Virus record (IMG/VR): IMGVR_UViG_3300032087_004980
Direction: 5' to 3' (one strand)
Source: a virus
DNA: 60,073 nucleotides
Shown here: one piece after another, positions 1 to 60,073 of the stretch
Position numbering within the stretch: the first letter of the stretch is position 1
How the letters are laid out: each line of letters begins with the position of its first letter
The notes under the pieces: generated by a model
The model's database searches: none
What the model was told of the DNA's origin: nothing
The model's input: only the letters and a program-made list of their open reading frames with translations
Position numbers and translations under genes: made by a program

Positions 1-91
1 TTAAGAAGATTGACTTCTACTTAAAGGACAGCTATGATGGTCACATGAGCATAGACAAGCTTGTAGAAAGAGCTTATCAGAAGTACAATGC
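1..91. repeat. Exact 91-nt terminal overlap (1-91 = 59983-60073), a circular-closure signature; unit genome about 59,982 bp
   Basis: Base-by-base comparison of both contig ends gives an identical 91-mer. Confidence 0.97.
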
Positions 92-161
92 AATGGAGCA
101 GGCCCAGCAGCAAGGAGCTCCTCCTGCTCAAACAGGCAGACCAGATACATCAAGATACTAA
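1..161 (+). CDS. 3' end of the junction-spanning gene that starts at 58548 (putative internal virion protein, about 531 aa in total)
   Basis: The reading frame of the 58548 ORF stays open to 60073, continues through the overlap and stops at TAA 159-161. Confidence 0.75.
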   Translation, partial: KKIDFYLKDSYDGHMSIDKLVERAYQKYNAMEQAQQQGAPPAQTGRPDTSRY

Positions 162-173
162 TACCTTAGCAGA

Positions 174-3100
174 ATGAATGAAGAGGCACTACAAGACGCC
201 TATACTCTGTTCCAGCAGGGTGGATATACAAAGTCTTTTGATGAGTTTGTAACTCTTATAAACACAAATGATGAGGCCCTCCAAGATGCCTACACTTTGT
301 TTACTGAAACAGGCTACAGCAAAGGGTTTGAGGACTTCAGCACCCTGATGGGTGTAAAAAAAAAAGACGCTGCTTCGCAGCAGGACTCAGTTTTGGGGAT
401 GGATTCTACGGTGCCTACCTCAGGTACAGCTCCGCAGGCTCAACCACAGAGTGGAGATGCGGTTTCTACAGAGACTCCAGTAGCAGGGTTTGAGACAAAG
501 CTGGCGCCTGGTGGTTTTGGCATGGCGCCTGGGTTAGAGTTTGTACAGACTCCAGAAGAACCCAACTTTTTGACAGGTCCTTTTGGAGACTTGGTCAACA
601 GCATTCCTATTATTGGAGACTTGATTGACGACTCTTTTAGATCCGTGTCTAAAGGCAATAAAAGAAAAGAATCTATTGCGGAGACTCACAATATCATTAC
701 AAAGAATGGGAACTTTAACATGGATGATATTACATCCTACGTTGAGTCTGTTCAAAAGTATCAAGATCAGGTTGCTGAGATAGGCAAGAGCAAAGAGATG
801 CTTGAGTTCGAGGCTATCTACGCAGAAGACCCCAATGCATGGGGGTTTGTTCAGGGTATCGCAGCCAATCCAAGTCTTCTTCCAGAAGTGTTTCTTGAAA
901 GCGGCGCATCCATGCTCAATCAGCAGTCTGGTGAGGCCTTTCTTGCTACGCTAGTTGGAGGAACGGCTGGCGGGGCGGCTGCTGCAGGCCCAGCAGGAGC
1001 AGGGGTAGGCGCTGTCGCCTCTATCCCATTTGCTTTTGCTGCTGCGGGATCACAGCTAGAGATTGCTGCCGCCTTTACAGAGCTTGTCCAAGAAGAACTT
1101 GGAGACAACGAGTTCAACGCGGAGAACGTCTACAACCTTCTTAACAACGAGGAGAAGTATGGGGAGATTGTCCGCAAAGCAAAAACAAAGGGCTACACAA
1201 TTGGTGCTATTGACGCCTTTACGGCCAAGGTTGGTATTGGAGCGTTTGCCCGCTTGCAAAAGCAAGGAAAGAGGGTTGCAGCACCGCTGGTTGCCGCCAC
1301 CACAGAAAGCGTAGGCGGAGGAGTTGGGGAGGTTGCTGGCTCTGAGCTTGCGGGCATGGAGTATAGCGCCGCAGATGTTGGCTTCGAGGCGCTTGCAGGT
1401 CAGACAGGTACTCCCGTAACCATCGCCTCTGCAAGAATGGACCAGATGCGCCAGAGAAATCTCGACAAGCCAGCCGTTGTGCTTCCTAAAAACCCTATTG
1501 GTCTTGACACACCCGTGTACTCCATAGATGGGGAGCAGATGGACAAGGACATGTTTGTTGACATGGTGCAGAAAATGAGCCCAGACGAGATTCAAAACAT
1601 GTCACTGTCCGTGGCGAACGACGATCAAACTGCTGGACTTGTAGATGATCTTGTTAGGGGAGCAGAGATTCAGAGAGGCATTGACCCAGAGATTCAGGGT
1701 GAGGATAGAGCCAAGCTTGTGGCCCTTGAGAAAGAGCGTGCTAAATATGAGGGCTCTCCTTTGCGTAGCGCGAAGCGGAAGCTAGGCCAGATTGACGCCA
1801 AGATTGAGGCGATTCAAAACAAGTACGACACTGACCCAGAGATCGCACCAGCGGACCAGGTTGTTCCCACGTTTGGCGATGCCCTTGATTCTCAGGCAAC
1901 CATGCAAGATGGCACTAAAGGTGTTATCAGAAGAGACAAGGAGTACGGAGACAGGATAGTCTTTGAAACAGAGAATCAAATCATGGATTTGGGCAATGCC
2001 CAGGACCTGATGGACAAGCCTGTGTCTGACCTGAATATCACAGCGATCAAGTCAGAGGTGACTGTCACTCCTGACGGTGAGTTCGTTGTGCAGGGGGATG
2101 TGTTTAGCTCTCAGTCAGAGCTGCCAACACTTGGCATAGAGTACGACGAGAGCGGCAACGTAAGAGCCGTGAGCGTAAAGCGAGCCAACGGCCAGCCTAA
2201 GATGTTTGAGGGGGACGTTGCTGAAGACCTTGCGTATCAGATCCTGTTGCAGCAGGCGCAGACTGAATCGCAAGTCGAGAGAGTAAACCAAGAACTAGAT
2301 CAAGACGAAGAATTTCAAAGAGACCATGACCAATATGTCAACCGCAAACAAAAAGAGCTCGATGGAGAAACTCCTGGAGCTGCCACGCCCGTTGCAGATG
2401 AAGTATCTGAAGAAGCATCTGTTGAACCAGAGCCAACCCCAGAGCCCATCGAGCCAAGGCCAGTCGAGCCCCTCGAACCCAGACCAATAACTCGTGAGGA
2501 GCTGGCTAAGCGCCAGAAAGAAGACGACGTATTCCTGCCTAAGGAAGGCGGAAGAACTGTGTTTGGCATCCCAGTAAGTAGCTTCAAAGACTTTGGCAAC
2601 TTCATTAGAAGAAAAGGATTTAGCAGCAGGTCTTTCCGCACTAGGTCTTTTAGGGATTTGATGGAAAAGCAAGAGGGACAAATGTCCTTCTACAACAACT
2701 TGGTTGACAGGACTGTACGTAAGGTAAACAGAGAGTTTAAGAAGGCGAGCAAAGGTCTGAGCAAAGAACAAACTAATCAGCTCAATCAGGCGTTCGACGC
2801 AGCGGTTAGAGGCGATATGAATCAACCGCTTCCTGCTGAACTTAAAGCTCTTGCATCAGAGATGCGAGCTCAAATAGACGGACTCTCTCAGGAATTGCTT
2901 GCACTTGGAGGGCTGCCTAAAGAAATAGCGGAATCAATCGAGGCTAACATTGGAGAATACATGCGTGTGTCTTACCGCATGTTTGATGATCCAAACTATA
3001 AGCCAAGCGACTTTATTAGAGAAAGAGCTAGGCTTATTTTGAGAGGCCAGGTAGAGGAGGCTGCTCGAAACCATGCTGAAAGAACTGGCGAAGATGTTGA

Positions 3101-5075
3101 GGAAGTAATTAATCGCCATATTGACAGGGAGCTGGCGGACATCATTGCCACTGAACAACAATCCTCAGCTTACAGATCAGGCAAGTTTGGAAGTAAGGAC
3201 ATTGGAAGCCTTAAACCTAAAAAGAATATAGACCCAGATATCCAGGCGTTTATGGGTCTGTACACTGATCCAACACTTAACTATGCGAGGACCATTCAGA
3301 CCCTTAGTAACATGGTTACTAACACCAGGTTCTTGAATGATATGTATGAGGCTGGCACAAAGAACGGCTGGATGTTTGAGGCTAACGATCCAAACAGGTC
3401 TCAGCAATTCTCTTACAAGTTAGCTGGAGATAACACTAAAACTTTTGATCCATTGGGTGGTATGTATACCACACCAGAGATTGGCGCGGCATTGGAAAAG
3501 GCACAGCGGCAGTACGGCGTTTTTGCTAAGACCTACAGAACATTGGTGGCATCAGCTAAATACTCAAAGACCATTTTGTCTCCTGTCACTCACAGCGTAA
3601 ACTTTGTTGGGAACGCTGTAATTGCTGCTTCAAACGGCCACTTTGATACTTCATCAGGTCACAATCCTTTTAAAGTTTTGGGCGCAGACATTGGGCTTAT
3701 AGATGATGTTGAACTCACAAACTACTTTGATGAGCTGGTAAAAAGAGGCTTGATCGCGCAGTCCCCCGCATTGAACGAAGTAAAGGCTCTGTTTGAGGAC
3801 GGTAATGTTCAGGCTCTTCTTGAAAACAGAGCTTCAGAATCTAATCTAACAAGAAGACAAAAGGTTTCCAACGCTGTTGCAAAAGGAAAGTCCAAGCCTG
3901 AGAGACTCTATCAGGCGGAGGACGATGTTTGGAAGATTTTTGGAGCAAACAACGAGATTAATAGATACGCTAAAATTTATTACGGCAAGTCTTCTGATCA
4001 ACTTACAGACGCAGAGCTTGACAGGGTTATGGACACAGCTGTTGAGAATGTAAAAAACACCTACCCCAACTATGGAAGAGCGCCTGAACTAATTAAGGCT
4101 CTTAGGTTTGCCCCTATTGGAAACTTTGTAACATTTCAGGCGGAGGCGTACAGAACACAGTACAACATTTTCGCCCTTGCGGCCAAAGAAATATCAGAGG
4201 GAAAGAAGACAAACAACCAGGAGATGATAAACGCAGGAGTCTCAAGGCTTTCTGGGGCTATGGGATATAATTTGTTCCGTCGCAGCACGATAGAAGGAAC
4301 TGCTCTGATGGTTGGATTGGGGTATGCAGGATTTGGTGATGACAAAAAGACACAAGAAGTAAAACAAAAAGAAGCAGACCTTAAAATGTTCCTTCCTTTT
4401 TGGTCAGAAAATTCAGAGGTGTACTACACGAACATAGAGCCAGGCTCAATGACATACATTGATGCGAATGCTTCAGATCCATTTGGAAATATTGACAGAA
4501 TACAAAACGCTTTTCTTAATGGAGACAATCTGCAAGAAAGCCTTATAGAGTCCTTAAGACAAACTGTCGCACCGTTTTCTGATCCAGAGATGGTTGCTCA
4601 AACATTTAACAACCTCATCAACGGAACAAAATCAAGCGGAGCCCCTCTGTACACTGAGGGCATGACTGATGTTCAAAAAGGTGAGGCTATAATCGAGGAG
4701 GTTTACGACCTCTTTAAGCCTGGCGCAATCACATCTATGGAAACGCTTGCTAAAGCAGACAATAAGATTGTAACTGGAATGCTCATGTCGATTGGTCAGC
4801 GTCCTTACAAGGTTGATTTTAACGAGCAGTTTAAGTACAGGGCCTATGACGCTGGGAAAATAATCAGCGATGCCAAGCGCGTTGGATATGACAGAGACAC
4901 CAACACGTGGACCAATGAAGGCAACAGGCAGGTTTATGAAGAGGCCCTCATGGGGTTATCAGATTACTACATGGCTGCGGTGAGGCTTGGTGTTGACACA
5001 GATGCACTCATAGAATCAATGCAAAAAGCAAGAATCAATAACGACGATAGGTACCGTATTAGAGTAGGAAGATAA
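174..5075 (+). CDS. Large virion-associated protein, 1633 aa (putative internal/ejection protein; function unknown)
   Basis: Uninterrupted 4.9-kb ORF with ATG start. N-terminal 2x ~30-aa tandem repeat (N[ED]EALQDAYTLF..GY.K.F.[ED]F). Gly/Ala-rich hydrophobic stretch (GGTAGGAAAAGPAGAGVGAVASIPFAFAAAG). Sits among other large late genes, as podovirus core proteins do. No catalytic motif seen. Confidence 0.8.
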   Translation: MNEEALQDAYTLFQQGGYTKSFDEFVTLINTNDEALQDAYTLFTETGYSKGFEDFSTLMGVKKKDAASQQDSVLGMDSTVPTSGTAPQAQPQSGDAVSTETPVAGFETKLAPGGFGMAPGLEFVQTPEEPNFLTGPFGDLVNSIPIIGDLIDDSFRSVSKGNKRKESIAETHNIITKNGNFNMDDITSYVESVQKYQDQVAEIGKSKEMLEFEAIYAEDPNAWGFVQGIAANPSLLPEVFLESGASMLNQQSGEAFLATLVGGTAGGAAAAGPAGAGVGAVASIPFAFAAAGSQLEIAAAFTELVQEELGDNEFNAENVYNLLNNEEKYGEIVRKAKTKGYTIGAIDAFTAKVGIGAFARLQKQGKRVAAPLVAATTESVGGGVGEVAGSELAGMEYSAADVGFEALAGQTGTPVTIASARMDQMRQRNLDKPAVVLPKNPIGLDTPVYSIDGEQMDKDMFVDMVQKMSPDEIQNMSLSVANDDQTAGLVDDLVRGAEIQRGIDPEIQGEDRAKLVALEKERAKYEGSPLRSAKRKLGQIDAKIEAIQNKYDTDPEIAPADQVVPTFGDALDSQATMQDGTKGVIRRDKEYGDRIVFETENQIMDLGNAQDLMDKPVSDLNITAIKSEVTVTPDGEFVVQGDVFSSQSELPTLGIEYDESGNVRAVSVKRANGQPKMFEGDVAEDLAYQILLQQAQTESQVERVNQELDQDEEFQRDHDQYVNRKQKELDGETPGAATPVADEVSEEASVEPEPTPEPIEPRPVEPLEPRPITREELAKRQKEDDVFLPKEGGRTVFGIPVSSFKDFGNFIRRKGFSSRSFRTRSFRDLMEKQEGQMSFYNNLVDRTVRKVNREFKKASKGLSKEQTNQLNQAFDAAVRGDMNQPLPAELKALASEMRAQIDGLSQELLALGGLPKEIAESIEANIGEYMRVSYRMFDDPNYKPSDFIRERARLILRGQVEEAARNHAERTGEDVEEVINRHIDRELADIIATEQQSSAYRSGKFGSKDIGSLKPKKNIDPDIQAFMGLYTDPTLNYARTIQTLSNMVTNTRFLNDMYEAGTKNGWMFEANDPNRSQQFSYKLAGDNTKTFDPLGGMYTTPEIGAALEKAQRQYGVFAKTYRTLVASAKYSKTILSPVTHSVNFVGNAVIAASNGHFDTSSGHNPFKVLGADIGLIDDVELTNYFDELVKRGLIAQSPALNEVKALFEDGNVQALLENRASESNLTRRQKVSNAVAKGKSKPERLYQAEDDVWKIFGANNEINRYAKIYYGKSSDQLTDAELDRVMDTAVENVKNTYPNYGRAPELIKALRFAPIGNFVTFQAEAYRTQYNIFALAAKEISEGKKTNNQEMINAGVSRLSGAMGYNLFRRSTIEGTALMVGLGYAGFGDDKKTQEVKQKEADLKMFLPFWSENSEVYYTNIEPGSMTYIDANASDPFGNIDRIQNAFLNGDNLQESLIESLRQTVAPFSDPEMVAQTFNNLINGTKSSGAPLYTEGMTDVQKGEAIIEEVYDLFKPGAITSMETLAKADNKIVTGMLMSIGQRPYKVDFNEQFKYRAYDAGKIISDAKRVGYDRDTNTWTNEGNRQVYEEALMGLSDYYMAAVRLGVDTDALIESMQKARINNDDRYRIRVGR

Positions 5076-5077
5076 CT

Positions 5078-5515
5078 ATGGAACAGAACAAAAAAATCAA
5101 AGACACAGGGCTTGGGAAATGGCTGAAGTCAAAAGCACCCAACGTGCTCGATGTGGTAGGAGACCTTCTCCCAGACCAGGGAGGGTTGGGCATTGTAAAG
5201 AATCTTATTGAAAAAGATCCAGACGTAAACACAGACGAAGGCATTGCCGCTGTGGACGCAGAGATTCAGTTTCAGAACAACGTGACTGAGCGCTGGAAGG
5301 CAGACATGGGCAGCGATGTAAAGCTTGCAAAGCTCATCAGACCAGTAACTTTGATCGCCTTGATGACGATGTTCATGGTCACTATGGTGGCGGACAGCAT
5401 GGACAACTGGCCCTTTAACGTAAAGGATTCATACGTAGATTTGTTGCAAATATTAATGCTAACAGCATTTGGTGCATACTTCGCTGGTAGAACCATTGAG
5501 AAAGCTAAGAAATGA
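5078..5515 (+). CDS. Membrane protein, holin candidate (3-TM GTA-type-like layout)
   Basis: 145 aa. Amphipathic N-terminus followed by hydrophobic helices (LIRPVTLIALMTMFMVTMVA; LLQILMLTAFGAYFAG). ATGA overlap with the next gene. Confidence 0.5.
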   Translation: MEQNKKIKDTGLGKWLKSKAPNVLDVVGDLLPDQGGLGIVKNLIEKDPDVNTDEGIAAVDAEIQFQNNVTERWKADMGSDVKLAKLIRPVTLIALMTMFMVTMVADSMDNWPFNVKDSYVDLLQILMLTAFGAYFAGRTIEKAKK

Positions 5516-7653
5516 GATTTTTGTTGCTGATGTTTTTACCCCTGTTTGCTACTGCTCAGACAGGCTGGGTCTCTATCTCTATACAGGGTGATGCATACGG
5601 CAACGAAACTACATGGCTAGTTCGAGACTCCAGCGACGCCATTGTCGCGGGGTCTGCTCCCCTCCAGGGGGAGTATCCTTACGTTGAGGCCTTTCTTCCT
5701 CTTCCTGAAGGCGACTACACCTTTACTATCTACGATTCGTTTGGTGATGGCATCTGTTGCGGATTTGGAGAGGGATGGTTCTCTATCAACACCTGCGTCC
5801 TGGACACCACGGTGTACGACTTCAGCACGTCAGAGATGACCGTCCCCTTCGAGGTGCTTGCGTGTCCGCCCCCCATCTTTGGGTGTATGCAGGTTGGCGC
5901 CATCAACTATCACCCTTGGGCGAACGCGCCTGCCCCTTGCGACTTCCCACCAGCACAATGCGAAGAAGGATACAGCAACGTCCTTGTCACCGTTACGCCT
6001 GACACTTATGCAGCTGAGATCAGCTGGGACTTGATGACGTTCCCAGATGGTGAGATTGTTGCTGAGGGATCAGGCTATTCTATTGTGGGTGCCCCTGTTG
6101 TAGAGGCGGTGTGTCTACCCGTGGGCTCAGAGTTTAAGGTCAACGTGTACGACACCTTTGGCGACGGCATGTGTGGTAGCTGCTACGGCGGCGTCGATGG
6201 AAACATCCTGGTGTCCAACCTGTGTGGCGATGAGCTTTACTACGTTGGTGACACCACTCAGTACGAGAGCATTGGCAGCGACATCATTGCTGTAGACGCA
6301 TGCGTGCCACCAGTGCCTCAGGGGTGTACGGATCCATGGTTTACAGAGTACGATCCGTCTGCTGTGCTAGACGACGGCACCTGCCAGACAGAAGTAATCC
6401 TAGGATGCACTGATCCTCAGTCAATTAACTTCAACGAGGATGCCAATACTCTGGAGACAGAAGATAACTGTGACTTTACTCTGACACTTACAGATGGAGC
6501 AGGTGACGGTTGGTTTGGTAGCTGGATTGGAGTTCAACAGGGCGACGAGATCTGGGGGCCACTTACTATGCACCCCAGTGATGGGTTTGAGAAAGAGGTT
6601 CAGATCCCCTTGTATTCTGGAGAGGGGGTTAAGGTCATGTTCTTTACGCAGGGCAACGCAGAAACTACAGCTAATCAATGTGGGTTCTACTTTGATGGAC
6701 CCAACGGTGTGTTTATGGAGGGCGGAACTAACCCCTGGTCTGACGCCATCAAGAAGTTCCCATTCAAGTACAGTGGTATCCCTGTATGCGGAGACTTCTG
6801 TGTGCCTGCCATTGAGGGATGTACGCTCAGCTTTGCCTGCAACTACGACCCCGCAGCCAACGTGGATGGCGACTGCACTTTTCCCATCGAGTACTACGGA
6901 TGCGACAACGAGTGCATCAACGATGCGGACGGCGACGGTGTGTGTGACGAGCTGGAAGTGGCTGGATGCCAAGACCCAACAGCCTACAACTACAACGAAG
7001 CTGCTACAGACCCAGCAGATTGTGAAGAGGTTGTGTTTGGGTGCACTGATCCCACCATGTTCAACTACAACGAGCTGGCCAACACAGAGAACAATAGCTG
7101 CATTCCGTTCATCTACGGATGCACGATCCCAGAGGCCATCAACTACGACCCCATGGCCAACACCAACAACGGTAGCTGCGAGCTGCCTATGCCAGGGTGC
7201 ATGGACCCTGACGCGGCTAACTACAACGTGTACGCCAACGTGCCAGCCAATGAGGAATGCCTCTACGATGCGGGATGCATCACTGGCCCTGGTGAACCAT
7301 ACTGGGCGAACGACTACTGCTACTCATGGGTCATCGAGGTTGACCCCTACTGCTGTGAGGTTGGTTGGGATGCGGTGTGCATCGAGATGTATGACTACTG
7401 CAGCCAGGGCGTGACTAGTGTAGAGGCGCTGGACTATAACTCAATTCAGATGTGGCCCAACCCAACGTCTGGTGTGCTCAACTTCCAGGCCCCTGCAGAG
7501 GCGTTTGCAGACGTTTACAGCCACTCTGGGCAGCTTGTAATGTCATGGCAGGGAGGCAGAGAGATCGACCTCAGAGCGCTTCCTAATGGATTGTATGAAG
7601 TTGTAATCAATTACAAGGGTAGAGTTAGAGTCGAAAGAATCGTGAAGCAATGA
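5512..7653 (+). CDS. Secreted Cys-rich repeat protein with T9SS (Por) type-A C-terminal sorting domain
   Basis: Signal peptide MRFLLLMFLPLFATA/Q. Three ~100-aa modules with D-[ST]-F-GDG or DGAGDGW motifs. Eight ~25-aa repeats G-C-[TMQ]-[DIL]-P-x-A-x-N-Y-[ND]..A[NT]...C. The last ~80 aa fit the Por_Secre_tail pattern (MWPNPTSGVLNF .. LPNGLYEVVI .. RIVKQ). Confidence 0.88.
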   Translation: MRFLLLMFLPLFATAQTGWVSISIQGDAYGNETTWLVRDSSDAIVAGSAPLQGEYPYVEAFLPLPEGDYTFTIYDSFGDGICCGFGEGWFSINTCVLDTTVYDFSTSEMTVPFEVLACPPPIFGCMQVGAINYHPWANAPAPCDFPPAQCEEGYSNVLVTVTPDTYAAEISWDLMTFPDGEIVAEGSGYSIVGAPVVEAVCLPVGSEFKVNVYDTFGDGMCGSCYGGVDGNILVSNLCGDELYYVGDTTQYESIGSDIIAVDACVPPVPQGCTDPWFTEYDPSAVLDDGTCQTEVILGCTDPQSINFNEDANTLETEDNCDFTLTLTDGAGDGWFGSWIGVQQGDEIWGPLTMHPSDGFEKEVQIPLYSGEGVKVMFFTQGNAETTANQCGFYFDGPNGVFMEGGTNPWSDAIKKFPFKYSGIPVCGDFCVPAIEGCTLSFACNYDPAANVDGDCTFPIEYYGCDNECINDADGDGVCDELEVAGCQDPTAYNYNEAATDPADCEEVVFGCTDPTMFNYNELANTENNSCIPFIYGCTIPEAINYDPMANTNNGSCELPMPGCMDPDAANYNVYANVPANEECLYDAGCITGPGEPYWANDYCYSWVIEVDPYCCEVGWDAVCIEMYDYCSQGVTSVEALDYNSIQMWPNPTSGVLNFQAPAEAFADVYSHSGQLVMSWQGGREIDLRALPNGLYEVVINYKGRVRVERIVKQ

Positions 7654-8684
7654 GATATATCGCAACCACACTGCTGCTGCTGCTATGCTTTAACGCATCA
7701 GGCCAGGGTCTAAAAAAGGCCTTTAAGTTTGCCACCTTCTACACAGCATTCAGTGGAGGTAACTCGTTGTCAGACAGGGAGGTATTCTCCGTGGCCAATG
7801 GTCTTGAGACAGACGTGATCCAAACTCCTTTCGATTACTCCTTGACTGCAGGCGTTCGCAAGATTGCTCGTTTTGGATACGAGAACAGAGCCAACACATT
7901 CTACAACGGAACAGAAAAGTCTTACGGCGATGCCGCCACCATTGGCAAGGTGAGTGGCTTTGAGTTCCTGTTCGAGGGAGACTACAGGAGACAGCAGGGT
8001 GTCAACTACCTGGACCAGGACTATTTCCTCAGATATGTGGCGGACAAGTGGATCGCCAAGGTGGAGTTCCTGCAGGATGGTTTCGCAGATGTAAGATACT
8101 TCGAGGCATCACAGAGGGGGAGAGTTAAGCTTGGCAAACTCTCGCTCAACGCTGGGCTTATGCAGCGCCTGTCAGAGCCATACGGATACGACCCATTGAA
8201 CGAGTGGTTGCTAGACAACAATCAACTTCACTTTACTTCACTCGCTCTGCAGGAGGGGTATAACATTGACGTGAACACGGGTGAGTTCTTCAGCCCAGGC
8301 GGAACGCTCGTGGCCAGCAGCTACGAGGTGTGGGAGGAAGTTGTCATCCCCCAGGCGCTCGAAGATTATGTGAGCAAAAAACGTGGAGAACTGGACAATC
8401 AATGGGTTCATTCTGTGGTAGTTGGCTTTGACTACTACCACTTTACAAAGGACTTTTGGGTGCATAGCTGGGCCAACCTGATCCCCTACCACTTGGACAC
8501 AGACGGCGAATACTCGTACCACAGGTTCGTGAATAGCGGGCAGTGGCTCGACTATTCTGGAGGCCTTATCTTTGGTAAAAGATTCAACAAAAGTTTTGGT
8601 GTATTCGCAGAGGGTAAATACCACAAGTATTGGGACAGGTCATGGCATGACTTCTCTCTGGGAATCAACTATGTAATTATTTGA
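7650..8684 (+). CDS. Exported protein, putative outer-membrane beta-barrel
   Basis: Signal peptide MRYIATTLLLLLCFNASG/QG. 344 aa of alternating aromatic/polar strand-like segments up to the C-terminus (..WHDFSLGINYVII). ATGA overlap with the upstream cargo gene. Confidence 0.6.
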   Translation: MRYIATTLLLLLCFNASGQGLKKAFKFATFYTAFSGGNSLSDREVFSVANGLETDVIQTPFDYSLTAGVRKIARFGYENRANTFYNGTEKSYGDAATIGKVSGFEFLFEGDYRRQQGVNYLDQDYFLRYVADKWIAKVEFLQDGFADVRYFEASQRGRVKLGKLSLNAGLMQRLSEPYGYDPLNEWLLDNNQLHFTSLALQEGYNIDVNTGEFFSPGGTLVASSYEVWEEVVIPQALEDYVSKKRGELDNQWVHSVVVGFDYYHFTKDFWVHSWANLIPYHLDTDGEYSYHRFVNSGQWLDYSGGLIFGKRFNKSFGVFAEGKYHKYWDRSWHDFSLGINYVII

Positions 8685-8685
8685 T

Positions 8686-8970
8686 ATGGCTCAGCAGATT
8701 GGGGAGGACACTAAGATTACGCTAGACCTAAAGACAATAGGCATGCTGGCTGCGGGGATTGGTACAATCGTGGCCATGTGGTTTGCCTTACAGGCAGACA
8801 TCGCTGAGGCAAAGGAGTTGCCCGTGCCACCAGACCCAGACATCACGCGCATGGAGTTTGACATGAAGGACCAGCTTGTCCGTCAGACAATCATGAGCAC
8901 ACAAGAAGATATCACTGAGATTAAGGAGGATATCAAGCGTATTGAAGAAAAAATAGATCAACTAAGATGA
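8686..8970 (+). CDS. Single-pass membrane protein with charged coiled-coil tail (i-spanin-like topology; unproven)
   Basis: 94 aa. TM helix IGMLAAGIGTIVAMWFAL, then EDITEIKEDIKRIEEKIDQL. Confidence 0.6.
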   Translation: MAQQIGEDTKITLDLKTIGMLAAGIGTIVAMWFALQADIAEAKELPVPPDPDITRMEFDMKDQLVRQTIMSTQEDITEIKEDIKRIEEKIDQLR

Positions 8971-8973
8971 GAC

Positions 8974-9339
8974 ATGAAGACCTTACCTCTCCTGTTTGCA
9001 TTCTCTGTTCTATCCTTGGCACCTGCCTCTGTGGCAGATGTAGTGGATGACAAAATATGTGACAGCGGCATCTGCGTAGTAGAGTTCAACGCATCTTTCA
9101 ATTCCCAAAATAGTGTGGAATGGATAGAAAAACTGAACGATTGCGAAACAAGCCGTGTAGACATTGTGTCTGCTCCATCCCTACAGAAGGAGCACAAGAT
9201 TGTCGTGGTTCCAACCATCGTTGTATTCAGCGAGGGCGAGGAAGTGAAAAGGTTTCAGGCCAACATCATGATGACGATGGAGGCCAGTAAGGACGATGTC
9301 CAAGGGGCGGTTGATGAAATCATGATGAGCGACTTCTGA
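8974..9339 (+). CDS. Secreted thioredoxin-fold-like protein (non-canonical active site)
   Basis: 121 aa. Signal peptide ..SVLSLAPASVA/D. KIVVVPTIVVFSEGEEVKRF resembles the cis-Pro beta3-beta4 region of thioredoxins. Has CDSGIC instead of WCGPC. Confidence 0.45.
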   Translation: MKTLPLLFAFSVLSLAPASVADVVDDKICDSGICVVEFNASFNSQNSVEWIEKLNDCETSRVDIVSAPSLQKEHKIVVVPTIVVFSEGEEVKRFQANIMMTMEASKDDVQGAVDEIMMSDF

Positions 9340-11540
9340 TGCAAGTAAAAAAGAAATACAACCATGGTGGCATCCATAACTGGCCCCCTGGTACAGAGGT
9401 CATGGCTTCTGATAATACATCTGTAGCTGCACCCCAGCTTACATTTCTTACATCTCAGCTTTTAAATCAGCCCTCAGGGTATGTAGAAAAAAGACGCGAC
9501 GAAAATTTAACACGTTTGGGTCTTGACGGACCATCTCTTAGGAATCAAACGCTAAGAGATGAGTTGCAGCGAGATGCTTTTGTCGAAGCAGAACATCAAC
9601 AAAAGATTCAGAGGTTGATGCAAAGCGGTTTTACGAGAGAGGCTGCTGAAGAACACATTGAACAGTCTAAAATGTTGGGCACGGCCACTCCTGTCGCGCC
9701 AGTTATGGAGTTTTTGTCTCCAGTTGGGGACATTATGGCGCTGGGTGACGCTGCTCGTCTCGCTATGCAAGGAGAATATGGTGCAGCAGGAGTAACTGGA
9801 GGGCTGGCTACTGCCTCAATCTTTTTGCCAGGCACAATAAACCCTGCTCACGCTATGGCGGACGATCAGATAAGAACGTTGGCCACTAGAACCGCACAGC
9901 AGGGTGTCATAAGCAATAAGGTGCCAGATGTAATTGAATACATCCAAGAGGCAGCGACAATGGGCAACATTAGTTTTGGCAGAACAAGGTCTAGCGCCCT
10001 GGGCGGAGGGCAGCGTGCTTGGACAGAGCCTCAGATTGGAGTAAGCTCTTTGCCCAACAGCGGGTATTTGAGAGACTTTTTTGACAGGCCTCAATCGCAG
10101 CATGTAGTTAATCAAGCGGGAGGAGGGGTTACTGATTTCTCTTATCAATCAGGCAGAAGCTTAGCAGATGCATTGGGCGTGAGGAACTCAAACCTTACTG
10201 ACCTAGAGCTTCAGCAAACCAGAGACATCATCAATAACTTTATAAACTCGCCTGGCCTTGCGCAGCTCCATCCTGATCAGAGAGAGTACTATCAAGGTCT
10301 AATTGATGGTCTTACAGAGAACCTTCCTGGTGGTTCAGCTCGTCAGCTGGGTCAGCGATCAGGCAACCTACCCTCAACTGTTCAAAGCCCATCTGTTGCT
10401 GGCAGTGAGTATCAAATTACCAGCGTTAGGCAAAGGCCTGGTGCGACAACAGCGTCAGGCAAACCACTTACTGAGACGGTTAATGTAAAGACGTATGGTA
10501 AGGGCGTGTCTGCTTCTTACATAGTAAATAGAAATAAACCAAAACCTGGTGAGGTATTGACAAGGATGGAAACTTTTCCTACGTCAGGCTTCACCGTTAG
10601 GATGAAAGCCCAGCTAAATCCTGGGGATGGTGGAGTGGATCACGACTTTCTTCTTCAGTCAACCAGAATCGACCAGTCACAGTTGTATCAAGACAGGTAC
10701 GCTGAACTGCTACGACAAGGCGCTACAGCTGACATCGCTGCGGCTCAGGTAAGGACGGAAGCTGATGCTGCAATTTCAAAAACCTTAAGCGCCATGTTTG
10801 CTGAGGTTCCCGTGGGGGATTTTGTCACCACGAGAAGCTATAGCACAGATTCATATCCGCTGATGCTTAGGCAGCTGGCAAGGGGCAAATACAAGACCGT
10901 AGCTGACGATCTTACTGATGTAGGCTTTGGCACCTCAGATATATCTATTGCTGGTCTTAACACCATGGGGCAAGGAGGCTTTTTTAAATCAATGAATTTT
11001 GAGGATTACATCGACCCACAAGTTCTAGATGATGTATTGAACGACCCTGTCATTGCTTCAAACATAAAGAAAAGATTTGATACGTTGATGAAGGGTAGAG
11101 CTCGCACCGCCAAGAACGAGCAGCTTGCTCAACACCAAGCAACGGTACAGGAATTGATGGAAGCAGCTGATACAAATCCAATGACAGCCTCTATGATGAG
11201 GGGGGGGAGTAACGTAACCACAGATCAATCTCACGCGATTGGGAAAAGCTTTGAGCGATTTGCAAATGACCAAATATCTAGGACTAATGAGGACGCCCTG
11301 GATGCGCTTATCCGCGAAGAAGCAAGGGCCTCCAACATCAGTCTACAACAGGCTGAAATCAAGGTAATGAATGAGTTCGTACCATTGCCTAAGGCTAGGT
11401 ATGATGAAACCCTCAATACACTGATGGTCCCCGTACCTAGGATTCAAAAAATCAGGGCACAAACAGGTGCCTACATAAAGAATCCAGGATTTAAATCCAA
11501 AAAGAAAAAGGCTGCCTACGGCATGAGAGTCAAAAAATAA
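9339..11540 (+). CDS. Large protein of unknown function, 733 aa (last gene of the rightward unit; possibly virion-associated)
   Basis: Long ORF whose ATG overlaps the upstream stop (TGATG). N-terminus MQVKKKYNHGG shares a motif with the products of 27152 and 26658. Confidence 0.8.
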   Translation: MQVKKKYNHGGIHNWPPGTEVMASDNTSVAAPQLTFLTSQLLNQPSGYVEKRRDENLTRLGLDGPSLRNQTLRDELQRDAFVEAEHQQKIQRLMQSGFTREAAEEHIEQSKMLGTATPVAPVMEFLSPVGDIMALGDAARLAMQGEYGAAGVTGGLATASIFLPGTINPAHAMADDQIRTLATRTAQQGVISNKVPDVIEYIQEAATMGNISFGRTRSSALGGGQRAWTEPQIGVSSLPNSGYLRDFFDRPQSQHVVNQAGGGVTDFSYQSGRSLADALGVRNSNLTDLELQQTRDIINNFINSPGLAQLHPDQREYYQGLIDGLTENLPGGSARQLGQRSGNLPSTVQSPSVAGSEYQITSVRQRPGATTASGKPLTETVNVKTYGKGVSASYIVNRNKPKPGEVLTRMETFPTSGFTVRMKAQLNPGDGGVDHDFLLQSTRIDQSQLYQDRYAELLRQGATADIAAAQVRTEADAAISKTLSAMFAEVPVGDFVTTRSYSTDSYPLMLRQLARGKYKTVADDLTDVGFGTSDISIAGLNTMGQGGFFKSMNFEDYIDPQVLDDVLNDPVIASNIKKRFDTLMKGRARTAKNEQLAQHQATVQELMEAADTNPMTASMMRGGSNVTTDQSHAIGKSFERFANDQISRTNEDALDALIREEARASNISLQQAEIKVMNEFVPLPKARYDETLNTLMVPVPRIQKIRAQTGAYIKNPGFKSKKKKAAYGMRVKK

Positions 11541-11541
11541 A

Positions 11542-11565
11542 GAGAGGGGGCACCACCCCCCTCTC
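11542..11565. terminator. Convergent-unit hairpin terminator
   Basis: GAGAGGGGG-caccac-CCCCCTCTC, a 9-bp GC-rich stem, lies between the ends of the plus and minus units. On the minus strand it is followed by CTTTATTTTTTG. Confidence 0.75.
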
Positions 11566-11615
11566 CTCGACTCAAAACACAATCACTATAGCAGCAACTG
11601 ATTCTTCAAAGGTAA

Positions 11616-12170
11616 TCAAAAATTTATTGAAACCTTTTTTATTGGATGGCGGTACTCTCTTTTGTACGGCTGAAACCAATATGTTTCAATCTCCTTGAGG
11701 TCATGTATGGTAATGTAGGTTATCAAATCCTCCTGAGGTTCTCCGTTTCCCTTTGCCCAAGCGCTTCGTGAGTAAATCATCTTGTATGCATCCCGTGCAT
11801 TCTGAACGCGCTTAGTCTCTACATTTTCTACGCACCATTCGCGAAGCTTGACTCTCTCTACGCCTGCAAATCCACCCATCTCTGGGATCTCGTACACAAT
11901 CCACTTGGCCTTGCCGTCAATCCAGCCCTTGTCTCCGTTGACGTTCTTGAACTCAACCCAAAGTTGATCAGGACACTTGTTCCCTTTGAGATCCACACCA
12001 AACTTCTCCCCTTTTCTGACGTGCCAGAAGTCAACATGATCAAACATGTCCTCCTCGTCTGTAGATTTTTTAGCGTCAGGCCAGACCTTTCTGTATCGCT
12101 TCACCGCGATGCGATCAGTTTCTCTCGTGCGGTTCTTTCGTTGCTTGGTTATTTTTCGTGGTTGTGTCAT
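11616..12170 (-). CDS. Hypothetical protein, weak PD-(D/E)xK nuclease-like motif
   Basis: 184 aa with a basic N-terminus. The spacing ..FGVDLKG..(20 aa)..VEFKN.. is compatible with a D..ExK core. Confidence 0.65.
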   Translation of the reverse strand: MTQPRKITKQRKNRTRETDRIAVKRYRKVWPDAKKSTDEEDMFDHVDFWHVRKGEKFGVDLKGNKCPDQLWVEFKNVNGDKGWIDGKAKWIVYEIPEMGGFAGVERVKLREWCVENVETKRVQNARDAYKMIYSRSAWAKGNGEPQEDLITYITIHDLKEIETYWFQPYKREYRHPIKKVSINF

Positions 12171-12173
12171 GAG

Positions 12174-12617
12174 TCAGTAGTGGTTTTTTAAAATGTCTTG
12201 AATGGCTTGGTCAACTTGACCTCTGTTTCTTGGTATGTAAACATCACAATCTATTTCGTTTTCAACTAGGTAATTCAGGAAGAGCTTCCATCGCATGTTG
12301 AAGTCATGATGAGAAGGAAGGAATCCTTTTGTCTCAATGATCCACGACATGTCCTTGGCCACAAAGTCAGGGGTGTACTTGATAGGCAGCACCACCTTCC
12401 CCGTCTTGTCAATCATCTCTTTCTTCTTGGGTGTCATCCTCATGTACCTATTCTCATATCGAAAGGATTCGAGGAGGGTGAACTGGTGTCCCTCATAGAC
12501 ATGATCCACCCGCGAAGCACGTAGTTGTTCTGAACAATACTTTTCTAGAGAGGACGCAAACTTCCCGTTTGATTTTTTTTTTGAGGACTTGCGAGTCCTC
12601 GTTCTTTTCTTCCTCAC
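12174..12617 (-). CDS. DUF1064-like PD-(D/E)xK protein (possible structure-specific endonuclease); start uncertain
   Basis: Pattern ..ASSLEKYCSEQL..IKYTPDFV..WIIETKG..F.MRWKLF. The ORF-track start at 12728 is TTG and overlaps the upstream gene by ~100 nt. GTG at 12617 lies 10 nt after the upstream stop. Confidence 0.55.
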   Translation of the reverse strand: MRKKRTRTRKSSKKKSNGKFASSLEKYCSEQLRASRVDHVYEGHQFTLLESFRYENRYMRMTPKKKEMIDKTGKVVLPIKYTPDFVAKDMSWIIETKGFLPSHHDFNMRWKLFLNYLVENEIDCDVYIPRNRGQVDQAIQDILKNHY

Positions 12618-12627
12618 GTATGTGAAG

Positions 12628-14445
12628 TTACGTCTCCTTTTTTTGGGATTCAAGTGAGAAATCAAAGTTGATGGGCATGGGCTTCTTAATCTTCTCCCTA
12701 ATTGGTTGGAACAAAGCTCGTTGTCCAATTCGAGTTGTAAACCCTGTGTGGGAAAGATTCATGACGATGCAGTACGGGTCCTCCAGCGGGGTTGGCTGGC
12801 CCCCAGTCTCTACCTCTCGCACCTTACGCACATGCAACTCACTCATCTTACGAATCATGGGGTCGCTTGATTGAACCTTTCGATGAAGAGTAACGAAGCA
12901 ATCTGCCCTGTTCACGAACTTACCCCCACCTTCCGTGTCCTCAGCGTATGGTGCCACAGGCAATCCATCTGGGCCTTTGCGTCTTTGCGCCTCTGTAACA
13001 GCGTGCATGTTCAACCACACGGCTACGTCGTGCGCTTTGCTGAACGTTAGGAACTCTGACGCTGCCTCGTAGTGGTAGTCGTGCACACCTATGCTGCTGT
13101 TTTTCATGTCCAGCTTCAGTGAGTTGTACGGATCTACAAACACCGCATCAATGGGTGTCTGCCTCATTACCTTCTCGATGAACAGGATGATGTCGCTGTA
13201 GCTATACACCTGCTTGTTGCTGATCACAATGAAGTGGTCCTGCACCCACTTGTACGCCTGCTTCTTCTGCGCGTAGTTCATGCTGCCAATGGCCATGTCC
13301 ATGGCGAACTGCATAAGCGACATCTTTACAGATGCTGTGCGGTTCTCGCTTGAGTATATGACCCATCGCCACCCGTGCCTGATCGCAGAGTTGACCATCA
13401 GGTACAGGGCGGTCGTGGTCTTACCCACATTGGAGTGGCCGTTGATGATTAGGAACTCCTTCTTGTATCTGAAGTAGTCGTCAAGCTTGGGGTCGCCCGT
13501 GTCTAGCCCAATAGGAATCTTACCTTGGGAGTAGTCGTCAATCCAACGGAAGTCCTCGTCATCTGAGGAGATGAAGGACATGTCCCCGTCGTTGAGCAAC
13601 ATCTCACGCTGCGCTGACTTCTCCTCGTCGATGATGTCACGGATGGGCATCTGCTTGCCCTTCTCAATGCCAGCGATAATGGTCTGCTTGGCATGCTCCT
13701 CGTTGTCCAGGTCACGCTTCCCTATCTCACGGAAGAGAACCCTCACTACTTCCTCCTCCTCCATCCTGCCTGCGGAGATGTATCCTCCGCACAAGATGGC
13801 TGCTCGATTCAGTGTAATCCACTTCTCCCCGTCCTTGGCCAGTCGAATCATACGACACGCAAGGTTGAGCTTCATATAGTCTGTGTAGTCGTAGGCCTCG
13901 TTGGTGGGCGTCTGCGCTTCAGCGTGCTCCGTGGTGAAGTGACCAAACTTCTTGTAGTCCTCCTTGACAATAAGGTCTGGGTCGTAAGACTCAAAGCAGG
14001 CGCGTGATTCGTTGATGCCTGACTCGTCAAGCTCCAGACCGTGGGTCCTCTCGAAGTACTTGATCAACGCACGGAAGTGATCGCGATGTCTTTCAGGATT
14101 GGTGATCTGAACCAAGGCCTTCACACCATTCCCACTGGGAGATGTCCAACACGAGTAGATGAAGTCGTCCGTACCCAGGGCCTTCTTGGTTGCGTCCACA
14201 TCGACGTGGTCGAAGTCAAGCACAATGAAACCAGAGTGCTCAAACAAGGCATCGTCTGAGCGCGAAGCAAACTCTCCGCTGAAACAAACGACAGGCAGCT
14301 CTAACTTTTTCTCTTTGTTCCCCTCTCTTACTTTGTCTACAATGCCGCTCGACCGCCCGCTCTGTATCCTTTCGAGCGCTTTGTGTAGGTCAAGGTAGTG
14401 TGGTTGAGTCTTGTCAAAGACATTCTTAAATATCGTGACTTTCAT
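12628..14445 (-). CDS. Primase-helicase (N-terminal primase-like domain plus C-terminal P-loop NTPase)
   Basis: 605 aa. VLDFDHVD and SPSGNGVKALV in the N-terminal half. Walker A GHSNVGKTT and Walker B-like AVFVDPYN in the C-terminal half. Confidence 0.8.
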   Translation of the reverse strand: MKVTIFKNVFDKTQPHYLDLHKALERIQSGRSSGIVDKVREGNKEKKLELPVVCFSGEFASRSDDALFEHSGFIVLDFDHVDVDATKKALGTDDFIYSCWTSPSGNGVKALVQITNPERHRDHFRALIKYFERTHGLELDESGINESRACFESYDPDLIVKEDYKKFGHFTTEHAEAQTPTNEAYDYTDYMKLNLACRMIRLAKDGEKWITLNRAAILCGGYISAGRMEEEEVVRVLFREIGKRDLDNEEHAKQTIIAGIEKGKQMPIRDIIDEEKSAQREMLLNDGDMSFISSDDEDFRWIDDYSQGKIPIGLDTGDPKLDDYFRYKKEFLIINGHSNVGKTTTALYLMVNSAIRHGWRWVIYSSENRTASVKMSLMQFAMDMAIGSMNYAQKKQAYKWVQDHFIVISNKQVYSYSDIILFIEKVMRQTPIDAVFVDPYNSLKLDMKNSSIGVHDYHYEAASEFLTFSKAHDVAVWLNMHAVTEAQRRKGPDGLPVAPYAEDTEGGGKFVNRADCFVTLHRKVQSSDPMIRKMSELHVRKVREVETGGQPTPLEDPYCIVMNLSHTGFTTRIGQRALFQPIREKIKKPMPINFDFSLESQKKET

Positions 14446-14702
14446 GTTGTTGCAAGGTGCTGTTGGTGTTTGTGTTCTTCAAGAGTCAAGTTGGATTTGG
14501 CGATGGGGTTCTTGTCAAGTATCTCCCTGATGATGATCATCTTTTCTGACTTCGCATTCTTGCCGTAAAGCTCTTGGCCCAGCCTCGACATGGTCTTGCC
14601 GTCGTAGTTGCGAATGTCGTTTGGGTTATCGTACACGGATACTATCCACACAACACGCTCGTGCACCCTCTTCTGTTTCTTGAAGGCTACACGAGCGGTC
14701 AT
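14442..14702 (-). CDS. Hypothetical protein (86 aa)
   Basis: ATG at 14702 lies 19 nt after the SSB-like stop. The longer ORF-track version (to 14906) overlaps the SSB-like gene out of frame. ATGA-type overlap with the primase-helicase start. Confidence 0.5.
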   Translation of the reverse strand: MTARVAFKKQKRVHERVVWIVSVYDNPNDIRNYDGKTMSRLGQELYGKNAKSEKMIIIREILDKNPIAKSNLTLEEHKHQQHLATT

Positions 14703-14721
14703 GTGATAGATAGTTGCCTTA

Positions 14722-15024
14722 TCAGAAGGGGAGGTCATCCTCCTTCTGTGGCTGCGCCTTCTTCTTCTCTGCGCGTTTCTCCTTTGCAGCTTCGCTGTTT
14801 GGATCGAACACACGGATGCAAGGCTTGCCGTTCTTGGACATGAAGAAGGTGATGTAGATGTTGCCGCCCTGGCCCTCTTCGTTTCGAGAGGTGGCGTACT
14901 TGTCAATCATCTCCTTCAGTTCATGGTCTTTGAATCGACCAGACCAACGGGACAACTCGCCCTCGTAGTAGACGGGCTCTTCTGCGTACCCAACGAGTAC
15001 GGAATCATACTTTTTGTCACTCAT
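14722..15024 (-). CDS. Small SSB-like protein with acidic C-terminal tip
   Basis: 100 aa ending ..KEDDLPF, like the DDDIPF tip of bacterial SSBs. Lies in the replication/recombination cluster. Confidence 0.6.
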   Translation of the reverse strand: MSDKKYDSVLVGYAEEPVYYEGELSRWSGRFKDHELKEMIDKYATSRNEEGQGGNIYITFFMSKNGKPCIRVFDPNSEAAKEKRAEKKKAQPQKEDDLPF

Positions 15025-15086
15025 GACGTATAGATTAGATAATTAAAATGATTATAAAACAAATGGTTGCGAAAGCAATCTCTTCT

Positions 15087-15854
15087 TTAGACGATAAAAT
15101 CTGCATAGTAAGTCTCTGTGCTGGAGTTTCCATCGAGCCAGTTCTTGATGTTCTCTACACCCTGGTGGAACTTCATCTCACCTGAGAACAGGGTCTCGTC
15201 TGAGCACTTCACCTTAGCAGGGAGGTAGGGGTACGTCTTCTCTTGCACCACCCAGTAGAAATCCTTGATGCCAAACACCTTGGTGTAAATGTAGGCCTGA
15301 ATGTCGTAGCTGAACGACCGCACATCGTACTTGAACTTGTCGATACCCCTCGATGACTTGGAGTCTACGATGTTGTCTTCATTCAAGCAGTCGAGGAACC
15401 CCTTGACTGGGATGCCGTCGATGTCCTCGTTGAACTCCACCTGAAACTGACCACTCAACAGCTCTGACCTGAGTCCGCAGATGCCAAGCCTGTCGATCAT
15501 GGCGGCGGCCTTCTTCCAGTCCTCGCCCGTGACAACTTCCTGTCCTGCCTCCAACGCTTCAGCAGTAGCAGCAGCCAGTCGCTCCTTGTACTTGGTCGTA
15601 AGCTTGGGCCGCGAAGAGTTGATGCCACGCGCAAGGTCCTCGTCATTCAGCACTCTGTAGTGGTTCATCGCCTTCTCCCGCTCAAACAAGAGCATGTCGT
15701 ACAAGGTGCCAAAGCGCAAGGCCTCGCTCTCTTTGTATAGCTCACCCTTCATGTACATCTCCCACACCTTCATGTCACCAAGTGCATGCTTGATGCTTGA
15801 GTAGGACAGGTGGCCCTTGTCGAACCTCTCTGTTAGTTGTTCGCGCATCGTCAT
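15087..15854 (-). CDS. PD-(D/E)xK recombination exonuclease (RecB/Cas4/lambda-Exo-like)
   Basis: 255 aa. Motifs ..GFLDCL..IVDSKS.. and ..QAYIY.. (D, DxK, QxxxY). Overlaps the annealing-protein gene by 4 nt. Confidence 0.65.
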   Translation of the reverse strand: MTMREQLTERFDKGHLSYSSIKHALGDMKVWEMYMKGELYKESEALRFGTLYDMLLFEREKAMNHYRVLNDEDLARGINSSRPKLTTKYKERLAAATAEALEAGQEVVTGEDWKKAAAMIDRLGICGLRSELLSGQFQVEFNEDIDGIPVKGFLDCLNEDNIVDSKSSRGIDKFKYDVRSFSYDIQAYIYTKVFGIKDFYWVVQEKTYPYLPAKVKCSDETLFSGEMKFHQGVENIKNWLDGNSSTETYYADFIV

Positions 15855-16405
15855 CGCACGAACTTCTTGAGCCCTGCCTGCTGCTTGTCCGTCAGCTGAT
15901 CACCATACTTCTTGACGATACTATCAAACGCTTTTTGCTTGTCCGTCTGGCCTTTGATGTAGCTGACTGCCTTGTCCATGATGTTCTCCACGGGTGCGTC
16001 GAGAGCCTTGCTCAACTTCTGAACCTTTGGGTCATCAATCATGGCTTGTTGCTTGGCAATCGCCTCCTCAACCTCGTTGGCTGAAGCGATGGATGTGTCA
16101 ATGCCAATACCCAACATGGCAAGAGCACGTCCAATCGCTGATGTTTCGCAGTTCTCTACGAAGCTTGTCTTGTTGATGTTGCTAGACCCTCGCTCTTCAT
16201 GTGCGTGACCCGTGCTTACCACACGCCCCTTGTCGTCTGCGATGGTGGCCTTGCACACTGCGACGTCAGCGTCGAGGTGCGTGAACTCTGACATCAGAGT
16301 CCAGTTCTTGTACTGCTCCTCCTGGCGGAAGAACTTGATGCGTTCGTTGACTTCAACGTACTGCTTGCCACGAATGTTCGTGGTCTTGAACTTGTAATTT
16401 GACAT
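15851..16405 (-). CDS. Single-strand annealing protein candidate (Rad52/Sak-like)
   Basis: 184 aa. ..ENCETSAIGRALAMLGIG.. resembles the conserved hairpin-helix region of Rad52-like SSAPs. Paired with the exonuclease. The true ATG is at 16405 (ORF-track start 16411 is TTG). Confidence 0.5.
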   Translation of the reverse strand: MSNYKFKTTNIRGKQYVEVNERIKFFRQEEQYKNWTLMSEFTHLDADVAVCKATIADDKGRVVSTGHAHEERGSSNINKTSFVENCETSAIGRALAMLGIGIDTSIASANEVEEAIAKQQAMIDDPKVQKLSKALDAPVENIMDKAVSYIKGQTDKQKAFDSIVKKYGDQLTDKQQAGLKKFVR

Positions 16406-16441
16406 TGTCAATAAATTAAATTGGGTGTGGAAAGTTACGAT

Positions 16442-16882
16442 TTAGTCCTCGAAAGAACAAGCGGCAATGACTTCTTCATGCAGGATTAGGTAGTGTTCTG
16501 CCACAGACATCATGTCGAGCATCCCGTTGCGCATGATCTGTAGTGCGTTGTGCAAATCCTTGCATAGAATGAGCGCATTCTCGCTGTCTACCATGCCGTC
16601 AATCATCAGCTCCATCTCAAGCAGACTCTTGGTGTCGTCAATTACTTCTTGCGTGAATTTCTCTGCTACAAGGCGCACAGACTCAACGACCCTGTCGCTA
16701 TCCCATTGACACCATTTGCCGTATGTGTTTTCGATGAGGTCAGCCACGGCAATGTCCGTCGCACTAGCAACATGCCTCATGTCGCTGTTCATGTACGGCC
16801 TCAGCTTCTCCACCGCATTCCTTGTGTTTACATCGAGGTCATACGATGCCATCTCGTCTTGCCATTCTTGTTCAGTCATCAT
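16442..16882 (-). CDS. Acidic hypothetical protein (146 aa)
   Basis: ORF with tandem ATG ATG start; Asp/Glu-rich throughout. Confidence 0.7.
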   Translation of the reverse strand: MMTEQEWQDEMASYDLDVNTRNAVEKLRPYMNSDMRHVASATDIAVADLIENTYGKWCQWDSDRVVESVRLVAEKFTQEVIDDTKSLLEMELMIDGMVDSENALILCKDLHNALQIMRNGMLDMMSVAEHYLILHEEVIAACSFED

Positions 16883-17003
16883 TTTTCTTTTTGAATTTCT
16901 TTAGTGCTCTCTCCATCTTCCTGCGTCTGGCGCGTGGAGAGTGTTCGTTCCTATTCCCAAGCAGATGCTTGAGAAACTTCTCTGTGTTGTCGTCCTTCTT
17001 CAT
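16872..17003 (-). CDS. Small basic ORF (43 aa)
   Basis: Hand translation gives MKKDDNTEKFLKHLLGNRNEHSPRARRRKMERALKKFKKKNDD. ATGA overlap with the upstream stop; 11-nt overlap with the downstream gene. Confidence 0.35.
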   Translation of the reverse strand: MKKDDNTEKFLKHLLGNRNEHSPRARRRKMERALKKFKKKNDD

Positions 17004-17413
17004 CGCGCCATGTGTGCAAGCATTCCACATTCACTGATGAGCAAGTCCAAGGCCTCCTCATACATCTGCCTGTACACGTCGTCGTACTCAAGCAGGTTGT
17101 TCGATACGCGGCAACTATTCACAACGGTCGCATGATCACGCCCACCCAGTGTCTGCCCAATCTCCTTGAGCGTAAGGCGTGTGAACTTCCTGACCATGGA
17201 GCAGTATGCGTGCCGCGCAAAGGCCAGTGTCTGCACCCGCGACTTGCTTTTCATCTCGTCTGGGTCTACGTCAAACGAGTTGCAAACTGCTCGCATCGCA
17301 ATGTTTGGGATGTCTGTCTGTTGTTCAGCTCGTTGCTTCACCCTGTACTTCTTGCCTTCGTGTAGGCCAACATAGACCCATGCCCCTGGCGTTAGTTTGT
17401 CTCCGTAATTCAT
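17000..17413 (-). CDS. DnaA domain IV-like HTH DNA-binding protein
   Basis: 137 aa. ..LAFARHAYCSMVRKFTRLTLKEIGQTLGGRDHATVVNSCRV.. parallels the DnaA C-terminal motif (..SLPEIG..FGGRDHTTV..). Confidence 0.6.
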   Translation of the reverse strand: MNYGDKLTPGAWVYVGLHEGKKYRVKQRAEQQTDIPNIAMRAVCNSFDVDPDEMKSKSRVQTLAFARHAYCSMVRKFTRLTLKEIGQTLGGRDHATVVNSCRVSNNLLEYDDVYRQMYEEALDLLISECGMLAHMAR

Positions 17414-17793
17414 GCGTAAATTTTTCTGTCGTGAGTCATCATGACACTGAACTTCTTGCCGTCCATGTTGGGGTTGGTGTCAGTGAACCAGTGAGGATTT
17501 TTGCGCGGGTTGTACTTGTACTGCGTCATGCCGTTGACTGGGGGCGGGATGACCTTGCCTCTGTCTCTGACCTCGACATCCTCGCACGCGACCCATGCGC
17601 ATACGTTCTTGTTTGCACCCTCGAATATCTTTCTTGCCCTGCCTTCGCGATTCCCAAGCTCGCAGTTGAACATGATTATTGAATTGGTTTCAGGGTCTAG
17701 GTATTTCTTGGTGCCGCGCTTCTTGTCGAACACCTGCCACTTCATGTAGTTATCCCCGTTCGCGAGGTGGAATCTCACTCTGTATCTTTTCAT
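17410..17793 (-). CDS. Hypothetical protein (127 aa)
   Basis: ORF with ATG start and ATGA overlap downstream. The N-terminus overlaps the upstream gene by 44 nt; an alternative ATG lies at 17745. Confidence 0.65.
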   Translation of the reverse strand: MKRYRVRFHLANGDNYMKWQVFDKKRGTKKYLDPETNSIIMFNCELGNREGRARKIFEGANKNVCAWVACEDVEVRDRGKVIPPPVNGMTQYKYNPRKNPHWFTDTNPNMDGKKFSVMMTHDRKIYA

Positions 17794-17938
17794 CTTGTAG
17801 TTTTAGTTTCATTTTGGCTTCCCAATCGCGGACCATGCAGTCGAGCATCATCTTGTCTTGCGGGGATGCGGTCAATTCAAATCGCCTCATGCGGGCCTCT
17901 ATCTCCGCCCACTTCTGATCGAGGTACTCGTTAGTCAT
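17750..17938 (-). CDS. Hypothetical protein (62 aa)
   Basis: ATG at 17938 (ORF-track start 17944 is GTG); 8-nt overlap with the upstream gene. Confidence 0.5.
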   Translation of the reverse strand: MTNEYLDQKWAEIEARMRRFELTASPQDKMMLDCMVRDWEAKMKLKLQDEKIQSEIPPRERG

Positions 17939-18305
17939 TTTCACTTACGCGTTTGGTGAGCTTGCGTTCAAGCATAGCAACCTGGTCGTCACGCAGGGCT
18001 ACGATTTCACGCTGCTCACGCCACGCCTTCTTGTACACCTGCGTCTCGTGATACTCCTCATTGTACGCCTTGGACATGTGTTTGAGTTGGCTATTGAGTT
18101 CAGCAATCTCGTCTGACATCAGGGCCATGTTGGTCTTGAGTTCCTCGTTGCGCTCGCCCACCTCTACGTTCTCGTCGAGTAGCTTGTCAGCGTATTGCTT
18201 CATGTTGTTGTATGCGTGTTCAAGCTCATCGACTTCACTCTTGAGTCGTGCCACCTCACGTTCGAGGGCGACTTCATGTCCTGTGTTTACTTTGTATGTG
18301 TGCAT
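17931..18305 (-). CDS. Coiled-coil protein (124 aa)
   Basis: Heptad-rich sequence (EREVARLKSEVDELEHAYNNMKQYADKLLDENVEVGERNEELK..). Confidence 0.7.
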   Translation of the reverse strand: MHTYKVNTGHEVALEREVARLKSEVDELEHAYNNMKQYADKLLDENVEVGERNEELKTNMALMSDEIAELNSQLKHMSKAYNEEYHETQVYKKAWREQREIVALRDDQVAMLERKLTKRVSEND

Positions 18306-18484
18306 TACCAGTCGATTTCTGCGTTATGATTGATTGTTGTGAGGTGTACTTCGTTGGAGAACGGGAGGCTCTGCACAAAGAAGTCGTAGGTGTCGTCTGT
18401 CACGATCACGCCACGCACATCGAGTGTGATGAGCGCGTCGTCTGGGTATTCGTACAAGGCGTCGATGAGTTCAGCTTTTGTCAT
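18305..18484 (-). CDS. Small protein, paralog A of the MTK..L.D.[IL].EYPDDA family (59 aa)
   Basis: Hand translation gives MTKAELIDALYEYPDDALITLDVRG.. It is below the ORF-track size cut-off. TAATG and ATGA couplings on both sides. Confidence 0.55.
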   Translation of the reverse strand: MTKAELIDALYEYPDDALITLDVRGVIVTDDTYDFFVQSLPFSNEVHLTTINHNAEIDW

Positions 18485-18678
18485 TGCTCGTTCTTGATTG
18501 GGCAGAGCCGTAGCTCGTGCATTTTTGTCATTTGATTACCGTCGATGCGTGTCCATGAGATGGGGTCAAACGTGAAGTCGTACAGGTCTTCGTAAAGTGC
18601 GGTGTCATGCACCTCGATTACTACCTCTGCATCGTCAGGATATTCTGCGATGAGGTCAGCCAGTTGTTTCTTCGTCAT
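18481..18678 (-). CDS. Small protein, paralog B of the MTK..L.D.[IL].EYPDDA family (65 aa)
   Basis: Internal ATG of the 82-aa ORF gives MTKKQLADLIAEYPDDAEVVIEVHD.., similar to the downstream neighbour. Confidence 0.6.
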   Translation of the reverse strand: MTKKQLADLIAEYPDDAEVVIEVHDTALYEDLYDFTFDPISWTRIDGNQMTKMHELRLCPIKNEQ

Positions 18679-18784
18679 GGTATTCGTTTTCGAGTTGGTA
18701 AAGGGTGTCCAGAACCTGTTGCAGGTCATACTTGATGTCCGCCACCTTGTGGCAGAGGTCTTCGATGATTTCGTGTCGTGTCAT
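18656..18784 (-). CDS. Mini-ORF (42 aa)
   Basis: MTRHEIIEDLCHKVADIKYDLQQVLDTLYQLENEYHDEETTG; ATGA-coupled to the upstream mini-ORF. Confidence 0.35.
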   Translation of the reverse strand: MTRHEIIEDLCHKVADIKYDLQQVLDTLYQLENEYHDEETTG

Positions 18785-18876
18785 TTGTCTTGGATGTATC
18801 TGATGATGCATAGGATTCCCAGTGCCGTCAGGTACAAGCATAGTCCTGACAGGCAGTAGATGTCGAACGTTGTCAT
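18781..18876 (-). CDS. Hydrophobic mini-ORF (31 aa, single TM)
   Basis: MTTFDIYCLSGLCLYLTALGILCIIRYIQDK; ATGA-coupled on both sides. Confidence 0.35.
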   Translation of the reverse strand: MTTFDIYCLSGLCLYLTALGILCIIRYIQDK

Positions 18877-19283
18877 TGCGCAATCTTGATGTAGATGTCT
18901 GATGGCGCGGTGTCGTAGTACTTGAGCAACGCAGGGCACAACCAGAAAGGGAAGGCCACCATGTCGTCGTCACCCTCGAACTTTGCAACCTTGTAGAAGT
19001 GTCCGTCGTACCCGTCTGCCCCCGTCAATACAGCGTGTACGTCGTGCTCTGGGATAGGGGTAGTGCTGAAGGCGATTGACACATTGGTATTTGTGCCGTC
19101 AATGTGGCGGCCTGAAAGGTGGTCGAACAGGATGTCTGCGCCTGCTACGAAAGGTTCTTTGACAAGGCCTACAGAGTCGTCGTCAAACACCCACATACCT
19201 GCATGGCGGTATGCGTCGAGGGTGTATATGGCGTTGGTTGGCTTTGACTTGGGGCGGATGAGGTTGTCGATGAATGAAAGCAT
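18873..19283 (-). CDS. Hypothetical protein (136 aa)
   Basis: Clean ORF with ATG start, preceded by the CACTCAAAACAC leader motif. Confidence 0.75.
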   Translation of the reverse strand: MLSFIDNLIRPKSKPTNAIYTLDAYRHAGMWVFDDDSVGLVKEPFVAGADILFDHLSGRHIDGTNTNVSIAFSTTPIPEHDVHAVLTGADGYDGHFYKVAKFEGDDDMVAFPFWLCPALLKYYDTAPSDIYIKIAQ

Positions 19284-19304
19284 AGTGTTGTGTTTTGAGT
19301 GTGA

Positions 19305-19508
19305 TTAAGGGAAAAGTCCGTCGAGGTAGAAGTTTTCGTAGGTGTCTCGAACTTGACTCAATTCTTTACGTGAGAGGTATGTGAGAAGGGTACGCAATTC
19401 TGATGCGATTACGTCTGGGTCTTGCTTGGCCATGAACAGAACGTACTCCTCTGCCCACCCTTCTTCGTTCCACAGGCCGTCCTTGCAAAGGTTGATGTCG
19501 TCGCTCAT
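19305..19508 (-). CDS. Hypothetical protein (67 aa)
   Basis: ORF with ATG start, ATGA-coupled upstream. Confidence 0.6.
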   Translation of the reverse strand: MSDDINLCKDGLWNEEGWAEEYVLFMAKQDPDVIASELRTLLTYLSRKELSQVRDTYENFYLDGLFP

Positions 19509-19633
19509 TTTTTTTTGGGTTTGGGTTTAGGCTTTGGGATGGTCACGAAGTGAATGTTGTGCTTCTTGAGTGCTTTCTCCTGCATGTCTGCAAGCTCTTT
19601 TACGAGGTTGAATTGTTTGTTGTCTGCGCTCAT
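19505..19633 (-). CDS. Mini-ORF (42 aa) ending PKPKPKPKKK
   Basis: Hand translation gives MSADNKQFNLVKELADMQEKALKKHNIHFVTIPKPKPKPKKK; ATGA-coupled on both sides. Confidence 0.4.
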   Translation of the reverse strand: MSADNKQFNLVKELADMQEKALKKHNIHFVTIPKPKPKPKKK

Positions 19634-19776
19634 GTGAGATCAAATGCTGTGCCCTTGAAGGCGTTTTCGAGGATGAGTTTGTTGTTGCTGTCTGCATGAT
19701 ACCATGCGTCGATGAGTCGATACATGAAGCCACCGCAGGTCTTCTGTCGCTGCTCAAGTTTTTCGTTCTGTGTCAT
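19630..19776 (-). CDS. Mini-ORF (48 aa)
   Basis: MTQNEKLEQRQKTCGGFMYRLIDAWYHADSNNKLILENAFKGTAFDLT; ATGA-coupled on both sides. Confidence 0.45.
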   Translation of the reverse strand: MTQNEKLEQRQKTCGGFMYRLIDAWYHADSNNKLILENAFKGTAFDLT

Positions 19777-19949
19777 GATTGTGGTGTGATTTCAAATGCT
19801 CGTACTTCGTAGAACTTCTGGTACTCCTCCTTGTAGCTGTCGAGTACTGCTTGGGCACGCCCCTCCCTCTCGAAGAAGGTGTACGAACTGAAGATGTCTT
19901 CAGACGCAGGGTTGCCTGTGGTCTTGTGTGAGATTGCGTATAGAGTCAT
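19773..19949 (-). CDS. Hypothetical protein (58 aa)
   Basis: Internal ATG of the 72-aa ORF, ATGA-coupled to the upstream stop. Confidence 0.5.
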   Translation of the reverse strand: MTLYAISHKTTGNPASEDIFSSYTFFEREGRAQAVLDSYKEEYQKFYEVRAFEITPQS

Positions 19950-20149
19950 GCTTCTTGCTTTTTGGTTTGGAGGTATTGGTCCGCCCTCCAAAGGATTTCC
20001 TGCTTGGAGATTTGAACGTAGATGTCAGGGTTGACGGTTTGTACGAGGATGGTGTCATCGCCTGCCTCTTGAGCGATGTCGTCGATTTCAGCGTGGATGT
20101 CGAGCCGCTCGAACATTGCGAGGGCATCTTGTAGTGTGGACTTGTTCAT
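19946..20149 (-). CDS. Hypothetical acidic protein (67 aa)
   Basis: ORF with ATG start and ATGA coupling. Confidence 0.6.
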   Translation of the reverse strand: MNKSTLQDALAMFERLDIHAEIDDIAQEAGDDTILVQTVNPDIYVQISKQEILWRADQYLQTKKQEA

Positions 20150-20367
20150 GTGTCTTGAGTTTCAAATTGGTAGTCGTCCTCGTCCTCCCACTCCGTGTAG
20201 TAGTAGTATTCGTCGTCGTATGCCTCCTGTGCGGTCTTGTATGATGTGTGCTCCTTGAGCCACCACTCAATACCCACTTCTTCAGAGACGTAGTACTCGC
20301 CATCGCAGATGCAGAACCCCTTGTTCATGCCCTTGCCTGTGACGTCACATTGTCTTGCGTATTTCAT
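20146..20367 (-). CDS. Small protein with a Cys cluster and an extremely acidic/aromatic tail (73 aa)
   Basis: MKYARQCDVTGKGMNKGFCICDGEYY..EAYDDEYYYYTEWEDEDDYQFETQDT. ATG at 20367 is ATGA-coupled to the upstream mini-ORF. Confidence 0.55.
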   Translation of the reverse strand: MKYARQCDVTGKGMNKGFCICDGEYYVSEEVGIEWWLKEHTSYKTAQEAYDDEYYYYTEWEDEDDYQFETQDT

Positions 20368-20474
20368 GTCAATTCGTTTTCGTTTAGGTCGATGCACTCC
20401 TGACAGCATTGGCGTGTTTCTGCCGTCTCGTCTGTTGGAAAGAAGTGCGTCCCGCATATTGAACAAGGTTTCAT
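20364..20474 (-). CDS. Zinc-ribbon-like mini-protein (36 aa)
   Basis: MKPCSICGTHFFPTDETAETRQCCQECIDLNENELT (CxxC ... CCxxC). Confidence 0.45.
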   Translation of the reverse strand: MKPCSICGTHFFPTDETAETRQCCQECIDLNENELT

Positions 20475-20475
20475 G

Positions 20476-20811
20476 TCAGTGTGCTTTGCGGTTGATGTCC
20501 TTGCCTGTCTTGACGGAAACGCTTCCGTCTGCATGCAGGTGGTACTCGTACTCCTCCCACATGTCTGCGTCGATAGGCACAATGCCCCACCCCGTGTCCC
20601 GTGACGGGTCGAGGTTGAACCTGTCTGCATCCCGTGCGCTTGACCGCAGGAGTTGGGCGAGTTTGTATTCAGGGTCGTCGCCTCGCGCCCTTGCAAAGTT
20701 TTTGTTGAACTCCTCAAGCCAAGGGAGGGTGGCTTCTTCGTACCCGTCCCAGTGCTTGTATGCTTTCACGGAGGGCTGTCCCTCCACAATGATGGTTGCT
20801 CGTGTTGCCAT
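20476..20811 (-). CDS. Hypothetical protein (111 aa)
   Basis: Clean ORF with ATG start. Confidence 0.7.
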   Translation of the reverse strand: MATRATIIVEGQPSVKAYKHWDGYEEATLPWLEEFNKNFARARGDDPEYKLAQLLRSSARDADRFNLDPSRDTGWGIVPIDADMWEEYEYHLHADGSVSVKTGKDINRKAH

Positions 20812-20813
20812 GA

Positions 20814-21077
20814 TTAGCTGTATTTTTTGTCGATTCGTTGTTGAGTTTCCTCACAGCACTCTACCCATGCTTGCATATTGATGAGCGAGATTGCGCCTCC
20901 GTCCTCACGTCGCTTGCGCTCGTCTTCGAGGATTTCGTCTTTCTGTGAGATGTAGTGGTCAAGGCCACGTTGCAAGCAGTCGAGTACGACCATCTGCACA
21001 AGTGCGCCGTGCTTGGAGTAGCCCTCCATGAGGTGTTGCATGAACTCCCCGTTCGTCATGTCCTGTGTGTTCTGCAT
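20814..21077 (-). CDS. Hypothetical protein (87 aa), first gene after early promoter P1
   Basis: ATG at 21077 lies ~30 nt downstream of the P1 -7 box and is preceded by the CTCAAAACAC leader. The upstream extension of the ORF runs through the promoter. Confidence 0.6.
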   Translation of the reverse strand: MQNTQDMTNGEFMQHLMEGYSKHGALVQMVVLDCLQRGLDHYISQKDEILEDERKRREDGGAISLINMQAWVECCEETQQRIDKKYS

Positions 21078-21110
21078 GTTGGTGTGTTTTGAGTTGCCGT
21101 CGTTGGCACT

Positions 21111-21144
21111 GCAAAGATATGAACAAATTGTCGAGAATCCAAAT
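21111..21144 (-). promoter_or_regulatory. Early promoter P1 (Bacteroidetes -33/-7 type)
   Basis: Minus strand reads ATTTGGATTCTCGACAATTTGTTCATATCTTTGC, i.e. TTTG-N20-TATCTTTG. 31/34 identical to P2. Confidence 0.7.
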
Positions 21145-21166
21145 TTAATTGGTAAGTCACTGATTG

Positions 21167-21316
21167 TCAGCGGGTTTCGTAGACCTCGTCTAACGTCATC
21201 CGCTTGTTGCGTTTCATGTATGCGGCGTAGTTGTGCAGGTGCCGCTCGTCCTCGAACTCGCGGGTCACATACCACACCCGTCCGTCCCATGTGTTGAACT
21301 TGAGCGTGCGCTTCAT
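21167..21316 (-). CDS. Mini-ORF (49 aa)
   Basis: MKRTLKFNTWDGRVWYVTREFEDERHLHNYAAYMKRNKRMTLDEVYETR. ATGA-coupled upstream; ends just before P1. Confidence 0.45.
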   Translation of the reverse strand: MKRTLKFNTWDGRVWYVTREFEDERHLHNYAAYMKRNKRMTLDEVYETR

Positions 21317-21669
21317 TTGATTGCCAATCGTTTTTCGTTTTGTTTCACGGCGCGCTCAACCGCTTGGTATGCTGAACTCCCGTTGAGGTCGAGCCAAAAC
21401 TCGCCCCAATTATCGCACATGATCATGTATGCGTCACCTGTCGCGGTTGGTGCGTAACCTTCGACGTTGAACCCCATGCGCTTGAGGGTGTTGATGCCCT
21501 GCTTCAGCACGTCTCCCGTGAAGTAGTCGTAGCTGAATGTCCTGCGGGACTTGATGCCTTCGAACCTGTGTGCGCTTGGCTCCGTGATGGTGATGCGCGC
21601 GCCCTTGTGATTGGTTGGTCCGTTGAACTTCACCTTGAACAGGCGGAATTGTGGTGTGTTGTCTTTCAT
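21313..21669 (-). CDS. Hypothetical protein (118 aa)
   Basis: Clean ORF with ATG start and ATGA couplings. Confidence 0.7.
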   Translation of the reverse strand: MKDNTPQFRLFKVKFNGPTNHKGARITITEPSAHRFEGIKSRRTFSYDYFTGDVLKQGINTLKRMGFNVEGYAPTATGDAYMIMCDNWGEFWLDLNGSSAYQAVERAVKQNEKRLAIK

Positions 21670-21851
21670 TTTGAGAAGTTTAGGAGGTTGTCGAGTTGGA
21701 TTTCAAGGCGTGCCACTGCGGCATCTGCCTTGCGTGCAATGTCTGCCTGCACCTTGATGGCGCGCTTGGTGTCTTCGATGAGGTCGTTCCTCTGCGTGAG
21801 GAAGTCCGTGTACGCCCGCTCTGCGGGGTCGAGTACGATGTTTTCGTTCAT
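21666..21851 (-). CDS. Hypothetical helical protein (61 aa)
   Basis: ORF with ATG start and ATGA couplings. Confidence 0.55.
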   Translation of the reverse strand: MNENIVLDPAERAYTDFLTQRNDLIEDTKRAIKVQADIARKADAAVARLEIQLDNLLNFSK

Positions 21852-22003
21852 TTCTGCTTGTTTTTCAAGTATTCAACGGCTTCCGCAATGCTCTGGCACT
21901 GGGGTGTGGGTTCGTGTGTCCCGTCTGCGAAGTGCAACTTGTTGAGTTCAGGGGCATAAGCGTGCCGCTCAAGGCCCAGGAATGGGTGGATGCGCTTGTT
22001 CAT
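21848..22003 (-). CDS. Mini-ORF (51 aa)
   Basis: Internal ATG (MNKRIHPFLG..) is ATGA-coupled to the upstream hydrophobic mini-ORF. Confidence 0.4.
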   Translation of the reverse strand: MNKRIHPFLGLERHAYAPELNKLHFADGTHEPTPQCQSIAEAVEYLKNKQK

Positions 22004-22107
22004 GTGAAAGGGTTTTTGAGGTTCATCCAATCGCTGATGAGTTGGACAATGATGGCCCCGCAGATGCCGCAGGCGGCCCATGTGAAGATGGTTTGGATTG
22101 TTTCCAT
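22000..22107 (-). CDS. Hydrophobic mini-ORF (35 aa, single TM)
   Basis: METIQTIFTWAACGICGAIIVQLISDWMNLKNPFT; TAATG and ATGA couplings. Confidence 0.35.
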   Translation of the reverse strand: METIQTIFTWAACGICGAIIVQLISDWMNLKNPFT

Positions 22108-22241
22108 TATGCGAAAATTTCATTTTCGACGTGCATTTGCTCGTCGCAGGTGAGTGTGTCCCACTCGTGTGTGGTGGTGGCTTGTTCGATTGTCAGCCCC
22201 TCGAACATGGAGGCGATTGCTTGCATACGGATGTGTTGCAT
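22107..22241 (-). CDS. Mini-ORF (44 aa), first gene after early promoter P2
   Basis: ATG at 22241 is preceded by the CACTCAAAACACACACCACC leader, ~45 nt downstream of the P2 -7 box. Confidence 0.45.
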   Translation of the reverse strand: MQHIRMQAIASMFEGLTIEQATTTHEWDTLTCDEQMHVENEIFA

Positions 22242-22287
22242 GGTGGTGTGTGTTTTGAGTGAGTCACCTCCCGCTGTGGAAGGCTCC

Positions 22288-22321
22288 GCAAAGGTATGAA
22301 CAAAATGTTGAGAATCCAAAT
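22288..22321 (-). promoter_or_regulatory. Early promoter P2
   Basis: Minus strand reads ATTTGGATTCTCAACATTTTGTTCATACCTTTGC, i.e. TTTG-N20-TACCTTTG. Confidence 0.7.
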
Positions 22322-22351
22322 CTAATTTGCTTCCCGTTGGTTTTCAGTGAG

Positions 22352-22954
22352 TTAGCGACCCCATCGACGACGGATGGCCACCCATACGGCTGCCTGTAGC
22401 TCGTATCCCTGCACGCCTAGTTCCTGCGCAACCTTGCGCGTTTCCTCCGCGACCGCGTCGTATTGCAGGGGCGTTACCTGTGTGCGGAGTTCTTTGGGCT
22501 GTTTGGAGGCACTTTGGACGGCCCTCATGTGCCACTTGTCCACGGTCACATACGCTCGATCGAGTGCGCACACGTTACGGGCGAACGCATACGTCTTGCG
22601 TGAGGATGGCTCGATTTCTTTGCGCCCCTGCGCAATGGCAAAGGCTTTCAACTTGTTGGCGTCGTAGGTACAGCACTTGACCGCTTCCGCAGGCACGCCG
22701 TCGCGCACCGCCTGCATGACTGCGTGTGCGTCTTGCTTGTTTCGTTCCCAAACATTGTTGGGGGAAAGGGCGGAGATGACTTGCGCGGCACGGGCGGTTG
22801 AGCACTCGAACTCACGCGCAAGCTCTTGGGCGTATGCCTGCGCTTCCGTGTACCATGTGCGCCCGTGTGCTCGCTCGTCAGGGGTGCATTCGTTCCACCA
22901 AAGGCGGAGGTTCTTGCGTATGCGCTTACGCGCTTGTGTGTCCGTGAAGGGCAT
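22352..22954 (-). CDS. Hypothetical protein (200 aa), GC-rich early gene
   Basis: Clean ORF with ATG start and GC-rich codons. No motif I can assign. Confidence 0.7.
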   Translation of the reverse strand: MPFTDTQARKRIRKNLRLWWNECTPDERAHGRTWYTEAQAYAQELAREFECSTARAAQVISALSPNNVWERNKQDAHAVMQAVRDGVPAEAVKCCTYDANKLKAFAIAQGRKEIEPSSRKTYAFARNVCALDRAYVTVDKWHMRAVQSASKQPKELRTQVTPLQYDAVAEETRKVAQELGVQGYELQAAVWVAIRRRWGR

Positions 22955-22965
22955 GGGTCAGTGGA

Positions 22966-23553
22966 TTAGTGAGTGAGGGCTACCACGTCAGCGTAGGTGC
23001 TCACGTCCGCGCTTCCAAGCAGGCGGGTGAGTTCAGCCTGTTGGCCGTCCGTGTACACGCCTCCGTGGCTTTCGCTGAAAGCCCACATGGTGGCAAGGTC
23101 GAAGGCTTGACGCTTGCGGTTGCGGGCACCTGTCTCCCGTGCGGCCTTGCGGGCCGCGTCTACGTCCGCTGTGTGCGCCTCTGCCTGTGGGGTCACGGGG
23201 GTGTCAGGGCGTCCGTGGTAGGTGCGGGCTTGGCGGTCTGCAACCCGTTCGCTTGGGGTTGCCTTGCGCACCTTGGGTGCGCTCTTGCGCTTGGGCTTGC
23301 GCTTGGGCTTGGCCGCCTCCGCCTTCGCAGGGGTGGCGAGCAGGAGGTCAACCAGTTGAGCCTTGGTGAGTCGCATGAGGCTGGCCTTCGTGGGCGTGGC
23401 CGCCTTCGCAGGCTTGCTCGCCTGCTTGCGCTTGGGTGTGCTCGCCTTGAGTTCCGCCTTGAACTTCGCTTTGTTGGCGGCCTTGCGCTCAGCACGGGTG
23501 AACTTGCGCCCTGTGTCTGGGCAGTGTGTGGGGGTGTAGTGGGCAGTTGCCAT
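22966..23553 (-). CDS. Lys/Ala/Pro-rich basic protein (histone-H1-like low-complexity region plus a C-terminal globular part), first early gene
   Basis: ATG at 23553 lies ~37 nt downstream of the P3 -7 box. Sequence ..KAANKAKFKAELKASTPKRKQASKPAKAATPTKA..AKAEAAKPKRKPKRKSAPKVRKA.. The ORF-track N-terminal extension runs through the promoter. Confidence 0.65.
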   Translation of the reverse strand: MATAHYTPTHCPDTGRKFTRAERKAANKAKFKAELKASTPKRKQASKPAKAATPTKASLMRLTKAQLVDLLLATPAKAEAAKPKRKPKRKSAPKVRKATPSERVADRQARTYHGRPDTPVTPQAEAHTADVDAARKAARETGARNRKRQAFDLATMWAFSESHGGVYTDGQQAELTRLLGSADVSTYADVVALTH

Positions 23554-23592
23554 GGGTGAAAGGTTTTGAGTGACTTCGACGTTGAAGCCACC

Positions 23593-23626
23593 GCAAAGGT
23601 ATGAACAACTTGTGGAAAATCCAGCG
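23593..23626 (-). promoter_or_regulatory. Early promoter P3 (conserved -7 box, diverged -33)
   Basis: Minus strand reads CGCTGGATTTTCCACAAGTTGTTCATACCTTTGC. It shares GTTGTTCATACCTTTGC with P2. Confidence 0.6.
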
Positions 23627-23746
23627 GTCTTCTCGTGCGCGATTTCTCCCGCGTGAAGGGTACGTAGTACCCCGCGTGGAAACAGGCGAAGAAGCGTAGC
23701 GTAGCGGGTGGGTGGCGTGGGGGTGTGAAGCCCCCCAAGATTTGGC

Positions 23747-23786
23747 GTTGATAATTGACTGTTGATATTGGCATTGATTGTCCACA
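23747..23786. repeat. Three ~13-nt TTGAT-type iterons ending in a DnaA-box-like 9-mer (TTGTCCACA, 23778-23786)
   Basis: GTTGATAATTGAC-T-GTTGATATTGGCA-TTGATTGTCCACA read directly. The 9-mer matches TTATCCACA at 8 of 9 positions. Confidence 0.5.
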
Positions 23787-24070
23787 AAATCAGCAAGTTG
23801 CAGGCTTTGGAATAGCAATACAAAACGCTTCGTGTGTGCCCCCATAATGGGTGGATGCGTTGCGTCTGTGCATGGGTGAGGGGATTGATACCAACCTGCG
23901 CAGAACTGCGTTACGCACGGACACCTACACGTAAGGTGCAGGTACACGGGGCTAACTCTCTGTCTGTCAGGCAAGTACGCTACAAAAAAGCTGAAAATCT
24001 ACGCGCAAACGCACGTATGCATAGGGGTAGGGGTGCGTCAGATGCGTTTCTGTGTGCGTATGCTAGCGTG

Positions 24071-24086
24071 TATATATATATATAAT
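24071..24086. repeat. (TA)7 microsatellite / easily melted element ending in TATAAT
   Basis: tatatatatatataat in the non-coding control region. Confidence 0.9.
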
Positions 24087-24151
24087 CCCCACGCTCTGTG
24101 TAGCTCACCACTTTTTGCGATCAGATTCTTTCAACAGAAGCATAAGCATGC

Positions 24152-24163
24152 CTTTACGTAAAG
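24152..24163. promoter_or_regulatory. 12-bp perfect palindrome CTTTACGTAAAG (operator candidate)
   Basis: Self-complementary sequence located ~60 nt upstream of the candidate rightward promoter. Confidence 0.35.
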
Positions 24164-24223
24164 CTTCCTATTTGAATCGTTCACAGGCAGTTAAGCTACA
24201 GCGGTTGAAGCGATGCTTTAGGG

Positions 24224-24254
24224 TTGAAACTGAAAATTTTCCTTTGTAACTTTG
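24224..24254 (+). promoter_or_regulatory. Candidate rightward promoter (TTG-N20-TAACTTTG)
   Basis: Same -33/-7 spacing as the leftward early promoters. Lies 93 nt upstream of ATG 24347. Confidence 0.5.
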
Positions 24255-24346
24255 CTAAACTTTCTGTGATGGTTGAAACAGATAGAAATATTTGGGTGCA
24301 TGTGCACTGAGAGTCCTTTTTCTTTGTATCAAAGGATAGCTATATC

Positions 24347-25015
24347 ATGAAAACAGTGCGATCTCTGCCCCCAGAACTCCAGGATATGATCAATAAGTAC
24401 AACGATCTCTTGGATTCCTATGGATACAATCAGCGTTGGTACAATCATGATGAGTTGACGGAGATGGAGGACTTCACTCGTCTTCAGAAGGACGGAGGTA
24501 TTTATCAGGATACAGGCCTAACGGCGGATGAACTGAAGCGCCGTGGCGCGGAAGTCAGGGGCCTTGCGCATGAAGTCGTAAAATTAGCGGAGGATCTTCG
24601 TCGCCAAGGAAAAATTACGTTTTCTGACGAGGCAACAGCTAATTTGAACCATATTCTCGATGAGTACGGCGGGTCTGACACGTTTTTTTATGCGCAAGCT
24701 GCGGAAGGTGAGGATGGAACGGCGCCCAGGTTTGCTTTTTTCTCTCCAGCCCTTCCTCAGTTTCTGCCTTCAGATCAGATAAAGCCTATGAGGCCAATAA
24801 AAGTTGGCCAACAAGAGATGCCTGACAGGAAGCTAAAGCAGTCTACCCCAATAGACATTCCTGAACTTGAGAAGGAGCTTATGATGAGAGCTAATCCAAG
24901 GATGCGTACTGGCCAAGAACCAAGTTATTACATCATAAAGGAAGGGAATAGAAGGGTAGTCAGGCCTGTGGAGGAGGAAGAGCTTCAGTACTACAGGAGC
25001 AAAAACAGAATCTAA
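24347..25015 (+). CDS. Hypothetical protein (222 aa), first rightward gene
   Basis: Clean ORF with ATG start. Confidence 0.75.
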   Translation: MKTVRSLPPELQDMINKYNDLLDSYGYNQRWYNHDELTEMEDFTRLQKDGGIYQDTGLTADELKRRGAEVRGLAHEVVKLAEDLRRQGKITFSDEATANLNHILDEYGGSDTFFYAQAAEGEDGTAPRFAFFSPALPQFLPSDQIKPMRPIKVGQQEMPDRKLKQSTPIDIPELEKELMMRANPRMRTGQEPSYYIIKEGNRRVVRPVEEEELQYYRSKNRI

Positions 25016-25038
25016 GAAGTCAAATAGATCCTTACATC

Positions 25039-26187
25039 ATGAAACCAAAGAAGCTCCCCCTTCTCAGCAACCCTGATGATGTTGATGGTCTGCTGCAGGC
25101 GCTGCAGGCCTACGGCATGTATGCGGAAAGAGACAGTAAGGTTAGCGAAGCCCTGCGGGCTGGTGGTAAAGAGTCAGCAGATTTCATGACTCGCTTTTAT
25201 CAGTCACCTTATTACAAGAATATTGTTGGTGGTAGAGAAATGATGTACTCAGATCAGGGGTTTGAAGACTCTGCAGAAGGTGAGCGCATTAGGAATATAA
25301 GGTTTACCTCTAACCCATACCAGGGATCTCGTGGCAGATATATGGGCCCTGGCACTGATGTAGCCAAAGAGGCTAATCTGGGTACTCTAGCAGACTTGAG
25401 AAACCCAGCTGGCCTTATTGAGATAAACACAAATGAAAATACTTTTGCAGGAAGGGGGGCAATGTATGACCCTTACCTGTACACGCACGAAATGTCTCAT
25501 GCAACTGGAGAGCCTGCACAGGATGCATTCATTGCAGACGGCGAGCTTTATCCAAGCTCACAGAGTTTCGACAGACACATGCTTGAGGGCAATCCATCTA
25601 GACCCTATATGAGTAAGTATGGGTTTTTTACAACAAGAGATCCCGTTCACATCAAACCAGGAGAAAGCGTTGATGAGGCTTTAGCAAGAGAGCAAAGAAA
25701 AACAGTTAGTGACTATGAGCAATATGGGGGGAAATATCGTGAGCCGTTTGCAGCCCCAGGTGTTCCAATTAAACGAGAGTCTGACGCTCTCAGCTTTCTG
25801 AACTTAGACTATTTAGCTAGTCGAAAAAATGAAAATTTAAAACCCCCACATATAAGGGAGCACCTAGATTACCTTCAGAATCCAACTGAGATCGCAGCTA
25901 GGATGAGAGCTGTTACTCACAGACTTCAGGATGAAGGGCTGATGGATCAGGATGATTTTGATTTGACCTATGATAAACTTTACAGGGCGTATCAAAACGG
26001 TGATCCTCAGGCTATGCAGATTTTGCAGGCAATGGGCGTTGTTAGCATGCTTTCTGAAGGCGGTAAGTATGAAGACTTCTCAAGCGAACCACTACATAAC
26101 TATTCTGCTAACTGGAGTGGGAAGAGAGAAACCATTGCTGATCGAGCCAAGGAGAAGTACAATAAGTACATTAGGGGCAAAGTTTGA
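25039..26187 (+). CDS. Putative zinc metallopeptidase (HEXXH)
   Basis: 382 aa with ..DPYLYTHEMSHATGE.. (H-E-x-x-H) as the only recognisable motif. Confidence 0.45.
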   Translation: MKPKKLPLLSNPDDVDGLLQALQAYGMYAERDSKVSEALRAGGKESADFMTRFYQSPYYKNIVGGREMMYSDQGFEDSAEGERIRNIRFTSNPYQGSRGRYMGPGTDVAKEANLGTLADLRNPAGLIEINTNENTFAGRGAMYDPYLYTHEMSHATGEPAQDAFIADGELYPSSQSFDRHMLEGNPSRPYMSKYGFFTTRDPVHIKPGESVDEALAREQRKTVSDYEQYGGKYREPFAAPGVPIKRESDALSFLNLDYLASRKNENLKPPHIREHLDYLQNPTEIAARMRAVTHRLQDEGLMDQDDFDLTYDKLYRAYQNGDPQAMQILQAMGVVSMLSEGGKYEDFSSEPLHNYSANWSGKRETIADRAKEKYNKYIRGKV

Positions 26188-26192
26188 ATTAG

Positions 26193-26200
26193 TATATTTG
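26193..26200 (+). promoter_or_regulatory. Late-type -7 box TATATTTG, 4 nt before ATG 26205
   Basis: The intergenic sequence AATTAGTATATTTGacccATG has the same 14-mer (AATTAGTATATTTG) as at 38897-38910. Confidence 0.5.
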
Positions 26201-26204
26201 ACCC

Positions 26205-26654
26205 ATGGCTACACTAACACTGTCAATTAAAGAAGACCTCATTATTGCAGGCAAACAGCAGGGGAGAACTGTTACCAAAGAGGTGACGGGGGTCAACAAC
26301 GTTTACTGCCGCTATTACGTGGTGGACAATACGGAGGATACCATCATTGATTTCCAAGCAGACAGATCTAGTGGCGGGGCTGTTGAAGATGCCACCTTGA
26401 AGTACGCTAGGTTTACTCACGCTACTGGATCAAATACCATTGATCTAAGGTTTCAGGCTACTGCAGCAAACAAAGAATATATCGTAAGACTGTCTGCAGG
26501 TGAAAGCTACTTGTTGTTTTTTGATTCCATTGACGCTGAGTCAACTTCCTCAGGCCTTGGTGGGGCTTTCTCTGGTAGTCAACTCGACGTTATAAAAGCC
26601 ATTTGCTCTTCAGGCGATGGCGCATCTCTTGAAGTATTAATCGCACAATCATAA
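26205..26654 (+). CDS. Small structural-type protein (149 aa), family with 38930 and 39322
   Basis: Shares the N-terminal MAT.T.SI pattern and the C-terminal L.AGE/GD-aromatic ... [LV]E[VF][LV] pattern with the two tandem genes at 38930-39723. Confidence 0.65.
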   Translation: MATLTLSIKEDLIIAGKQQGRTVTKEVTGVNNVYCRYYVVDNTEDTIIDFQADRSSGGAVEDATLKYARFTHATGSNTIDLRFQATAANKEYIVRLSAGESYLLFFDSIDAESTSSGLGGAFSGSQLDVIKAICSSGDGASLEVLIAQS

Positions 26655-26657
26655 ATT

Positions 26658-27155
26658 ATGAAGCACATTAAACAAATGCCTGGCGGAGGACACCTTCGCC
26701 GCATGATGGAAATGGGTGGCGCTATGGGCTCCCAAGGACAACCTTCTTTAGAGCAGCAAGCTCAAATGATCACCAGTCAAATCCTTCAGCAAGTGGGGCC
26801 AGGCCCCAACCAAAGAGCTGACTTTTTCATGAGTAACGCAGAGGGGGACTTTCAGCGCTTGAGGCCCACGGCTACTTTCCGTTATGAAGACTTTGAAAGG
26901 GAAGTTGACGGCGGTCAAGACCAGATGAATGCGGCTCTTTACCAAGCGGTTCTTCGCGCCTTGAACAATCCAAATAGCGAAGAGGCATTTCAGCTGAAGC
27001 GCATGCTTGACATGCGTAATATCCAGATGGATCGCGGTGGCGCCATGGAGTACAGATATGGAGGAAAGGTATACGCTAATAAGGGAGCTATGCTCGAAGG
27101 CATTTTGCAAGATCCTGAACAAAGAGCCGCTGCCAAGCGGATTCTTTCAGAATGA
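26658..27155 (+). CDS. Hypothetical protein (165 aa) with GG motifs
   Basis: ORF starting MKHIKQMPGGG.., with ..MEYRYGGKVYANKG.. further on. Confidence 0.7.
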   Translation: MKHIKQMPGGGHLRRMMEMGGAMGSQGQPSLEQQAQMITSQILQQVGPGPNQRADFFMSNAEGDFQRLRPTATFRYEDFEREVDGGQDQMNAALYQAVLRALNNPNSEEAFQLKRMLDMRNIQMDRGGAMEYRYGGKVYANKGAMLEGILQDPEQRAAAKRILSE

Positions 27156-27472
27156 AGCCTCTTAAGAAATATATGAACGGTGGGGTTGAGCCTTTGACCC
27201 CAAGGCAGTTCAGACAAAACGAGCGTGCACGAAGCAGAGCTGAGAGAGATGCTGCTATTGTCGAGAGGGGGGCTAAAAGCTCAAAAGACCTCCTGCGCAA
27301 CTTAGAGCAGTACGACGATAGGAAAGATAAAAGAGCCATTGTAAAGCAGATGATTAAGGCTGGCGCCATCGCACTAGGAGGGGTCGCTTTGAGCAATCTA
27401 AGGTATCCACAGGATGCGTCTGGGATGACTATGGGAGATTACATTAAAGAGCTCCGCAGGCTAAACAGATAA
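27152..27472 (+). CDS. Hypothetical protein (106 aa), N-terminal KKYxNGG motif
   Basis: MKPLKKYMNGGVEP..; ATGA overlap upstream; C-terminal hydrophobic segment. Confidence 0.7.
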   Translation: MKPLKKYMNGGVEPLTPRQFRQNERARSRAERDAAIVERGAKSSKDLLRNLEQYDDRKDKRAIVKQMIKAGAIALGGVALSNLRYPQDASGMTMGDYIKELRRLNR

Positions 27473-27921
27473 TGCGAACGGTCAAGGAAGATAGAATCAA
27501 ACGCCTGGAGCGAAGGGCTGCACGGGCAGGTGAGCGTGCGCAGGCTCGTGGCGAGGAACCTGTTGGTTACGAATCAGCCATGACTTACAGTAACCCTCGT
27601 ATGATGGGTGGGACCTATCAGAGGCCTATCTATTCTAGAGAGCAGGAGATTCTTGATATGATATCCTCACTGATTGATGACGGTGATCCTTTGACTCCAT
27701 CAATGGATCCTGGTATGTTTGAGGAAGAGTTTTCTAGATCCCCAAAGTTTCGCAGAGGAGTCGTTGAGTTCTTGCGTGATATAATGCCTGACCCAAGAAT
27801 GCGCGGTGCTGGAAAAGCGCAGTATGGTGGAGGCAAGAGCAAGGGCCTAAACATTGGGTTCTTTGGCAAGTTTGATACTAGGCAGAAAGACTACAACTGT
27901 AGGGTAAAGGGTAATTGCTAA
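27472..27921 (+). CDS. Hypothetical protein (149 aa)
   Basis: ORF with TAATG coupling; contains ..KAQYGGGKSKG.. Confidence 0.7.
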   Translation: MRTVKEDRIKRLERRAARAGERAQARGEEPVGYESAMTYSNPRMMGGTYQRPIYSREQEILDMISSLIDDGDPLTPSMDPGMFEEEFSRSPKFRRGVVEFLRDIMPDPRMRGAGKAQYGGGKSKGLNIGFFGKFDTRQKDYNCRVKGNC

Positions 27922-28401
27922 ATGAAGCTATCTAAAAATTTATCTCTAGAAGAGGTTACAAAAAGCATCACGGCTAAACGACGTGGTATAGACAATACGC
28001 CAGATGAGTGGGTTACAGAAAATCTTAGACAAGTTGCGATCAACATTTTTCAACCTGTGCGCGAGCATTTCAAGTGTCCTATATTCGTGTCGAGCGGCTA
28101 TCGTTCAGCGGAACTCAACAAGGCGATTGGCGGTTCAAAGCGTAGTCAGCATGTGGAGGGTAGAGCATTCGACCTTGACGCAGATGTATTTGGACGTGTG
28201 TCGAACAGTAGCATATTCAACTACATACGAGAAAATCTACAATTTGATCAGCTCATTTGGGAGTTTGGTGATGAAGATAATCCTGATTGGGTGCACGTGT
28301 CTTACGTTTACGATGGCGTTAATCGTGGCAGGTGCCTCAAGGCTCTTCGAGATGATAAAGGAAAAGTGTACTACGAAGTAATATTTGGTAAGGGGTTATG
28401 A
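27922..28401 (+). CDS. Peptidase M15 family endolysin (L-alanyl-D-glutamate / D-Ala-D-Ala peptidase type)
   Basis: SGYRSAELNKAIGGSKRSQHVEGRAFDLD (H-x6-D) and DWVHVS, the zinc ligand pattern of M15 cell-wall peptidases. Confidence 0.85.
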   Translation: MKLSKNLSLEEVTKSITAKRRGIDNTPDEWVTENLRQVAINIFQPVREHFKCPIFVSSGYRSAELNKAIGGSKRSQHVEGRAFDLDADVFGRVSNSSIFNYIRENLQFDQLIWEFGDEDNPDWVHVSYVYDGVNRGRCLKALRDDKGKVYYEVIFGKGL

Positions 28402-29201
28402 TAGGACTAGGATTAGGGGCAACCCACGCATCGCCGCTTCAAGCAGCCACTGAGGTAGACAATACCATATCAGACACAAAAGCCTTTGAGTTTGATGGAA
28501 CGAATGATGTCGTTATCGCCCCAGCATCTGTTGATATTTTTAATGGCAGTGGAGGATCAATATCTTTTTGGGCAAAAGACGGTGACTTTTCAAACAAGAC
28601 TTTTATTAATAAGTATTCATCTGGTGATAATCAGTGGGCAATAGGAATACAAGAGATAGCAGGAAATGATGCTATGTTTTTCCAAGGTGTTGACGACGCT
28701 GGTGGAGGTTCAGTTACCTCTAAATTTTACTCAAGCTTCTTATCAAACTTAACTAACTACAATCACTTTGTAGTTGTCGTAGACGACTCTAGTACGTCTA
28801 ATTTTCTTGCAAATTCAAAGATCTATGTGAACGGTTCTGCTACAAGTTCAATCTTTAGTGGAGGATTAAATGTTAGTGCAACAGTGGATTTTGACAATAC
28901 TGGATCTCTTCTTGTAGGCGCTTCAACCAACACCGCCAGAACTCATGTTGATGAGATCAATGAAATAGCTTTTTTTAGCACTGCTCTAAGTGCTGCAGAG
29001 GTCACAGCTATTTACAATAGCGGAACCCCCACAAATCTAACGGTAAACAAAGGGGACTATGCTTCTGCCAGCTCTCTTGAGCTGTATATCAGAGGAGAAG
29101 AAACGATTGGATCAGCACCTCAATTTCCGTTCACAGATTCCAGTGGTAACAGTGTTTCTTGCTTCGCGCTTGGCAATTCAATAATTGATAGCACCCTTTA
29201 A
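28398..29201 (+). CDS. LamG / concanavalin-A-like lectin domain protein
   Basis: FEFDGTNDVV..SISFWAK..KIYVNG..VDEINEIAFFSTALSAAEVTAIYNSGTP is the typical Laminin_G_3 signature. Confidence 0.75.
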   Translation: MIGLGLGATHASPLQAATEVDNTISDTKAFEFDGTNDVVIAPASVDIFNGSGGSISFWAKDGDFSNKTFINKYSSGDNQWAIGIQEIAGNDAMFFQGVDDAGGGSVTSKFYSSFLSNLTNYNHFVVVVDDSSTSNFLANSKIYVNGSATSSIFSGGLNVSATVDFDNTGSLLVGASTNTARTHVDEINEIAFFSTALSAAEVTAIYNSGTPTNLTVNKGDYASASSLELYIRGEETIGSAPQFPFTDSSGNSVSCFALGNSIIDSTL

Positions 29202-29203
29202 CA

Positions 29204-29476
29204 ATGAGTAATCGTATAGATAGGTTTAGGTACGTTATTGTTGATTACGACAACATAACAGATCAAATGCTTTCTGAAACGGAGTGTGCTGGAAAAGAAT
29301 ACATTTATGTATCTCACAGCGGAACGAAAAGGGGTATACTTAGATACGTTGTAAACAGCAAGCCCTCTTCTTTGATTGGTGTTACCTCCTACACTCACAG
29401 TGAAATCGTTTCTATAACAGAAGATCCTGATGGAGATTGGTATGTAGCCCCATCACCTGTTCCTGAAATACCCTAA
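29204..29476 (+). CDS. Hypothetical protein (90 aa)
   Basis: ORF with ATG start, 2 nt after the upstream stop. Confidence 0.65.
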   Translation: MSNRIDRFRYVIVDYDNITDQMLSETECAGKEYIYVSHSGTKRGILRYVVNSKPSSLIGVTSYTHSEIVSITEDPDGDWYVAPSPVPEIP

Positions 29477-29480
29477 GCAT

Positions 29481-29903
29481 TTATTTTTCTAACTCTCTGT
29501 AAAAGGCCTGCACCAACAAGCGGGCTTTTTGCGTGAGCGCATATCGCACCCTGTAGTTAAACTTAGTCTCTTCGCGGAAGATGTGGTCTTCTCTTGTCTG
29601 ACTTGGAGTCAGCTTGTCAAAGTGTTTATACACCAATCCCTCTTTCATTAAGGGGTATACGATTCTGTCCCCTATCTTACGATCAGAGAAGTTGAAGTCT
29701 TTGGCGGCGTGCCTCAGAGTCCAAAACTCCAGATCGTAAGCCCAGAGCATAAAGTGAAGCTCTTTTTCAAAGATGTCTTGCTTTTTGCAGAAATCGCTGA
29801 GCACCGTGCGCAGGTACTTTAGGTGATTTCTTTTGACGTAACTTTGATTAAGCTTCGAGAACTCTCGAAACATCTTCTTTTGTAGAACTTTACTCCTAGG
29901 CAT
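29481..29903 (-). CDS. Winged-helix (MarR-like) DNA-binding protein; the only antisense gene in the rightward arm
   Basis: 140 aa. ..ELHFMLWAYDLEFWTLRHAAKDFNFSDRKIGDRIVYPLMKEGLVYKH..YALTQKARLLV.. fits a helix-turn-helix-plus-wing pattern. Confidence 0.55.
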   Translation of the reverse strand: MPRSKVLQKKMFREFSKLNQSYVKRNHLKYLRTVLSDFCKKQDIFEKELHFMLWAYDLEFWTLRHAAKDFNFSDRKIGDRIVYPLMKEGLVYKHFDKLTPSQTREDHIFREETKFNYRVRYALTQKARLLVQAFYRELEK

Positions 29904-29907
29904 TTAA

Positions 29908-30213
29908 ATGAATTACGAAGAACAAGACAACATTACTTCTTTTCTCCTGGAGATTCAGAAGTTGCAGCTGCAGATGGAGACTACCGTACAAAAGTATGGG
30001 TTTCAAGATTCTATTATCTCCATCAATCTTTGCGGAGTAATGGTAGAGGAGGGTGATCAAGACAATCTAAAGGCTGTCTTTGGGTATAATGTCCCTGACA
30101 GAGAGGTTCTTGAGGACATACTTGATTTCATAAAAGACACATACAACCCAGGTGGTGACGACGACGAGGACCTGAACGACATGCTAAACGACCTGGGCAT
30201 TTCACTAAACTAA
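29908..30213 (+). CDS. Acidic hypothetical protein (101 aa)
   Basis: ORF with ATG start; ..NPGGDDDEDLNDMLNDLG.. Confidence 0.65.
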   Translation: MNYEEQDNITSFLLEIQKLQLQMETTVQKYGFQDSIISINLCGVMVEEGDQDNLKAVFGYNVPDREVLEDILDFIKDTYNPGGDDDEDLNDMLNDLGISLN

Positions 30214-30214
30214 A

Positions 30215-30454
30215 ATGGAGTACGGACTTATTAGGAAGATCGTGATTGGTCGCGATCCCAAAGACGCTATGGCGTATTATGTTGGTATGCGTGCAGGAAA
30301 GGGGCACGTTAGCGCCATCGCCCCAGACGACAGATATCAACACAAGTATGGGCAGACGCGCTATCTGATCTATATTGAGACGGACAACGGAACCATGCTA
30401 TGGAAAGCTGTAGATGGTATGCCTTGTATAATTGAATACGACTTAAATTTTTAA
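30215..30454 (+). CDS. Hypothetical protein (79 aa)
   Basis: ORF with ATG start, 1 nt after the upstream stop. Confidence 0.65.
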   Translation: MEYGLIRKIVIGRDPKDAMAYYVGMRAGKGHVSAIAPDDRYQHKYGQTRYLIYIETDNGTMLWKAVDGMPCIIEYDLNF

Positions 30455-30457
30455 TTC

Positions 30458-31060
30458 ATGAAGACACTTAATGTCTTTGTTGTTGAGCTAGACAAACTCA
30501 TCAACGACACTATCAATGTGGGTGGTAAGGAACTGTTTATTGACACCCGTTTTGAGATGGGTGAGTTTAACAATCGCATCAACGAAGGTGTGGTAGTTTC
30601 ACCTCCTATTAAATATGACACGGGCATCAAAGAAGGAGACACGCTTTACTTCCATCATCACGTTGTTATGCAAGGGGGCCAAAAACTTTTTGGAGAGGAT
30701 CACAACGACAAGCAATATATCTGCATGTATGATGATGAGCACATCATGACAAATCAGGCGATTGCATACAAGTCAAAGGACACGGGAAAAACAAAAGCTG
30801 TAAAGGGTTGGGTTATTATGACACCATATTATGATGAACCAGAAAAAAAATCTGAAGTCATTGAAGAGGTGCACCTTGAAAAAAAGAAACTTAAGAAAGG
30901 GCGCTTAGCTTTTGAAAACGATCAAACCAAAGAGTTGGGCATAGCGCCTGGTGAGATCGTGGGTTTCAGAGAGGGAATTGCCTACATTTTTAAAATTGAT
31001 GGTGAAGAATACATTCGCATTTCAGCTGAGATGGTGGACTACGTTATTGTTGAGTCATGA
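30458..31060 (+). CDS. Hypothetical protein (200 aa)
   Basis: Clean ORF. The ends are loosely GroES-like, too weak to call. Confidence 0.7.
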   Translation: MKTLNVFVVELDKLINDTINVGGKELFIDTRFEMGEFNNRINEGVVVSPPIKYDTGIKEGDTLYFHHHVVMQGGQKLFGEDHNDKQYICMYDDEHIMTNQAIAYKSKDTGKTKAVKGWVIMTPYYDEPEKKSEVIEEVHLEKKKLKKGRLAFENDQTKELGIAPGEIVGFREGIAYIFKIDGEEYIRISAEMVDYVIVES

Positions 31061-31323
31061 GTCGTGAAGAAATGATGGAGATCCTTGCAGAAGAGGAGTG
31101 TCTTACTGCAGATGGATTTGATAAAGCATTGGTGGGGTGTACCTATGAGGGTAACGTAGTAGCTGTATACGATGTTGACCTTATGGTTACTGTCTTGATG
31201 GAAGAGGGATTGGACTGGATGGATGCTATGGAGTATCTAGAGTACAATGTGTTTGGCGCATACGTAGGAGAGAAAACCCCTAAATACATGAGGTTTGTCA
31301 AAGAAGAAGTTCACGACGATTGA
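31057..31323 (+). CDS. Hypothetical protein (88 aa)
   Basis: ORF with ATGA overlap upstream. Confidence 0.7.
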   Translation: MSREEMMEILAEEECLTADGFDKALVGCTYEGNVVAVYDVDLMVTVLMEEGLDWMDAMEYLEYNVFGAYVGEKTPKYMRFVKEEVHDD

Positions 31324-31339
31324 GGCTGCTAAACGACTG

Positions 31340-31585
31340 ATGTCGAGCATGGAGGCCGCAATCGACAACATGATTGATGAAATCAAAAAGCCTGTTGATC
31401 CTGAGATCAATGGGAGTGCACGGAAGGCAGAGCTGCAGTCGATTAAGCAGACCGCCACAGATTGCAAAGAATTAATTGTAGAGAGACAGAGACTAGAGCA
31501 AATGATCAAAGACCTTACGAACAATGGATCAATCGAAGAAGTCAAAGACTACAGCGGAGGTTTCGCTGAAAAGTTCTCTAAATGA
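31340..31585 (+). CDS. Hypothetical helical protein (81 aa)
   Basis: First ATG in frame. The ORF-track start at 31295 is TTG and overlaps the upstream gene by 29 nt. Confidence 0.55.
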   Translation: MSSMEAAIDNMIDEIKKPVDPEINGSARKAELQSIKQTATDCKELIVERQRLEQMIKDLTNNGSIEEVKDYSGGFAEKFSK

Positions 31586-31666
31586 TTGGAAGGCAATAGT
31601 TTGGCAAAAAAACAAGATAGACTATAAGTTTTGGGAGGAGTCTTGGAATGAAGAGTTTGAGGACTG

Positions 31667-32023
31667 ATGCCCTACAAAGACCCAGAAAAAAGGCGGGCAT
31701 ATCAAAGGGAGTATCATAGAAGGTATTACCTAGAGCATGCTGAAGCTTACAAGAAAAAAGCTGCCAAGCACAACAGGTCTCAGAGACGCTGGGCACGAGC
31801 TTATGTAGCGAGGGTCAAGGGCATGTCGTCTTGCGTAGATTGTGGTGAAAGCAACCCCATAGTTCTTGACTTTGATCATGTAAACGGGGACAAGTCTCAC
31901 AATATTTCAGACATGGTGAATGGTTCTTACGCCATCTCATCTATCAAAGAAGAGATTAGGAAGTGCAAGATAAGATGTTCTAACTGCCACAGAAAGAAAA
32001 CACACGAACGAAGAAATAAATAA
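31667..32023 (+). CDS. HNH endonuclease
   Basis: CVDCGESNPIVLDFDHVNGDKSHNISDM..KCKIRCSNCHRKKTHE (CxxC..H-N..N..CxxCH). Confidence 0.85.
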   Translation: MPYKDPEKRRAYQREYHRRYYLEHAEAYKKKAAKHNRSQRRWARAYVARVKGMSSCVDCGESNPIVLDFDHVNGDKSHNISDMVNGSYAISSIKEEIRKCKIRCSNCHRKKTHERRNK

Positions 32024-32100
32024 CCGCGAGTATCTCCTCAAGCTTATACCTTGTTGAAAGAGTAATTGGTTACATGTGGGTTCAAGCCCCACCTCGCGGA
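32024..32100 (+). other. tRNA-like element with a perfect acceptor stem and T-arm but a non-canonical core (pseudo-tRNA or atypical tRNA)
   Basis: CCGCGAG/CTCGCGG 7-bp acceptor plus discriminator A. GTGGG-TTCAAGC-CCCAC T-arm. No D-arm can be folded. The internal hairpin CAAG-CTTATAC-CTTG has a 7-nt loop with U33/A37-like positions (would read UAU). Confidence 0.4.
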
Positions 32101-32121
32101 CTTTAATTAAATTTGTACCAC

Positions 32122-32195
32122 GCCCCTGTAGCTCAACAGGATAGAGCAACGCACTTCTAATGCGTAGGTTTCAGGTTCGAGTCCTGACAGGGGTA
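32122..32195 (+). tRNA. trnR: tRNA-Arg (anticodon UCU)
   Basis: Hand-folded cloverleaf. Acceptor GCCCCTG/CAGGGGT, D-arm GCTC-AACAGGATA-GAGC, anticodon arm ACGCA-CTTCTAA-TGCGT, T-arm TCAGG-TTCGAGT-CCTGA, discriminator A. Confidence 0.9.
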
Positions 32196-32209
32196 CGAAA
32201 TTAAATACA

Positions 32210-32341
32210 ATGGCAAAACAACTAACTCCAGTTTACGAGAAGCGGCGCGTCAGAAGAAAGGGTGTGCACGCAAAGACCAAGCAGTCTAAGAACAAGAACT
32301 CTAAAAACTACAAGAAGCGTTATGCCTCTCAGGGACGATGA
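32210..32341 (+). CDS. Highly basic mini-ORF (43 aa) translationally coupled to terL
   Basis: MAKQLTPVYEKRRVRRKGVHAKTKQSKNKNSKNYKKRYASQGR; the stop overlaps the terL ATG (ATGA). Confidence 0.4.
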   Translation: MAKQLTPVYEKRRVRRKGVHAKTKQSKNKNSKNYKKRYASQGR

Positions 32342-34470
32342 GCGTTCTAGTAGATATAGAGGAGTACGATGAGCCAGGCATCAAGATTTGTCCCAACGGT
32401 ACGCAAGGTGAAAGTCTTGAACTTGGTGGGCTGGTCATTGTTCTTCCCGCTCAGCCGCCCAAAAAAAAAATTGCAGGACATGGAGGCGCAAAGCGCCTGC
32501 AGATGTGGCAGAGGAACGATATGCCTCAGGAACTGTCTAGGGTTCGCTCTATGGATGAGTGGCTCGAAATGCCAAGGGAGTTTAGACAGAAGTTTTCTCC
32601 GTATATCGAGGAGGAGTTTAGACGTAGGCGTGAGGGCTTTTGGTTCTATAACAACGGTGTCCCTACGTATATTACGGGTAGGCATTACATGATGCTGCAG
32701 TGGACTAGGATGGATATAGGCTATCCTAGCTTCCTGAACTTCCAAAGAGAAATCTTCTTACATTTAGCTGCGTGTGAGGCGGACCCTAGGTGTATAGGTC
32801 AGCTGTATACCAAATGCAGGCGGAGCGGATACACTAACATCTGCTCTGCCGTTTTGCTTGACGAAGCCACACAAGTCAAAGACAAGCTTTTGGGGATACA
32901 GTCTAAGACTGGTAAGGATGCCCAAGAGAATATATTCATGAAGAAGGTTGTGCAGATGTTTAGGCATTACCCCTTCTTTTTTAAACCCATTCAGGATGGT
33001 ACCACAAACCCACGCATGGAGCTGGCTTTTCGCGAGCCCTCTAAAAGAATCACGAAGAACAATAAGACTGCGCAGAAGGGCGAGGCTCTTAATACGGTAA
33101 TTAACTGGAAGAACACTACCAACAATGCATACGATGGTGAAAAGCTTCACCTGCTGTATTTAGACGAGGCAGGTAAATGGGAGAAGCCCACGGACATCCG
33201 TGATGCCTGGAGGATTCAGCGTACATGCCTTATCGTAGGCAGGAAGATTGTGGGCAAGGCTATGGTAGGAAGTACCGTCAACCCCATGGACAAGGGCGGT
33301 AAAGAGTACAAAGACCTTTGGGCAGACTCAGATCCATTTGACAGAAACGCAAACGGTCGCACTCGATCTGGGCTTTACAGGTTATTTATTCCTGCCTACG
33401 AATCCCTTGAGGGGTTCTTTGACCTTTATGGCAACCCAGTGATTTCTCAGCCAGAGTCAGCAGTAGAGGGGGTAGACGGAGACATGATCTACCAGGGGGC
33501 AAAGGTGTATTTAAAAAACGAAAGAGACAGCCTTAAGCATGATGCGTCTGAGCTAAACGAGGTTGTTCGTCAATTCCCATTTAGCGAAGAAGAAGCATTC
33601 AGAGACAGCATTGATGGGAGTGTGTTCAACGTAGGCAAGATCTACGAGCAAATGGACCACAATGAGGAGCTGTACCCAGACCCCGTGGTGACAGGAAACT
33701 TTATATGGAAGGATGGGGTCCAGGATACAGAGGTAGTATTTTCTCCTGACCCTAGAGGTAAATTTAATGTTTCATGGTTGCCACCTAAAGAACTGAGAAA
33801 CAAAAAGTTATACGAAGGCGGAAAACTTATGGCACCAAATGCAGAGCTGGGGGTAGGCGGGGTTGACTCCTACGATCTTGACGCCACCGTCGATGGACGG
33901 GGATCGAAGGGAGCGCTTCATCTATACAACAAGTTTCACATGGAGTATCCATCAAACATGTTTGTGGTAGAGTATGCGTCCCGTCCGCCTTTGGCTAAAA
34001 TATTTTACGAAGATGTTTTGATGGCTGCCTTTTATTTTGGCTACCCACTGTTAATTGAAAACAACAAGTACGGTATTGCAAGGTACTTTGAATCAAGAGG
34101 TTACGACGGCTACTTAATGGCCAGGCCAAAACACCTTTCAGCCCCCAACGCCAAGGTGAATGTTAAAACAAAAGGCATCCCATCAAACTCACAAGAAGTT
34201 ATTCAGGCCCACGCTCAGGCCATCGAGGCATACATACACAACTACGTTGGATATAACCCAGAAACAGGGGCGGCTGGTAACATGTACTTTAATGAAACCT
34301 TGGAGGACTGGATTGGATTTAAGATCGACAACAGGACAAAGTTTGACTTGACGATTAGCTCTGGTCTTTGTTTGTTGGCGGCTCAAAAAGTCAATCAAAA
34401 GAAGAAGTCTAGCCCTGATCTAGAAAGAAAATTTTTCAGGCGATACAAGCCCATCCAGTCAGAATACTGA
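32338..34470 (+). CDS. terL: Terminase large subunit
   Basis: 710 aa. Walker-A-like ..KCRRSGYT.., Walker B with catalytic Glu ..LHLLYLDEAG.., nuclease-type acidic motifs (..VGGVDSYD..; ..LLIENNKYG..). Directly precedes the portal-size gene. Confidence 0.8.
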   Translation: MSVLVDIEEYDEPGIKICPNGTQGESLELGGLVIVLPAQPPKKKIAGHGGAKRLQMWQRNDMPQELSRVRSMDEWLEMPREFRQKFSPYIEEEFRRRREGFWFYNNGVPTYITGRHYMMLQWTRMDIGYPSFLNFQREIFLHLAACEADPRCIGQLYTKCRRSGYTNICSAVLLDEATQVKDKLLGIQSKTGKDAQENIFMKKVVQMFRHYPFFFKPIQDGTTNPRMELAFREPSKRITKNNKTAQKGEALNTVINWKNTTNNAYDGEKLHLLYLDEAGKWEKPTDIRDAWRIQRTCLIVGRKIVGKAMVGSTVNPMDKGGKEYKDLWADSDPFDRNANGRTRSGLYRLFIPAYESLEGFFDLYGNPVISQPESAVEGVDGDMIYQGAKVYLKNERDSLKHDASELNEVVRQFPFSEEEAFRDSIDGSVFNVGKIYEQMDHNEELYPDPVVTGNFIWKDGVQDTEVVFSPDPRGKFNVSWLPPKELRNKKLYEGGKLMAPNAELGVGGVDSYDLDATVDGRGSKGALHLYNKFHMEYPSNMFVVEYASRPPLAKIFYEDVLMAAFYFGYPLLIENNKYGIARYFESRGYDGYLMARPKHLSAPNAKVNVKTKGIPSNSQEVIQAHAQAIEAYIHNYVGYNPETGAAGNMYFNETLEDWIGFKIDNRTKFDLTISSGLCLLAAQKVNQKKKSSPDLERKFFRRYKPIQSEY

Positions 34471-34476
34471 CTTTCT

Positions 34477-34484
34477 TATATTTG
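34477..34484 (+). promoter_or_regulatory. Late-type -7 box TATATTTG upstream of the portal gene
   Basis: Intergenic CTTATATTTGcataaatgactaagcttgcataATG. Confidence 0.4.
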
Positions 34485-34506
34485 CATAAATGACTAAGCT
34501 TGCATA

Positions 34507-36936
34507 ATGTATAGCAAAAACAAAAACAGCGCTAATTTTCCTGACCCACTTGTTAGTCAAGAGATAAAGGCCGCAAAAGAATACGGGCTTAAATATGCAA
34601 AAGCTGTTGAAAGTCAGTGGGGAGATTTTGCAAATACAGAATCGCTATACAGAAAAAGAAATAAAATATTCGAGAAAAACAGAGAGTATGCGAACGGAAC
34701 TCAAGACACTTCCATTTACAAGCAGCTTCTTAATTCTCTCGATCCTAACAACGGGGATGGATCTCTCATAAACCTTGACTACACTCCCGTCCCTATCCTC
34801 CCCAAGTTTGCTAAGGTTGTTTCAAACAAGATCCTGTCTCGCAACCCATACCCCAATCTTGAGGCTATCGACCCCGTTTCTTCTTCAGAAAAGAACAATG
34901 AAAAGAGCAGGATTAGAAATCAAGTCCTTCTCAAGGATAAGTTGCTTGAGCTCAAGGAGATAACAGGAGGTCTAGTTCTTGACGAAGATCCAGAGAAGCT
35001 TCCAGATACTTTGGAGGAGGCTGAAATCCTTATTGAGACAAACGTCAAAACTGATGCAGAGGTGGCTGCCCAGGTTGCCACAAACCTGACTTTAAATTGG
35101 AATGACTTCAATGACAACACCTACAGAAGGGCTGTTAATGATCTGACCTCTCTGGGAATGTCTGTTGTGAAAAGAAGCAACGATCCCAACTATGGCATTA
35201 AGGTTGATTACGTTGATCCTATTGACTTTGTCCACAGTTACACGGAAGATCCTGGAATGAATGACTTGATTTACGCAGGTCATATCAAAAGAATATCTAT
35301 TGCTGAACTTAAGCGCCTTGCGGGCGATCATTTTACGGAAGAGGATTATGAAGAGATTGCTAAAAAGTCCACACGTTATTCTGCTGGATCAAGCAACAAA
35401 GGGTACTTTGATTCTTACATGAACAAAATGAAGTATGAGTATGACGACTATATGGTCGAAGTGCTTGACTTTGAGTTCATGTCTGTGGACTGCGTCTACT
35501 ACGAGGAAAAACAAAATCGTCACGGCAACACGGGGTTTTTTCACCAGGGCTTTACCTATAAGGAAAGGGCAGGTAGCGTTTACGAAAGGACCCCACACAA
35601 GATGGAAATTGCCACTGTTTACGGAGGCAGCTACATCACAGGAACTAAAATGCTGTTTGATTACGGCATGAAAACAAACGTACCTAGAAATGTCCACGAC
35701 ATTTCAAAGTGCAATCTTTCATACTCTGCTGTTTGTACAAACATTAGACGTATGATTCCCAAGTCTATGGTTAACAGCTGCATTGGGTTTGCTGATATGC
35801 TTCAGCTTACACACCTCAAGATTCAGCAAGCCATAGCTAAAGCCAAGCCAGATGGATTGATTATTGACGTCGAAGGACTGGAGAATGTCCAGCTTGGAAA
35901 CGCGGGAGAGCTTCAACCACTTGATCTGCATGATATCTACGAGCAGACGGGTGTCTTCTATTACAGGAGTAAAAATCCAGAAGGTGGATTCCAGAACCCA
36001 CCAGTTCGCGAGATTGGTAATAGCATTCGAAATATTAATGAGCTTATTGGTTTGTACAACCATTACTTGCGAATGATTCGAGATACCACTGGTATCAATG
36101 AAATGATGGATGCATCGACTCCCAAGGGAGACACCTTGGTTGGAGTTCAACAAAATGCTATCGCAGCTGGCAACAACGCCATCTACGACATCACCAATGC
36201 TGCAATGATTCTTTACAAGAAGACCTGCCATGACATTGTCAAGTGTTTGCAGATTCTTCCTATGGAGTCTGTCATATTCAAGGCCTATGAAAACGCCATA
36301 GGCAAAACAAACATGGGTGTGCTGTCTTCTTTTGGAGACCTTCCTATGTACAACTTTGGAGTCACGGTTGTTAAGGACATGGAGGATCAAGACAAGATTT
36401 ATCTTGAGCAAAGCATCCAGCAGTCCTTGGCACAAAAGGAGATTGATCTCGAAGACGCGATTGCGATCAGAACAATCAAGGACATCAACCAGGCGGAGCG
36501 CCTTTTGATCCTGAGGAGAAAGAAGCGTATTGAGAGAGTGCAAAAGCAAGCAGCTGAGAATGCTCAGATGCAAGCTCAGCAAGCACAGGCTGCCGCACAG
36601 GCTGCCTCTCAGGGCCGCATGCAGGAGATGCAACTAGAAGCACAGATGAAGGCTCAGGAGATGCAGCTTAAGAATCAGCTTGAGGCGCAACTAGAGCAGG
36701 TCAAGCATCAGTTCCGCAAAGAGATTGAAATCATTAGAGCTCAGGCAACCCTTGGATTTAGAACTGAGGAGCAAGAGTTTAAAGAAAAGCTTGAGGTCTT
36801 GAAGGAGGATCGCAAGGACACAAGAGTCAAGAAGCAGGCAGTTGAGCAGAGTAAGCTAATATCTCAAAGAAGGGGGCAGAGACCAGAGCTTCGAGACGAA
36901 CCAGAACAATCAGTAAATCTAGCAGACCTTCTTTAA
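34507..36936 (+). CDS. Portal protein (putative) with Gln/Ala-rich coiled-coil C-terminal extension
   Basis: 809 aa ORF immediately after terL. C-terminus ..QAAENAQMQAQQAQAAAQAASQGRMQEMQLEAQMKAQEMQLKNQLEAQLEQ.. Confidence 0.65.
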   Translation: MYSKNKNSANFPDPLVSQEIKAAKEYGLKYAKAVESQWGDFANTESLYRKRNKIFEKNREYANGTQDTSIYKQLLNSLDPNNGDGSLINLDYTPVPILPKFAKVVSNKILSRNPYPNLEAIDPVSSSEKNNEKSRIRNQVLLKDKLLELKEITGGLVLDEDPEKLPDTLEEAEILIETNVKTDAEVAAQVATNLTLNWNDFNDNTYRRAVNDLTSLGMSVVKRSNDPNYGIKVDYVDPIDFVHSYTEDPGMNDLIYAGHIKRISIAELKRLAGDHFTEEDYEEIAKKSTRYSAGSSNKGYFDSYMNKMKYEYDDYMVEVLDFEFMSVDCVYYEEKQNRHGNTGFFHQGFTYKERAGSVYERTPHKMEIATVYGGSYITGTKMLFDYGMKTNVPRNVHDISKCNLSYSAVCTNIRRMIPKSMVNSCIGFADMLQLTHLKIQQAIAKAKPDGLIIDVEGLENVQLGNAGELQPLDLHDIYEQTGVFYYRSKNPEGGFQNPPVREIGNSIRNINELIGLYNHYLRMIRDTTGINEMMDASTPKGDTLVGVQQNAIAAGNNAIYDITNAAMILYKKTCHDIVKCLQILPMESVIFKAYENAIGKTNMGVLSSFGDLPMYNFGVTVVKDMEDQDKIYLEQSIQQSLAQKEIDLEDAIAIRTIKDINQAERLLILRRKKRIERVQKQAAENAQMQAQQAQAAAQAASQGRMQEMQLEAQMKAQEMQLKNQLEAQLEQVKHQFRKEIEIIRAQATLGFRTEEQEFKEKLEVLKEDRKDTRVKKQAVEQSKLISQRRGQRPELRDEPEQSVNLADLL

Positions 36937-36937
36937 G

Positions 36938-37408
36938 ATGGCGAAAAAAGTAAACTTTGATCAAAGCCAAAAGCTTGACATCACGTGTCGCAGAGGAGAC
37001 TCGTTTTCCATGACAATAACTCTAAAGGATTCCTCAGGCACTGCTCTTCCTCTTGTCACAGACGAGTACTCTTTTGTGATGCAGGTTCGAGATTCTTTGC
37101 GGTCTGCAAGCGCAAAAGGCACAGCGGGCCTTGTGCTTTCTACTGTTGACATTGGCCCAAAAGCAGTGAGGTCTAACGGCGTAGAAATGGCTTTTGAAGA
37201 ATTTGTTCTTGACAATAGTGGTAACTTGACGATATCAGCAACTGCAGAAACAATGAGGTTTGTGCCTGCGGGAAACTACATCTATGATCTTCAGCAAATT
37301 AAACCCAATTCATCTACAGGCGTAGACGATCACAAAACAATTTTGCGAGGAGCTTTTAATGTAAATGAAGATATTAGTGATGCAACCCCAACCCCCGCTA
37401 CGCGATGA
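36938..37408 (+). CDS. Hypothetical virion-module protein (156 aa)
   Basis: ORF with ATG start, 1 nt after the portal stop; beta-rich sequence. Confidence 0.7.
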   Translation: MAKKVNFDQSQKLDITCRRGDSFSMTITLKDSSGTALPLVTDEYSFVMQVRDSLRSASAKGTAGLVLSTVDIGPKAVRSNGVEMAFEEFVLDNSGNLTISATAETMRFVPAGNYIYDLQQIKPNSSTGVDDHKTILRGAFNVNEDISDATPTPATR

Positions 37409-37575
37409 TTGTTGAGGTAACAGCATCTAATCAGGATTCTATGAGCATTGTTTTAAGTAATGGCTCTACATTTTTGTTTCAGCAAAAAACAAATGCAATT
37501 ACTTTAACTGAACAAGATCAGGCGGCAACAGAAGTCATAGAAGTTGCGCAGGATTCAATAGTTATATTTGTGTAA
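37405..37575 (+). CDS. Small ORF (56 aa)
   Basis: Hand translation gives MIVEVTASNQDSMSIVLSNGSTFLFQQKTNAITLTEQDQAATEVIEVAQDSIVIFV. ATGA and TAATG couplings fill an otherwise empty 167-nt gap. Confidence 0.5.
   Translation: MIVEVTASNQDSMSIVLSNGSTFLFQQKTNAITLTEQDQAATEVIEVAQDSIVIFV
37563..37570 (+). promoter_or_regulatory. Late-type -7 box TATATTTG, 4 nt before ATG 37575
   Basis: TTATATTTGtgtaATG, the same box-to-ATG spacing as at 26205 and 46453. Confidence 0.4.
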
Positions 37576-37880
37576 TGAGTAAAGAAGCCTTGAGATCTCG
37601 TATAAAGCGCATGCTAAAAAAGCATGGTCTTAGCGGTGTAAATAAAGCTAAGAGGACTCCAGGCCACCCCAAAAAGTCTCACATTGTTTTGGCAAAACAA
37701 GGGGATAAGGTTAAACTTATTCGCTTTGGTGAAAAGGGTGCAAAAACAGCAGGTAAGCCTAAACCAGGTGAGTCTGATCGCATGAAAGCAAAGCGCAAGT
37801 CTTTTAAGGCTCGTCATGCTAAAAACATTGCTAAGGGTAAGATGAGCGCTGCTTACTGGGCTAACAAAACAAAATGGTAA
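37575..37880 (+). CDS. Basic protein (101 aa)
   Basis: Lys/Arg-rich; C-terminal ..KRKSFKARHAKNIAKGKMSAAYWANKTKW. Confidence 0.7.
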   Translation: MSKEALRSRIKRMLKKHGLSGVNKAKRTPGHPKKSHIVLAKQGDKVKLIRFGEKGAKTAGKPKPGESDRMKAKRKSFKARHAKNIAKGKMSAAYWANKTKW

Positions 37881-37884
37881 GATA

Positions 37885-38202
37885 ATGTCGTATCACGGAT
37901 CATCAGGAGGGTCAAGAAGATCTACCCCATCTTCATCTGCGTCTGGACGTCGTAGACCCTCGCGCCCAACTCCTCGCCCTCAACCATCTAGAACAAGGAG
38001 ATCAAACGCTACTGGAATGAATGCTGTTAAACTCAACAGAGGCGGCAAGCTTAAAGTTTCTACAAAAACAAGAGCTGTTGACCCTCCTGCAGGCTTCCAC
38101 TGGATGGAAGAAAATGGTAGATATTTTCTTATGAGGGGAGAATACAAGCCTCACCCAGGGGCGGTAAAGCAGGCTAGATTCAGACTTGCAAGTCATGGCT
38201 AA
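37885..38202 (+). CDS. Arg/Ser/Pro-rich basic protein (105 aa)
   Basis: ..GGSRRSTPSSSASGRRRPSRPTPRPQPSRTRRS.. followed by ..GFHWMEENGRYFLMRGEYKPHPGA.. Confidence 0.65.
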   Translation: MSYHGSSGGSRRSTPSSSASGRRRPSRPTPRPQPSRTRRSNATGMNAVKLNRGGKLKVSTKTRAVDPPAGFHWMEENGRYFLMRGEYKPHPGAVKQARFRLASHG

Positions 38203-38386
38203 GAAGTTCAATCCTAAATACACAAAGGGTAGTTCTAATGTAGCCAAAAGAAAAAAGTTGATGGCGGAAATATCAGCCATCTACAAAAAATATAGAGGCA
38301 CAAAAGCCAAAAGAAAAAAGAAAGGATTCCCACCAGCTGTAGCAGCAAGGCTTAAGAAGCTTATGGCAGAAAGAGATAAGATATGA
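38195..38386 (+). CDS. Lys-rich basic protein (63 aa)
   Basis: ATG at 38195 (ORF-track start 38186 is TTG); 8-nt overlap upstream. Confidence 0.55.
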   Translation: MAKKFNPKYTKGSSNVAKRKKLMAEISAIYKKYRGTKAKRKKKGFPPAVAARLKKLMAERDKI

Positions 38387-38895
38387 TTCTTGTAAAAAAC
38401 AATTCACGACCCCCCAAAAAACAAATGGTTGTTGGCGGCATGCTTGGGGCTGCTGCGACTACGGGTCTTGGTGCATTTGCAAAAGCAGCAGGAGCTGGTC
38501 TTGGTGAAGCTGCAGTCAATAGACTTCTTTATGGCAAAGGTGCAAATCAAAGATTGTTTGAGGAGCAATTTGAAGAAGATGTTCCTTCAGATGCCTTGGA
38601 TACTGGCGAAGAGGATGTTGTAATTAGAATCACAAAGGGTGGCGAGATTATTCAAGAAGCAAAACGAGGCGCAAAAGTCAAGCGAAAGAAAAAGAAAGGT
38701 AAGGGTAAGGGATATGCTAGTCTAAGTCCTGCTCAGAAGCAAGTCTACAAAAGAGGGTTGGCTGCATACATGAGCTCAGGGAATCGCCCCAAGGTTTCGC
38801 AACACGCCTGGGCTATGGCTCGTGTTAGATCTGCCTTTGGAAAGCGCGAGGCGGCTAAGATTAGAGCTGGCAAGGGCAAGAAAAAGAAGAAATAA
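38383..38895 (+). CDS. Basic protein (170 aa) with a Gly/Ala hydrophobic segment and poly-Lys tail
   Basis: ..VVGGMLGAAATTGLGAFAKAAGAGLGEAA.. and ..KVKRKKKKGKGKG..GKGKKKKK; ATGA overlap upstream. Confidence 0.7.
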   Translation: MILVKNNSRPPKKQMVVGGMLGAAATTGLGAFAKAAGAGLGEAAVNRLLYGKGANQRLFEEQFEEDVPSDALDTGEEDVVIRITKGGEIIQEAKRGAKVKRKKKKGKGKGYASLSPAQKQVYKRGLAAYMSSGNRPKVSQHAWAMARVRSAFGKREAAKIRAGKGKKKKK

Positions 38896-38902
38896 TAATT
38901 AG

Positions 38903-38910
38903 TATATTTG
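38903..38910 (+). promoter_or_regulatory. Late-type -7 box TATATTTG
   Basis: AATTAGTATATTTG (identical 14-mer at 26187-26200), 19 nt before ATG 38930. Confidence 0.5.
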
Positions 38911-38929
38911 TCCAAACAAACAAACTAAA

Positions 38930-39322
38930 ATGGCAACTACAACCGCATCCATCACCATTTCTAGTGGAGACTTGACTGGTGACGCTCTTTCGCTGAGCAC
39001 AAGCACCCAGCTGAAAAAAGCAGGGGTGTCCACGGGCCTTGACCAGACCACTGGTGTCGCTCGAAAAATTTTGACCACTACGGGCGTTGTGACTTTGCTC
39101 ACAGCCTCTGAGTATACCAGCAACAAAGCTCACAAGGTGTTTGTGAGAAACATCAGCAGCAGCGCTTCTGAAAGTATTACAGTTACTGTTGGGTCTCAAG
39201 ATATTGGTAAGCTTTTTGGGGGTGATTTTATTTTTATCCCTTGGGAGGGCAGCGCTGACTTGAAGGTTGCTGCAAACACTGCCAATATGGTCGTTGAGTT
39301 TCTTTTGATTTACGAAGCGTAA
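38930..39322 (+). CDS. Small structural-type protein (130 aa), paralog family
   Basis: MATTTASITISSGDL..IGKLFGGDFIFIPWEG..VVEFLLIYEA, similar in pattern to the next gene. Confidence 0.7.
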   Translation: MATTTASITISSGDLTGDALSLSTSTQLKKAGVSTGLDQTTGVARKILTTTGVVTLLTASEYTSNKAHKVFVRNISSSASESITVTVGSQDIGKLFGGDFIFIPWEGSADLKVAANTANMVVEFLLIYEA

Positions 39323-39723
39323 TGGGAACTGTTAGGGCAACTTTGACTGTATCGTCTGCTGATGTCCTAGCGACTCCAGTAAATGTTACCGCGAATAAAA
39401 ATTTTAGCGCTGATTCTGGCGTAGTTATAAGGGCTAAAATTAAAGGCACATCAGCTGGTTCTGACGACATTACGATCTATAAGGCTGGCGATAAGACAAT
39501 CGCTGCATATCTCTACCTTAGAAACTTGGCTACAGACTTAGAAGACTACATCTACATTCACAACTCTACAGATACAGGCGATGTAGCTAAGATTGGCGGT
39601 GGTGAATTTTGTTACATTCCCGTCCCCCACAATAAAACATATAAGGCATACGGAACTAAAGTCAACCAACTGGTTGAGTTTGTTGTCTTTGGAGCGGACG
39701 ACCCTGATACAACTCTTGGATAA
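39322..39723 (+). CDS. Small structural-type protein (133 aa), paralog family
   Basis: MGTVRATLTVSSADV..IGGGEFCYIPVPHN..LVEFVVFG; TAATG coupling. Confidence 0.7.
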   Translation: MGTVRATLTVSSADVLATPVNVTANKNFSADSGVVIRAKIKGTSAGSDDITIYKAGDKTIAAYLYLRNLATDLEDYIYIHNSTDTGDVAKIGGGEFCYIPVPHNKTYKAYGTKVNQLVEFVVFGADDPDTTLG

Positions 39724-40316
39724 TGGCTAATATTTCAAATCAAGGCGCGGCCAGTCAGGTTGCATTTGGGCAGTATGGATCTGCGTTTCACGATACAGAC
39801 AGTAATGTAATTACTCCTCCTGAAGGTTTGGTTATTGTTGCAATAGCATTTCTTGCTGACAGCTCATTTGATACTCTTGTAGCGGAGGATCCTGGCAAAG
39901 TGTTCAACTTCGCTTCCGCAGCAAACGACGGAGGGCAGTTTGAAAGAAGCGTAAATCAGGGCACAGGCAGCACAAACAAAATAATATTTGACGACACGAA
40001 TGCTGCCTCTGGCGTTAAGATTGGAGATAAAGTTTTTCAAAAAACAACTGGCGTTTCGCATGGTACTGTCACAGCACTCGACCCTGATGGTGATAACGCA
40101 AATGAAATTCAAGTTAGTGAAACTAGCCTCGTAACGAATAACGAGTTTTTTGTGTTTATTAATCCAGACACCAACGGCGGTGAGGGAGCTGGGGGCCAAG
40201 TGATTGACACAAGCCAAGTGTTCCCAAAGGGCATGACCATCTATGGAAGATGGACTTCAGCATCTATTGCTTCTAGTGCATCAGCTGCAGGCATAATCTG
40301 CTACTTTGGTCCCTGA
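39723..40316 (+). CDS. Hypothetical virion-module protein (197 aa)
   Basis: ORF with TAATG coupling. Confidence 0.7.
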   Translation: MANISNQGAASQVAFGQYGSAFHDTDSNVITPPEGLVIVAIAFLADSSFDTLVAEDPGKVFNFASAANDGGQFERSVNQGTGSTNKIIFDDTNAASGVKIGDKVFQKTTGVSHGTVTALDPDGDNANEIQVSETSLVTNNEFFVFINPDTNGGEGAGGQVIDTSQVFPKGMTIYGRWTSASIASSASAAGIICYFGP

Positions 40317-40341
40317 TATAGAAAAACAAAATTTAATTTAA

Positions 40342-41472
40342 ATGGAAAATATTTCAAAGTTTGAGATTGTTGACAGCCCAGAGGCGTTGCAACAGTCTAT
40401 GGCGTCAGAGGCCGCTGCACCAGTTCAAGAGACAGCACCTGTGCAGGACAACGTCCCGCCAGCTGTCCCTCAACCAGAGCCTACGCCAGACAATCAACCA
40501 CAGGCCCCACAGCCTGAGCAGCCAATGGAGTCTACGCCTTATGTAGATCCAGAACCTGCACCTGTACAAGAAACCCCCGCTGCTTCGCCGCAGTATTCAG
40601 ATCAAGAAATCGAAGGCGCTGTCTTCTCATTTCTCAGCGAGAGGCTGGGTAGAGACGTGAGCTCATTTGATGACTTGACTTACCAGGCGGAGCCGCAACG
40701 CGCTTTGGATGAACGAGTTGAAGCTATTGCTAAGTTCGTTGAGGAAACAGGTAGAAAGCCAGAAGATTGGTTCGCATACCAGTCGTTGAATCCGTCTGAG
40801 ATGGACGATTTAACCGCTGTTAGAATCAACATGGCCTCTAAGTATCCCAACCTTACGCAAGACGAAGTAGGCTTGTTGGTTCAGAGCAAATACAAGCTCG
40901 ATTCTGACATGTACTCAGACGAGGAAGTTCGCATGTCTCAGTTGCAACTGAAGATTGATGGAGCGGAAGCAAAGCAAGGGATTAGTTCTCTTCGCGATTC
41001 TTACGCAGCCCCTCAGGCTGAAGAGCAACCCACGGGAGATGTTGAGGGCTTCATCGACGATGAATGGATCAGCAAGATGGAAAGAGAAGTAGATTCGCTT
41101 ACTGGGTTGGAGTTCGACCTGGGTAACGAAAAGTCCTTTACTTTTTCTCTTGACGATTCTTACAAGTCAGAGCTCAAGAGCAAAAACGCTCGTCTAGAGC
41201 AATTCTTTGACCCGTATGTCCGTGAGGACGGAAGCTGGGATTACGATACTCTGTCTTCGCACAGGGCTTTGATTGATAACGTAGACAAAATTATTCAGTC
41301 CGCGTACAAACAAGGCATGAGCGATGGTCAGCGCAACGTGGTTACTACAGCAGCCAACGTATCTATGGATACTCCTCAAACAGGAAATACAGGTCAAGAA
41401 GTTTCTCCACTTGTTGCTGGCCTAAAACAAATAATTAAAGGCCAGTCAAATAAGATGTCTTTTAAAATCTAA
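40342..41472 (+). CDS. Scaffolding protein candidate
   Basis: 376 aa, acidic, with a Pro/Gln/Glu-rich N-terminus. Lies immediately upstream of the capsid-size gene. Confidence 0.45.
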   Translation: MENISKFEIVDSPEALQQSMASEAAAPVQETAPVQDNVPPAVPQPEPTPDNQPQAPQPEQPMESTPYVDPEPAPVQETPAASPQYSDQEIEGAVFSFLSERLGRDVSSFDDLTYQAEPQRALDERVEAIAKFVEETGRKPEDWFAYQSLNPSEMDDLTAVRINMASKYPNLTQDEVGLLVQSKYKLDSDMYSDEEVRMSQLQLKIDGAEAKQGISSLRDSYAAPQAEEQPTGDVEGFIDDEWISKMEREVDSLTGLEFDLGNEKSFTFSLDDSYKSELKSKNARLEQFFDPYVREDGSWDYDTLSSHRALIDNVDKIIQSAYKQGMSDGQRNVVTTAANVSMDTPQTGNTGQEVSPLVAGLKQIIKGQSNKMSFKI

Positions 41473-41484
41473 AACTAAAAAATT

Positions 41485-42942
41485 ATGGCAACTATAACTG
41501 GTGCTACATATAACGAGGCGGTTCAAAGCATCGCTACAAATCCAGAAAAATACTCTGCGATTGGTGAACTCTTGAACGCTGCTGCGTCTGGTGTGAATGA
41601 ATTGGGTAAGCCTGATGTGTCAGAGCTTCTCGTTGAAACTTACGGTGATCAGGGCATCACTGGCTTTTTGAAACTGACTGGTGCTGTCTCTTCAGCTGGC
41701 GCTTCTGATCAGGTTGAATTTTACGAAGTGGGTCGTCGTCACAGACGCTTGAACTACAATTCTTCTGGGTTCTCCGTCGTCACGGGCACCACTCCAGACA
41801 TTTTGGTAATTACTCAGGCCAACCTTGAAATCGAAGATGGCACTACTGATGTTGGTTCCGCAGACTTCGAGAAGGGTGATATCTTCTTGGAGCCAGAAAC
41901 TGGTGTGCGTTTGGTGTACAGAGGACTGGACGCTGACTCTCAGACAGGTCACACCTTTGCAAGACTCGACGGAACTAACGTTGTGATTGGTGACGTTGAC
42001 AACACCAATGGCGGTACTTTGATCCACATTGGAAACATGTACTCTCAGGGTTCAGAGCAGCCTGCCAACTTCATGGAGCCAAATGTGAAGCGTCGCATCA
42101 ACAGCTACGCTATCGTCAAGGATCGTTTCCAGGTGAATGGCTCTCAAGCCACCAACGTTGGATACGTGAACATTGGCAATGGCGACTACCGCTGGTTCAT
42201 GTACGGTGAGCAAGAAGCTCGTAAGCGCTTTGAGGATCGTCGTGAAATGATCTTGTTGTTTGGTGAGCAAAATGCTGGAGTCAACATTGTTGAGACCACT
42301 GCAAACACCACTGGAAAAAACTCAAACTTTGCAGGCACTGAAGGATATATCACTGCATTGCAGGACAGAGGTATTCAAGTGGCGGGTGAAATGCAAGCAT
42401 TGGCTGACTTTGACGCTTTGATTGCTGAGCTTGACGCAAACGGAGCCGTGTCTGAATACGCTATGTACGTCAACAGATCACAAGATTTGGCTATTGACGA
42501 CATGTTGGCTTCAGGTGTTGCTACACAGGTGACTGCAGGCTTGCCTGGTCAGTTTGGTGCCTTTAACAACGATGCTGACATGGCTGTCAAGTTGGGCTTC
42601 AAGTCCTTTACTCGTGGCGGATACACCTTCCACAAGCACGACTTCAAGCTCTTGAACGATCCTTCTTTGTTGGGAGCTCCTAACAGCGGTAAGTTCAAAG
42701 GTGTCATGTGCCCATTGACTAGCGTTGCTGATGCCCGCACTGGCGTGTCTGCTCCTGCCTTGGAGATGAAGTACAAGGCCTCTAATGGTTACAGCCGTGA
42801 GATGGAGCACTGGGTGACTGGTGGCGGAATCATGGGTCACACTAACGGTGACGCTGGTCGCGATGTGATGACCTTCCACTACCGTTCTGAAGTGTGCTTG
42901 TTGACTCGCGCTGCTAACCAGCACGTCCTTATCAGATCGTAA
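41485..42942 (+). CDS. Major capsid protein candidate
   Basis: 485 aa ORF after the scaffold-like gene, followed by a hairpin and T-run. Codon usage is distinct (many GGT/GCT/CGT). Confidence 0.6.
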   Translation: MATITGATYNEAVQSIATNPEKYSAIGELLNAAASGVNELGKPDVSELLVETYGDQGITGFLKLTGAVSSAGASDQVEFYEVGRRHRRLNYNSSGFSVVTGTTPDILVITQANLEIEDGTTDVGSADFEKGDIFLEPETGVRLVYRGLDADSQTGHTFARLDGTNVVIGDVDNTNGGTLIHIGNMYSQGSEQPANFMEPNVKRRINSYAIVKDRFQVNGSQATNVGYVNIGNGDYRWFMYGEQEARKRFEDRREMILLFGEQNAGVNIVETTANTTGKNSNFAGTEGYITALQDRGIQVAGEMQALADFDALIAELDANGAVSEYAMYVNRSQDLAIDDMLASGVATQVTAGLPGQFGAFNNDADMAVKLGFKSFTRGGYTFHKHDFKLLNDPSLLGAPNSGKFKGVMCPLTSVADARTGVSAPALEMKYKASNGYSREMEHWVTGGGIMGHTNGDAGRDVMTFHYRSEVCLLTRAANQHVLIRS

Positions 42943-42961
42943 TAATCCAAAGTGAAGGGTG

Positions 42962-42989
42962 GGGGCTTTGCCCCTGCCCCTAACTTTTT
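42962..42989 (+). terminator. Hairpin plus T-run after the capsid gene
   Basis: GGGGC-ttt-GCCCC, then ..taacTTTTT. Confidence 0.5.
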
Positions 42990-43001
42990 AAAAAAGAAAG
43001 A

Positions 43002-44114
43002 ATGTCTACTAAACATATTTTCCCAATAGTTCTGGAGGGTGCTCAGCAGTCAGTGACTGGCGCTGGCAGCAGCACGGCTTGGGATGGATTGACGAGCTAC
43101 ATTGAAGTTGATTCTTCTGCTGCTGGTGAAACCATCACGATTGGCAATGGCACCGTTCCTGGATCACTCGTTACCGTGATCAAAAAGGGTTCCGCAAATG
43201 AAATCCTGGTGGACGCTACCACAGACTTTGATTCAGATCAGGGGTCCATTACGTTGTCTGAAGACGGCGAAATGTGCACTCTGTTTTGGAACGACGTCAG
43301 CTGGAGAGTCTTTAACCAGGCTGAAGGTGGAATGACAAATGACATCAAGAAGGGTACTGACAGATGGATTCATGAAGAATACTTCTTGCAGCGTCCCGCC
43401 TTGAATGCTGACTTTGATGCAGCTTATACAGTTGAAGTTGCTAGAGCAGCCAACAGAAACTTTGAGGTTGCTGGAACAAACATGACCACAGCTCTTTGCA
43501 CGTTTGACCACGAGTACGGGGGTGTTACTTTGACTACTGCGGGTGCTGACAATGATGCGGCGATTATCCAGCCTCATGAAGATTCAAATCAAAGCTATCT
43601 TGGTGTCGCTGGCGTATTTGATTCTCAGAACGAAGTTGACTTTGCTGCAAGCATTACTACTGGGGCGTCTATTGCTGACACTGCATTTTTTGCTGGACTG
43701 AAGCTGACAAACACTCCTGTTTATGCAACTGATGCTGATTCAATTTACTTCTTGTACTCTTCAAACGACGACATGGGGGCTTTGACCACCAATGCCAACT
43801 TGCATGTTGCTTTTAGCAGGGGAGGCGCTGATAGAATTAGTGACCTTGGTATTGCTGTCGCTGCAAATACGAAGTACGATTTGAGGATTCAAATTGATTC
43901 TGCAAGAAAAGCTGCTGTATTTGTGGATGGGGTTCAGTACAACATCACAACTGAAACTACTGCTGGAGGTGTTGCTGTAACTGCAGGAACTACTCGTAGC
44001 GCAGCAATCACAGACAACGTTGCCCTGAAGCCTTTCGTGGGGGTTCAGGCTTTGACTGGGTCTGCTAAAGCAATTAGAGTTCACTACGAAAAGATTAGCC
44101 GTAAGGTAAACTGA
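43002..44114 (+). CDS. Virion-module protein (370 aa)
   Basis: Clean ORF bracketed by terminators; beta-rich, Ala/Thr/Gly-rich. Confidence 0.75.
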   Translation: MSTKHIFPIVLEGAQQSVTGAGSSTAWDGLTSYIEVDSSAAGETITIGNGTVPGSLVTVIKKGSANEILVDATTDFDSDQGSITLSEDGEMCTLFWNDVSWRVFNQAEGGMTNDIKKGTDRWIHEEYFLQRPALNADFDAAYTVEVARAANRNFEVAGTNMTTALCTFDHEYGGVTLTTAGADNDAAIIQPHEDSNQSYLGVAGVFDSQNEVDFAASITTGASIADTAFFAGLKLTNTPVYATDADSIYFLYSSNDDMGALTTNANLHVAFSRGGADRISDLGIAVAANTKYDLRIQIDSARKAAVFVDGVQYNITTETTAGGVAVTAGTTRSAAITDNVALKPFVGVQALTGSAKAIRVHYEKISRKVN

Positions 44115-44134
44115 TTGTAGATGCATGATACGAG

Positions 44135-44165
44135 AAAGGCTCCTACGGGGGCCTTTTTCTTTTTA
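44135..44165 (+). terminator. Rho-independent terminator
   Basis: AAAGGCTCC-tacg-GGGGCCTTT (9 bp including one G-U pair), then TTCTTTTT. Confidence 0.8.
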
Positions 44166-44166
44166 C

Positions 44167-44174
44167 TATATTTG
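44167..44174 (+). promoter_or_regulatory. Late-type -7 box TATATTTG directly after the terminator
   Basis: TTTTTACTATATTTGtaaggaataaaatgcaATG. Confidence 0.45.
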
Positions 44175-44190
44175 TAAGGAATAAAATGCA

Positions 44191-45540
44191 ATGAAAAAGT
44201 TCTTCCTATTTAGAAGAAAAGAAGTGAGCAAGGCCAGCACCTTCGCATCTGACACAGGTGAGGGGGTTGATATTTTTGGGGTTGCTGCTGATCTCCTTGC
44301 ATTTATGACAGCAGAACAAGGTGGCATTAGAATGGTGTTCAACAACGCCACGCCTTACGAGGACAACAACCTTGTGGACGGAGACTCTATGCAGAAGTCT
44401 AGCGTCACTGTGTCTTGTGAAGAAGGGAAGGAGATGGATGTTATTGAAAACATCATGAGGTTTGTGGGATCAGACAACAAGTACAACATCTTAAAGTTTG
44501 ATGCGGTTGAAGGCTTTTCAAACCTGAGTAACCTCAATCTAGATTCTATTTCTGACGTTGTCTCTCAGGTCAGAAAAAACCCAGTGGAAAGAGCTACGGG
44601 TAAGAAGTCAACCAAGACATTCATTGGTGGAACCGCTGCTACAGCGTTTGGAACGCCCAACACTATACAAGGGATTGACTTTGAGTCATCTGAAAACAAG
44701 CCCATAGTTGACTTCAACGAGTCAGGTATTACAGTAAGTGCAGGTGTCAGCATTAATGGTTGGACAAACTCTGGTACGGGCGGTAGCACTTACAACGCAT
44801 CTGTAAATGGAACGCCAACAAAGCTTACAACCGTTGGAAGGGAAGGAAGCGGTGTTGCTACTGTGGCTGCTGATGTGACTACCACTCAGTACTTTATTCT
44901 GGCCAATCAGCTTGAGGTTGGTGATGACTTCACGATGTACATGGTTTTGTCCAACACGCCATCAGACATTCTTACTTTAAACAATGGCAGGATCGCAAGG
45001 GGGAATGTGTTTGGTGGTGATGACGCTACGTCATTTGGTTTAGGCGGAAGTGAGTCAGACGCATCTGAAAATTTGTTTGCGATTAGATTCGACACTTTCA
45101 CGGGAGATCCCGCCAAAGCGCCAGGCAATCCGCCTCAGTCTGTGACTGATGAAGCTGACGTGGAAACAATGCAAGTTCTTGTAGTAAGAAGGGCTAAAGA
45201 CAATGTGATCTTTATCCACGATGCTTCTGGTCAAATTATTTCTACGCTTGAAAAAGAAGAAACATCCCCAACCACAAGAACAGTTACGTCTGAGTACGGG
45301 TTAGTGTCTGCACCGCCCCCAACAACTTTAGATGAGGAAAGTGCATCTAGATCGCTGAATGAATCTGGAAGGTTGGATGGGGTTCTTGCTATCAAGAATT
45401 TTGGTGGTGCACCCAATGCTCCGTCTCCTAAATTCACAGGCCACATCGCCAGATTTGGCGTTATTCAAAAAGACATAGGAACAGAAAATGCAGCTTCTCT
45501 TGCCCAGGATCTGCATGATTTATACAAACCAATTTCTTAA
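44191..45540 (+). CDS. Virion-module protein (449 aa)
   Basis: Clean ORF with ATG start. Confidence 0.75.
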   Translation: MKKFFLFRRKEVSKASTFASDTGEGVDIFGVAADLLAFMTAEQGGIRMVFNNATPYEDNNLVDGDSMQKSSVTVSCEEGKEMDVIENIMRFVGSDNKYNILKFDAVEGFSNLSNLNLDSISDVVSQVRKNPVERATGKKSTKTFIGGTAATAFGTPNTIQGIDFESSENKPIVDFNESGITVSAGVSINGWTNSGTGGSTYNASVNGTPTKLTTVGREGSGVATVAADVTTTQYFILANQLEVGDDFTMYMVLSNTPSDILTLNNGRIARGNVFGGDDATSFGLGGSESDASENLFAIRFDTFTGDPAKAPGNPPQSVTDEADVETMQVLVVRRAKDNVIFIHDASGQIISTLEKEETSPTTRTVTSEYGLVSAPPPTTLDEESASRSLNESGRLDGVLAIKNFGGAPNAPSPKFTGHIARFGVIQKDIGTENAASLAQDLHDLYKPIS

Positions 45541-45552
45541 TTCTATTTAATT

Positions 45553-46407
45553 ATGGCACAACAAACTAGACGGTCTCCTGGAAGACCTAAAAAAGCCCAG
45601 GCACCTCAGATGGAGGACACTTCAGTTCTTGAACCACCAGCTCCCGTAAAGAAAAAAGATTCGAGCTTTGTAAAGTGGGAGGAAAAAGAGCGTGACAACA
45701 AAAATGTTGAATACATTATTGATCGCAAAGCAGGTATTGCTTACTTGGTGAAGCAGACAAATGTCACCGTGTATGACAAAGAACGGGACACTGTAAGAAC
45801 CATGAGGTACTGCCCTAATGAGCCGTCTATTTGGATGGACGAACAAAGCTCTAACGCTGTCCGTGGATCCATTGTGTTTAGATCAGGCAGACTTTTTGTA
45901 AGAGCTGAGCAGCCCAACTTGAGAAAGTTTATGGAGCTTCATCCAGACAATGAGCTGAACGGAGGAAATGTGTTTAGAATCGTTGACAAAACAAAAGACG
46001 CAGAAGAAGAGCTGGTCAAGGAGTTTGAGGTTTACGATGCTGTATCAAAAGTCAGAGACACAGATATTACAGACCTTATTCCAGTGGCAATGTTCTTTGG
46101 CGTAAACACAAGCGCTAAGTCTAGTGAGATTCGTCACAACTTGTTGCGTATTGCAAAAAGGTCTCCGCAAAATTTTATCGAGGCCTTTGACTCCCCTCAA
46201 GTCAAGACGCGAGCAATGGTGCAGCAGTGTTTTGACTATCAAATACTAACGTCAAAATCTAATGGGTGCTACTGGCACGACAGCAATAAGTTGATTGTAA
46301 GTACTCCTGCAGGCATGGACACACTAGATGTTATGACTCGATTTTGTCTAACAGAAAAGGGATCTCTTGTTTTAGATCGAATAGAATCAGAGCTTGCAAA
46401 GCTGTAA
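45553..46407 (+). CDS. Virion-module protein (284 aa)
   Basis: Clean ORF followed by a strong terminator. Confidence 0.75.
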   Translation: MAQQTRRSPGRPKKAQAPQMEDTSVLEPPAPVKKKDSSFVKWEEKERDNKNVEYIIDRKAGIAYLVKQTNVTVYDKERDTVRTMRYCPNEPSIWMDEQSSNAVRGSIVFRSGRLFVRAEQPNLRKFMELHPDNELNGGNVFRIVDKTKDAEEELVKEFEVYDAVSKVRDTDITDLIPVAMFFGVNTSAKSSEIRHNLLRIAKRSPQNFIEAFDSPQVKTRAMVQQCFDYQILTSKSNGCYWHDSNKLIVSTPAGMDTLDVMTRFCLTEKGSLVLDRIESELAKL

Positions 46408-46440
46408 AAGAGAGGCCCTTAGGGGCCTCTTTTGTTTTTG
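46408..46440 (+). terminator. Rho-independent terminator
   Basis: AAAAGAGGCCC-ttag-GGGCCTCTTTT, then GTTTTTG. Confidence 0.85.
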
Positions 46441-46448
46441 TATATTTG
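46441..46448 (+). promoter_or_regulatory. Late-type -7 box TATATTTG, 4 nt before ATG 46453
   Basis: TTTTTGTATATTTGctatATG. The box lies downstream of the ORF-track start at 46432, which argues for the 46453 start. Confidence 0.5.
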
Positions 46449-46452
46449 CTAT

Positions 46453-47253
46453 ATGATATCTGTAGTAGAAGTGTACAATGCTGTTCGCGATTTGTCGAAC
46501 CAGGACCAAAAGGGCTTTGTAACTCCACAGGTGTTTAACTCCTTTGCTGCCGCAGCACAGAACAACGTGTTCGTAAAGATTGCTGACAAGATGATTGCAG
46601 CAAAGAATGCAAGGATGAGAGGTATTGATCTTGCAGAGTCAGACTCACTGTTGGTAAAGTACAAAAACTTTATGTCGAATTATGAAAAAACAATTCGACT
46701 GGTATCAAGAGAAGGAGATCAGTTAGACCAGCCTGTATTTACATCCTCTGGAAGTGACATTGACACTCAGGCAATTAGAAAGCCTGCTGATTGTTACTCT
46801 GTCATATCCATATTTGACACAGAGGATAAGGCTGGAGTCAAGAACTTTGAGCTTGTGTACAACTCCAGAGATATGGCAAGGATTCTAAGAAGTAGTCTTT
46901 CTGCTCCTACAAAAGAGTTTCCTGTTGCACTTATTTCAAACAACATAGAGCTGTTTCCTGAAATGGATGAGGTGTCTGATAACGTTAGGCTTACTTACTA
47001 TAGGACTCCTTCCTCTAGAACCATTATGGCAGGTACGCTTGCTGCAAATTCAGTTGATACTTTTTCAAGCCCAAACATATCTATCCTAAGTAATCAAGTT
47101 CAATCTGCTGGTGTTGATTTGAGAAACAGTAGAAACTTCGATCTTCCTCTTGACATGTTTCCTGAGCTGATGGAAGAAATTACATCTATGATTGGAATCA
47201 ATCTTAGAGATCCCTTTATGATAAAGGTCGCTCCTAAAGTAGTTAAGAAGTAA
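46453..47253 (+). CDS. Virion-module protein (266 aa)
   Basis: ORF; start placed after the terminator and promoter box. Confidence 0.7.
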   Translation: MISVVEVYNAVRDLSNQDQKGFVTPQVFNSFAAAAQNNVFVKIADKMIAAKNARMRGIDLAESDSLLVKYKNFMSNYEKTIRLVSREGDQLDQPVFTSSGSDIDTQAIRKPADCYSVISIFDTEDKAGVKNFELVYNSRDMARILRSSLSAPTKEFPVALISNNIELFPEMDEVSDNVRLTYYRTPSSRTIMAGTLAANSVDTFSSPNISILSNQVQSAGVDLRNSRNFDLPLDMFPELMEEITSMIGINLRDPFMIKVAPKVVKK

Positions 47254-48155
47254 TGGCATACGTAGACTATTCAACAAAGGGGATGACGTATGTACCCCTT
47301 CGTCAGATTATTGATGATTTTCTTATTACGCTTGACGAGGATGATCATATTTCAAACGCTTCTGACGTTACTGTCCGCAACATTGCTTTGCGCGGTATAA
47401 GAGAGTTTGGCTTTGATGTAACCACCAGAATCAAATCTGTAAAGCTTAGTATTGACTCTACAAACGATACAGTCGCTTTGCCTGAAGACTTTGTTGACCT
47501 AACCAAAGTGGGTGTAGTGGATGAAGACGGCGTCATCCGTGTGATGCGCCAAAACAAAAACCTTAACTTTTCGCAAAAGATTGTAGCTGACAGAACTGGC
47601 GGAACTCTTCAAGATTCAGAGGGGTACACAGGAACACCCGCAGGCGACGCTACGCCGCCCCTTATGATTCAGCAAAATGCTGACCTTATTCCAAACAAAG
47701 AGGACAGCAAGGGCGCCACGGCTGGACAGGCGGGTAGCAGCTCTGTAGAGCTAAGGGAGGATGTTTTCAGAAACTACTTGTATGAAAATACTTTAGGTGC
47801 ATTGTATGGATTAGGTGGGGGTGTTGGTGCGGGCGAATACAGATTGAATCTCGATCAGTTTAGATTGGAGCTTGCAACAAACTCCAACACAACAGAGATT
47901 GTTCTTGAGTATATTTCAGATGAAGCGCGTAGCACCAATCCCTTGGTGCATGTATATGCAGAGGAAGCTCTGCGCTGCTATATTTATTACAAGGTATGTG
48001 AGCGTAAGCGCAATGTCTCTCTTGCTGAAAAAGGCAGAGCACGGGCAGAGTATTACAACGAAAGAAGAAAGGCGAGGGCACGCATTAACTCATTCTCTAA
48101 AGATGATGTCCTTGGTGTGATCAGAAAAAACTTCAAGCAGGCACCTAAGTACTAA
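47253..48155 (+). CDS. Virion-module protein (300 aa; adaptor or tail-tube candidate by position)
   Basis: ORF with TAATG couplings on both sides; precedes the giant tail-like gene. Confidence 0.7.
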   Translation: MAYVDYSTKGMTYVPLRQIIDDFLITLDEDDHISNASDVTVRNIALRGIREFGFDVTTRIKSVKLSIDSTNDTVALPEDFVDLTKVGVVDEDGVIRVMRQNKNLNFSQKIVADRTGGTLQDSEGYTGTPAGDATPPLMIQQNADLIPNKEDSKGATAGQAGSSSVELREDVFRNYLYENTLGALYGLGGGVGAGEYRLNLDQFRLELATNSNTTEIVLEYISDEARSTNPLVHVYAEEALRCYIYYKVCERKRNVSLAEKGRARAEYYNERRKARARINSFSKDDVLGVIRKNFKQAPKY

Positions 48156-51100
48156 TGGCTGTAAACAAAGTATTCCCCAGAGTCCTTTCTAAGTCTAAAG
48201 ACACAAGGGTTAGAAAGAAGACAGAGATGAGCGATGCCCTTAATGTAAGGGCAACAGAAAGTCTTGACGCATTTAAAAAAGGACTAGACGAGAGCGGAGA
48301 TGCTGGAAACGAAATCTCCAACTCTGGAAACATGGGGGTTGTAAAGCCTGTGCTTGGCAACACGATCATTGGTGTTGAGGGTTCAGGAGACGGAATCGTA
48401 GATGCTCAGTCTCAATACAGCATTATTGGAAGCGTTACTGATGAGGCAAAGGGCGTAGTGTATTTTTTTATGTGGCATCAGAATCCCAGCAAGCACGGGG
48501 TGTTGATGTATGACGACGCAGTTGGAAATGTTCAGATAGTTTTTCAAAACAGATTTTTTAACTTCTACTACAATTCAGTAGTTCAGGGTTCTGTCACGCA
48601 CGTTTCAAGCGTTGAGTCTGGTCAGGGTGTTGGTGAAAAAACATTTTTGTATTTCACAGACAACTATAATGAGCCTAGGTGTCTAGACATATTGGCCTGC
48701 TTGAGGGGCGACTACATTGGGTACAATGATGCGGAGCTTGTTGAGTTTATCTCAATGTGCCCAATCACACCGCTTAGGTCTATCGTGCCCGTTTGGGGAT
48801 ATGATCCAGTTAGAACATCGAGCGCATTTAGAAACTCTAGGGGTCTCCAATTTGCTTATCAAAATGTTTACAACAATGGCACTGTTAGTGCGTTTTCAAT
48901 ATACTCTAAACTTGCTGTAAACCCTGCTTATCTAGGACAAGGTGCTGACCCTACTCCTGACGTTGAGGGGTACAATTTTATTAGTGTTAGAATCCCAGAG
49001 CAAAGCAAGAACGTAGATTACATTAAACTTTACGGCAGGGAGGGGAATGACGGCGCCTGGTTTTACATAGATGACTTAAGGTCGTCAGAAGCTGCTGCAG
49101 GTTCAGAGTGGACGGGACCTCATAACGGTGATCTGGCTGTCAATGCAAACAATGAGGGAATTATACCATACGTATACTACGCTTATAGATACTATGGAGA
49201 TAGATTGATTTCTTACGTTCCTGAAGACATTACTTTCAAGCAGTTTGATAGCGTGCCCAAACTTGCGGAGGCATTTGACATCTGCAATGACAGGTCGTTT
49301 TTTGGAAACTATGTCGAGGGATTTGACAAGGTCGCTATTGATGCAAACATCTCTTACGTTTCTAGGCCAAGACCTGACGATTTTCAGGAGGTAGATCTAA
49401 AGCTTGTCCCAGAGGTAAGGGCCTTACCACAAAAAACAAACTTCAATCTTGAGACTGGTGAATTTACAGATCTTGTGCGCAATAGGGTTAGCGGATTTAG
49501 GCTAGACATGTCAGGCGCTCCAGAAGTTTTTGACCCTGGCACAACATTAAACATTAGCATTACTTGCAACCCTGATAAAAACATTCACCTATATCAGGCT
49601 CAAGACAGTTTTCACTCAAGCATTTTTGTCACTCACGACCCAGGCGGATCTAGCGACCTCAAAGACAAGGTTCAAGAAGATGGCGGAGCTGTTTTTGAGA
49701 ACACGCTTTTGAGCAAGGGATTCAATCCCATCCAACAAGCGCATGGAAAAGTAAGTAGCGTTCAATCTCCATCACTTTTTTCTGGGATGCCTAATCTTAC
49801 TGTTAAAGATTTGGGCTGGGATCCTATAGCAAACCTAGAGGAAACCTATCAAAACAGACCCTCTGCCGTTTGGAATAGCAGCTCTCCTAACGAGAGCTCT
49901 GCAGAGGTTTGTTACGGCACATCTGCGTCTAATCCTTTGATCTTAAGCGGAAGGGTCATGACTTTTAATGTAAGGTTGCTGGTAAACAACAGCATTACTA
50001 GGTCAGAACTAAAAGGATTTATTGGGGCTGTTCTCACAGGAGCTGAAATCATACTCCCATCTCAGGGTCCAGCGGGTCCTGGACAATTAGTTTCATCAGA
50101 TGTTACCATAATTGACGTAAAGAGTACGTCTAGTTATTCTATTGATTTAGGTCTAAACAGCTACGATTATTTTTCATCTCAAAGCCCATCAGGTCAAAAG
50201 GTGTGTTTTGTTACGGATCGAACTTTGTCTGAAAACTCAGAGCCAGTTAATCAACCTCCCTGCGGCTATTTTATTGTCAACAAGGCTGATGTAACCTTTG
50301 GTCTTATTGATTGTATCCACCCTACTATTTTTAATCCTAATAAAAAGTATGAAGATGGGTCATACTACGATCTAATTGGAGTCAATAATGTTCAAACAGA
50401 TGATGTATTTCTTGCATTGGATTTGCTTGATATACAAAACGAAGAAGTTTTAACATGCATCCCAGACATTAAGGGAGGATACCAAAACACCGCTAGCTGT
50501 AGATACCAAGCACTAATTGACAATCATGTCGAGTATGTTGCTCAGATTAATCCTGGTGATCCTGATAGTGATCTCCTCGCTGGAGGTGTATTTCAAGATC
50601 AAATCTTTGAATTTAAAGAATCAGAATACTTTGAAACGATAAGCAACCGTATCAGCGGGTGGGTTTGCTTGAGAAAGTCTGCTGTGGCAAGTCTTATTAA
50701 TGGGGCTACAGACATCTCTGAATTAACGAATTTGTTGACATCTGTGGCCACAAAAGTAGATGTAAAAAATATCTATAATGGAACCTATAGTGGGGGCGTT
50801 ATGCGTCAGTATCGTTCAGAGCCACCCATTAATAATAACTTTGCTACAGGAATTACTGGAAGTCTTGGAATACTTCAGTATCCTATTGGCACAGAAGATT
50901 TTCTTGGAGGGGCGAGCATGCCCTCCTCGTTGTCATACGGAGTCGAGCCTACAGTTTTCCAGCTTAGTTTTATAACTCGCCTGTTAGGATACATGGACCT
51001 TCCTGGTAGGGCTGTGGGTAGTGGCGGTGGTGTGGACCCAGCGCTAGATGGAGGACGACCTGCCTCTGACACTAACCCTTCAGGCACTTTGGTTTGCACT

Positions 51101-54100
51101 AGACGAAGAGTTGTTAATGAATTAAATGCTCAAATTCTGGATTCAGAAAATCTTCTGAATGAGTATGATCATGCAGAGGATATTTTGAGGCGAGTCTTAG
51201 GTTACACCCTTGTTGATGGTGAGGCTGGTCCAGGGTCAAATGCTGACATTGGCAGTGTCAACGCCACTACCCTTAGGGATGGGATATTGTATTACTTTGC
51301 TGGGGGAGAGTCAGACGTTAGCCCCACGTACAACAACCCTAATGCCTTGAGATCGCACTTTGAGACGATGAGAAGCGATTCTCTTTATAATTATGAAAGT
51401 GGTGATCTCGCAGGAGACTTAGTGTTTGACAGAACTCCTAATATGACAGCCAATGGAGAGCTGTTGGTTGATGGTTTTGTTGGAAGCCCAAATGGCTTGG
51501 CGCTTGGATATTGGATTAACCCGTTTGAATACTACATGGGATATGTATCTACAGGTACTTCAGATGGACAGTCAGTACATGATTTGCCATATAGCCTTAA
51601 TGACGTCCAAACTCTAAATGCTTTTGATGGAAAGCTTAACAAGGAAATTAAAAATACTGGGTACGTCAACATAAACTTCACCAGCTTTATAGAACAAGAT
51701 CAGATAGAGTTTTCTGGCACAGAAAATGTCCCCTCTTATACGATTACGGATCCGCTTGGATGGTATAGGCAATTAATTCCACATATTGAAATCACATCAC
51801 AGTTGTCATTTGTTGCGGTTGGGGGGGACTCAGCGGATAGAAAAACGTTTAAGGCCAACGCTTTTCACGATTTTGGGATTGTGTACTCTGATTTTTATGG
51901 GAGACAAAGTAGCGTTTTCCCACTAGGCACAACGTTTGTTCCGCCCATGGCTGAGCAAGAGGGGAATGTGGGGCTTGGAGGCCCAGTGGATATCAGTATT
52001 CAGATTAATAATGAGCCTCCATCTTGGGCTTATTCTTATCAAATTGTGTATGCTGGCAACACATCATACGATAAGTTTATACAATATAGCGTTGGAGGAG
52101 GGTTTGTAACGGACACAGAGTTTGATTTAAACGATGACTTGGGTGTAGTTTCTACAGGAAACATCTATGTTTCTTTAAATTACCTTCAAGGCAACAGTGA
52201 TGTCTCTTATGTAGACGCATTTGGTGCAAGGCCTGCTGATGGCAGCGATACGTTTTATCAGTATAGACCAGGCGATAAGCTAAGAGTTATTTCTTACAAC
52301 GAGGGCGGTGCTAGAATTTACGCGAACAACGTGGAGTTTGACATTGTTGACGTAGTCACACTTGGGAGTGACACTGATCAGAACCCTCTGTACTCGCCTG
52401 TAAACCAGGAGGAGATACCAAAGTATCTTACGGGTACTTTTGTGGTGCTAAAAAACAATCCTACCGCCAGCGGTTTTAGCGTCAACTCAATTCAAACAAA
52501 CATTCTTCCCAATTCCTCTTCACTCTGGAACAACAGGTGTGTAGTTGAGATTTATACGCCTTCCTTGTTGAGAGATAGCGATGAGGTGGCGTATAGAGAA
52601 ATAGGCGAGTCTTACAAGGTTTTGAGGGGGCCAGACCCTAACGGTCCTATTGGATCAGCTGTATTGAGTCACCAGTATAATCCTCTCACCCTCAAAGATG
52701 GAGATGTGTACTTTAGAAGACACGCTGTAAACCTCGCGCCTCTTTCTGATGGGCAATTTCAAAGCATTGTCCAACCCATTGGATCGTCCATTCCAGCGTT
52801 TTTCAACTTTTATTTAGAGTCAGAAACATTTAGCGACACAATTCTAAGAGCAAATCAGTATAGTTACGGTAGGGCAAAATTGGTGGATCCTAACGCTGCT
52901 GAGGTTAGAAGGTATGCAAGCATAATTTTCTCAGATCAAGACGACTACACAGATGTACAACTGAGGCTTAATTCGTATGACGCCACAAAGCAGCCTTTTA
53001 AAGATCTCCCCAATTCATACGGTTCTATTGCTTGCATATTGGATTATAATGATAGCCTATTTGTTCTGCAAAACACAAAGGTTAGTTCAGTTCCAGTGAA
53101 CAGAACGATTGTTTCTGATGCCTCTGGATCTGAAACGGTTCTTGCTACATCAAAAGTTCTTGGCGTTCAAAGGTTTTACGCTGGCGAGAACGGCTGTGAC
53201 ACAAATCCAGAATCTGTTGCTATGTACGGCAACACAATATTCTGGGCGAATAAGCAAAGAGGAGAAGTATATAAGTTTAATCTTTCTTCAGGTGTTTCGA
53301 TTATTTCTGACAGGGGCATGAAGTCTTATTTCAGAGATATGTTTTCTACTCTTTTAAACTCTCCTGGAAAAACGAGAGTTGCTGGAGGGTATGATGCAGA
53401 ACACGACGAGTATATCATTTCTGCCTACAACCAAAATATTCTTGACTTTACAGGGTCTATTTTTGTATTCCAGGACGATGCATTCCCGTCTGATACTGCA
53501 GAAGATGAATTTATTGATTTCACCACGCAGCAGGGAGACCTTACTTTGGAGGAAGAGGCTGGTTTGATTGCTGATTTAGAGCAAGCTCAGCTAGACCTAC
53601 AGGTATATCTTAACTTAGAAAATAATCTTAGTGAAGCAGAGGCTGAAGTAGAATCTCTTACAGCTCAAATTGCTGTGCTTCAACAAGAACTAGCTCTTGC
53701 TAATACGGGCGGAGGTTCAGGAAATATTAGTGATTTAAATGCGGCAATATCAGATTTGATTCAGCAGGCAGCTGATGCTGATAATGAAGCTCAAGCATTT
53801 TTTGATTCTCAGGTTGGGACGATGAGCGTAGAGGAGAGTTTGCAGTCGAACACGAGAGCTCTTTTTGCGCAGACTAGAGATGTTTACGCACGAATCCTTG
53901 ATCTTCTAGGCTTTGAATATGATATAGATGATTCAGGCCTAAACCTGCTAAATCCAGGCTCCTTCCCATCCAACCCCGTCTTGGAAGTTCAAACTGCCTT
54001 TGTGGGGGGTAGTCCAATAGTTTCAGATGAACAAGAGTTTATAGACTTTCCGTTTGGGGCAAATGGACAAATACTAACAATACCTCCATGGCTTGCTGCA

Positions 54101-56494
54101 GAGCGATGTGCATCCATCATGCAACTTTGTCAGTACTTAGTCGATTGGTATGACGAGAGCGAAACTATACTCTATGGTAGAGGGGCAGTGGAGCCTTTTA
54201 CTGAAGAAGATATTGCAGATACTTTCACCACAGGATATGGCGTAGGTGTTTTCCCAAAGGAAGGCTCATTTAATTACCTTAGCATTAATACTGATATTGT
54301 AGGGGGTGATGCGGCTGGAGACGATGCCCTGGGCGGCGTCGTGGGGGCATTGGATCCGCGAGCTAAGCTAAATCAGCAGATTGAACTTTACTTTGAGTTG
54401 TTTGCGGTTGGAAGTGCTTACATTTCTGAAAATGTTCTTGAGGAGCTAGAGGCTGCTACACTGGAAGCACAAGCGGCCCAGGCATTTGCTGAAGAGAGTT
54501 TTCTCAGTGTTCTTTCTCAGATTTATGAAATTGTTCTTGGAGCTTCTACATTCCTTGTACCTGACTTGTCCAAGGAAGAGCTTCCTGAATCAGAATTAGA
54601 TTATTCAGATCCAGTAAATGTTAGTGCTGAAGATATTGATCCGTCTAATGCATTTGGATTCTTGTCACTGTCCTTTATAAATGATATTCTAGCGACAAAC
54701 GGAGATCCTTTATCTGTGTTTGCAGTGCTAGAAAGCTATGGTCAAGAAAACATTGGTTTTTCCCAAATGATTTCTAATTACATCTCGTTAGGAATACATA
54801 GCAATGTGACAGTTCCTGCGATTGAACAGTTTGAAGCAAAAGATCAACAGATAGTGAATGTCGTCACCACCAGAGATTCTCTTGCTTTTGCCTTGGCTCG
54901 TATTCTTAATTCAATAGATGTTTCGACAGACAATCAGTTCCTGCAAGCCTTAATTGATGGCGGTATAAATGCAACGTTGGCGGCAGCCATAACAAGCAGC
55001 TACGGATCTACGGGCGCTGCATTTGCTGGAATTGTAAACAGTTTTGACACAGACGGCGATGGCATTATAACAGCTGAAGAGGTTGAAGCCGCATTGCCAA
55101 CTGGAGCACTCAGCCTTGCTTTTGGATCTCTTGGAGGCAGCCAAACTTGGGAGGGAGTTAAATCAGACATTAGCGGACTTCTTGAAGGGGTGTTTAATCT
55201 TGCAGAAAGCATGGGTCTTACTGGCCCATCAGATGATTTCCAAGAAGGGTTTGACGTATCTGACGTTGAGACGCTTGAGTTTTTGAGAGCGCGCTTACAA
55301 GATCCTCTGTGGTCTGAAGGGGATGAAGCGTTTATCTCTGAAACTGTAGACGAGGCTATTCGCATAGTTCAAGGAAAAGCTGAAAGCCAGGCCTCTTTGA
55401 TATCTATCTATGAAGAGTTGGAGAGCACGTTCCAGCAAATATCCACTATAACAAATAACCTTGGTTATAGCCTGTATCAAGGGGATTTGACGGCTGATAT
55501 TCAATCAGAGGTATACAGAGGTGTTTGGCATAATGCTGTTGAGGCAGTTGCTAGAGATGTTGGGATGGCCATATCCCATCTTCGTAATTGGCAAAACCTT
55601 TTTTCTGCTCAAGTACCAAACGAATTGAATCAGTCAACAAGTACATCGTATTTGGATGGAGAGGTGTCAACACAGATCGACAACCTTGAAGAAAACATTG
55701 GGGGATACTGGGCTAATTTCTCTCCTATTGGACTGCGCGGCGTCCAAGCTGAAAATATTTTGAGCGGAGAAAACATCATGATAGACCTTGTTGGGGACGG
55801 GTCTGTTGTCGTCCCAGGCTTTAGCGGATGGCTGGGCTTGTCTTCTGTGTTGAGCAAGGTCAATCAAAACATAAAGATTTTGCTGGACCAAAGCACAGAC
55901 CTTAATCTAGATGACATGTTTTCTTTCTCCCTTGGTGCTGGGGAGACAAGCAACGTTACTAGTCTTACAGCTCAAACCTGGGCAACTCTACCAGAAAATC
56001 AGCGCAATTTGTATGCAGTAATAAATGGAGCTGGCGTTGGCACTGGTGACGTTATCAATGACTTACAGGGTGCTTTCGTAGACCCATCACTGGCATTTAC
56101 AACACAAGATGTAGCAAACTTTGTCTCTAATGCATTGAATACTGAAAGTGAGTTTTACAACGCAGACTTCGCAGACAGTGTCGTTAATGCTCTTATCCGT
56201 CCAACGTTTAGCCTTGGATATTCGAGTAATGAGTCTCAACAAACAGGTGACTTTAATCAAGACGGCATTGCTTCATTTAATGACCTAACTGATCTTATGT
56301 TTGTTATGATAAATGAGCACAGCGCGTCGAATCTGCAGATTTATGGTACCGTTAACTTCGTGGAGCTGCCTGACCAATTCACTCTTCCAGGAGGGACTTT
56401 AGATGCTCTTCAAGCTATCGCCTCTGTTACTTCTGGCACTCCATTCCAGGGGTCTAGCGATGCTTCATTCTACGATCAATTCACAGAGGAATAA
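48155..56494 (+). CDS. Giant virion protein (2779 aa; tail/fibre-like) with a central coiled coil and two EF-hand/dockerin-like Ca-binding loops
   Basis: 8.3-kb uninterrupted ORF. Coiled coil ..LEQAQLDLQVYLNLENNLSEAEAEVESLTAQIAVLQQELALA... DTDGDGIITAEE (nt 55046-55081) and DFNQDGIASFND (nt 56249-56284). Confidence 0.85.
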   Translation: MAVNKVFPRVLSKSKDTRVRKKTEMSDALNVRATESLDAFKKGLDESGDAGNEISNSGNMGVVKPVLGNTIIGVEGSGDGIVDAQSQYSIIGSVTDEAKGVVYFFMWHQNPSKHGVLMYDDAVGNVQIVFQNRFFNFYYNSVVQGSVTHVSSVESGQGVGEKTFLYFTDNYNEPRCLDILACLRGDYIGYNDAELVEFISMCPITPLRSIVPVWGYDPVRTSSAFRNSRGLQFAYQNVYNNGTVSAFSIYSKLAVNPAYLGQGADPTPDVEGYNFISVRIPEQSKNVDYIKLYGREGNDGAWFYIDDLRSSEAAAGSEWTGPHNGDLAVNANNEGIIPYVYYAYRYYGDRLISYVPEDITFKQFDSVPKLAEAFDICNDRSFFGNYVEGFDKVAIDANISYVSRPRPDDFQEVDLKLVPEVRALPQKTNFNLETGEFTDLVRNRVSGFRLDMSGAPEVFDPGTTLNISITCNPDKNIHLYQAQDSFHSSIFVTHDPGGSSDLKDKVQEDGGAVFENTLLSKGFNPIQQAHGKVSSVQSPSLFSGMPNLTVKDLGWDPIANLEETYQNRPSAVWNSSSPNESSAEVCYGTSASNPLILSGRVMTFNVRLLVNNSITRSELKGFIGAVLTGAEIILPSQGPAGPGQLVSSDVTIIDVKSTSSYSIDLGLNSYDYFSSQSPSGQKVCFVTDRTLSENSEPVNQPPCGYFIVNKADVTFGLIDCIHPTIFNPNKKYEDGSYYDLIGVNNVQTDDVFLALDLLDIQNEEVLTCIPDIKGGYQNTASCRYQALIDNHVEYVAQINPGDPDSDLLAGGVFQDQIFEFKESEYFETISNRISGWVCLRKSAVASLINGATDISELTNLLTSVATKVDVKNIYNGTYSGGVMRQYRSEPPINNNFATGITGSLGILQYPIGTEDFLGGASMPSSLSYGVEPTVFQLSFITRLLGYMDLPGRAVGSGGGVDPALDGGRPASDTNPSGTLVCTRRRVVNELNAQILDSENLLNEYDHAEDILRRVLGYTLVDGEAGPGSNADIGSVNATTLRDGILYYFAGGESDVSPTYNNPNALRSHFETMRSDSLYNYESGDLAGDLVFDRTPNMTANGELLVDGFVGSPNGLALGYWINPFEYYMGYVSTGTSDGQSVHDLPYSLNDVQTLNAFDGKLNKEIKNTGYVNINFTSFIEQDQIEFSGTENVPSYTITDPLGWYRQLIPHIEITSQLSFVAVGGDSADRKTFKANAFHDFGIVYSDFYGRQSSVFPLGTTFVPPMAEQEGNVGLGGPVDISIQINNEPPSWAYSYQIVYAGNTSYDKFIQYSVGGGFVTDTEFDLNDDLGVVSTGNIYVSLNYLQGNSDVSYVDAFGARPADGSDTFYQYRPGDKLRVISYNEGGARIYANNVEFDIVDVVTLGSDTDQNPLYSPVNQEEIPKYLTGTFVVLKNNPTASGFSVNSIQTNILPNSSSLWNNRCVVEIYTPSLLRDSDEVAYREIGESYKVLRGPDPNGPIGSAVLSHQYNPLTLKDGDVYFRRHAVNLAPLSDGQFQSIVQPIGSSIPAFFNFYLESETFSDTILRANQYSYGRAKLVDPNAAEVRRYASIIFSDQDDYTDVQLRLNSYDATKQPFKDLPNSYGSIACILDYNDSLFVLQNTKVSSVPVNRTIVSDASGSETVLATSKVLGVQRFYAGENGCDTNPESVAMYGNTIFWANKQRGEVYKFNLSSGVSIISDRGMKSYFRDMFSTLLNSPGKTRVAGGYDAEHDEYIISAYNQNILDFTGSIFVFQDDAFPSDTAEDEFIDFTTQQGDLTLEEEAGLIADLEQAQLDLQVYLNLENNLSEAEAEVESLTAQIAVLQQELALANTGGGSGNISDLNAAISDLIQQAADADNEAQAFFDSQVGTMSVEESLQSNTRALFAQTRDVYARILDLLGFEYDIDDSGLNLLNPGSFPSNPVLEVQTAFVGGSPIVSDEQEFIDFPFGANGQILTIPPWLAAERCASIMQLCQYLVDWYDESETILYGRGAVEPFTEEDIADTFTTGYGVGVFPKEGSFNYLSINTDIVGGDAAGDDALGGVVGALDPRAKLNQQIELYFELFAVGSAYISENVLEELEAATLEAQAAQAFAEESFLSVLSQIYEIVLGASTFLVPDLSKEELPESELDYSDPVNVSAEDIDPSNAFGFLSLSFINDILATNGDPLSVFAVLESYGQENIGFSQMISNYISLGIHSNVTVPAIEQFEAKDQQIVNVVTTRDSLAFALARILNSIDVSTDNQFLQALIDGGINATLAAAITSSYGSTGAAFAGIVNSFDTDGDGIITAEEVEAALPTGALSLAFGSLGGSQTWEGVKSDISGLLEGVFNLAESMGLTGPSDDFQEGFDVSDVETLEFLRARLQDPLWSEGDEAFISETVDEAIRIVQGKAESQASLISIYEELESTFQQISTITNNLGYSLYQGDLTADIQSEVYRGVWHNAVEAVARDVGMAISHLRNWQNLFSAQVPNELNQSTSTSYLDGEVSTQIDNLEENIGGYWANFSPIGLRGVQAENILSGENIMIDLVGDGSVVVPGFSGWLGLSSVLSKVNQNIKILLDQSTDLNLDDMFSFSLGAGETSNVTSLTAQTWATLPENQRNLYAVINGAGVGTGDVINDLQGAFVDPSLAFTTQDVANFVSNALNTESEFYNADFADSVVNALIRPTFSLGYSSNESQQTGDFNQDGIASFNDLTDLMFVMINEHSASNLQIYGTVNFVELPDQFTLPGGTLDALQAIASVTSGTPFQGSSDASFYDQFTEE

Positions 56495-56500
56495 AAAGTC

Positions 56501-57511
56501 ATGCCAACAATAGGATTTAGCAACAAGACAAATCAATGGACAAGCAGGTACAGCTATGCCTCCTCAGACTTTAGTAGGGTGAGGAGTAAATTTATGTCTT
56601 CGCCTAGCTCTCCTCTTGTCAATGCTCAATACGAAAGCCCTATATGGCTGCACAACTCAGGGGAGCAATACAATACATTTTATGGTAGTGCCACCCCAAG
56701 TTCTTTGGTGGTTTCGTTTAACGAAAAGTCATCTAACAACAAGATCTTTAAGACCTTTTCTATTGAAGGGAGTGGCAATCTTGAAGGGTCTTTGTCTGTA
56801 ATGAAAACCAACAATCACATAGACGTCAGGGACGTTAACGCCCCAAATCAGTCTGTTTCGATTGACTTTTTAAGGACCATCAACGGTACCACTTACGGAC
56901 CAATAGCTCAAGAAAATGGATTGTTTCCTGGTAAGAACGTCTTTAACCTGGGCAGGATTACAGGGGTAAGGTTTTCCCCCTTTACTCCTGGTCAGAGTCC
57001 TATCCCATCGCACTACAAGGTGTTTTTAGATCCAAACACAGGCATCTCACCTCAAGTATTTCAGACAGCGTCATTGCAGATGAAGATCTGCATCTTGACA
57101 GTCAATCAGTCAAACTCTCAGGGGACTAGATATTTATTCCCAAACGGTCAGCAACTAGGCGTCACACAAATGGTTGATCAGACCTACTCAACCATATCAT
57201 CTCTTACCCAGGATGTTGCCGCATTTAATGATGGGTCTTTTGCGAATGAATACGCTGCCTTTGATCCGCAAAACATGGCATTTAATTACACCTCACCCAA
57301 CAACAACTTGCAGCGGGTAATTGATTTTCAACTAGAACAGCCAAATACAGACGTGTATCTTATTGGTGTGGCCCATCCGTCTTTGGTTGGGGAGCCAGCA
57401 CGTGGCAAGTTTGCTGAAGCCTCTATTCAAATCCCTGTATCAAAGGGTTATTTTGAGATCAGCAGCCTCAACCTCCAGTACGAGCCAATCCAGCTCGCTC
57501 ACGATAAATGA
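56501..57511 (+). CDS. Virion-module protein (336 aa)
   Basis: Clean ORF, 6 nt after the giant gene. Confidence 0.75.
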   Translation: MPTIGFSNKTNQWTSRYSYASSDFSRVRSKFMSSPSSPLVNAQYESPIWLHNSGEQYNTFYGSATPSSLVVSFNEKSSNNKIFKTFSIEGSGNLEGSLSVMKTNNHIDVRDVNAPNQSVSIDFLRTINGTTYGPIAQENGLFPGKNVFNLGRITGVRFSPFTPGQSPIPSHYKVFLDPNTGISPQVFQTASLQMKICILTVNQSNSQGTRYLFPNGQQLGVTQMVDQTYSTISSLTQDVAAFNDGSFANEYAAFDPQNMAFNYTSPNNNLQRVIDFQLEQPNTDVYLIGVAHPSLVGEPARGKFAEASIQIPVSKGYFEISSLNLQYEPIQLAHDK

Positions 57512-57519
57512 TAAATACT

Positions 57520-57527
57520 TAAATTTG
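57520..57527 (+). promoter_or_regulatory. Late-type -7 box TAAATTTG, 5 nt before ATG 57533
   Basis: ACTTAAATTTGtagctATG. Confidence 0.4.
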
Positions 57528-57532
57528 TAGCT

Positions 57533-58555
57533 ATGCCTGCATTTGACATTATACACACACTAATCTTTGGGCATGACCTGCCACACCTGGTGACAGCGGG
57601 GATTGACCCGTTCACCCTTGCCATCATAGCTCAGGCAGTAGGCAGTGGAATCAAGGGCTTCAGAGACAAAGAAGAAGCAGAGGAGATTCAACAAAAGGGC
57701 GAAGAAGCCTACGACGAGTACAGCAAAAAGCTGCTTGACATTGGCAAGCAACAGCGATCTGTAGATCAGGGGGTTTATGACTTAGAGCAGAACATTCGCA
57801 AGATGAATGAGGCTCGAAGGCAGGAAATTGAAAATGCATCCAACAGGGCTGAGGCAACCTTGCTTCGTAACGTCAACAATCCAAGAGCGGCTGCCAATGT
57901 AAACGAAGCTCTTAAAAATATTTCTGTAGGCCGCGATCAGGCTTTGTTGGGCACTATGCAGGGCGATATAAATGCTCAAGCCGCTACCCTGGCCCAAGAG
58001 CAAAAGGTAGCTGACGAAAATTTTCAGCGTTTGTTTGACATGGAGAGCTTTCTTTACGGGAGCGAACTTCAAAGGGCAACGGGATCTGCTGAGGCTGCCA
58101 GACAGCAGAGAATTGATGCGGAAAACTTGTTGATCGACACACTTCCTGATGCATTTACAGCGTATGGAAATCTTCAGGATACTCCAGTCCCCACAGAGGA
58201 AGATGGGGGTATAGTAAAGGCTAAGAGCGGTTCTGCAATCATGACTCCAGGCGAGTTCAGCCACGAAACCAATCCTCAGAATGTGAGGGCAGAAGACGGG
58301 AAAATGATCCTTGAAAATAAAAAAGGGGAAGACGTTGCTGAGTTTACAGGAGGGGAGATTGTCATCACAGAAGACGGCAAGGAAGAAGGAATGTACGTCG
58401 TGGCACCAACGGATGCGGTTTCTCTTAAAGAAATGACAGAGAAGGGAGACAAAGAGGGCGTGTTTAAGTTCTGGAAAAATCTTCTTAAAAGGTTTGAGCT
58501 AGAGCAAGCAGAGCACGAGGCTAAAAAAGAGCAAATGCGAGAGGAAAATGTCTAA
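57533..58555 (+). CDS. Putative internal virion protein (340 aa; N-terminal hydrophobic segment plus coiled coil)
   Basis: ..DPFTLAIIAQAVGSGIKGF.. followed by a long charged helical region. Confidence 0.7.
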   Translation: MPAFDIIHTLIFGHDLPHLVTAGIDPFTLAIIAQAVGSGIKGFRDKEEAEEIQQKGEEAYDEYSKKLLDIGKQQRSVDQGVYDLEQNIRKMNEARRQEIENASNRAEATLLRNVNNPRAAANVNEALKNISVGRDQALLGTMQGDINAQAATLAQEQKVADENFQRLFDMESFLYGSELQRATGSAEAARQQRIDAENLLIDTLPDAFTAYGNLQDTPVPTEEDGGIVKAKSGSAIMTPGEFSHETNPQNVRAEDGKMILENKKGEDVAEFTGGEIVITEDGKEEGMYVVAPTDAVSLKEMTEKGDKEGVFKFWKNLLKRFELEQAEHEAKKEQMREENV

Positions 58556-60073
58556 CGGATTCCTTTACACCACGCCAGCCCCAACCCAAACTCCTGGGTT
58601 TGAGGATATCAACCAGTCTATTCAGGTTCGTAACGCTAGGTTTCAGAGAGCCATTGAAAGGGACCAGGCGCTCAAAAATGCTCAGCAGGTTCAGCAGGCA
58701 AGAGAGCTGGCCAATGCTAAAAAAATAGCGGCTACGAATGCAGCTCGCGCGGACGGATATGATTCTAGCAAACTTATTCCACCATTGCGCCCTCTGTTCA
58801 ATGAGTACAGGCAACAAAAGCTAGAAGAAACAAACTACTTCACCGCAGACACTGCTGTGGTTGAACAGGCTCTCGATGACATACAAGATTGGTATGTAAA
58901 GCACACCGCTCACACTCAGGATGAGTCAGTTGTGGGTTTGCACGATCAGCTTTTTGAGCTTGCCAGTGACCCTGGGAAAAGAAACGATTACGCAAAAGAG
59001 AAGTCACCTATTGCTCAGCTGGACCTGGATATCAACAAGTTTGCTGAAAGAGAGATGTACTATCGAGGTGGCTTTGCGACTAACTACAGGCTTGGTGAGA
59101 ACGGTGTTGTCTACGCCCTGCCTGCTGGAGGAGACCAAGGCGAGATGCCTATCTATGAAATGGAGGCCTGGACGAATGCCAGCATTTATGATCCCATGCA
59201 ATTTCTAGGTAGCAAGGCTACCAAGACGATGCTTGAAATTGCCACAGGAGTTGTTCAAGAGGCAGCAACCACCCTGGATAAAGAGTATGACCCTAATAAA
59301 GCGCTTGAAAAAGCTACATCAATCATCAAGTTGAATCAAACTAATGATGGATTGGAGACTCGCATGCGAATCATTGAAGATTACTTCCCTGATGCAATGC
59401 TTGGGAACACTCAACTTGTAAACGAATACATTGCAAACGAAAGAGACAACGCGGGCAACTTTATTGGTGAGAACGCCAAGACATATCAAGAGGCAATCTT
59501 TAGGTATGAAAGCCAAGCAATACAGGACCTTGTAAGGCAGGCTGCGTTCGAGGGTAAAAGACAAGATGACGAATCTGGAAATAACACCAACGGGCTGACG
59601 CTTCAAGAAGTGGAGGCAGAGGTGTTTGACAGCAGCCCCGCTGCTTTCCGTCAAATTAGTGGAGACCCAAGCATGATGTTTGGCAACGTTGACGCACTGC
59701 GGAGAGGAGAAGGCCTGGCATTTGCAGAGCACTACACCCTCGAAAGACTTACAAAGGACAGGGTAAAGGTTGATATTGAAAACCCATCGTATGTTCCTAC
59801 GGTAAATGCAGCAGGCGAAGAGGTTTATCCTGACGTTGACCCAGTCATTCAGATTGCGCCAACAGACTTGGCCATTGCCCCAACTGGTGACGGCAAGTAT
59901 CAGGTTGTAATAAACAACATTTCAGTTGATGGATCGCCATACAGTATGGCCATTCTAGATGGTGAGCAAGACATTGACGTCATTAAGAAGATTGACTTCT
60001 ACTTAAAGGACAGCTATGATGGTCACATGAGCATAGACAAGCTTGTAGAAAGAGCTTATCAGAAGTACAATGC
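58548..60073 (+). CDS. Putative internal virion protein, 5' part (continues through the junction to 161)
   Basis: ATG at 58548 overlaps the upstream stop by 8 nt. I translated the frame by hand to 60073 and found no stop. Confidence 0.75.
   Translation, partial: MSNGFLYTTPAPTQTPGFEDINQSIQVRNARFQRAIERDQALKNAQQVQQARELANAKKIAATNAARADGYDSSKLIPPLRPLFNEYRQQKLEETNYFTADTAVVEQALDDIQDWYVKHTAHTQDESVVGLHDQLFELASDPGKRNDYAKEKSPIAQLDLDINKFAEREMYYRGGFATNYRLGENGVVYALPAGGDQGEMPIYEMEAWTNASIYDPMQFLGSKATKTMLEIATGVVQEAATTLDKEYDPNKALEKATSIIKLNQTNDGLETRMRIIEDYFPDAMLGNTQLVNEYIANERDNAGNFIGENAKTYQEAIFRYESQAIQDLVRQAAFEGKRQDDESGNNTNGLTLQEVEAEVFDSSPAAFRQISGDPSMMFGNVDALRRGEGLAFAEHYTLERLTKDRVKVDIENPSYVPTVNAAGEEVYPDVDPVIQIAPTDLAIAPTGDGKYQVVINNISVDGSPYSMAILDGEQDIDVIKKIDFYLKDSYDGHMSIDKLVERAYQKYN
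59983..60073. repeat. Second copy of the 91-nt terminal overlap
   Basis: Identical to 1-91. Confidence 0.97.

What the first reader, a model, noticed from the sequence alone, without database searches (positions are those of the whole stretch)
5078..9339. Five-gene envelope cassette (holin-like TM, T9SS cargo, OMP-like barrel, TM coiled-coil, secreted Trx-like) embedded in the virion operon
Five consecutive, tightly packed genes (ATGA overlaps at 5512 and 7650; gaps of 1-3 nt otherwise) all carry membrane or export signals. They sit between two very large virion-type genes.

The central product has a Sec signal peptide and a canonical type-A T9SS C-terminal domain. It should therefore be exported and surface-attached by the host Por/T9SS machinery rather than assembled into virions in the cytoplasm. 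It is followed directly by a signal-peptide protein that looks like an outer-membrane beta-barrel. A periplasmic thioredoxin-fold-like protein comes next and could serve the dozens of cysteines in the cargo.

Gliding/T9SS surface components are known to be needed for infection by several Flavobacterium phages. A phage module that re-decorates the cell surface is therefore a reasonable hypothesis; possible roles are superinfection exclusion, a receptor mask, an adhesin or a decoy. I am not aware of a described multi-gene phage module of this composition, but that is a judgement from memory, not a search.
Basis: partly seen in the sequence, partly recalled or inferred. Interest (0 to 1): 0.85.

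Follow-up and report, generated by a model that had tools for sequence, protein, structure and literature searches.

The report
Phage envelope cassette with T9SS cargo
A complete 60-kb marine phage genome, probably from a phage of Bacteroidota (the phylum that includes flavobacteria), carries a tightly linked set of exported proteins that recurs in hundreds of uncultured phages, and the phage most likely uses it to put its own protein complex into the infected cell's envelope.

Summary
Five tightly packed + strand genes lie at 5078-9339.

- **g1** matches a holin family.
- **g2** has a signal peptide, 39 cysteines and a C-terminal T9SS type A sorting domain. It scores 29.9 bits against TIGR04183, whose cut-off is 23.
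- **g3** is a signal-peptide protein predicted to be a 12-stranded outer-membrane barrel.
- **g4** has one membrane helix followed by a heptad helix.
- **g5** is a secreted protein with a thioredoxin fold, but the CXXC site is deleted, so it cannot be an oxidoreductase.

The conserved unit is g2-g5, not all five genes. All four co-occur in 113 non-redundant viral loci, always on one strand and in one cyclic order. The same unit sits in phage-like contigs of about 300 kb. It has no relatives in cultured phages or isolate genomes. The cargo is variable (median 35% identity to the window) while g3-g5 are conserved (about 62%).

My best reading (confidence about 0.42) is a surface-display unit that depends on the host T9SS, analogous to the PorP/PorE/cargo and SprF/SprB complexes. 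The main rival is an outer-membrane disruption device used in lysis.

Single phage T9SS cargo genes are already published. This four-gene unit was not found in the literature searched. The function is untested.

The parts
5078..5515 (+). g1: putative holin, 145 aa, with a long N-terminal soluble part and a C-terminal hydrophobic region. It is loosely linked to the cassette, not a core member.
   Evidence: It matches PHROG 3427 'holin' at 1.3e-21. Homologues are annotated as holin or TM-helix proteins in Vibrio phages and in environmental phage records from a spring-water sample. One strong hydrophobic segment lies at residues 83-108, and I read a second, weaker one at about 117-135 by eye. In relatives it lies upstream of the four-gene unit in 22 loci, downstream in 46, or is not found in 45.
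5512..7653 (+). g2: exported cysteine-rich modular protein, 713 aa, 39 Cys. It has three 'GDG' modules, repeats of the form GC-x-D/E-P-x-A-x-NY-N/D, and a conserved CC-E-x-x-W-D-x-x-C module. It is the variable 'cargo'.
   Evidence: No Pfam or PDB match lies outside the CTD. There are 2082 database relatives. Median identity to the window is 35%, against about 62% for g3-g5. One variant (L139) starts with a MAM domain at 6e-18.
5512..5556 (+). g2 signal peptide, MRFLLLMFLPLFATA | Q, with Gln at +1 as in the Bacteroidetes Q-rule.
   Evidence: Read from the sequence. The pattern is conserved in 104/115 homologues. The Q-rule is described in PMC5837995.
7450..7650 (+). g2 C-terminal T9SS type A sorting domain (residues about 647-713).
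   Evidence: TIGR04183 scores 29.9 bits (cut-off 23), and 33.5 bits when scanned alone. PF18962 scores 26.3 bits (cut-off 27). 31 of 39 diverse family C-termini match TIGR04183. The family profile hits solved T9SS CTDs: 7pzj at 1e-6, 8glk_D, 8glj_D and RgpB.
7650..8684 (+). g3: outer-membrane beta-barrel protein, 344 aa. Signal peptide ...NASG | Q19. About 12 strands, with a helical insert at about residues 177-250.
   Evidence: The AlphaFold2 model has pLDDT 70 and pTM 0.63, with 12 long strands. Foldseek PDB hits are nearly all outer-membrane barrels, with NanC best at 2.5e-5. Q19 is invariant. Every sampled homologue outside the window's own clade ends in an aromatic residue, usually ...NYVIF. 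There are 3358 relatives and no Pfam, NCBIfam or PHROG family.
8686..8970 (+). g4: small bitopic membrane protein, 94 aa. It has one TM helix (residues 17-36), a Pro-rich linker, and a C-terminal heptad helix carrying the conserved motif TRMEFDMKDQ.
   Evidence: Hydrophobic segment. Family alignment. Only a weak hit to PHROG 1009, of unknown function. No relative in cultured phages even at E<=1. N-in / C-out topology and the coiled coil are inferred from the sequence.
8974..9339 (+). g5: secreted thioredoxin-fold protein without a CXXC site, 121 aa, with an invariant C-terminal Phe.
   Evidence: All 110 homologues with a complete N-terminus have a signal-peptide-like hydrophobic core. The family profile hits thioredoxins, best 2vim at 9e-9, with the WCGPC segment aligned to a gap. 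Invariant residues include N39, A40, N43, W50, P80, T81 and F121.
174..5075 (+). Context: a giant ORF of 1633 aa directly upstream. This position is hypervariable among relatives.
   Evidence: It matches PHROG 32588, of unknown function, at 2.7e-30. In relatives whose cassette is about 90% identical, the ORF at this position (1424-3102 aa) has no or only weak similarity.
9339..11540 (+). Context: a 733-aa ORF after g5. It is specific to this genome and ends the rightward operon.
   Evidence: No homologue in any of the 155 related loci. The differently sequenced 907-aa ORF that follows the cassette in L088 (one small ORF after g5) carries an SLT transglycosylase domain.
11539..11568 (-). Context: a strong hairpin terminator between the rightward late operon and the convergent replication genes.
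   Evidence: 12-bp stem, 7 GC pairs and a T run. The only terminator-like matches inside the cassette are weak, with 3 GC pairs.

Best explanation
Genes g2-g5 form one self-contained envelope module that the phage expresses in an infected Bacteroidota cell.

**Shown by sequence**
- g2, g3 and g5 carry Sec signal peptides of the Bacteroidota type.
- g2 ends in a type A T9SS sorting domain.
- g3 has the features of a 12-stranded outer-membrane barrel.
- g4 is a single-pass membrane protein.
- g5 has a thioredoxin fold with no redox site.
- The four genes are inherited together in one fixed cyclic order. They have moved between unrelated phage backbones of about 60 kb and about 300 kb.

**Inferred**
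- g2 folds and forms its disulfides in the periplasm with host enzymes, then crosses the outer membrane through the host T9SS.
- g3 is inserted by the host BAM machinery and acts as g2's dedicated outer-membrane partner or anchor.
- g5 in the periplasm and g4 in the inner membrane, with its helix in the periplasm, bind the inner face of that complex.
- The arrangement mirrors the host's own cargo / PorP-like barrel / periplasmic PorE complexes.
- The result is a variable, adhesin-like phage protein displayed on the infected cell.
- The likely benefit is to change what the cell surface binds: masking or excluding receptors (protecting progeny from debris or blocking superinfection), or adhesion.

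g1 is a holin that merely lies next to the module.
For: - **Export signals are conserved family-wide**, with Gln at +1, which fits a Bacteroidota host (PMC5837995). Two Bacteroidota-type promoter motifs elsewhere in the genome agree with that host.
- **The CTD passes TIGR04183**, and the family profile matches only experimentally solved T9SS CTDs.
- **g3 is an outer-membrane barrel**. Sampled homologues outside the window's clade end in an aromatic residue.
- **Strict co-occurrence.** 113 non-redundant loci hold all four genes, on the same strand, in only three orders that are cyclic permutations of one another. Every locus lacking g2 lacks the DNA where g2 would lie, at or near an end of the fetched stretch or contig.
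- **Portability.** The same order occurs in phage-like contigs, including one of 301,804 bp, with no recognisable structural genes within 10 kb.
- **Different rates of change.** The cargo is variable and swaps modules, including a MAM adhesion domain, while g3-g5 are conserved.
- **Phage-only.** No relatives were found in cultured phages. Only six mis-binned MAG contigs turned up among 185,579 species genomes.
- **A host precedent exists.** T9SS cargo genes sit beside cognate outer-membrane shuttle or anchor genes, and a PorE-PorP-PG1035 complex has been isolated (PMC9143113, PMC12618676).
Against: - No experiment and no complex prediction links g3-g5 to g2.
- g3 does not match PorP/SprF or PorV, either by HMM or by fold. 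It has no C-tail cysteines; its single Cys lies in the signal peptide.
- In the known system, type A CTDs use PorV, not a private shuttle.
- 17 of 131 cargo homologues have a short tail that matches no T9SS signal. They share one g3 clade with cargos bearing canonical tails, so g3 does not visibly track the tail type.
- In the 60-kb genome the module lies in the late operon with no strong internal terminator and no Bacteroidota-type promoter nearby. That timing suits superinfection exclusion poorly.
- A holin is within 1.5 kb in 61 of 113 loci, and the genome has no recognisable lipoprotein spanin. This fits a lysis role equally well.
Confidence: 0.42

Rival explanations
1. g3-g5, with the holin g1, perform the last step of lysis. 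A complex spanning the envelope would break or fuse the outer membrane after the endolysin has cut the wall. It would consist of inner-membrane g4 with a periplasmic helix, periplasmic g5, and the outer-membrane barrel g3. That makes it a non-lipoprotein analogue of two-component spanins. g2 would be an unrelated neighbour.
For: - The holin lies directly beside the unit, on either side, in 61 of 113 loci.
- In most relatives checked the unit ends the late operon, where lysis genes usually lie.
- g4 has the build of an i-spanin: an N-terminal TM followed by a helical periplasmic part.
- No lipobox protein is encoded in any real reading frame of this genome.
- Few flavobacterial phages have annotated spanins (PMC8776804).
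Against: - Neither g3 nor g5 is a lipoprotein, so the defining o-spanin feature is absent.
- The periplasmic part of g4 is only about 58 residues, which by my reckoning is short for spanning the periplasm.
- The trio is strongly conserved, at 52-58% identity even between 60-kb phages and ~300-kb contigs. From my own knowledge, spanins usually diverge fast.
- g2 never separates from the trio.
- No holin homologue was detected next to the cassette in the ~300-kb contig.
- The M15 endolysin lies 19 kb away.
- The cultured relatives identified through the portal protein show no homologue of g2, g3 or g4, yet they lyse their hosts.
Confidence: 0.2
2. g2 is a soluble secreted or surface protein that needs only the host T9SS. 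g3-g5 form a separate envelope device, for example a block to DNA entry by other phages or a modifier of a host envelope machine such as BAM, the T9SS or gliding. It would be linked to g2 only because both act in the envelope.
For: - In the known system, type A CTDs are handled by host PorV and need no private partner (PMC12618676).
- g3 does not track the cargo's tail type.
- g2 can lie before g3 or after g5, and up to several kb away.
- The most conserved segment of g3 (residues about 58-106) is not a predicted membrane strand. That suggests binding to a conserved host component.
Against: - All four genes co-occur wherever the contig is long enough to tell, and they moved together into a different phage backbone.
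- g2 and g3 overlap by ATGA here, and the median gap between them is 39 nt.
- No match to any known defence or exclusion protein model.
Confidence: 0.2
3. The five proteins are ordinary virion or assembly proteins of the structural operon, and the apparent export signals are incidental.
For: - In this genome they lie inside the long rightward operon that also holds the portal, structural proteins and a crAss-type muzzle-domain protein.
Against: - The signal peptides are conserved with Bacteroidota-type cleavage sites in 75-97% of homologues.
- The T9SS CTD and the membrane-barrel fold are incompatible with assembly in the cytoplasm.
- In the ~300-kb contigs the cassette sits among non-structural genes: UvdE, glutaredoxin, ferredoxin and an RNA-binding protein.
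- Cultured relatives with characterised virions lack these genes.
Confidence: 0.03

Closest known systems
Host T9SS cargo with a cognate PorP/SprF-like outer-membrane shuttle or anchor (SprB-SprF; the PorE-PorP-PG1035 complex; PMC9143113, PMC12618676, PMC12635249)
   Same: - A CTD-bearing secreted protein is encoded next to an outer-membrane barrel gene.
- A periplasmic partner is part of the set.
- The cargo is adhesin-like and variable, while the barrel is conserved.
   Different: - The cargo CTD here is type A, not type B.
- g3 matches no PorP/SprF model and lacks the C-tail cysteines.
- g5 (thioredoxin fold) and g4 (bitopic helix) are unrelated to PorE.
- The genes are encoded by phages and have no detectable cellular homologue for g3-g5.
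Phage-encoded T9SS cargo genes: 'Cryophage' (PMC7468147) and crAss-BACON cluster 2 contigs (PMC6949934)
   Same: - Phage genes carry a T9SS type A sorting domain.
- They vary between phage variants.
- They were proposed to change the surface or secretions of the infected host.
   Different: - Those are single cargo genes (glycoside hydrolases, PA14 or BACON proteins) without a conserved companion set.
- Here the cargo travels with three conserved envelope proteins.
- The set is shared across very different phage backbones.
Phage-encoded outer-membrane and periplasmic proteins that alter the host surface (T5 Llp, lambda Lom/Bor, T4 Imm/Sp). This comparison is recalled from general knowledge, not tested here.
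   Same: Phage genes with export signals act in the host envelope rather than in the virion. Several of them block receptors or entry.
   Different: - There is no sequence or fold relationship.
- Those are single small proteins, mostly early or lysogenic genes.
- Here there is a four-protein unit that includes a T9SS substrate, located in a late operon.
Two-component spanins (Rz/Rz1 type)
   Same: - g4 has a small N-terminal TM and a helical periplasmic part.
- It is followed by a secreted protein gene.
- A holin lies next to the unit.
   Different: - There is no lipoprotein partner.
- An integral barrel replaces the lipid anchor.
- Conservation is unusually high.
- The set is always accompanied by a T9SS cargo.
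Periplasmic thioredoxin-fold proteins without CXXC in secretion or pilus assembly (F-plasmid TraF). This is recalled from general knowledge; the only data here are a weak Pfam TrbC_Ftype hit at 0.013.
   Same: A secreted thioredoxin fold that has lost its redox site and serves as a structural or assembly partner of an envelope machine.
   Different: The similarity is not significant. The system and host phylum are different.

Membership tests
T9SS type A substrate (TIGR04183 / PF18962 CTD proteins) | C-terminal sorting domain that scores above the curated HMM cut-off and lies at the extreme C-terminus | tested here: met
   TIGR04183 scores 29.9 bits against a cut-off of 23, over residues 648-713, and 33.5 bits when scanned alone. 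PF18962 scores 26.3 bits, just under its cut-off of 27, but a close relative scores 40.6 bits. The family profile matches solved CTDs.
T9SS type A substrate (TIGR04183 / PF18962 CTD proteins) | N-terminal Sec signal peptide | tested here: met
   The sequence reads MRFLLLMFLPLFATA|Q. The pattern is conserved in 104/115 homologues by a crude heuristic. SignalP was not available.
T9SS type A substrate (TIGR04183 / PF18962 CTD proteins) | Secretion depends on a host T9SS (Bacteroidota host carrying SprA/Sov, PorV and the rest) | not testable with these tools
   The host is unknown. A Bacteroidota host is inferred from Q-rule signal peptides, from cultured relatives identified through the portal protein that infect Flavobacteriia, and from promoter motifs.
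T9SS type A substrate (TIGR04183 / PF18962 CTD proteins) | The signal is present throughout the homologous family | tested here: inconclusive
   107/131 homologues have a canonical tail. 17/131 have a short tail (...TDLLGRP...LFYIYDDGTVEKK) with no hit to type A, B or C models. 7 are cut by contig ends or otherwise incomplete.
PorP/SprF-like T9SS shuttle or anchor barrels | Match to the family models (Pfam PorP_SprF; the NCBIfam PorP/SprF model) | tested here: not met
   g3 has no Pfam or NCBIfam hit at E<=0.1. Ten distant g3 relatives also lack such a hit.
PorP/SprF-like T9SS shuttle or anchor barrels | Gene lies next to its cognate CTD cargo gene | tested here: met
   g2 and g3 overlap by ATGA here. 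g2 lies directly before g3 in 93 of 113 loci.
PorP/SprF-like T9SS shuttle or anchor barrels | Cognate cargo carries a type B CTD; SprF has twin cysteines in its C-tail | tested here: not met
   The cargo CTD is type A. TIGR04131 is matched by only 1 of 39 tails, at 0.0098. g3 has a single Cys, inside its signal peptide.
PorV (FadL-like 14-stranded T9SS shuttle) | 14-stranded FadL-type barrel fold | tested here: not met
   The model has 12 long strands. No PorV entry appears among the top 50 Foldseek PDB matches. The best matches are 12-stranded NanC, FapF and autotransporter barrels. The model is of moderate confidence only (pLDDT 70).
Outer-membrane beta-barrel protein (generic) | Signal peptide, an even number of amphipathic strands, a C-terminal aromatic beta-signal, and barrel fold matches | tested here: met
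   The window's own copy ends in ...NYVII, as do its closest relatives. Every sampled homologue outside that clade ends in an aromatic residue, usually ...NYVIF.
Thioredoxin (redox-active) | Thioredoxin fold | tested here: met
   The family profile matches 181 PDB sequences at E<=1. All of the 60 best listed are thioredoxins or thioredoxin-like, with 2vim best at 9e-9.
Thioredoxin (redox-active) | CXXC active site after strand 1 | tested here: not met
   The WCGPC segment aligns to a gap. The family has the conserved sequence FNA-x-(F/W)-N instead. The CDSGIC in the window lies before strand 1 and occurs only in a subclade.
Two-component spanin | i-spanin: N-terminal TM plus a periplasmic coiled coil | tested here: inconclusive
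   g4 has this build, but its periplasmic part is only about 58 residues. It has no family match.
Two-component spanin | o-spanin: outer-membrane lipoprotein with a lipobox Cys | tested here: not met
   g3 and g5 have no lipobox, and none occurs in any real reading frame of the genome.
Holin (g1) | Small membrane protein that matches a holin family and lies near lysis genes | tested here: inconclusive
   It matches PHROG 3427 at 1.3e-21, and its relatives are annotated as holin. The annotation is computational, and the endolysin (Peptidase_M15_3, 27922-28401) is not adjacent.

The most novel reading that the evidence does not exclude
g3, g4 and g5 are a virus-encoded counterpart of the host's cargo-specific T9SS shuttle and anchor complex. 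Phages bring both a variable adhesin-like cargo and its private outer-membrane docking station. In this way they take over part of the host's secretion flow to rebuild the surface of the infected cell. The module is portable between phage lineages from 60 kb to about 300 kb. The minority of cargos with the short, unclassified tail would then carry a new sorting or docking signal read by the phage barrel rather than by the host.
Probability: 0.3. Interest if true: 0.8.

Novelty: new variant of a known kind. Interest (0 to 1): 0.62.

Why it matters
Flavobacteriia are major degraders of algal organic matter in the sea. Their surface proteins, many placed there by the T9SS, govern attachment, gliding and phage adsorption.

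This envelope module is phage-only and found in thousands of marine metagenome sequences. g3 alone has 3358 clusters at 90% identity. If abundant marine phages routinely install their own surface complex, that could change how infected cells stick, glide or take up further phages.

It would also give T9SS research a compact, natural set of cargo plus accessory proteins for testing how cargo is sorted and anchored. It provides three new protein families (g3, g4, g5) with clear predicted locations but no known function. If the lysis reading is right instead, it would fill the gap of the missing outer-membrane disruption step in many flavobacterial phages.

Tried and rejected
- **Close or cultured relatives.** Megablast of the cassette and tblastn of g2, g3 and g4 against 50,697 phage records found nothing. 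g5 gave only weak thioredoxin hits.
- **Family assignment of g3.** There are no Pfam, NCBIfam, PHROG or PADLOC hits. A profile search of PDB sequences found nothing. Ten distant relatives have no informative Pfam domain.
- **First g3 model.** It was weak (pLDDT 59). A deeper alignment raised it to 70. Foldseek still gave only the generic outer-membrane barrel class.
- **g5 as oxidoreductase.** Rejected, because there is no CXXC.
- **g2 as a decoy sharing domains with the phage's own large proteins.** Rejected. g2 has no similarity to any other window ORF. Close g2 relatives sit beside entirely different giant ORFs.
- **Domains of the g2 N-terminal modules.** Pfam scans of sub-segments and a PDB profile search gave nothing beyond the CTD.
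- **The short cargo tail as a type B or C signal.** No match.
- **Co-variation of g3 with tail type.** All short-tail cargos fall in one g3 clade, which also holds canonical tails, so the result is uninformative.
- **Prophage or host origin.** The genome scan gave only six MAG contigs of inconsistent taxonomy.
- **Own promoter for the cassette.** There is no Bacteroidota-type promoter motif near it. Sigma-70-like matches are fewer than chance would give.
- **One call failed** on a frame error and was repeated.

Full report
**1. What is there**

The window is a complete phage genome. Its first and last 91 bases are identical, leaving 59,982 unique bases. On the + strand, five ORFs lie at 5078-5515 (g1, 145 aa), 5512-7653 (g2, 713 aa), 7650-8684 (g3, 344 aa), 8686-8970 (g4, 94 aa) and 8974-9339 (g5, 121 aa).

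The region contains no strong terminator. A strong hairpin follows the next gene at 11539-11568, where the rightward operon meets convergent replication genes.

Elsewhere the genome encodes:
- a large terminase and a portal (PHROGs 6681 and 6547) and structural proteins;
- a protein with a crAss-type muzzle domain at 56501-57511;
- an M15 peptidase endolysin at 27922-28401.

By portal similarity (about 28-33% identity), the nearest cultured phages infect Cellulophaga, Flavobacterium, Maribacter and Tenacibaculum.

**2. The five products**

*g1* matches PHROG 3427, annotated holin, at 1.3e-21. Its relatives are annotated as holin or TM proteins in Vibrio phages and in environmental phage records from a spring-water sample.

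*g2* begins MRFLLLMFLPLFATA|Q and has 39 cysteines.
- Its C-terminus passes TIGR04183 at 29.9 bits against a cut-off of 23, and 33.5 bits when scanned alone.
- It narrowly misses Pfam's threshold for PF18962, at 26.3 against 27.
- A profile of the family finds only T9SS sorting domains among solved structures: a lipase CTD (7pzj, 1e-6), the CTD chains of 8glk and 8glj, and gingipain RgpB.
- The rest of g2 consists of three 'GDG' modules, cysteine-bounded repeats and a conserved CC-E-x-x-W-D-x-x-C module. None of it matches Pfam or the PDB.

*g3* begins with a signal peptide ending NASG|Q19, and Q19 is invariant across the family.
- With a 111-sequence alignment, AlphaFold2 gives pLDDT 70 and pTM 0.63. 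The model has 12 long antiparallel strands and a helical insert at about residues 177-250.
- Foldseek matches are nearly all outer-membrane barrels. The best are 12-stranded NanC, then FapF and autotransporter barrels. TM-scores are low and PorV does not appear.
- Every sampled homologue outside the window's own clade ends in an aromatic residue, usually ...NYVIF, the usual barrel-assembly signal. The window's copy ends in ...NYVII.
- No curated family matches.

*g4* has one hydrophobic helix at residues 17-36, a proline-rich linker and a heptad-patterned helix. The motif TRMEFDMKDQ is very strongly conserved.

*g5* has a signal peptide in every homologue with a complete N-terminus.
- Its family profile matches thioredoxins, best at 9e-9.
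- The WCGPC active-site segment aligns to a gap. The family carries FNA-x-(F/W)-N instead, and every member ends in Phe.

**3. Are the export signals real?**

I applied a crude test: an N-terminal hydrophobic core followed by a small residue and Gln. It is met by 104/115 g2 homologues, 112/115 g3 homologues and 82/110 g5 homologues, against 2 of 52 other ORFs of this genome. Gln at +1 after signal peptidase I cleavage is the Bacteroidetes 'Q-rule' (PMC5837995). It has been noted before in prophage proteins of Porphyromonas (PMC10367356). Two near-identical TTTG-N19-TAnnTTTG motifs at 21112-21143 and 22289-22320 also fit Bacteroidota promoters.

**4. The conserved unit is g2-g5**

IMG/VR holds 199 relatives of g3 and 92 of g2. 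After removing duplicates, 113 loci contain all four genes. They are always on one strand and show only three orders: g2-g3-g4-g5 (85 loci), g3-g4-g5-g2 (20) and g4-g5-g2-g3 (8). These are cyclic permutations of one order. Every locus lacking one of the four lacks the DNA where it would lie, at or near an end of the fetched stretch or contig.

Median identity to the window is 35% for g2, against 63%, 62% and 62% for g3, g4 and g5. Cargo length ranges from about 620 to about 1240 aa with module swapping, and one variant starts with a MAM domain at 6e-18.

The holin lies within 1.5 kb on either side of the unit in 61 loci and was not detected in 45.

The neighbours are not conserved. The giant ORF upstream (1424-3102 aa in relatives) is unrelated even where the cassette is about 90% identical. 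The 733-aa gene after g5 is unique to this genome. In most relatives checked, g5 or the holin ends the operon.

**5. The unit is portable and phage-only**

About half of the best g2 matches in the large protein database are proteins of about 1060-1240 aa. Several of them lie on contigs of 171-302 kb. One such contig, of 301,804 bp, carries in this order:
- a cargo of 1189 aa;
- a g3 homologue (52% identity);
- a g4 homologue (58%);
- an extra 113-aa gene;
- a g5 homologue (53%).

Its neighbours are phage-like: PHROG 850 at 7e-154, a UvdE endonuclease, a phage lysozyme and a glutaredoxin. A second such context agrees.

g3 has 3358 relatives at E<=1e-3, and none of the 120 best listed carries a Pfam domain or an informative name. 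A profile search of 1.84 billion representatives found 380 clusters. A scan of 185,579 species genomes found only six MAG contigs with mutually inconsistent taxonomy, which I read as mis-binned viral contigs. No cultured phage has g2, g3 or g4.

**6. Mechanism**

*Shown:* the export signals, the T9SS signal, the barrel fold, the redox-dead thioredoxin fold, strict co-inheritance and portability.

*Inferred:*
- g2 is exported by Sec, oxidised by host enzymes, and carried across the outer membrane by the host T9SS.
- g3 is inserted in the outer membrane as its partner.
- g5 in the periplasm and g4 in the inner membrane bind that complex from inside.

The host offers a direct precedent. Type B cargo genes sit beside cognate PorP/SprF-like barrels that shuttle or anchor them (PMC12618676). 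A PorE-PorP-PG1035 complex, made of a periplasmic protein, a barrel and a surface cargo, has been isolated (PMC9143113).

I rate this reading at about 0.42. Four things count against it:
- g3 fails every PorP/SprF test I could apply.
- Type A signals normally use PorV.
- 17 of 131 cargos carry a short tail that matches no known signal.
- g3 does not track tail type.

The biological pay-off, whether receptor masking, exclusion or adhesion, is speculation. Placement in a late operon fits early-acting exclusion poorly.

**7. Rivals**

*Lysis role for g3-g5 (0.2).* This reading is kept alive by the adjacent holin, the position at the operon's end, the i-spanin-like build of g4, and the absence of any lipoprotein spanin candidate in the genome. 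It is weakened by the lack of a lipoprotein, by the high conservation of the trio, by the constant presence of g2, and by the fact that no holin homologue was detected next to the cassette in the ~300-kb contig.

*Two separate envelope functions that merely travel together (0.2).* This cannot be excluded.

*Virion structural role (0.03).* This is very unlikely.

**8. Comparison with what is known, and novelty**

Phage-encoded T9SS cargo has been reported in 'Cryophage' (PMC7468147) and in crAss-BACON contigs (PMC6949934). That element is therefore not new. Phage-encoded outer-membrane barrels also exist.

Three things appear to be undescribed in the literature I could search:
- the conserved four-gene unit;
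- its three orphan families;
- its spread across unrelated phage backbones.

I file it as a new variant of a known kind, of moderate to high interest, with its function unproven.

Noticed in passing
window 1-91 and 59983-60073: The first and last 91 bases are identical. The window is therefore a complete genome of 59,982 unique bases, either circularly assembled or terminally redundant. The rightward operon runs across the window ends into the 1633-aa gene.
   Followed up: partly
window 21112-21143 and 22289-22320 (- strand): Two near-identical motifs of the form TTTG-N19-TAnnTTTG, the Bacteroidota promoter type, lie upstream of leftward genes. There are four matches in the genome against 1.7 expected by chance.
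   Followed up: no
window 174-5075, and the same position in L082, L084, L088, L089, L095 and L007: The giant ORF just upstream of the cassette (1424-3102 aa) is replaced by unrelated sequence even among phages whose cassette is 85-94% identical. This is a hot spot of replacement, possibly for host recognition or an ejected protein.
   Followed up: partly
L162 10001-15677; L163 10001-15660: The cargo-barrel-TM-thioredoxin-fold cassette also occurs in phage-like contigs, including one of 301,804 bp. Other cargo homologues of this long class lie on contigs of 171-302 kb. In these two loci there is a longer cargo (1184-1189 aa) and one extra gene of about 100-113 aa between the g4 and g5 homologues.
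   Followed up: partly
L114, L116-L123, L126, L142-L146, L148, L153 (C-termini of the g2 homologues): 17 of 131 cargo homologues end in a short conserved tail (...K-x-L-x-x-(I/V)-TD-(L/I)-LGR-P ... LF-(Y/F)-IY-(D/S)-DG-(T/S)-(V/I)-EKK) in place of the T9SS CTD. It matches no type A, B or C model. It may be a truncated or a new sorting signal.
   Followed up: partly
protein P0217 (representative library): A 314-aa protein joins an FGE-sulfatase domain (the domain family of GldJ, GldK and PorK, from my own knowledge) to the C-terminal third of a g3-like barrel. It could be a real fusion or an assembly chimera.
   Followed up: no
window 56501-57511: The product carries a crassvirus muzzle-protein C-terminal domain (PF25729, 1.6e-9). 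This suggests crAss-like tail architecture in this marine phage lineage.
   Followed up: no
window 27922-29201: The endolysin candidate (Peptidase_M15_3, 1.4e-20) lies 19 kb from the holin. A concanavalin-like Laminin_G_3 protein follows it directly.
   Followed up: no
window 22001-24000: GC content rises to 0.58 against about 0.46 for the genome, with a strongly negative AT skew. This may be a recently acquired segment.
   Followed up: no
window 8974-9339 and g5 homologues: Every g5 homologue ends in Phe (...M-S-D-F), and sampled g3 homologues outside the window's clade also end in an aromatic residue, usually Phe. The invariant terminal Phe on a small periplasmic protein may be a docking signal.
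   Followed up: no
L088 14569-17292: One small ORF downstream of g5, where the window has its unique 733-aa gene directly after g5, a relative has an unrelated 907-aa protein with a C-terminal SLT lytic transglycosylase domain (3.3e-13). This resembles an ejected wall-cutting protein.
   Followed up: no

Follow-up and report, generated by a model that had tools for sequence, protein, structure and literature searches.

Among described promoters, those that the elements considered here most closely resemble are the ones recognised by the primary sigma factor of Bacteroidota (sigma-A-Bfr type), as known from B. fragilis and F. johnsoniae. Their consensus is TTTG at -33 and TAnnTTTG at -7 (PMC7366714), a revised form of the -7 box being TAHHTTTG; in F. 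johnsoniae start sites lie 4-5 nt beyond the G of this box, A/T-rich motifs are found at -18 and -28, and leaders have a mean length of 33 nt (PMC6847099). Two phage systems also bear comparison. In the crAss-like Cellulophaga phage phi14:2, promoters for the host polymerase drive middle and late genes rather than early ones, the early RNAs being made by a virion polymerase (bioRxiv 10.1101/2020.03.07.982082). In T4-type phages, the elements known as PeSLs (promoter-early stem-loop) are repeated, strong early promoters of host-sigma type, each having an A/T-rich upstream tract and an associated stem-loop; their neighbours are small orphan genes, in a plastic part of the genome where gene-sized indels and cassette swaps occur at or near the elements (PMC2839356, PMC4122927).

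The window analysed here, i.e. the whole 60,073-nt stretch of the virus record IMGVR_UViG_3300032087_004980, carries three related elements, P1, P2 and P3 (Table 1), which on the evidence of their sequences are in all likelihood paralogous promoter-leader cassettes of host-sigma type that would drive leftward expression of small genes and replication genes, from 23553 down to 11616. The sequences and minus-strand co-ordinates given for the three 34-nt cores in a preliminary description agree exactly with the window, as does the identity of P1 and P2 at 31 of 34 positions, the remaining three being different. Pairwise identity among the three copies is 77-91%. An independent repeat search recovered the same three copies as a 43-nt family, and extended the similarity of P1 and P2 to 81 nt (21096-21176 against 22273-22353), while a 31-nt degenerate core was matched three times in the window as against 0.00 times expected from 100 shuffles. 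The cores are A/T-rich, having GC contents by direct count of 32%, 32% and 44% in a surrounding stretch where it is 53-58%. All three copies are intergenic, lie in the same orientation and stand at a fixed distance from an ATG; the 30-45 nt originally proposed for that distance was close, the gaps between 34-mer and ATG being 33, 46 and 39 nt. P3 is the first leftward promoter in a divergent control region.

Table 1 Features of the P1, P2 and P3 cassettes; co-ordinates are those of the window.
Feature	Co-ordinates	Strand	Details
P1 promoter core	21111-21144	-	-33 TTTG 21140-21143; -7 TATCTTTG 21112-21119; predicted +1 21107/21108
P2 promoter core	22288-22321	-	-33 TTTG 22317-22320; -7 TACCTTTG 22289-22296; predicted +1 22284/22285
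P3 promoter core	23593-23626	-	GCTG in place of TTTG at -33 (23622-23625); -7 TACCTTTG 23594-23601; predicted +1 23589/23590
Non-coding gap with P1	21078-21166		
Non-coding gap with P2	22242-22351		
Non-coding gap with P3	23554-24346		
P1 predicted stem-loop	21096-21107	-	GCC-AACGAC-GGC; folding -4.5 kcal/mol; starts at predicted +1
P2 predicted stem-loop	22266-22284	-	GCCTTCC-ACAGC-GGGAGGT; folding -10 kcal/mol; starts at predicted +1
P3 predicted stem-loop	23572-23589	-	GGCTTC-AACGTC-GAAGTC; folding -7.2 kcal/mol; starts at predicted +1
P1 leader motif	21086-21094	-	ACTCAAAAC; 8 nt before ATG at 21077
P2 leader motif	22252-22260	-	ACTCAAAAC; 10 nt before ATG at 22241
P3 leader motif	23563-23571	-	ACTCAAAAC; 9 nt before ATG at 23553
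First gene after P1	20814-21077	-	87 aa; mechanical ORF 20814-21290 crosses promoter
First gene after P2	22107-22241	-	44 aa; mechanical ORF 22107-22319 crosses promoter
First gene after P3	22966-23553	-	195 aa, lysine/alanine/proline-rich; mechanical ORF 22966-23823 crosses promoter
137-aa protein	17000-17413	-	Bac_DnaA_C (PF08299), E = 8.6e-20, above curated cut-off

That these are promoters of a Bacteroidota phage for the host primary sigma factor was supported in all of the computational tests run, and very probably it is indeed host RNA polymerase containing this factor that would use them. The -7 boxes of all three copies fit both TAnnTTTG and the revised TAHHTTTG exactly, P1 and P2 have TTTG at -36 to -33, and the spacers are A/T-rich around -18 and -28. 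The preliminary description had called the -33/-7 geometry of the three copies “textbook” and had read P1 and P2 as TTTG-N20-TAnnTTTG; relative to the B. fragilis-derived consensus this holds for those two copies, which can be read more narrowly as TTTG-N20-TAYCTTTG, but as a three-copy geometry it fails at the -33 box of P3. In the window as a whole the full consensus, TTTG-N19-21-TAnnTTTG, is matched three times as against 0.77 expected. Upstream of -33 there is an A/T-rich tract (consensus aAAtTAaATTTGGA), and the -33 box is itself embedded within a second word resembling TAnnTTTG (TAAATTTG, TAGATTTG). The elements differ from the sigma-A-Bfr promoters of the two cellular species in being phage-borne and multi-copy, in their extended similarity over some 72-81 nt, in that the start sites here are predicted ones, and, for P3, in lacking the -33 TTTG. 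With the middle promoters of phi14:2 (bioRxiv 10.1101/2020.03.07.982082) they have in common an extended, multi-block motif that is intergenic, in the sense orientation and repeated upstream of genes in a phage of Flavobacteriia; however, the phi14:2 promoters resemble the -35/-10 type and are transcribed by the E. coli sigma-70 holoenzyme, whereas those described here are of -33/-7 type. Between 17 and 25 kb, promoters of sigma-70 type show no excess (6 as against 4.8 expected).

As judged from its sequence, the unit is larger than was first described, and comprises the A/T-rich upstream tract, the -33 and -7 boxes, a predicted stem-loop and an unstructured leader; a search of Rfam gave no match. 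Since the cassettes do not share homologous stems, folding energies were compared in place of an alignment-based analysis of covariation. Over 29 distinct leaders, the mean minimum free energy of nucleotides +1 to +24 was -4.86 kcal/mol as against -1.99 kcal/mol for shuffles (p = 3e-5), and that of nucleotides +25 to +48 was -0.93 kcal/mol, although z-scores for the stem-loops of single leaders are modest (-1.1 to -2.4). Within orthologous cassettes, the P2 stem shows a one-sided change from G-U to A-U that keeps the pair in three of the related loci (L095, L104 and L137), while the P3 stem shows a compensatory double change, CTTC/GAAG to CCTC/GAGG, in another (L097). The leader motif ACTCAAAAC occurs five times in the window as against 0.72 expected; four of the five, on the minus strand, are followed by an ATG after 8-10 nt. 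The predicted leaders, of 30-43 nt, are comparable in length with the published mean of 33 nt, and as in F. johnsoniae they are without a Shine-Dalgarno sequence, A being present at -3 in two of the three start contexts (PMC6847099).

Taken together, these features suggest how the cassettes might work. After entry of the DNA, host RNA polymerase with its primary sigma factor would recognise TA(T/C)CTTTG at -12 to -5 and, in P1 and P2, additionally TTTG at -36 to -33, possibly with assistance from the A/T-rich tract upstream of -33 and the A/T-rich spacer segments near -18 and -28. Transcription would then start 4-5 nt past the G of the -7 box, at approximately 21107, 22284 and 23589, yielding a transcript whose 5' end is a short G+C-rich stem-loop, which may protect it. 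Beyond this would lie the A/C-rich leader, in which ACTCAAAAC precedes the AUG by 8-10 nt and which is a putative region of Shine-Dalgarno-independent translation initiation. No terminator-like sites were found on the minus strand between 17 and 25 kb, and because there are no terminators between the three promoters, transcription from them would be expected to add up along the operon. Early timing is a suggestion that comes from position in the genome only.

Much of the evidence comes from comparison with a family set of 140 related loci from viral and marine metagenome contigs, which as related sequences are not independent of one another. Among these loci, distinct TAYCTTTG boxes have TTTG 18-21 nt upstream in 41 of 90 cases on the gene strand and in none of 76 on the opposite strand, and in a repeat scan 31 of the 40 bipartite sites kept have an ORF starting with ATG 21-52 nt downstream. 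The motif is strictly intergenic and on the gene strand both in the window and in its relatives. The P2 core is identical at 35 of 35 nt in six genomes (the window, L095, L096, L097, L104 and L137), and in the block from -62 to +10 only 2 of 73 columns vary, as against 37 of 176 (about 21%) in the upstream coding sequence (p = 1e-4). For P1, which has orthologues in L095, L096, L104 and L137, the corresponding figures are 10 of 73 columns and, in the adjacent gene, 75 of 208. In orthologues of P3 (L103, L097, L098 and L100-L102) the spacer is lengthened by 0-1 nt and the -33 box is not constant, reading TTTG in L097, L098 and L101 and TATG in L100 and L102, while lineages whose spacers are unrelated retain the same -33 and -7 boxes. 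These comparisons indicate that purifying selection acts on the elements.

To explain conservation extending beyond the two boxes, either an additional factor-binding site or a recent duplication had been suggested. The latter is not supported, P1 and P2 each being stably distinct in five to six diverged genomes; moreover, as the elements are more strongly conserved than the genes that flank them, their similarity is maintained by selection and is not due to recent duplication. An extra factor is not required, as the conserved block, approximately -62 to +10, would correspond roughly to the stretch that RNA polymerase contacts. Concerted evolution of the paralogues within a genome was also considered but set aside, as only a single position is clearly diagnostic (GGATT in lineage A, GGTTT in lineage B). 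Outside the family set, no megablast match to 20-26 kb was found among 50,697 phage records, an exact pattern scan of IMG/VR returned one contig only, and a similar scan of 185,579 bacterial and archaeal species genomes did not find the element, implying that it is neither a host promoter nor a prophage repeat.

The starts proposed for the three first genes, whose mechanical ORFs run through the promoters, are upheld by comparison with relatives, in which the supposed ORF extensions at P3 and P2 contain 1-nt indels and the orthologous genes begin at the same ATGs (for the P3 gene, at the same ATGGCAAC); such an indel within the P3 promoter excludes coding there. The genes downstream of the cassettes are orphan small ORFs.

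Other interpretations need to be weighed against host-sigma promoters. That the copies, identical by descent at 77-91% of positions, are just a neutral repeat of recently duplicated DNA with no promoter function is very improbable, given that each is more conserved than neighbouring coding sequence, that the private differences between P1 and P2 persist across the diverged genomes, that the copies are co-oriented with genes at a fixed distance from the ATG, and that the same boxes recur where spacers are unrelated. Equally hard to credit is the idea that the promoters serve an N4-like or crAss-like RNA polymerase, encoded by the phage or delivered with the virion, that would use the hairpin for recognition. 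There are, it is true, three putatively early promoters with a hairpin at each, and the genome has genes for giant proteins (1633 and 2779 aa), the larger of which contains a crAss muzzle domain; however, at the level of sequence neither protein has an RNA polymerase match in Pfam, in PHROGs or among PDB sequences, so that in contrast to phi14:2 no such enzyme is detectable here, no DxDxD motif was found in the 1633-aa protein, and the sole DxDGD of the 2779-aa protein looks like part of an EF-hand loop (DTDGDGIITAE). Furthermore, the hairpin sequences vary between cassettes while the host-type boxes are conserved, and the early promoters of phi14:2 itself have no common motif (bioRxiv 10.1101/2020.03.07.982082). 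A less remote though still unlikely proposal, compatible with the promoter reading, is that the spacer (TT-N-TC-N-ACA, ACA-N3-TGT) doubles as an operator through which early transcription is tuned or shut off, either by the 137-aa DnaA-domain-IV protein or by host DnaA. The relaxed DnaA box is TTWTNCACA. The P3 spacer fits this (TTTTCCACA, 23611-23619), with a second, inverted box (TTGTCCACA) 159 bp upstream inside the best-conserved intergenic block; the 137-aa protein is phage-encoded and has homologues in several relatives, and all spacer positions of P2 are invariant in the six genomes. Against this, the window has no excess of DnaA-like boxes (2 as against 6.4 expected, 9 as against 14.6, and 10 as against 11), P3 alone matches, the spacers of P1 and P2 being off at two box positions, paralogous spacers in lineage C are by eye only about half alike, and the conserved block would be expected to lie within the footprint of RNA polymerase. 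More distant lineages have quite different spacers, and some of their contigs likewise encode DnaA_C homologues; the unrelated spacers, together with the lack of enrichment, are why the DnaA proposal is kept only as a weak rival. A mini-palindrome in the spacer, ACAA-N-TTGT, has no mismatch in P1 and P3 but is disrupted in P2 and several orthologues; it is also too short to imply a dimeric repressor.

It is somewhat more plausible, though still tentative, that the promoter-leader unit of roughly 75-80 nt also provides homology for the gain, loss or swapping of small early genes, which would again be compatible with promoter function. The length of the P1/P2 similarity would suit such a role, as would the orphan character of the downstream genes, and precise events are seen: the 44-aa gene after P2 is missing in L104, and the 87-aa gene after P1 is missing in L137, where the P1 leader is fused to the TAATCATG of the next gene; L135 has the same upstream gene and promoter, with homology to the window ending about 4 nt past the -7 box; and in lineage B (L098, L100-L102) the P2 position is occupied by a cassette of P1 type, with 68% identity to P1 and 36% to P2 over the first 22 nt of the predicted transcript. 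However, gene-precise indels also occur at junctions without promoters (e.g. 21848 in L095, L096 and L097), implying that promoters are not the sole breakpoints, the independent events are few, and the distinctness of P1 and P2 across six genomes implies that there is no ongoing homogenisation. The gene-sized indels and the one promoter swap loosely recall T4 PeSLs, but in PeSLs the promoter is preceded by the stem-loop, which is a terminator (PMC2839356), whereas the stem-loop here would lie in the mRNA leader, downstream of +1, and has no T-run; moreover, each genome has only three copies, the host sigma factor would be of another type, and, as noted, indels are not confined to promoters. 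Slightly more speculative again is the combined idea that promoter, 5' stem-loop and ACTCAAAAC leader form a self-contained and exchangeable cassette, common to a large group of uncultured marine Bacteroidota podoviruses, that both drives early genes and serves as a recombination substrate for orphan genes, a Bacteroidota counterpart of PeSLs with its stem-loop in the mRNA and a spacer that might be read by the DnaA-domain-IV protein.

Returning to the host-sigma promoters themselves, they are very probably a clean but ordinary case of a phage bringing its first genes into expression. The conceptual gain is small, as host-consensus promoters are expected for such genes, and T4-type phages are already known to have promoters of this kind with extended conservation. 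More practically, the analysis provides predicted promoters, transcription starts and start codons for the early region of abundant uncultured marine phages of Flavobacteriia. E. coli signals do not work in Bacteroidota, and these strongly selected cassettes of about 80 nt are possible expression parts for that phylum.

From the DNA sequence alone, the elements also give an indication of the host at the level of phylum. The Bacteroidota host to which they had been taken to point gains independent, if indirect, support, in that the phage encodes a Por_Secre_tail (T9SS) sorting domain and a BT4734-like primase-helicase. The phage is read as an uncultured marine podovirus of Bacteroidota, probably of Flavobacteriia. 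Among the top matches, the nearest named isolates all infect Maribacter, Cellulophaga or Flavobacterium (Flavobacteriaceae), and phages of Nonlabens and Tenacibaculum are also among the matches.

Three related elements of about 34 nt on the minus strand, P1, P2 and P3, had been put forward in a preliminary description as early Bacteroidetes promoters, and this interpretation is essentially right: they are very probably host-type promoters belonging to a marine Bacteroidota phage that is so far uncultured. On the minus strand of 20900-23800 all three 34-mers stand exactly where they had been placed, and P1 and P2 differ, as claimed, in 3 of their 34 nucleotides. With up to three mismatches allowed, a 31-nt degenerate core, TGGATTYTCNACANTTTGTTCATAYCTTTGC, matches the window at P1, P2 and P3 only (0.00 matches expected from shuffles), and an independent repeat search ranked the same three first among direct-repeat families (43 nt), the similarity between P1 and P2 extending to 81 nt (21096-21176 against 22273-22353). 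Each lies in a non-coding gap, oriented as the minus-strand gene block, and the 34-mers end 33, 46 and 39 nt before ATGs 21077, 22241 and 23553 respectively, close to the 30-45 nt originally suggested. By direct count the cores have a GC content of 32-44%, against 53-58% in the surrounding stretch.

The consensus for Bacteroidota primary-sigma promoters comprises TTTG at -33 and TAnnTTTG at -7 (PMC2483708, PMC9330008, PMC7366714). In F. johnsoniae the -7 element spans -12 to -5 and has been refined to TAHHTTTG, starts fall 4-5 nt past the G, leaders average 33 nt, and A/T-rich motifs at -18 and -28 are clearer than a -33 box (PMC6847099). All three elements satisfy TAHHTTTG; their predicted starts, at 21107/8, 22284/5 and 23589/90, imply leaders of about 30, 43 and 36 nt, and the spacers hold conserved words around -28 and -18 (ATTCTC/ATTTTC and AATTTGTT/ATTTTGTT/AAGTTGTT). 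The full -33/-7 geometry proposed for the elements holds for P1 and P2, which read TTTG-N20-TA(T/C)CTTTG, but only in part for P3, where the -7 box is present and GCTG replaces the -33 TTTG. The generic pattern TTTG-N19-21-TAnnTTTG occurs three times in the window (0.77 expected). In 17-25 kb, promoters of sigma-70 type show no enrichment (6 against 4.8 expected), the minus strand of the same interval yielded no terminator-like sites, and no Rfam family was matched. It may be added that the -33 TTTG of P1 and P2 sits inside TAAATTTG and TAGATTTG (21140-21147 and 22317-22324, minus strand), both of which match TAnnTTTG, the family consensus upstream being TA(A/G)ATTTGGA; this word, 28 nt upstream, may represent an additional -7-like box in tandem, or no more than an A/T-rich upstream element.

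Coordinates of the elements and other features in the window
Feature	Position	Strand	Remarks
P1 element	21111-21144	-	
P2 element	22288-22321	-	
P3 element	23593-23626	-	
P1 stem-loop	21096-21107	-	starts at predicted +1; -4.5 kcal/mol
P2 stem-loop	22266-22284	-	starts at predicted +1; -10.0 kcal/mol
P3 stem-loop	23572-23589	-	starts at predicted +1; -7.2 kcal/mol
ACTCAAAAC copy lacking a promoter	19292-19300	-	8 nt before ATG 19283, in a 21-nt gap
ACTCAAAAC copy	11570-11578	+	convergent junction near 11.57 kb
TATATTTG boxes	26193-26200, 34477-34484, 37563-37570, 38903-38910, 44167-44174, 46441-46448	+	
Rightward promoter TTGAAACTGAAAATTTTCCTTTGTAACTTTG	24224-24254	+	about 92 nt upstream of ATG 24347; divergent from P3
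(TA)n run	near 24070-24085		
DnaA-box-like TTGTCCACA	23778-23786	+	conserved
Palindrome GGGTAC-TAC-GTACCC	23658-23672		flanked by direct CACGCGGG repeats
Region with TAACTTTC	16406-16441	-	window counterpart of relatives' box; invariant G replaced by C
TACCTTTG box	11607-11614	-	after A/T-rich tract at convergent junction; antisense into the 9339-11540 gene
tRNA-Arg(TCT)	32122-32196	+	single gene, just upstream of terminase gene
1633-aa protein	174-5075	+	no known domain
2779-aa virion protein	48155-56494	+	crAss muzzle domain PF25731; EF-hand-like loop DTDGDGIITAE

Relatives were fetched from IMG/VR and marine metagenomes with the 200-aa protein encoded between P3 and P2 (22352-22954). Orthologous P3, P2 and P1 cassettes, each a promoter, 5' stem-loop and leader, occur in lineage A (loci L095, L096, L097, L103, L104 and L137; 86-98% protein identity) and lineage B (L098 and L100-L102; about 82%). 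More distant loci (L002, L105-L114, L048, L077, L079 and others) share the architecture with unrelated spacers, in the order A-rich tract, TTTGGA(A/T), spacer of about 20 nt, TATCTTTG, short G+C-rich palindrome, A/C-rich leader with (A)CTCAAAA(C), and ATG. Over all loci, TTTG stands 18-21 nt upstream of 41 of 90 distinct TAYCTTTG boxes on the gene strand and of none of 76 on the opposite strand, so that the motif is not scattered in random orientation through coding DNA, and in a repeat scan 31 of 40 retained bipartite sites had an ATG-initiated ORF 21-52 nt downstream.

Across six genomes the P2 core shows no difference at any of its 35 positions, and in a block from about -62 to +10 only 2 of 73 columns vary, against 37 of 176 in adjacent coding sequence (Fisher p = 1e-4); P1 follows the same trend (10 of 73 against 75 of 208), in a comparison that takes in a poorly aligned upstream stretch. 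Because this core is conserved and the private differences between P1 and P2 (G/A, A/T, T/C) are retained across these genomes, their likeness is old and maintained, and the recent duplication that had been suggested is not borne out. The alternative suggestion, an additional binding factor, is not required to account for the conservation beyond the two boxes, since the conserved block would correspond roughly to the stretch, upstream tract included, that RNA polymerase is expected to contact. The three gene starts had been fixed correctly, as the stretches by which the ORFs would be extended at P3 and P2 contain 1-nt indels in relatives.

Downstream of each promoter a short stem-loop is predicted (see table). 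The P3 stem shows a compensatory change in L097 (CTTC/GAAG to CCTC/GAGG), and the P2 stem a one-sided change from G-U to A-U. In a set of 29 distinct leaders, nucleotides 1-24 fold with a mean energy of -4.86 kcal/mol, against -1.99 for shuffles (p = 3e-5, indicative only as the sequences are related), -0.93 for the 24 nt that follow and -2.90 for coding sequence. Hairpins at the 5' terminus guard transcripts against decay that depends on the 5' end, and on such general grounds the stem-loop would stabilise the mRNA. Five copies of ACTCAAAAC occur in the window (0.72 expected), four of them minus-strand copies placed 8-10 nt ahead of ATGs 23553, 22241, 21077 and 19283; since the last of these has no promoter, the motif is, judging from its placement, part of the putative translation-initiation region and not of the promoter. 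The A/C-rich leader would support initiation that does not depend on a Shine-Dalgarno sequence, a mode described in Bacteroidota (PMC6847099). The added value of defining this cassette, with hints of its exchange, is modest.

Those hints come from rearrangements seen when close relatives were compared with the window by BLAST. The 44-aa gene following P2 is precisely missing from L104; in L137 the 87-aa gene following P1 is precisely missing and the P1 leader is joined to the next gene's TAATCATG; homology with L135, a further relative, ends about 4 nt past the -7 box of P2; and in lineage B the place of P2 is taken by a P1-type cassette, which over its first 22 transcribed nt shares 68% identity with P1 and 36% with P2. 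This recalls the promoter-early stem-loop (PeSL) cassettes of T4-type phages (PMC2839356, PMC4122927), and units exchanging genes in that manner would be compatible with the promoter reading. However, the independent events are few, other gene-precise indels fall at junction 21848, which has no promoter, and the PeSL stem-loop is a terminator upstream of the promoter whereas those here begin at the predicted +1. We regard this reading as doubtful. An operator of DnaA type in the spacers is more improbable still: the phage does encode a 137-aa Bac_DnaA_C protein (E = 8.6e-20), and the P3 spacer contains TTTTCCACA with a conserved inverted TTGTCCACA 159 bp upstream, but DnaA-like boxes are not enriched, two positions of the box are not matched in the P1 and P2 spacers, and the spacers of distant relatives are different. 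(The gene concerned, 17000-17413 on the minus strand, encodes largely the DnaA domain IV helix-turn-helix, PF08299, and has homologues in several related contigs; automatic ORF calling favoured a spurious plus-strand ORF.) A phage or virion RNA polymerase behind P1-P3 found no support at the sequence level, and the conservation and strand data are at odds with a neutral repeat. Within the reading as host-type promoters, early timing is most likely, and we put it no more strongly mainly because of phi14:2, where, differently from what we infer here, the host polymerase serves the promoters of middle and late genes (bioRxiv 10.1101/2020.03.07.982082).

The window is a phage genome of roughly 60 kb encoding terminase, portal and virion proteins, with rightward genes at 174-11540 and 24347-58555 and leftward genes at 11616-23553, the latter beginning with small orphan genes followed by a DnaA-domain-IV protein, a PD-(D/E)XK-like protein and a BT4734-type primase-helicase. 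The host phylum, first proposed from the promoters, is backed independently of them by a C-terminal T9SS Por_Secre_tail sorting domain in a 713-aa protein (5512-7653, plus strand), by the BT4734-like N-domain of the primase, and by the nearest named isolates with this primase-helicase, whose hosts are Maribacter, Cellulophaga and Flavobacterium (the matches further include phages of Nonlabens and Tenacibaculum). Megablast of 20-26 kb against 50,697 phage records found no close cultured phage at the DNA level; the backbone is common to many uncultured marine viral contigs of 50-66 kb. GC content is 53-58% in 20000-24000 against 42-50% across the remaining genome, and the P1-P3 promoter type is missing from most backbone relatives (stretches around the primase-helicase, up to 10 kb per side), which together suggest that the early module is a mosaic insert carrying its own promoters.

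Exact TATATTTG boxes number six (1.48 expected), all in coding orientation within the structural-gene block and just upstream of ATGs, at about 4-30 nt. A -33 TTTG is absent from every one, and two stand behind terminator-like hairpins that have T-runs. A second class of promoters, probably late, seems to be present, and some of its transcripts would be near-leaderless. At the place equivalent to the rightward promoter, related loci L041, L057, L086 and L065 carry TTGACTTTTAAAAA...TA(A/C)CTTTGC. The 793-nt non-coding region between the divergent promoters (23554-24346), which holds the (TA)n run, the DnaA-box-like TTGTCCACA and the palindrome of the table, is a possible replication origin or control region. 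Upstream of a conserved gene starting MSNYKFKTT (ATG 16405), relatives carry TATATTTG, TAAATTTG or TATCTTTG, then AATTTAATTTA. The TACCTTTG box may be a chance occurrence or an antisense promoter.

Follow-up and report, generated by a model that had tools for sequence, protein, structure and literature searches.

What starts transcription of the rightward genes in this phage is the question raised by a short box, TATATTTG or its variant TAAATTTG, that recurs immediately before their start codons, in several cases only 4-5 nt away. The window, i.e. the whole stretch of 60,073 nt analysed here, contains the complete genome (59,982 bp) of an uncultured marine Bacteroidota podophage, about 6.7% of which is non-coding. 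A T9SS sorting domain present in the phage points to Bacteroidota as the host phylum, as do its distant relatives, which are phages of Cellulophaga, Flavobacterium and Maribacter. More than 200 contigs in IMG/VR are related to this phage, and we compared 165 related loci.

In the whole genome, both strands included, TATATTTG occurs six times against 1.48 expected, a count reached in none of 100 shuffles. All copies are on the plus strand, exactly where the initial annotation had put them (26193, 34477, 37563, 38903, 44167 and 46441), and there are no further ones. None lies inside a gene: six out of six are non-coding (random placement P ~9e-8). Together with TAAATTTG at 57520, they stand just upstream of genes in the same orientation, and the 14-mer AATTAGTATATTTG that two sites were said to share is indeed found at 26187 and 38897. 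The looser motifs behave as expected by chance: TAAATTTG alone has three copies, without enrichment, and the generic TANNTTTG gave 41 observed versus 38 expected in an exhaustive scan. Sigma-70-type promoters are not enriched in the phage genome either. The pattern TAHHTTTG fits all seven sites as well as a further box before a tRNA gene and, among 41 plus-strand gene starts, it is found within 45 nt upstream of only the seven reported. The boxes are co-oriented with the transcription units that they precede, and are better conserved than their flanks.

In sequence, the boxes match the -7 consensus of the sigma-A of the host phylum rather than a new motif. With the Bacteroidota sigma-A/sigma-ABfr promoters (-7 TAnnTTTG, -33 TTTG; B. 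fragilis, F. johnsoniae, F. psychrophilum) they have in common the 8-bp box, the exclusion of G from positions 3-4 (TAHHTTTG), the T/A-rich DNA upstream of the box and a box-to-start distance of 4-5 nt, which fits the ATG positions; they differ in that the phage box is nearly always one variant, TAT(A/C)TTTG followed by C. The proposal that the boxes act as promoter -7 elements holds up well, considering their strand and intergenic bias, their position after terminators and their invariance in relatives. We therefore consider it likely that they are sigma-A -7 elements used by the host machinery to start the rightward units, with many of the mRNAs leaderless. Host RNA polymerase, presumably as sigma-A holoenzyme, would fire at the boxes and transcribe the lysis, packaging, head and tail units; the terminators at 42957, 44132 and 46408 would close units, and a box would directly re-open the next one. 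The ATGs at 26205, 37575, 46453 and 57533, and likewise that of a mini-ORF before the portal gene, would lie at or beside the first transcribed base, so that translation could begin from a 5'-terminal AUG, and the other boxes would give short A/C-rich leaders of about 12-18 nt.

The individual units are as follows. TATATTTG at 26193-26200 (+) is followed after 4 nt by ATG 26205, predicted to be leaderless, and heads a unit (26205-29476, +) that includes an M15 peptidase (endolysin). At 37563-37570 (+), TATATTTG again precedes an ATG (37575) by 4 nt, with a leaderless mRNA predicted for a gene that matches phrog_7595. In orthologues of g26205 (30-85% amino acid identity), and family-wide in those of g37575, down to about 30% identity, box, 4 nt and ATG are kept together, even where the box is TATCTTTG or TACCTTTG instead of TATATTTG. 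Between these two sites, TAAATTTG at 32108-32115 (+) stands 6 nt before tRNA-Arg(TCT) (32122-32196) and is the probable promoter of a unit comprising the tRNA, a small basic ORF and terminase; in the related locus L010, after matching upstream sequence, come TATATTTG, 4 nt and a small ORF with its ATG.

For the portal gene (ATG 34507), the -7 box is TATATTTG at 34477-34484 (+). In front of this gene TATATTTGCA does not vary in any of 80 related loci, which comprise 45 unique 68-mers with variable flanks. Starting 5 nt past the box is a mini-ORF of five codons (MTKLA*, 34490-34507, +), the TAA stop of which overlaps the portal ATG (TAATG). Of the 24 unique portal leaders in relatives, 17 have an ATG 5-6 nt past the box and 7 have ATA instead, and most of the short ORFs in these leaders end on or beside the portal ATG.

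Downstream, TATATTTG at 38903-38910 (+) is separated by 19 nt from ATG 38930, with a predicted C/A-rich leader of about 15 nt; relatives keep the box, with CA-rich leaders of 19-27 nt. Its unit (+) includes the major capsid-like gene (41485-42942) and ends with an intrinsic terminator at 42957-42979 (+; 10 pairs, 8 of them GC, T tail). Two boxes had been described as directly following terminators, and both do so: a hairpin at 44132-44159 (+; 12 pairs, T tail) precedes TATATTTG at 44167-44174 (+), which is 16 nt upstream of ATG 44191, and another at 46408-46433 (+; 11 pairs, T tail) precedes TATATTTG at 46441-46448 (+), where ATG 46453 follows after 4 nt and is predicted leaderless. The counterparts of the former site in L024, L027 and L041 consist of terminator, box, 4-5 nt and ATG, and L004 has the arrangement (box, 4 nt, ATG) of the latter. 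The gene at 46453 encodes a virion structural protein (phrog_14543), and its unit (+) reaches a 2779-aa muzzle-domain protein. Finally, TAAATTTG at 57520-57527 (+), 5 nt before ATG 57533, is predicted to give a leaderless mRNA or a 1-nt leader, and heads a tail unit (+) that crosses the genome end and extends to 11540; box, 5 nt and ATG are kept in L081-L085 at 45-80% amino acid identity. It is the function of the genes (endolysin, portal, capsid, tail) that suggests calling this class of boxes late.

The spacing between box and start codon deserves closer attention. As first reported, the gap is 4 nt at 26205, 37575 and 46453 and 5 nt at 57533; it is longer at the portal gene (22 nt), at 38930 (19 nt) and at 44191 (16 nt). 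If gaps were distributed uniformly over 0-40 nt, four or more of seven sites would have a spacing of 4-5 nt with P ~2e-4. Among the 102 non-redundant late-strand boxes of the form TAT[AC]TTTG, an ATG is found at spacings 4, 5 and 6 in 34, 8 and 6 cases respectively, at spacings 0-3 in two cases in total and at 7-10 in none. Counting long ORFs, 48 non-redundant late-strand boxes have one at 4-5 nt (40 at 4 nt, 8 at 5 nt), compared with one box at 3 nt and two at 6 nt. In flavobacteria, transcription starts at the fifth or sixth base past the G of the box, i.e. after a gap of 4-5 nt (PMC6847099, PMC9723704), and the box itself has been placed at T-12 A-11 ... G-5 (PMC6847099) or, in F. psychrophilum, at -12 to -5 (PMC9723704). 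The distribution in the phages thus appears to mirror the box-to-start distance of the host phylum. Because of this distance, ATGs 26205, 37575, 46453 and 57533 are the predicted first transcribed bases and leaderless mRNAs are to be expected. The suggestion of leaderless mRNAs, made earlier as a question, is borne out as regards the geometry and the spacing kept across divergent orthologues, conservation in the 165 loci being strong support, and the 5' ends are positions that we infer.

All four leaderless-type sites of the window have ATG as start codon. No earlier start follows the preceding stop at these sites, 46453 excepted, upstream of which an in-frame TTG (46432) lies inside the terminator. 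We take these start codons to be genuine because orthologue alignments begin at residue 1 and homologues of g57533 are equal in length. Several gene starts in databases, placed so that they overlap the box, are probably mistaken, and gene-start annotation could be improved by the box layout.

A separate matter is the missing -33 element. TTTG is absent 17-23 nt upstream of every late box (0/7 window sites have it in the narrower range of ~19-21 bp before the -7 element), whereas two of three early minus-strand promoters carry it at a spacer of 20 (21112 and 22289), in agreement with the initial annotation. The promoter at 21112-21143 (-) consists of TTTG (-33), a 20-nt spacer, TATCTTTG (-7) and a 34-nt leader; that at 22289-22320 (-), with TTTG, 20-nt spacer and TACCTTTG, has ~40 bp in common with it. 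The third -7 box of this type, TACCTTTG at 23594-23601 (-), retains the conserved upstream block with a degenerate -33. Family-wide, a -33 TTTG was found in 0/48 leaderless-class and 2/130 late-strand promoter-like boxes versus 8/65 on the early strand, and promoters of the early type (aaaTTTGGa, 20 nt, TATCTTTG) are also seen in relatives.

These two architectures, an early trio with its 40-bp block and TAYCTTTG boxes and rightward boxes without any -33, could mean that the late promoters are a separate temporal class that needs a phage sigma-like or host-sigma-remodelling factor. Precedents for replacing or remodelling the host sigma exist in T4 gp55/gp33 and AsiA and in gp39 of Thermus phage P23-45. 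Moreover, P23-45's middle and late promoters are -35-independent and gp39-resistant (PMC7403470). We nonetheless regard such a factor as unlikely. The box coincides with the host consensus, and flavobacterial host promoters are usually without a recognisable -33; in F. johnsoniae the motif is "much less evident" (PMC6847099) and, since it is weak or absent in most promoters there, as it is in the phage, a -33 is not obligatory for the sigma-A type. The earlier step from a missing -33 to a phage-modified or alternative sigma thus finds no support here. In the ORFs scanned, sigma, RNA polymerase, AsiA-like and gp39-like proteins had no Pfam, PHROG or PDB match, and none of these ORFs has a known RNAP-binding domain, although this says little because most small ORFs carry no annotation. 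The product of g24347, the first rightward gene, is modelled as an alpha/beta fold without a PDB match.

Alternatively, the boxes may be real promoters and yet most protein may come from read-through polycistronic mRNAs, the tight spacing being a by-product of genome compaction. Indeed, before ATGs 26205 and 57533 there are just 17 nt (26188-26204) and 21 nt (57512-57532), too little for a leader. Gaps between genes are mostly tiny, so that compaction by itself would press a promoter up to the start codon. The same boxes in the distant cultured phage phi38:1 have 21-31-nt leaders. In host Bacteroidota, a minority of mRNAs lack a leader (3.7% in B. thetaiotaomicron, 5.5% in F. psychrophilum), as against the ~40-50% of late-strand boxes in the phage family that have a start codon fused to them; use of leaderless mRNAs appears to be about tenfold commoner in these phages than in the hosts. 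Additionally, the orthologue of g37575 in the close relatives L002 and L004 has GTG, not ATG, at the +1 position, which would be a poorer leaderless start and may count against the leaderless reading there. Compaction fails, however, to account for ATG 37575, where the 4-nt spacing is kept after a 166-nt intergenic gap. The 4-5-nt spacing is also kept at 46441, L024, L027 and L041, where read-through is unlikely because the box follows a terminator. Moreover, the spacing peaks razor-sharp at 4 nt rather than being merely short, and the portal mini-ORF has its ATG at the same position despite the leader of the portal gene. Altogether we find this explanation quite improbable. Finally, Bacteroidota lack Shine-Dalgarno sites and use A/U-rich unstructured start regions (PMC6847099), and the boxes are always near start codons, but a role as AT-rich signal for translation initiation, or as the target of a packaging, replication or repressor protein, is very hard to reconcile with an invariant 8-mer at two distance classes (4-6 and 16-29 nt), with G and TA fixed as in the sigma-A box, that also stands before a tRNA gene, comes after terminators and is missing from the A-rich upstream regions of ordinary internal phage genes.

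Host sigma-A promoters partly fused to start codons would combine elements already known in kind, namely host -7 promoters and late phage mRNAs without leaders, such as those of Thermus phage phiYS40. T4 late promoters, with TATAAATA at -10, no -35 and a dependence on gp55/gp33/gp45, are likewise 8-bp A/T-rich single elements before late structural genes. T4 needs its own sigma, gp55, whereas the motif here equals the host consensus and nothing resembling a gp55 gene was detected; moreover, T4 late mRNAs are leadered, with Shine-Dalgarno sites. In lambda, at a single regulatory gene, the PRM promoter element abuts the ORF and the cI transcript starts at the AUG. The Thermus phages phiYS40 and P23-45 resemble this phage in that early promoters have an upstream element and later ones a downstream element only. 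They belong to another phylum and have another consensus (extended -10 TGnTATAAT-type versus TATATTTG), and their RNAP-binding proteins gp39 and gp76 and IF2/IF3 shifts have no equivalent found here. Most middle and late mRNAs of phiYS40 are leaderless (PMC3594737). In Deinococcus-Thermus, the -10 region adjoins ORFs and transcripts start at the AUG (PMC12340547), as a genome-wide host habit in another phylum. Unlike this habit or the lambda case, the layout described here is conserved in a family of Bacteroidota phages, at their structural and lysis operons.

It is conceivable, though doubtful, that the whole family runs a two-tier expression programme undescribed for Bacteroidota phages. Early leftward genes would use -33/-7 promoters and 34-47-nt leaders with a conserved ACTCAAAAC element, and the promoters of lysis and virion genes would be -33-independent and fused to the start codon; at the portal gene, the fusion would be to a leaderless mini-ORF, the stop of which overlaps the portal ATG. 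A putative phage factor might then switch host and early to late expression by blocking sigma region 4 or -33 recognition, or by favouring translation from 5'-terminal AUGs. Such a programme would parallel that of phiYS40, in a phylum without Shine-Dalgarno initiation.

Boxes and start-codon-fused layout are conserved across a large uncultured family, providing a conserved promoter map and a transcription-unit model for abundant marine Bacteroidota phages. For genetic work in Flavobacteriia, the fused sites could supply promoter/start-codon cassettes that are compact and strong, and they could serve as a testable entry into how Bacteroidota ribosomes lacking Shine-Dalgarno recognition handle 5'-terminal AUGs. 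Among cultured phages, phi38:1 (Cellulophaga, Pervagoviridae) and elemoE_6-9C (Flavobacterium, Elemovirus) are distant relatives, with only ~30% amino acid identity in the capsid protein. Both have leftward replication and rightward structural genes, as here, and in both TAT(A/C)TTTG boxes precede structural genes and often follow T-rich terminators. In the Elemovirus phages the fused architecture (box, 4 nt, ATG) is present at only two or three genes: gp54, gp09 and probably gp21.

The octamer TATATTTG, which marks the candidate rightward promoters at 26193, 34477, 37563, 38903, 44167 and 46441, occurs six times in the window, always on the plus strand. The expectation is 1.48 copies and none of 100 shuffles reached six, leading us to reject chance as the source of the boxes. 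All six copies are non-coding, in a genome that is only about 6.7% non-coding (P ~9e-8). By contrast with this enrichment, the loose pattern TANNTTTG was found 41 times against 38 expected, a chance level which implies that many box-like octamers lie inside genes. The copies of TATATTTG are all upstream of genes, in line with the initial annotation. The signal is carried only by position and by the specific TAT(A/C)TTTG variant. TAAATTTG is not enriched in the window either; one copy lies 5 nt before the ATG at 57533 and another 6 nt before the only tRNA gene.

Among the 41 rightward gene starts, TAHHTTTG within 45 nt upstream is found only at the seven sites already reported (the six above and 57520). 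The gap from box to ATG is 4, 4, 4 and 5 nt at 26205, 37575, 46453 and 57533, and 22, 19 and 16 nt for the boxes at 34477, 38903 and 44167. Terminators at 44132-44159 and 46408-46433 abut the boxes at 44167 and 46441, and the capsid unit ends at a third (42957-42979). TTTG is absent 17-23 nt upstream of every late box, whereas two of the three leftward early promoters carry it at a spacer of 20. A recount of the boxes thus found every coordinate of the initial annotation correct, and its close starts, terminator junctions and missing -33 elements all stand; the observation is much stronger than could be known at that stage. Sigma-70-type (E. coli-type) promoters were not enriched in the window and were rejected. 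Folding of the predicted 5' ends was uninformative, as all are weakly structured, the same as shuffles.

The primary sigma factor of the Bacteroidota recognises TAnnTTTG as its -7 element (PMC6847099). In F. johnsoniae T-12, A-11, T-8, T-7, T-6 and G-5 are invariant, G never occurs at positions 3-4, transcription starts 4-5 nt past the box, and, compared with the AT-rich tracts further upstream, the -33 motif is "much less evident" (PMC6847099); F. psychrophilum has the same box at -12 to -5 (PMC9723704). The phage boxes agree with this description in every detail, down to the T-rich and A-rich DNA upstream, and as a promoter element they fall within the ordinary Bacteroidota sigma-A class.

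Given this identity, the phage-modified or alternative sigma factor that had been proposed from the missing -33 is unsupported. A switch that blocks sigma region 4, like gp39 of P23-45, would be compatible with the two promoter architectures of the phage: early-type promoters (TTTGG, a 20-nt spacer and TATCTTTG) recur on the early strand of relatives, and -33 is essentially never present at rightward boxes. However, the late box is the host consensus, and host promoters of this class usually lack -33 too. Moreover, some 55 ORFs scanned against Pfam and PHROG revealed no sigma factor, RNA polymerase or known RNAP-binding domain, and PDB sequence searches with the 1633-aa and 2779-aa proteins returned no sigma factor or RNA polymerase. 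The product of g24347, the first rightward gene, is modelled as an alpha/beta protein (AlphaFold, pLDDT 71.7) without a structural match by Foldseek against the PDB, and was dropped as a candidate regulator. The 2779-aa protein was likewise rejected as a polymerase, being a crAss-type muzzle protein. We regard such a switch as unlikely.

The three minus-strand early promoters (21086-21147, 22252-22324 and 23563-23601) have in common a block of about 40 bp, TTTGGATTCTCnACAnTTTGTTCA-TAyCTTTGC. Their leaders (34-47 nt) share ACTCAAAAC, present in five genome copies against 0.72 expected, the fourth before gene 19283 and the fifth on the plus strand at 11570. This early block or ACTCAAAAC may serve as an operator, in translation, or both.

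To follow the layout in relatives, 165 related loci were gathered via the portal, the primase-helicase and g57533 (the gene starting at 57533). Searching viral contigs for g57533, g56501 or the C-terminal part of the 2779-aa protein gave no related loci; those of the g57533 region came from a protein search and contig look-ups. All 80 loci compared at the portal gene carry TATATTTGCA upstream of it, invariant across 45 distinct contexts in which the flanks vary. Orthologues of g26205 at only 30-37% identity retain TAT(A/C)TTTG, 4 nt and ATG, and those of g37575 keep ATG at 4 nt also when the box itself has changed to TATCTTTG, TACCTTTG or TACTTTTG. Relatives at 45-80% identity retain TAAATTTG, 5 nt and ATG before g57533. 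Relatives also conserve the terminator-box-ATG junctions in front of g44191 and g46453, and three of them show, at their g44191 orthologue, a 4-5-nt spacing that this gene does not have in the window.

Family-wide, after removal of contexts more than 75% identical, late-strand boxes lie 3, 4, 5 or 6 nt from a long ORF in 1, 40, 8 and 2 cases. For any ATG following TAT[AC]TTTG (n=102), spacings of 4, 5 and 6 nt occur 34, 8 and 6 times, spacings of 0-3 nt twice in total and spacings of 7-10 nt never. This peak coincides with the known distance from box to start site; no other available argument speaks as strongly for transcription starting at the A of these ATGs. Both the peak at 4-5 nt and the conservation argue for the earlier proposal of promoters with putative leaderless starts. 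The interpretation of the initial annotation is partly right.

Some database starts differ from this layout. Those of g57533 orthologues in three relatives (L083-L085, 10001-10021) and of gp21 in the Flavobacterium phage elemoE_6-9C (NC_055854.1, 46422-46442) are upstream in-frame codons (ATG in the g57533 orthologues) overlapping the box. The ATG 4-5 nt past the box is the likelier start, and the database starts are probably wrong. In the two closest relatives (L002, ~7218; L004, ~14542) the g37575 orthologue has GTG rather than ATG 4 nt past the box, which implies that translation begins at a leaderless GUG or else further downstream, at Met13.

From this anatomy and its conservation we infer start sites, sigma usage, timing and leaderless translation as follows. 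Host sigma-A holoenzyme would recognise the boxes, and terminator-promoter junctions would split the rightward 47 kb into units starting at 26193, 32108, 34477, 37563, 38903, 44167, 46441 and 57520. Four of the units, together with a mini-ORF before the portal gene, would give mRNAs with a 5'-terminal AUG; the others would carry short A/C-rich leaders, of the kind expected where, as in this phylum, Shine-Dalgarno sites are lacking. We consider this mechanism as a whole likely. Alternatively, the close spacing may reflect genome compaction, with read-through mRNAs doing the work. The 4-nt spacing is kept within a 166-nt gap and directly behind terminators, which weakens this explanation and makes it slightly less probable still than a sigma switch.

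Returning to the predicted leaderless starts, although the portal promoter looks leadered, an ATG at 34490, 5 nt after its box, opens a 5-codon mini-ORF (MTKLA, 34490-34507) whose TAA stop overlaps the portal ATG (TAATG). If it is counted, five of the seven window boxes have an ATG at the expected start site. Of 24 distinct portal leaders in relatives, 17 place an ATG 5-6 nt past the box, and most of these open a 4-8-codon ORF ending on or against the portal ATG, with unrelated peptides. The other seven have ATA in its place, so that the mini-ORF start is not universal. Translation of the portal gene may be coupled to a leaderless uORF.

Leaderless mRNAs are rare in B. thetaiotaomicron (3.7%) and in F. 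psychrophilum (5.5%; PMC9723704). In function, the Thermus phages offer the closest parallels: leaders are absent from most phiYS40 mRNAs of the middle and late classes (PMC3594737), and P23-45's middle and late promoters lack -35 (PMC7403470). The Deinococcus-Thermus habit of a "-10 next to the ORF" is a further parallel (PMC12340547). Distant cultured relatives carry the same boxes, with 21-31-nt leaders in Cellulophaga phage phi38:1, and with 4 nt and ATG at gp54 (ATG 19187), gp09 (ATG 4450) and probably gp21 (ATG 46440) in elemoE_6-9C, whose boxes offer an experimental handle. In the literature searched, of which coverage was incomplete, we found no description of a box-fused start in a Bacteroidota phage, and nothing relevant on TATATTTG or on crAss-like phages and leaderless mRNAs.

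Bases 1-91 are identical to 59983-60073, so that the window represents a whole genome, circularly closed (or terminally redundant), whose unit is 59,982 bp; the junction lies within a 531-aa gene (58548 to the window end, then 92-161). A leftward replication module (11.6-23.9 kb) encodes a primase-helicase, an exonuclease and a DnaA-type HTH protein. The rightward module, running from 24.3 kb across the genome end to 11.5 kb, contains an M15 endolysin, terminase, portal, a capsid-like protein and a tail protein with a T9SS sorting domain. Its 2779-aa protein (48155-56494) has a Crassvirus muzzle domain and the next, of 336 aa (56501-57511), a muzzle C-terminal domain, linking the tail of this phage family to crAss-like phages. 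GC content is 0.50-0.58 in the leftward early/replication module (12000-24000), peaking at 22-24 kb, and 0.42-0.48 in the structural module. Cellulophaga, Flavobacterium and Maribacter phages are the closest cultured ones, at only ~30% capsid identity and with no nucleotide match to the capsid region by megablast; IMG/VR holds over 200 related contigs. The phage almost certainly infects a marine bacterium of the phylum Bacteroidota.

An Rfam scan of the window matched only the tRNA. A TAAATTTG box lies 6 nt before this tRNA-Arg(TCT) (32108-32196 region), which would leave the tRNA's primary transcript practically without a 5' leader; between the tRNA and the terminase gene is a basic ORF of 43 codons (32210-32340). 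Just upstream of the box at 32108 lies a tRNA-like remnant (32024-32101). Its acceptor stem has 7 bp and its T-arm reads GTGGG/TTCAAGC/CCCAC, but it lacks proper D and anticodon arms and is called by neither ARAGORN nor Rfam; in one relative (L010) it is conserved before a small ORF predicted to be leaderless. Between convergent gene ends (11541-11614), a G/C hairpin (GAGAGGGGGG...CCCCCCTCTC) is faced by a minus-strand TACCTTTG box (11607-11614), which could give a ~50-nt transcript or be due to chance. Finally, the divergent control region between early and rightward modules (23980-24346) contains (TA)7 at 24071-24084 and, at 24247, a TAACTTTG box that has GTTG 20 nt upstream and is followed by a ~90-nt leader before gene 24347.
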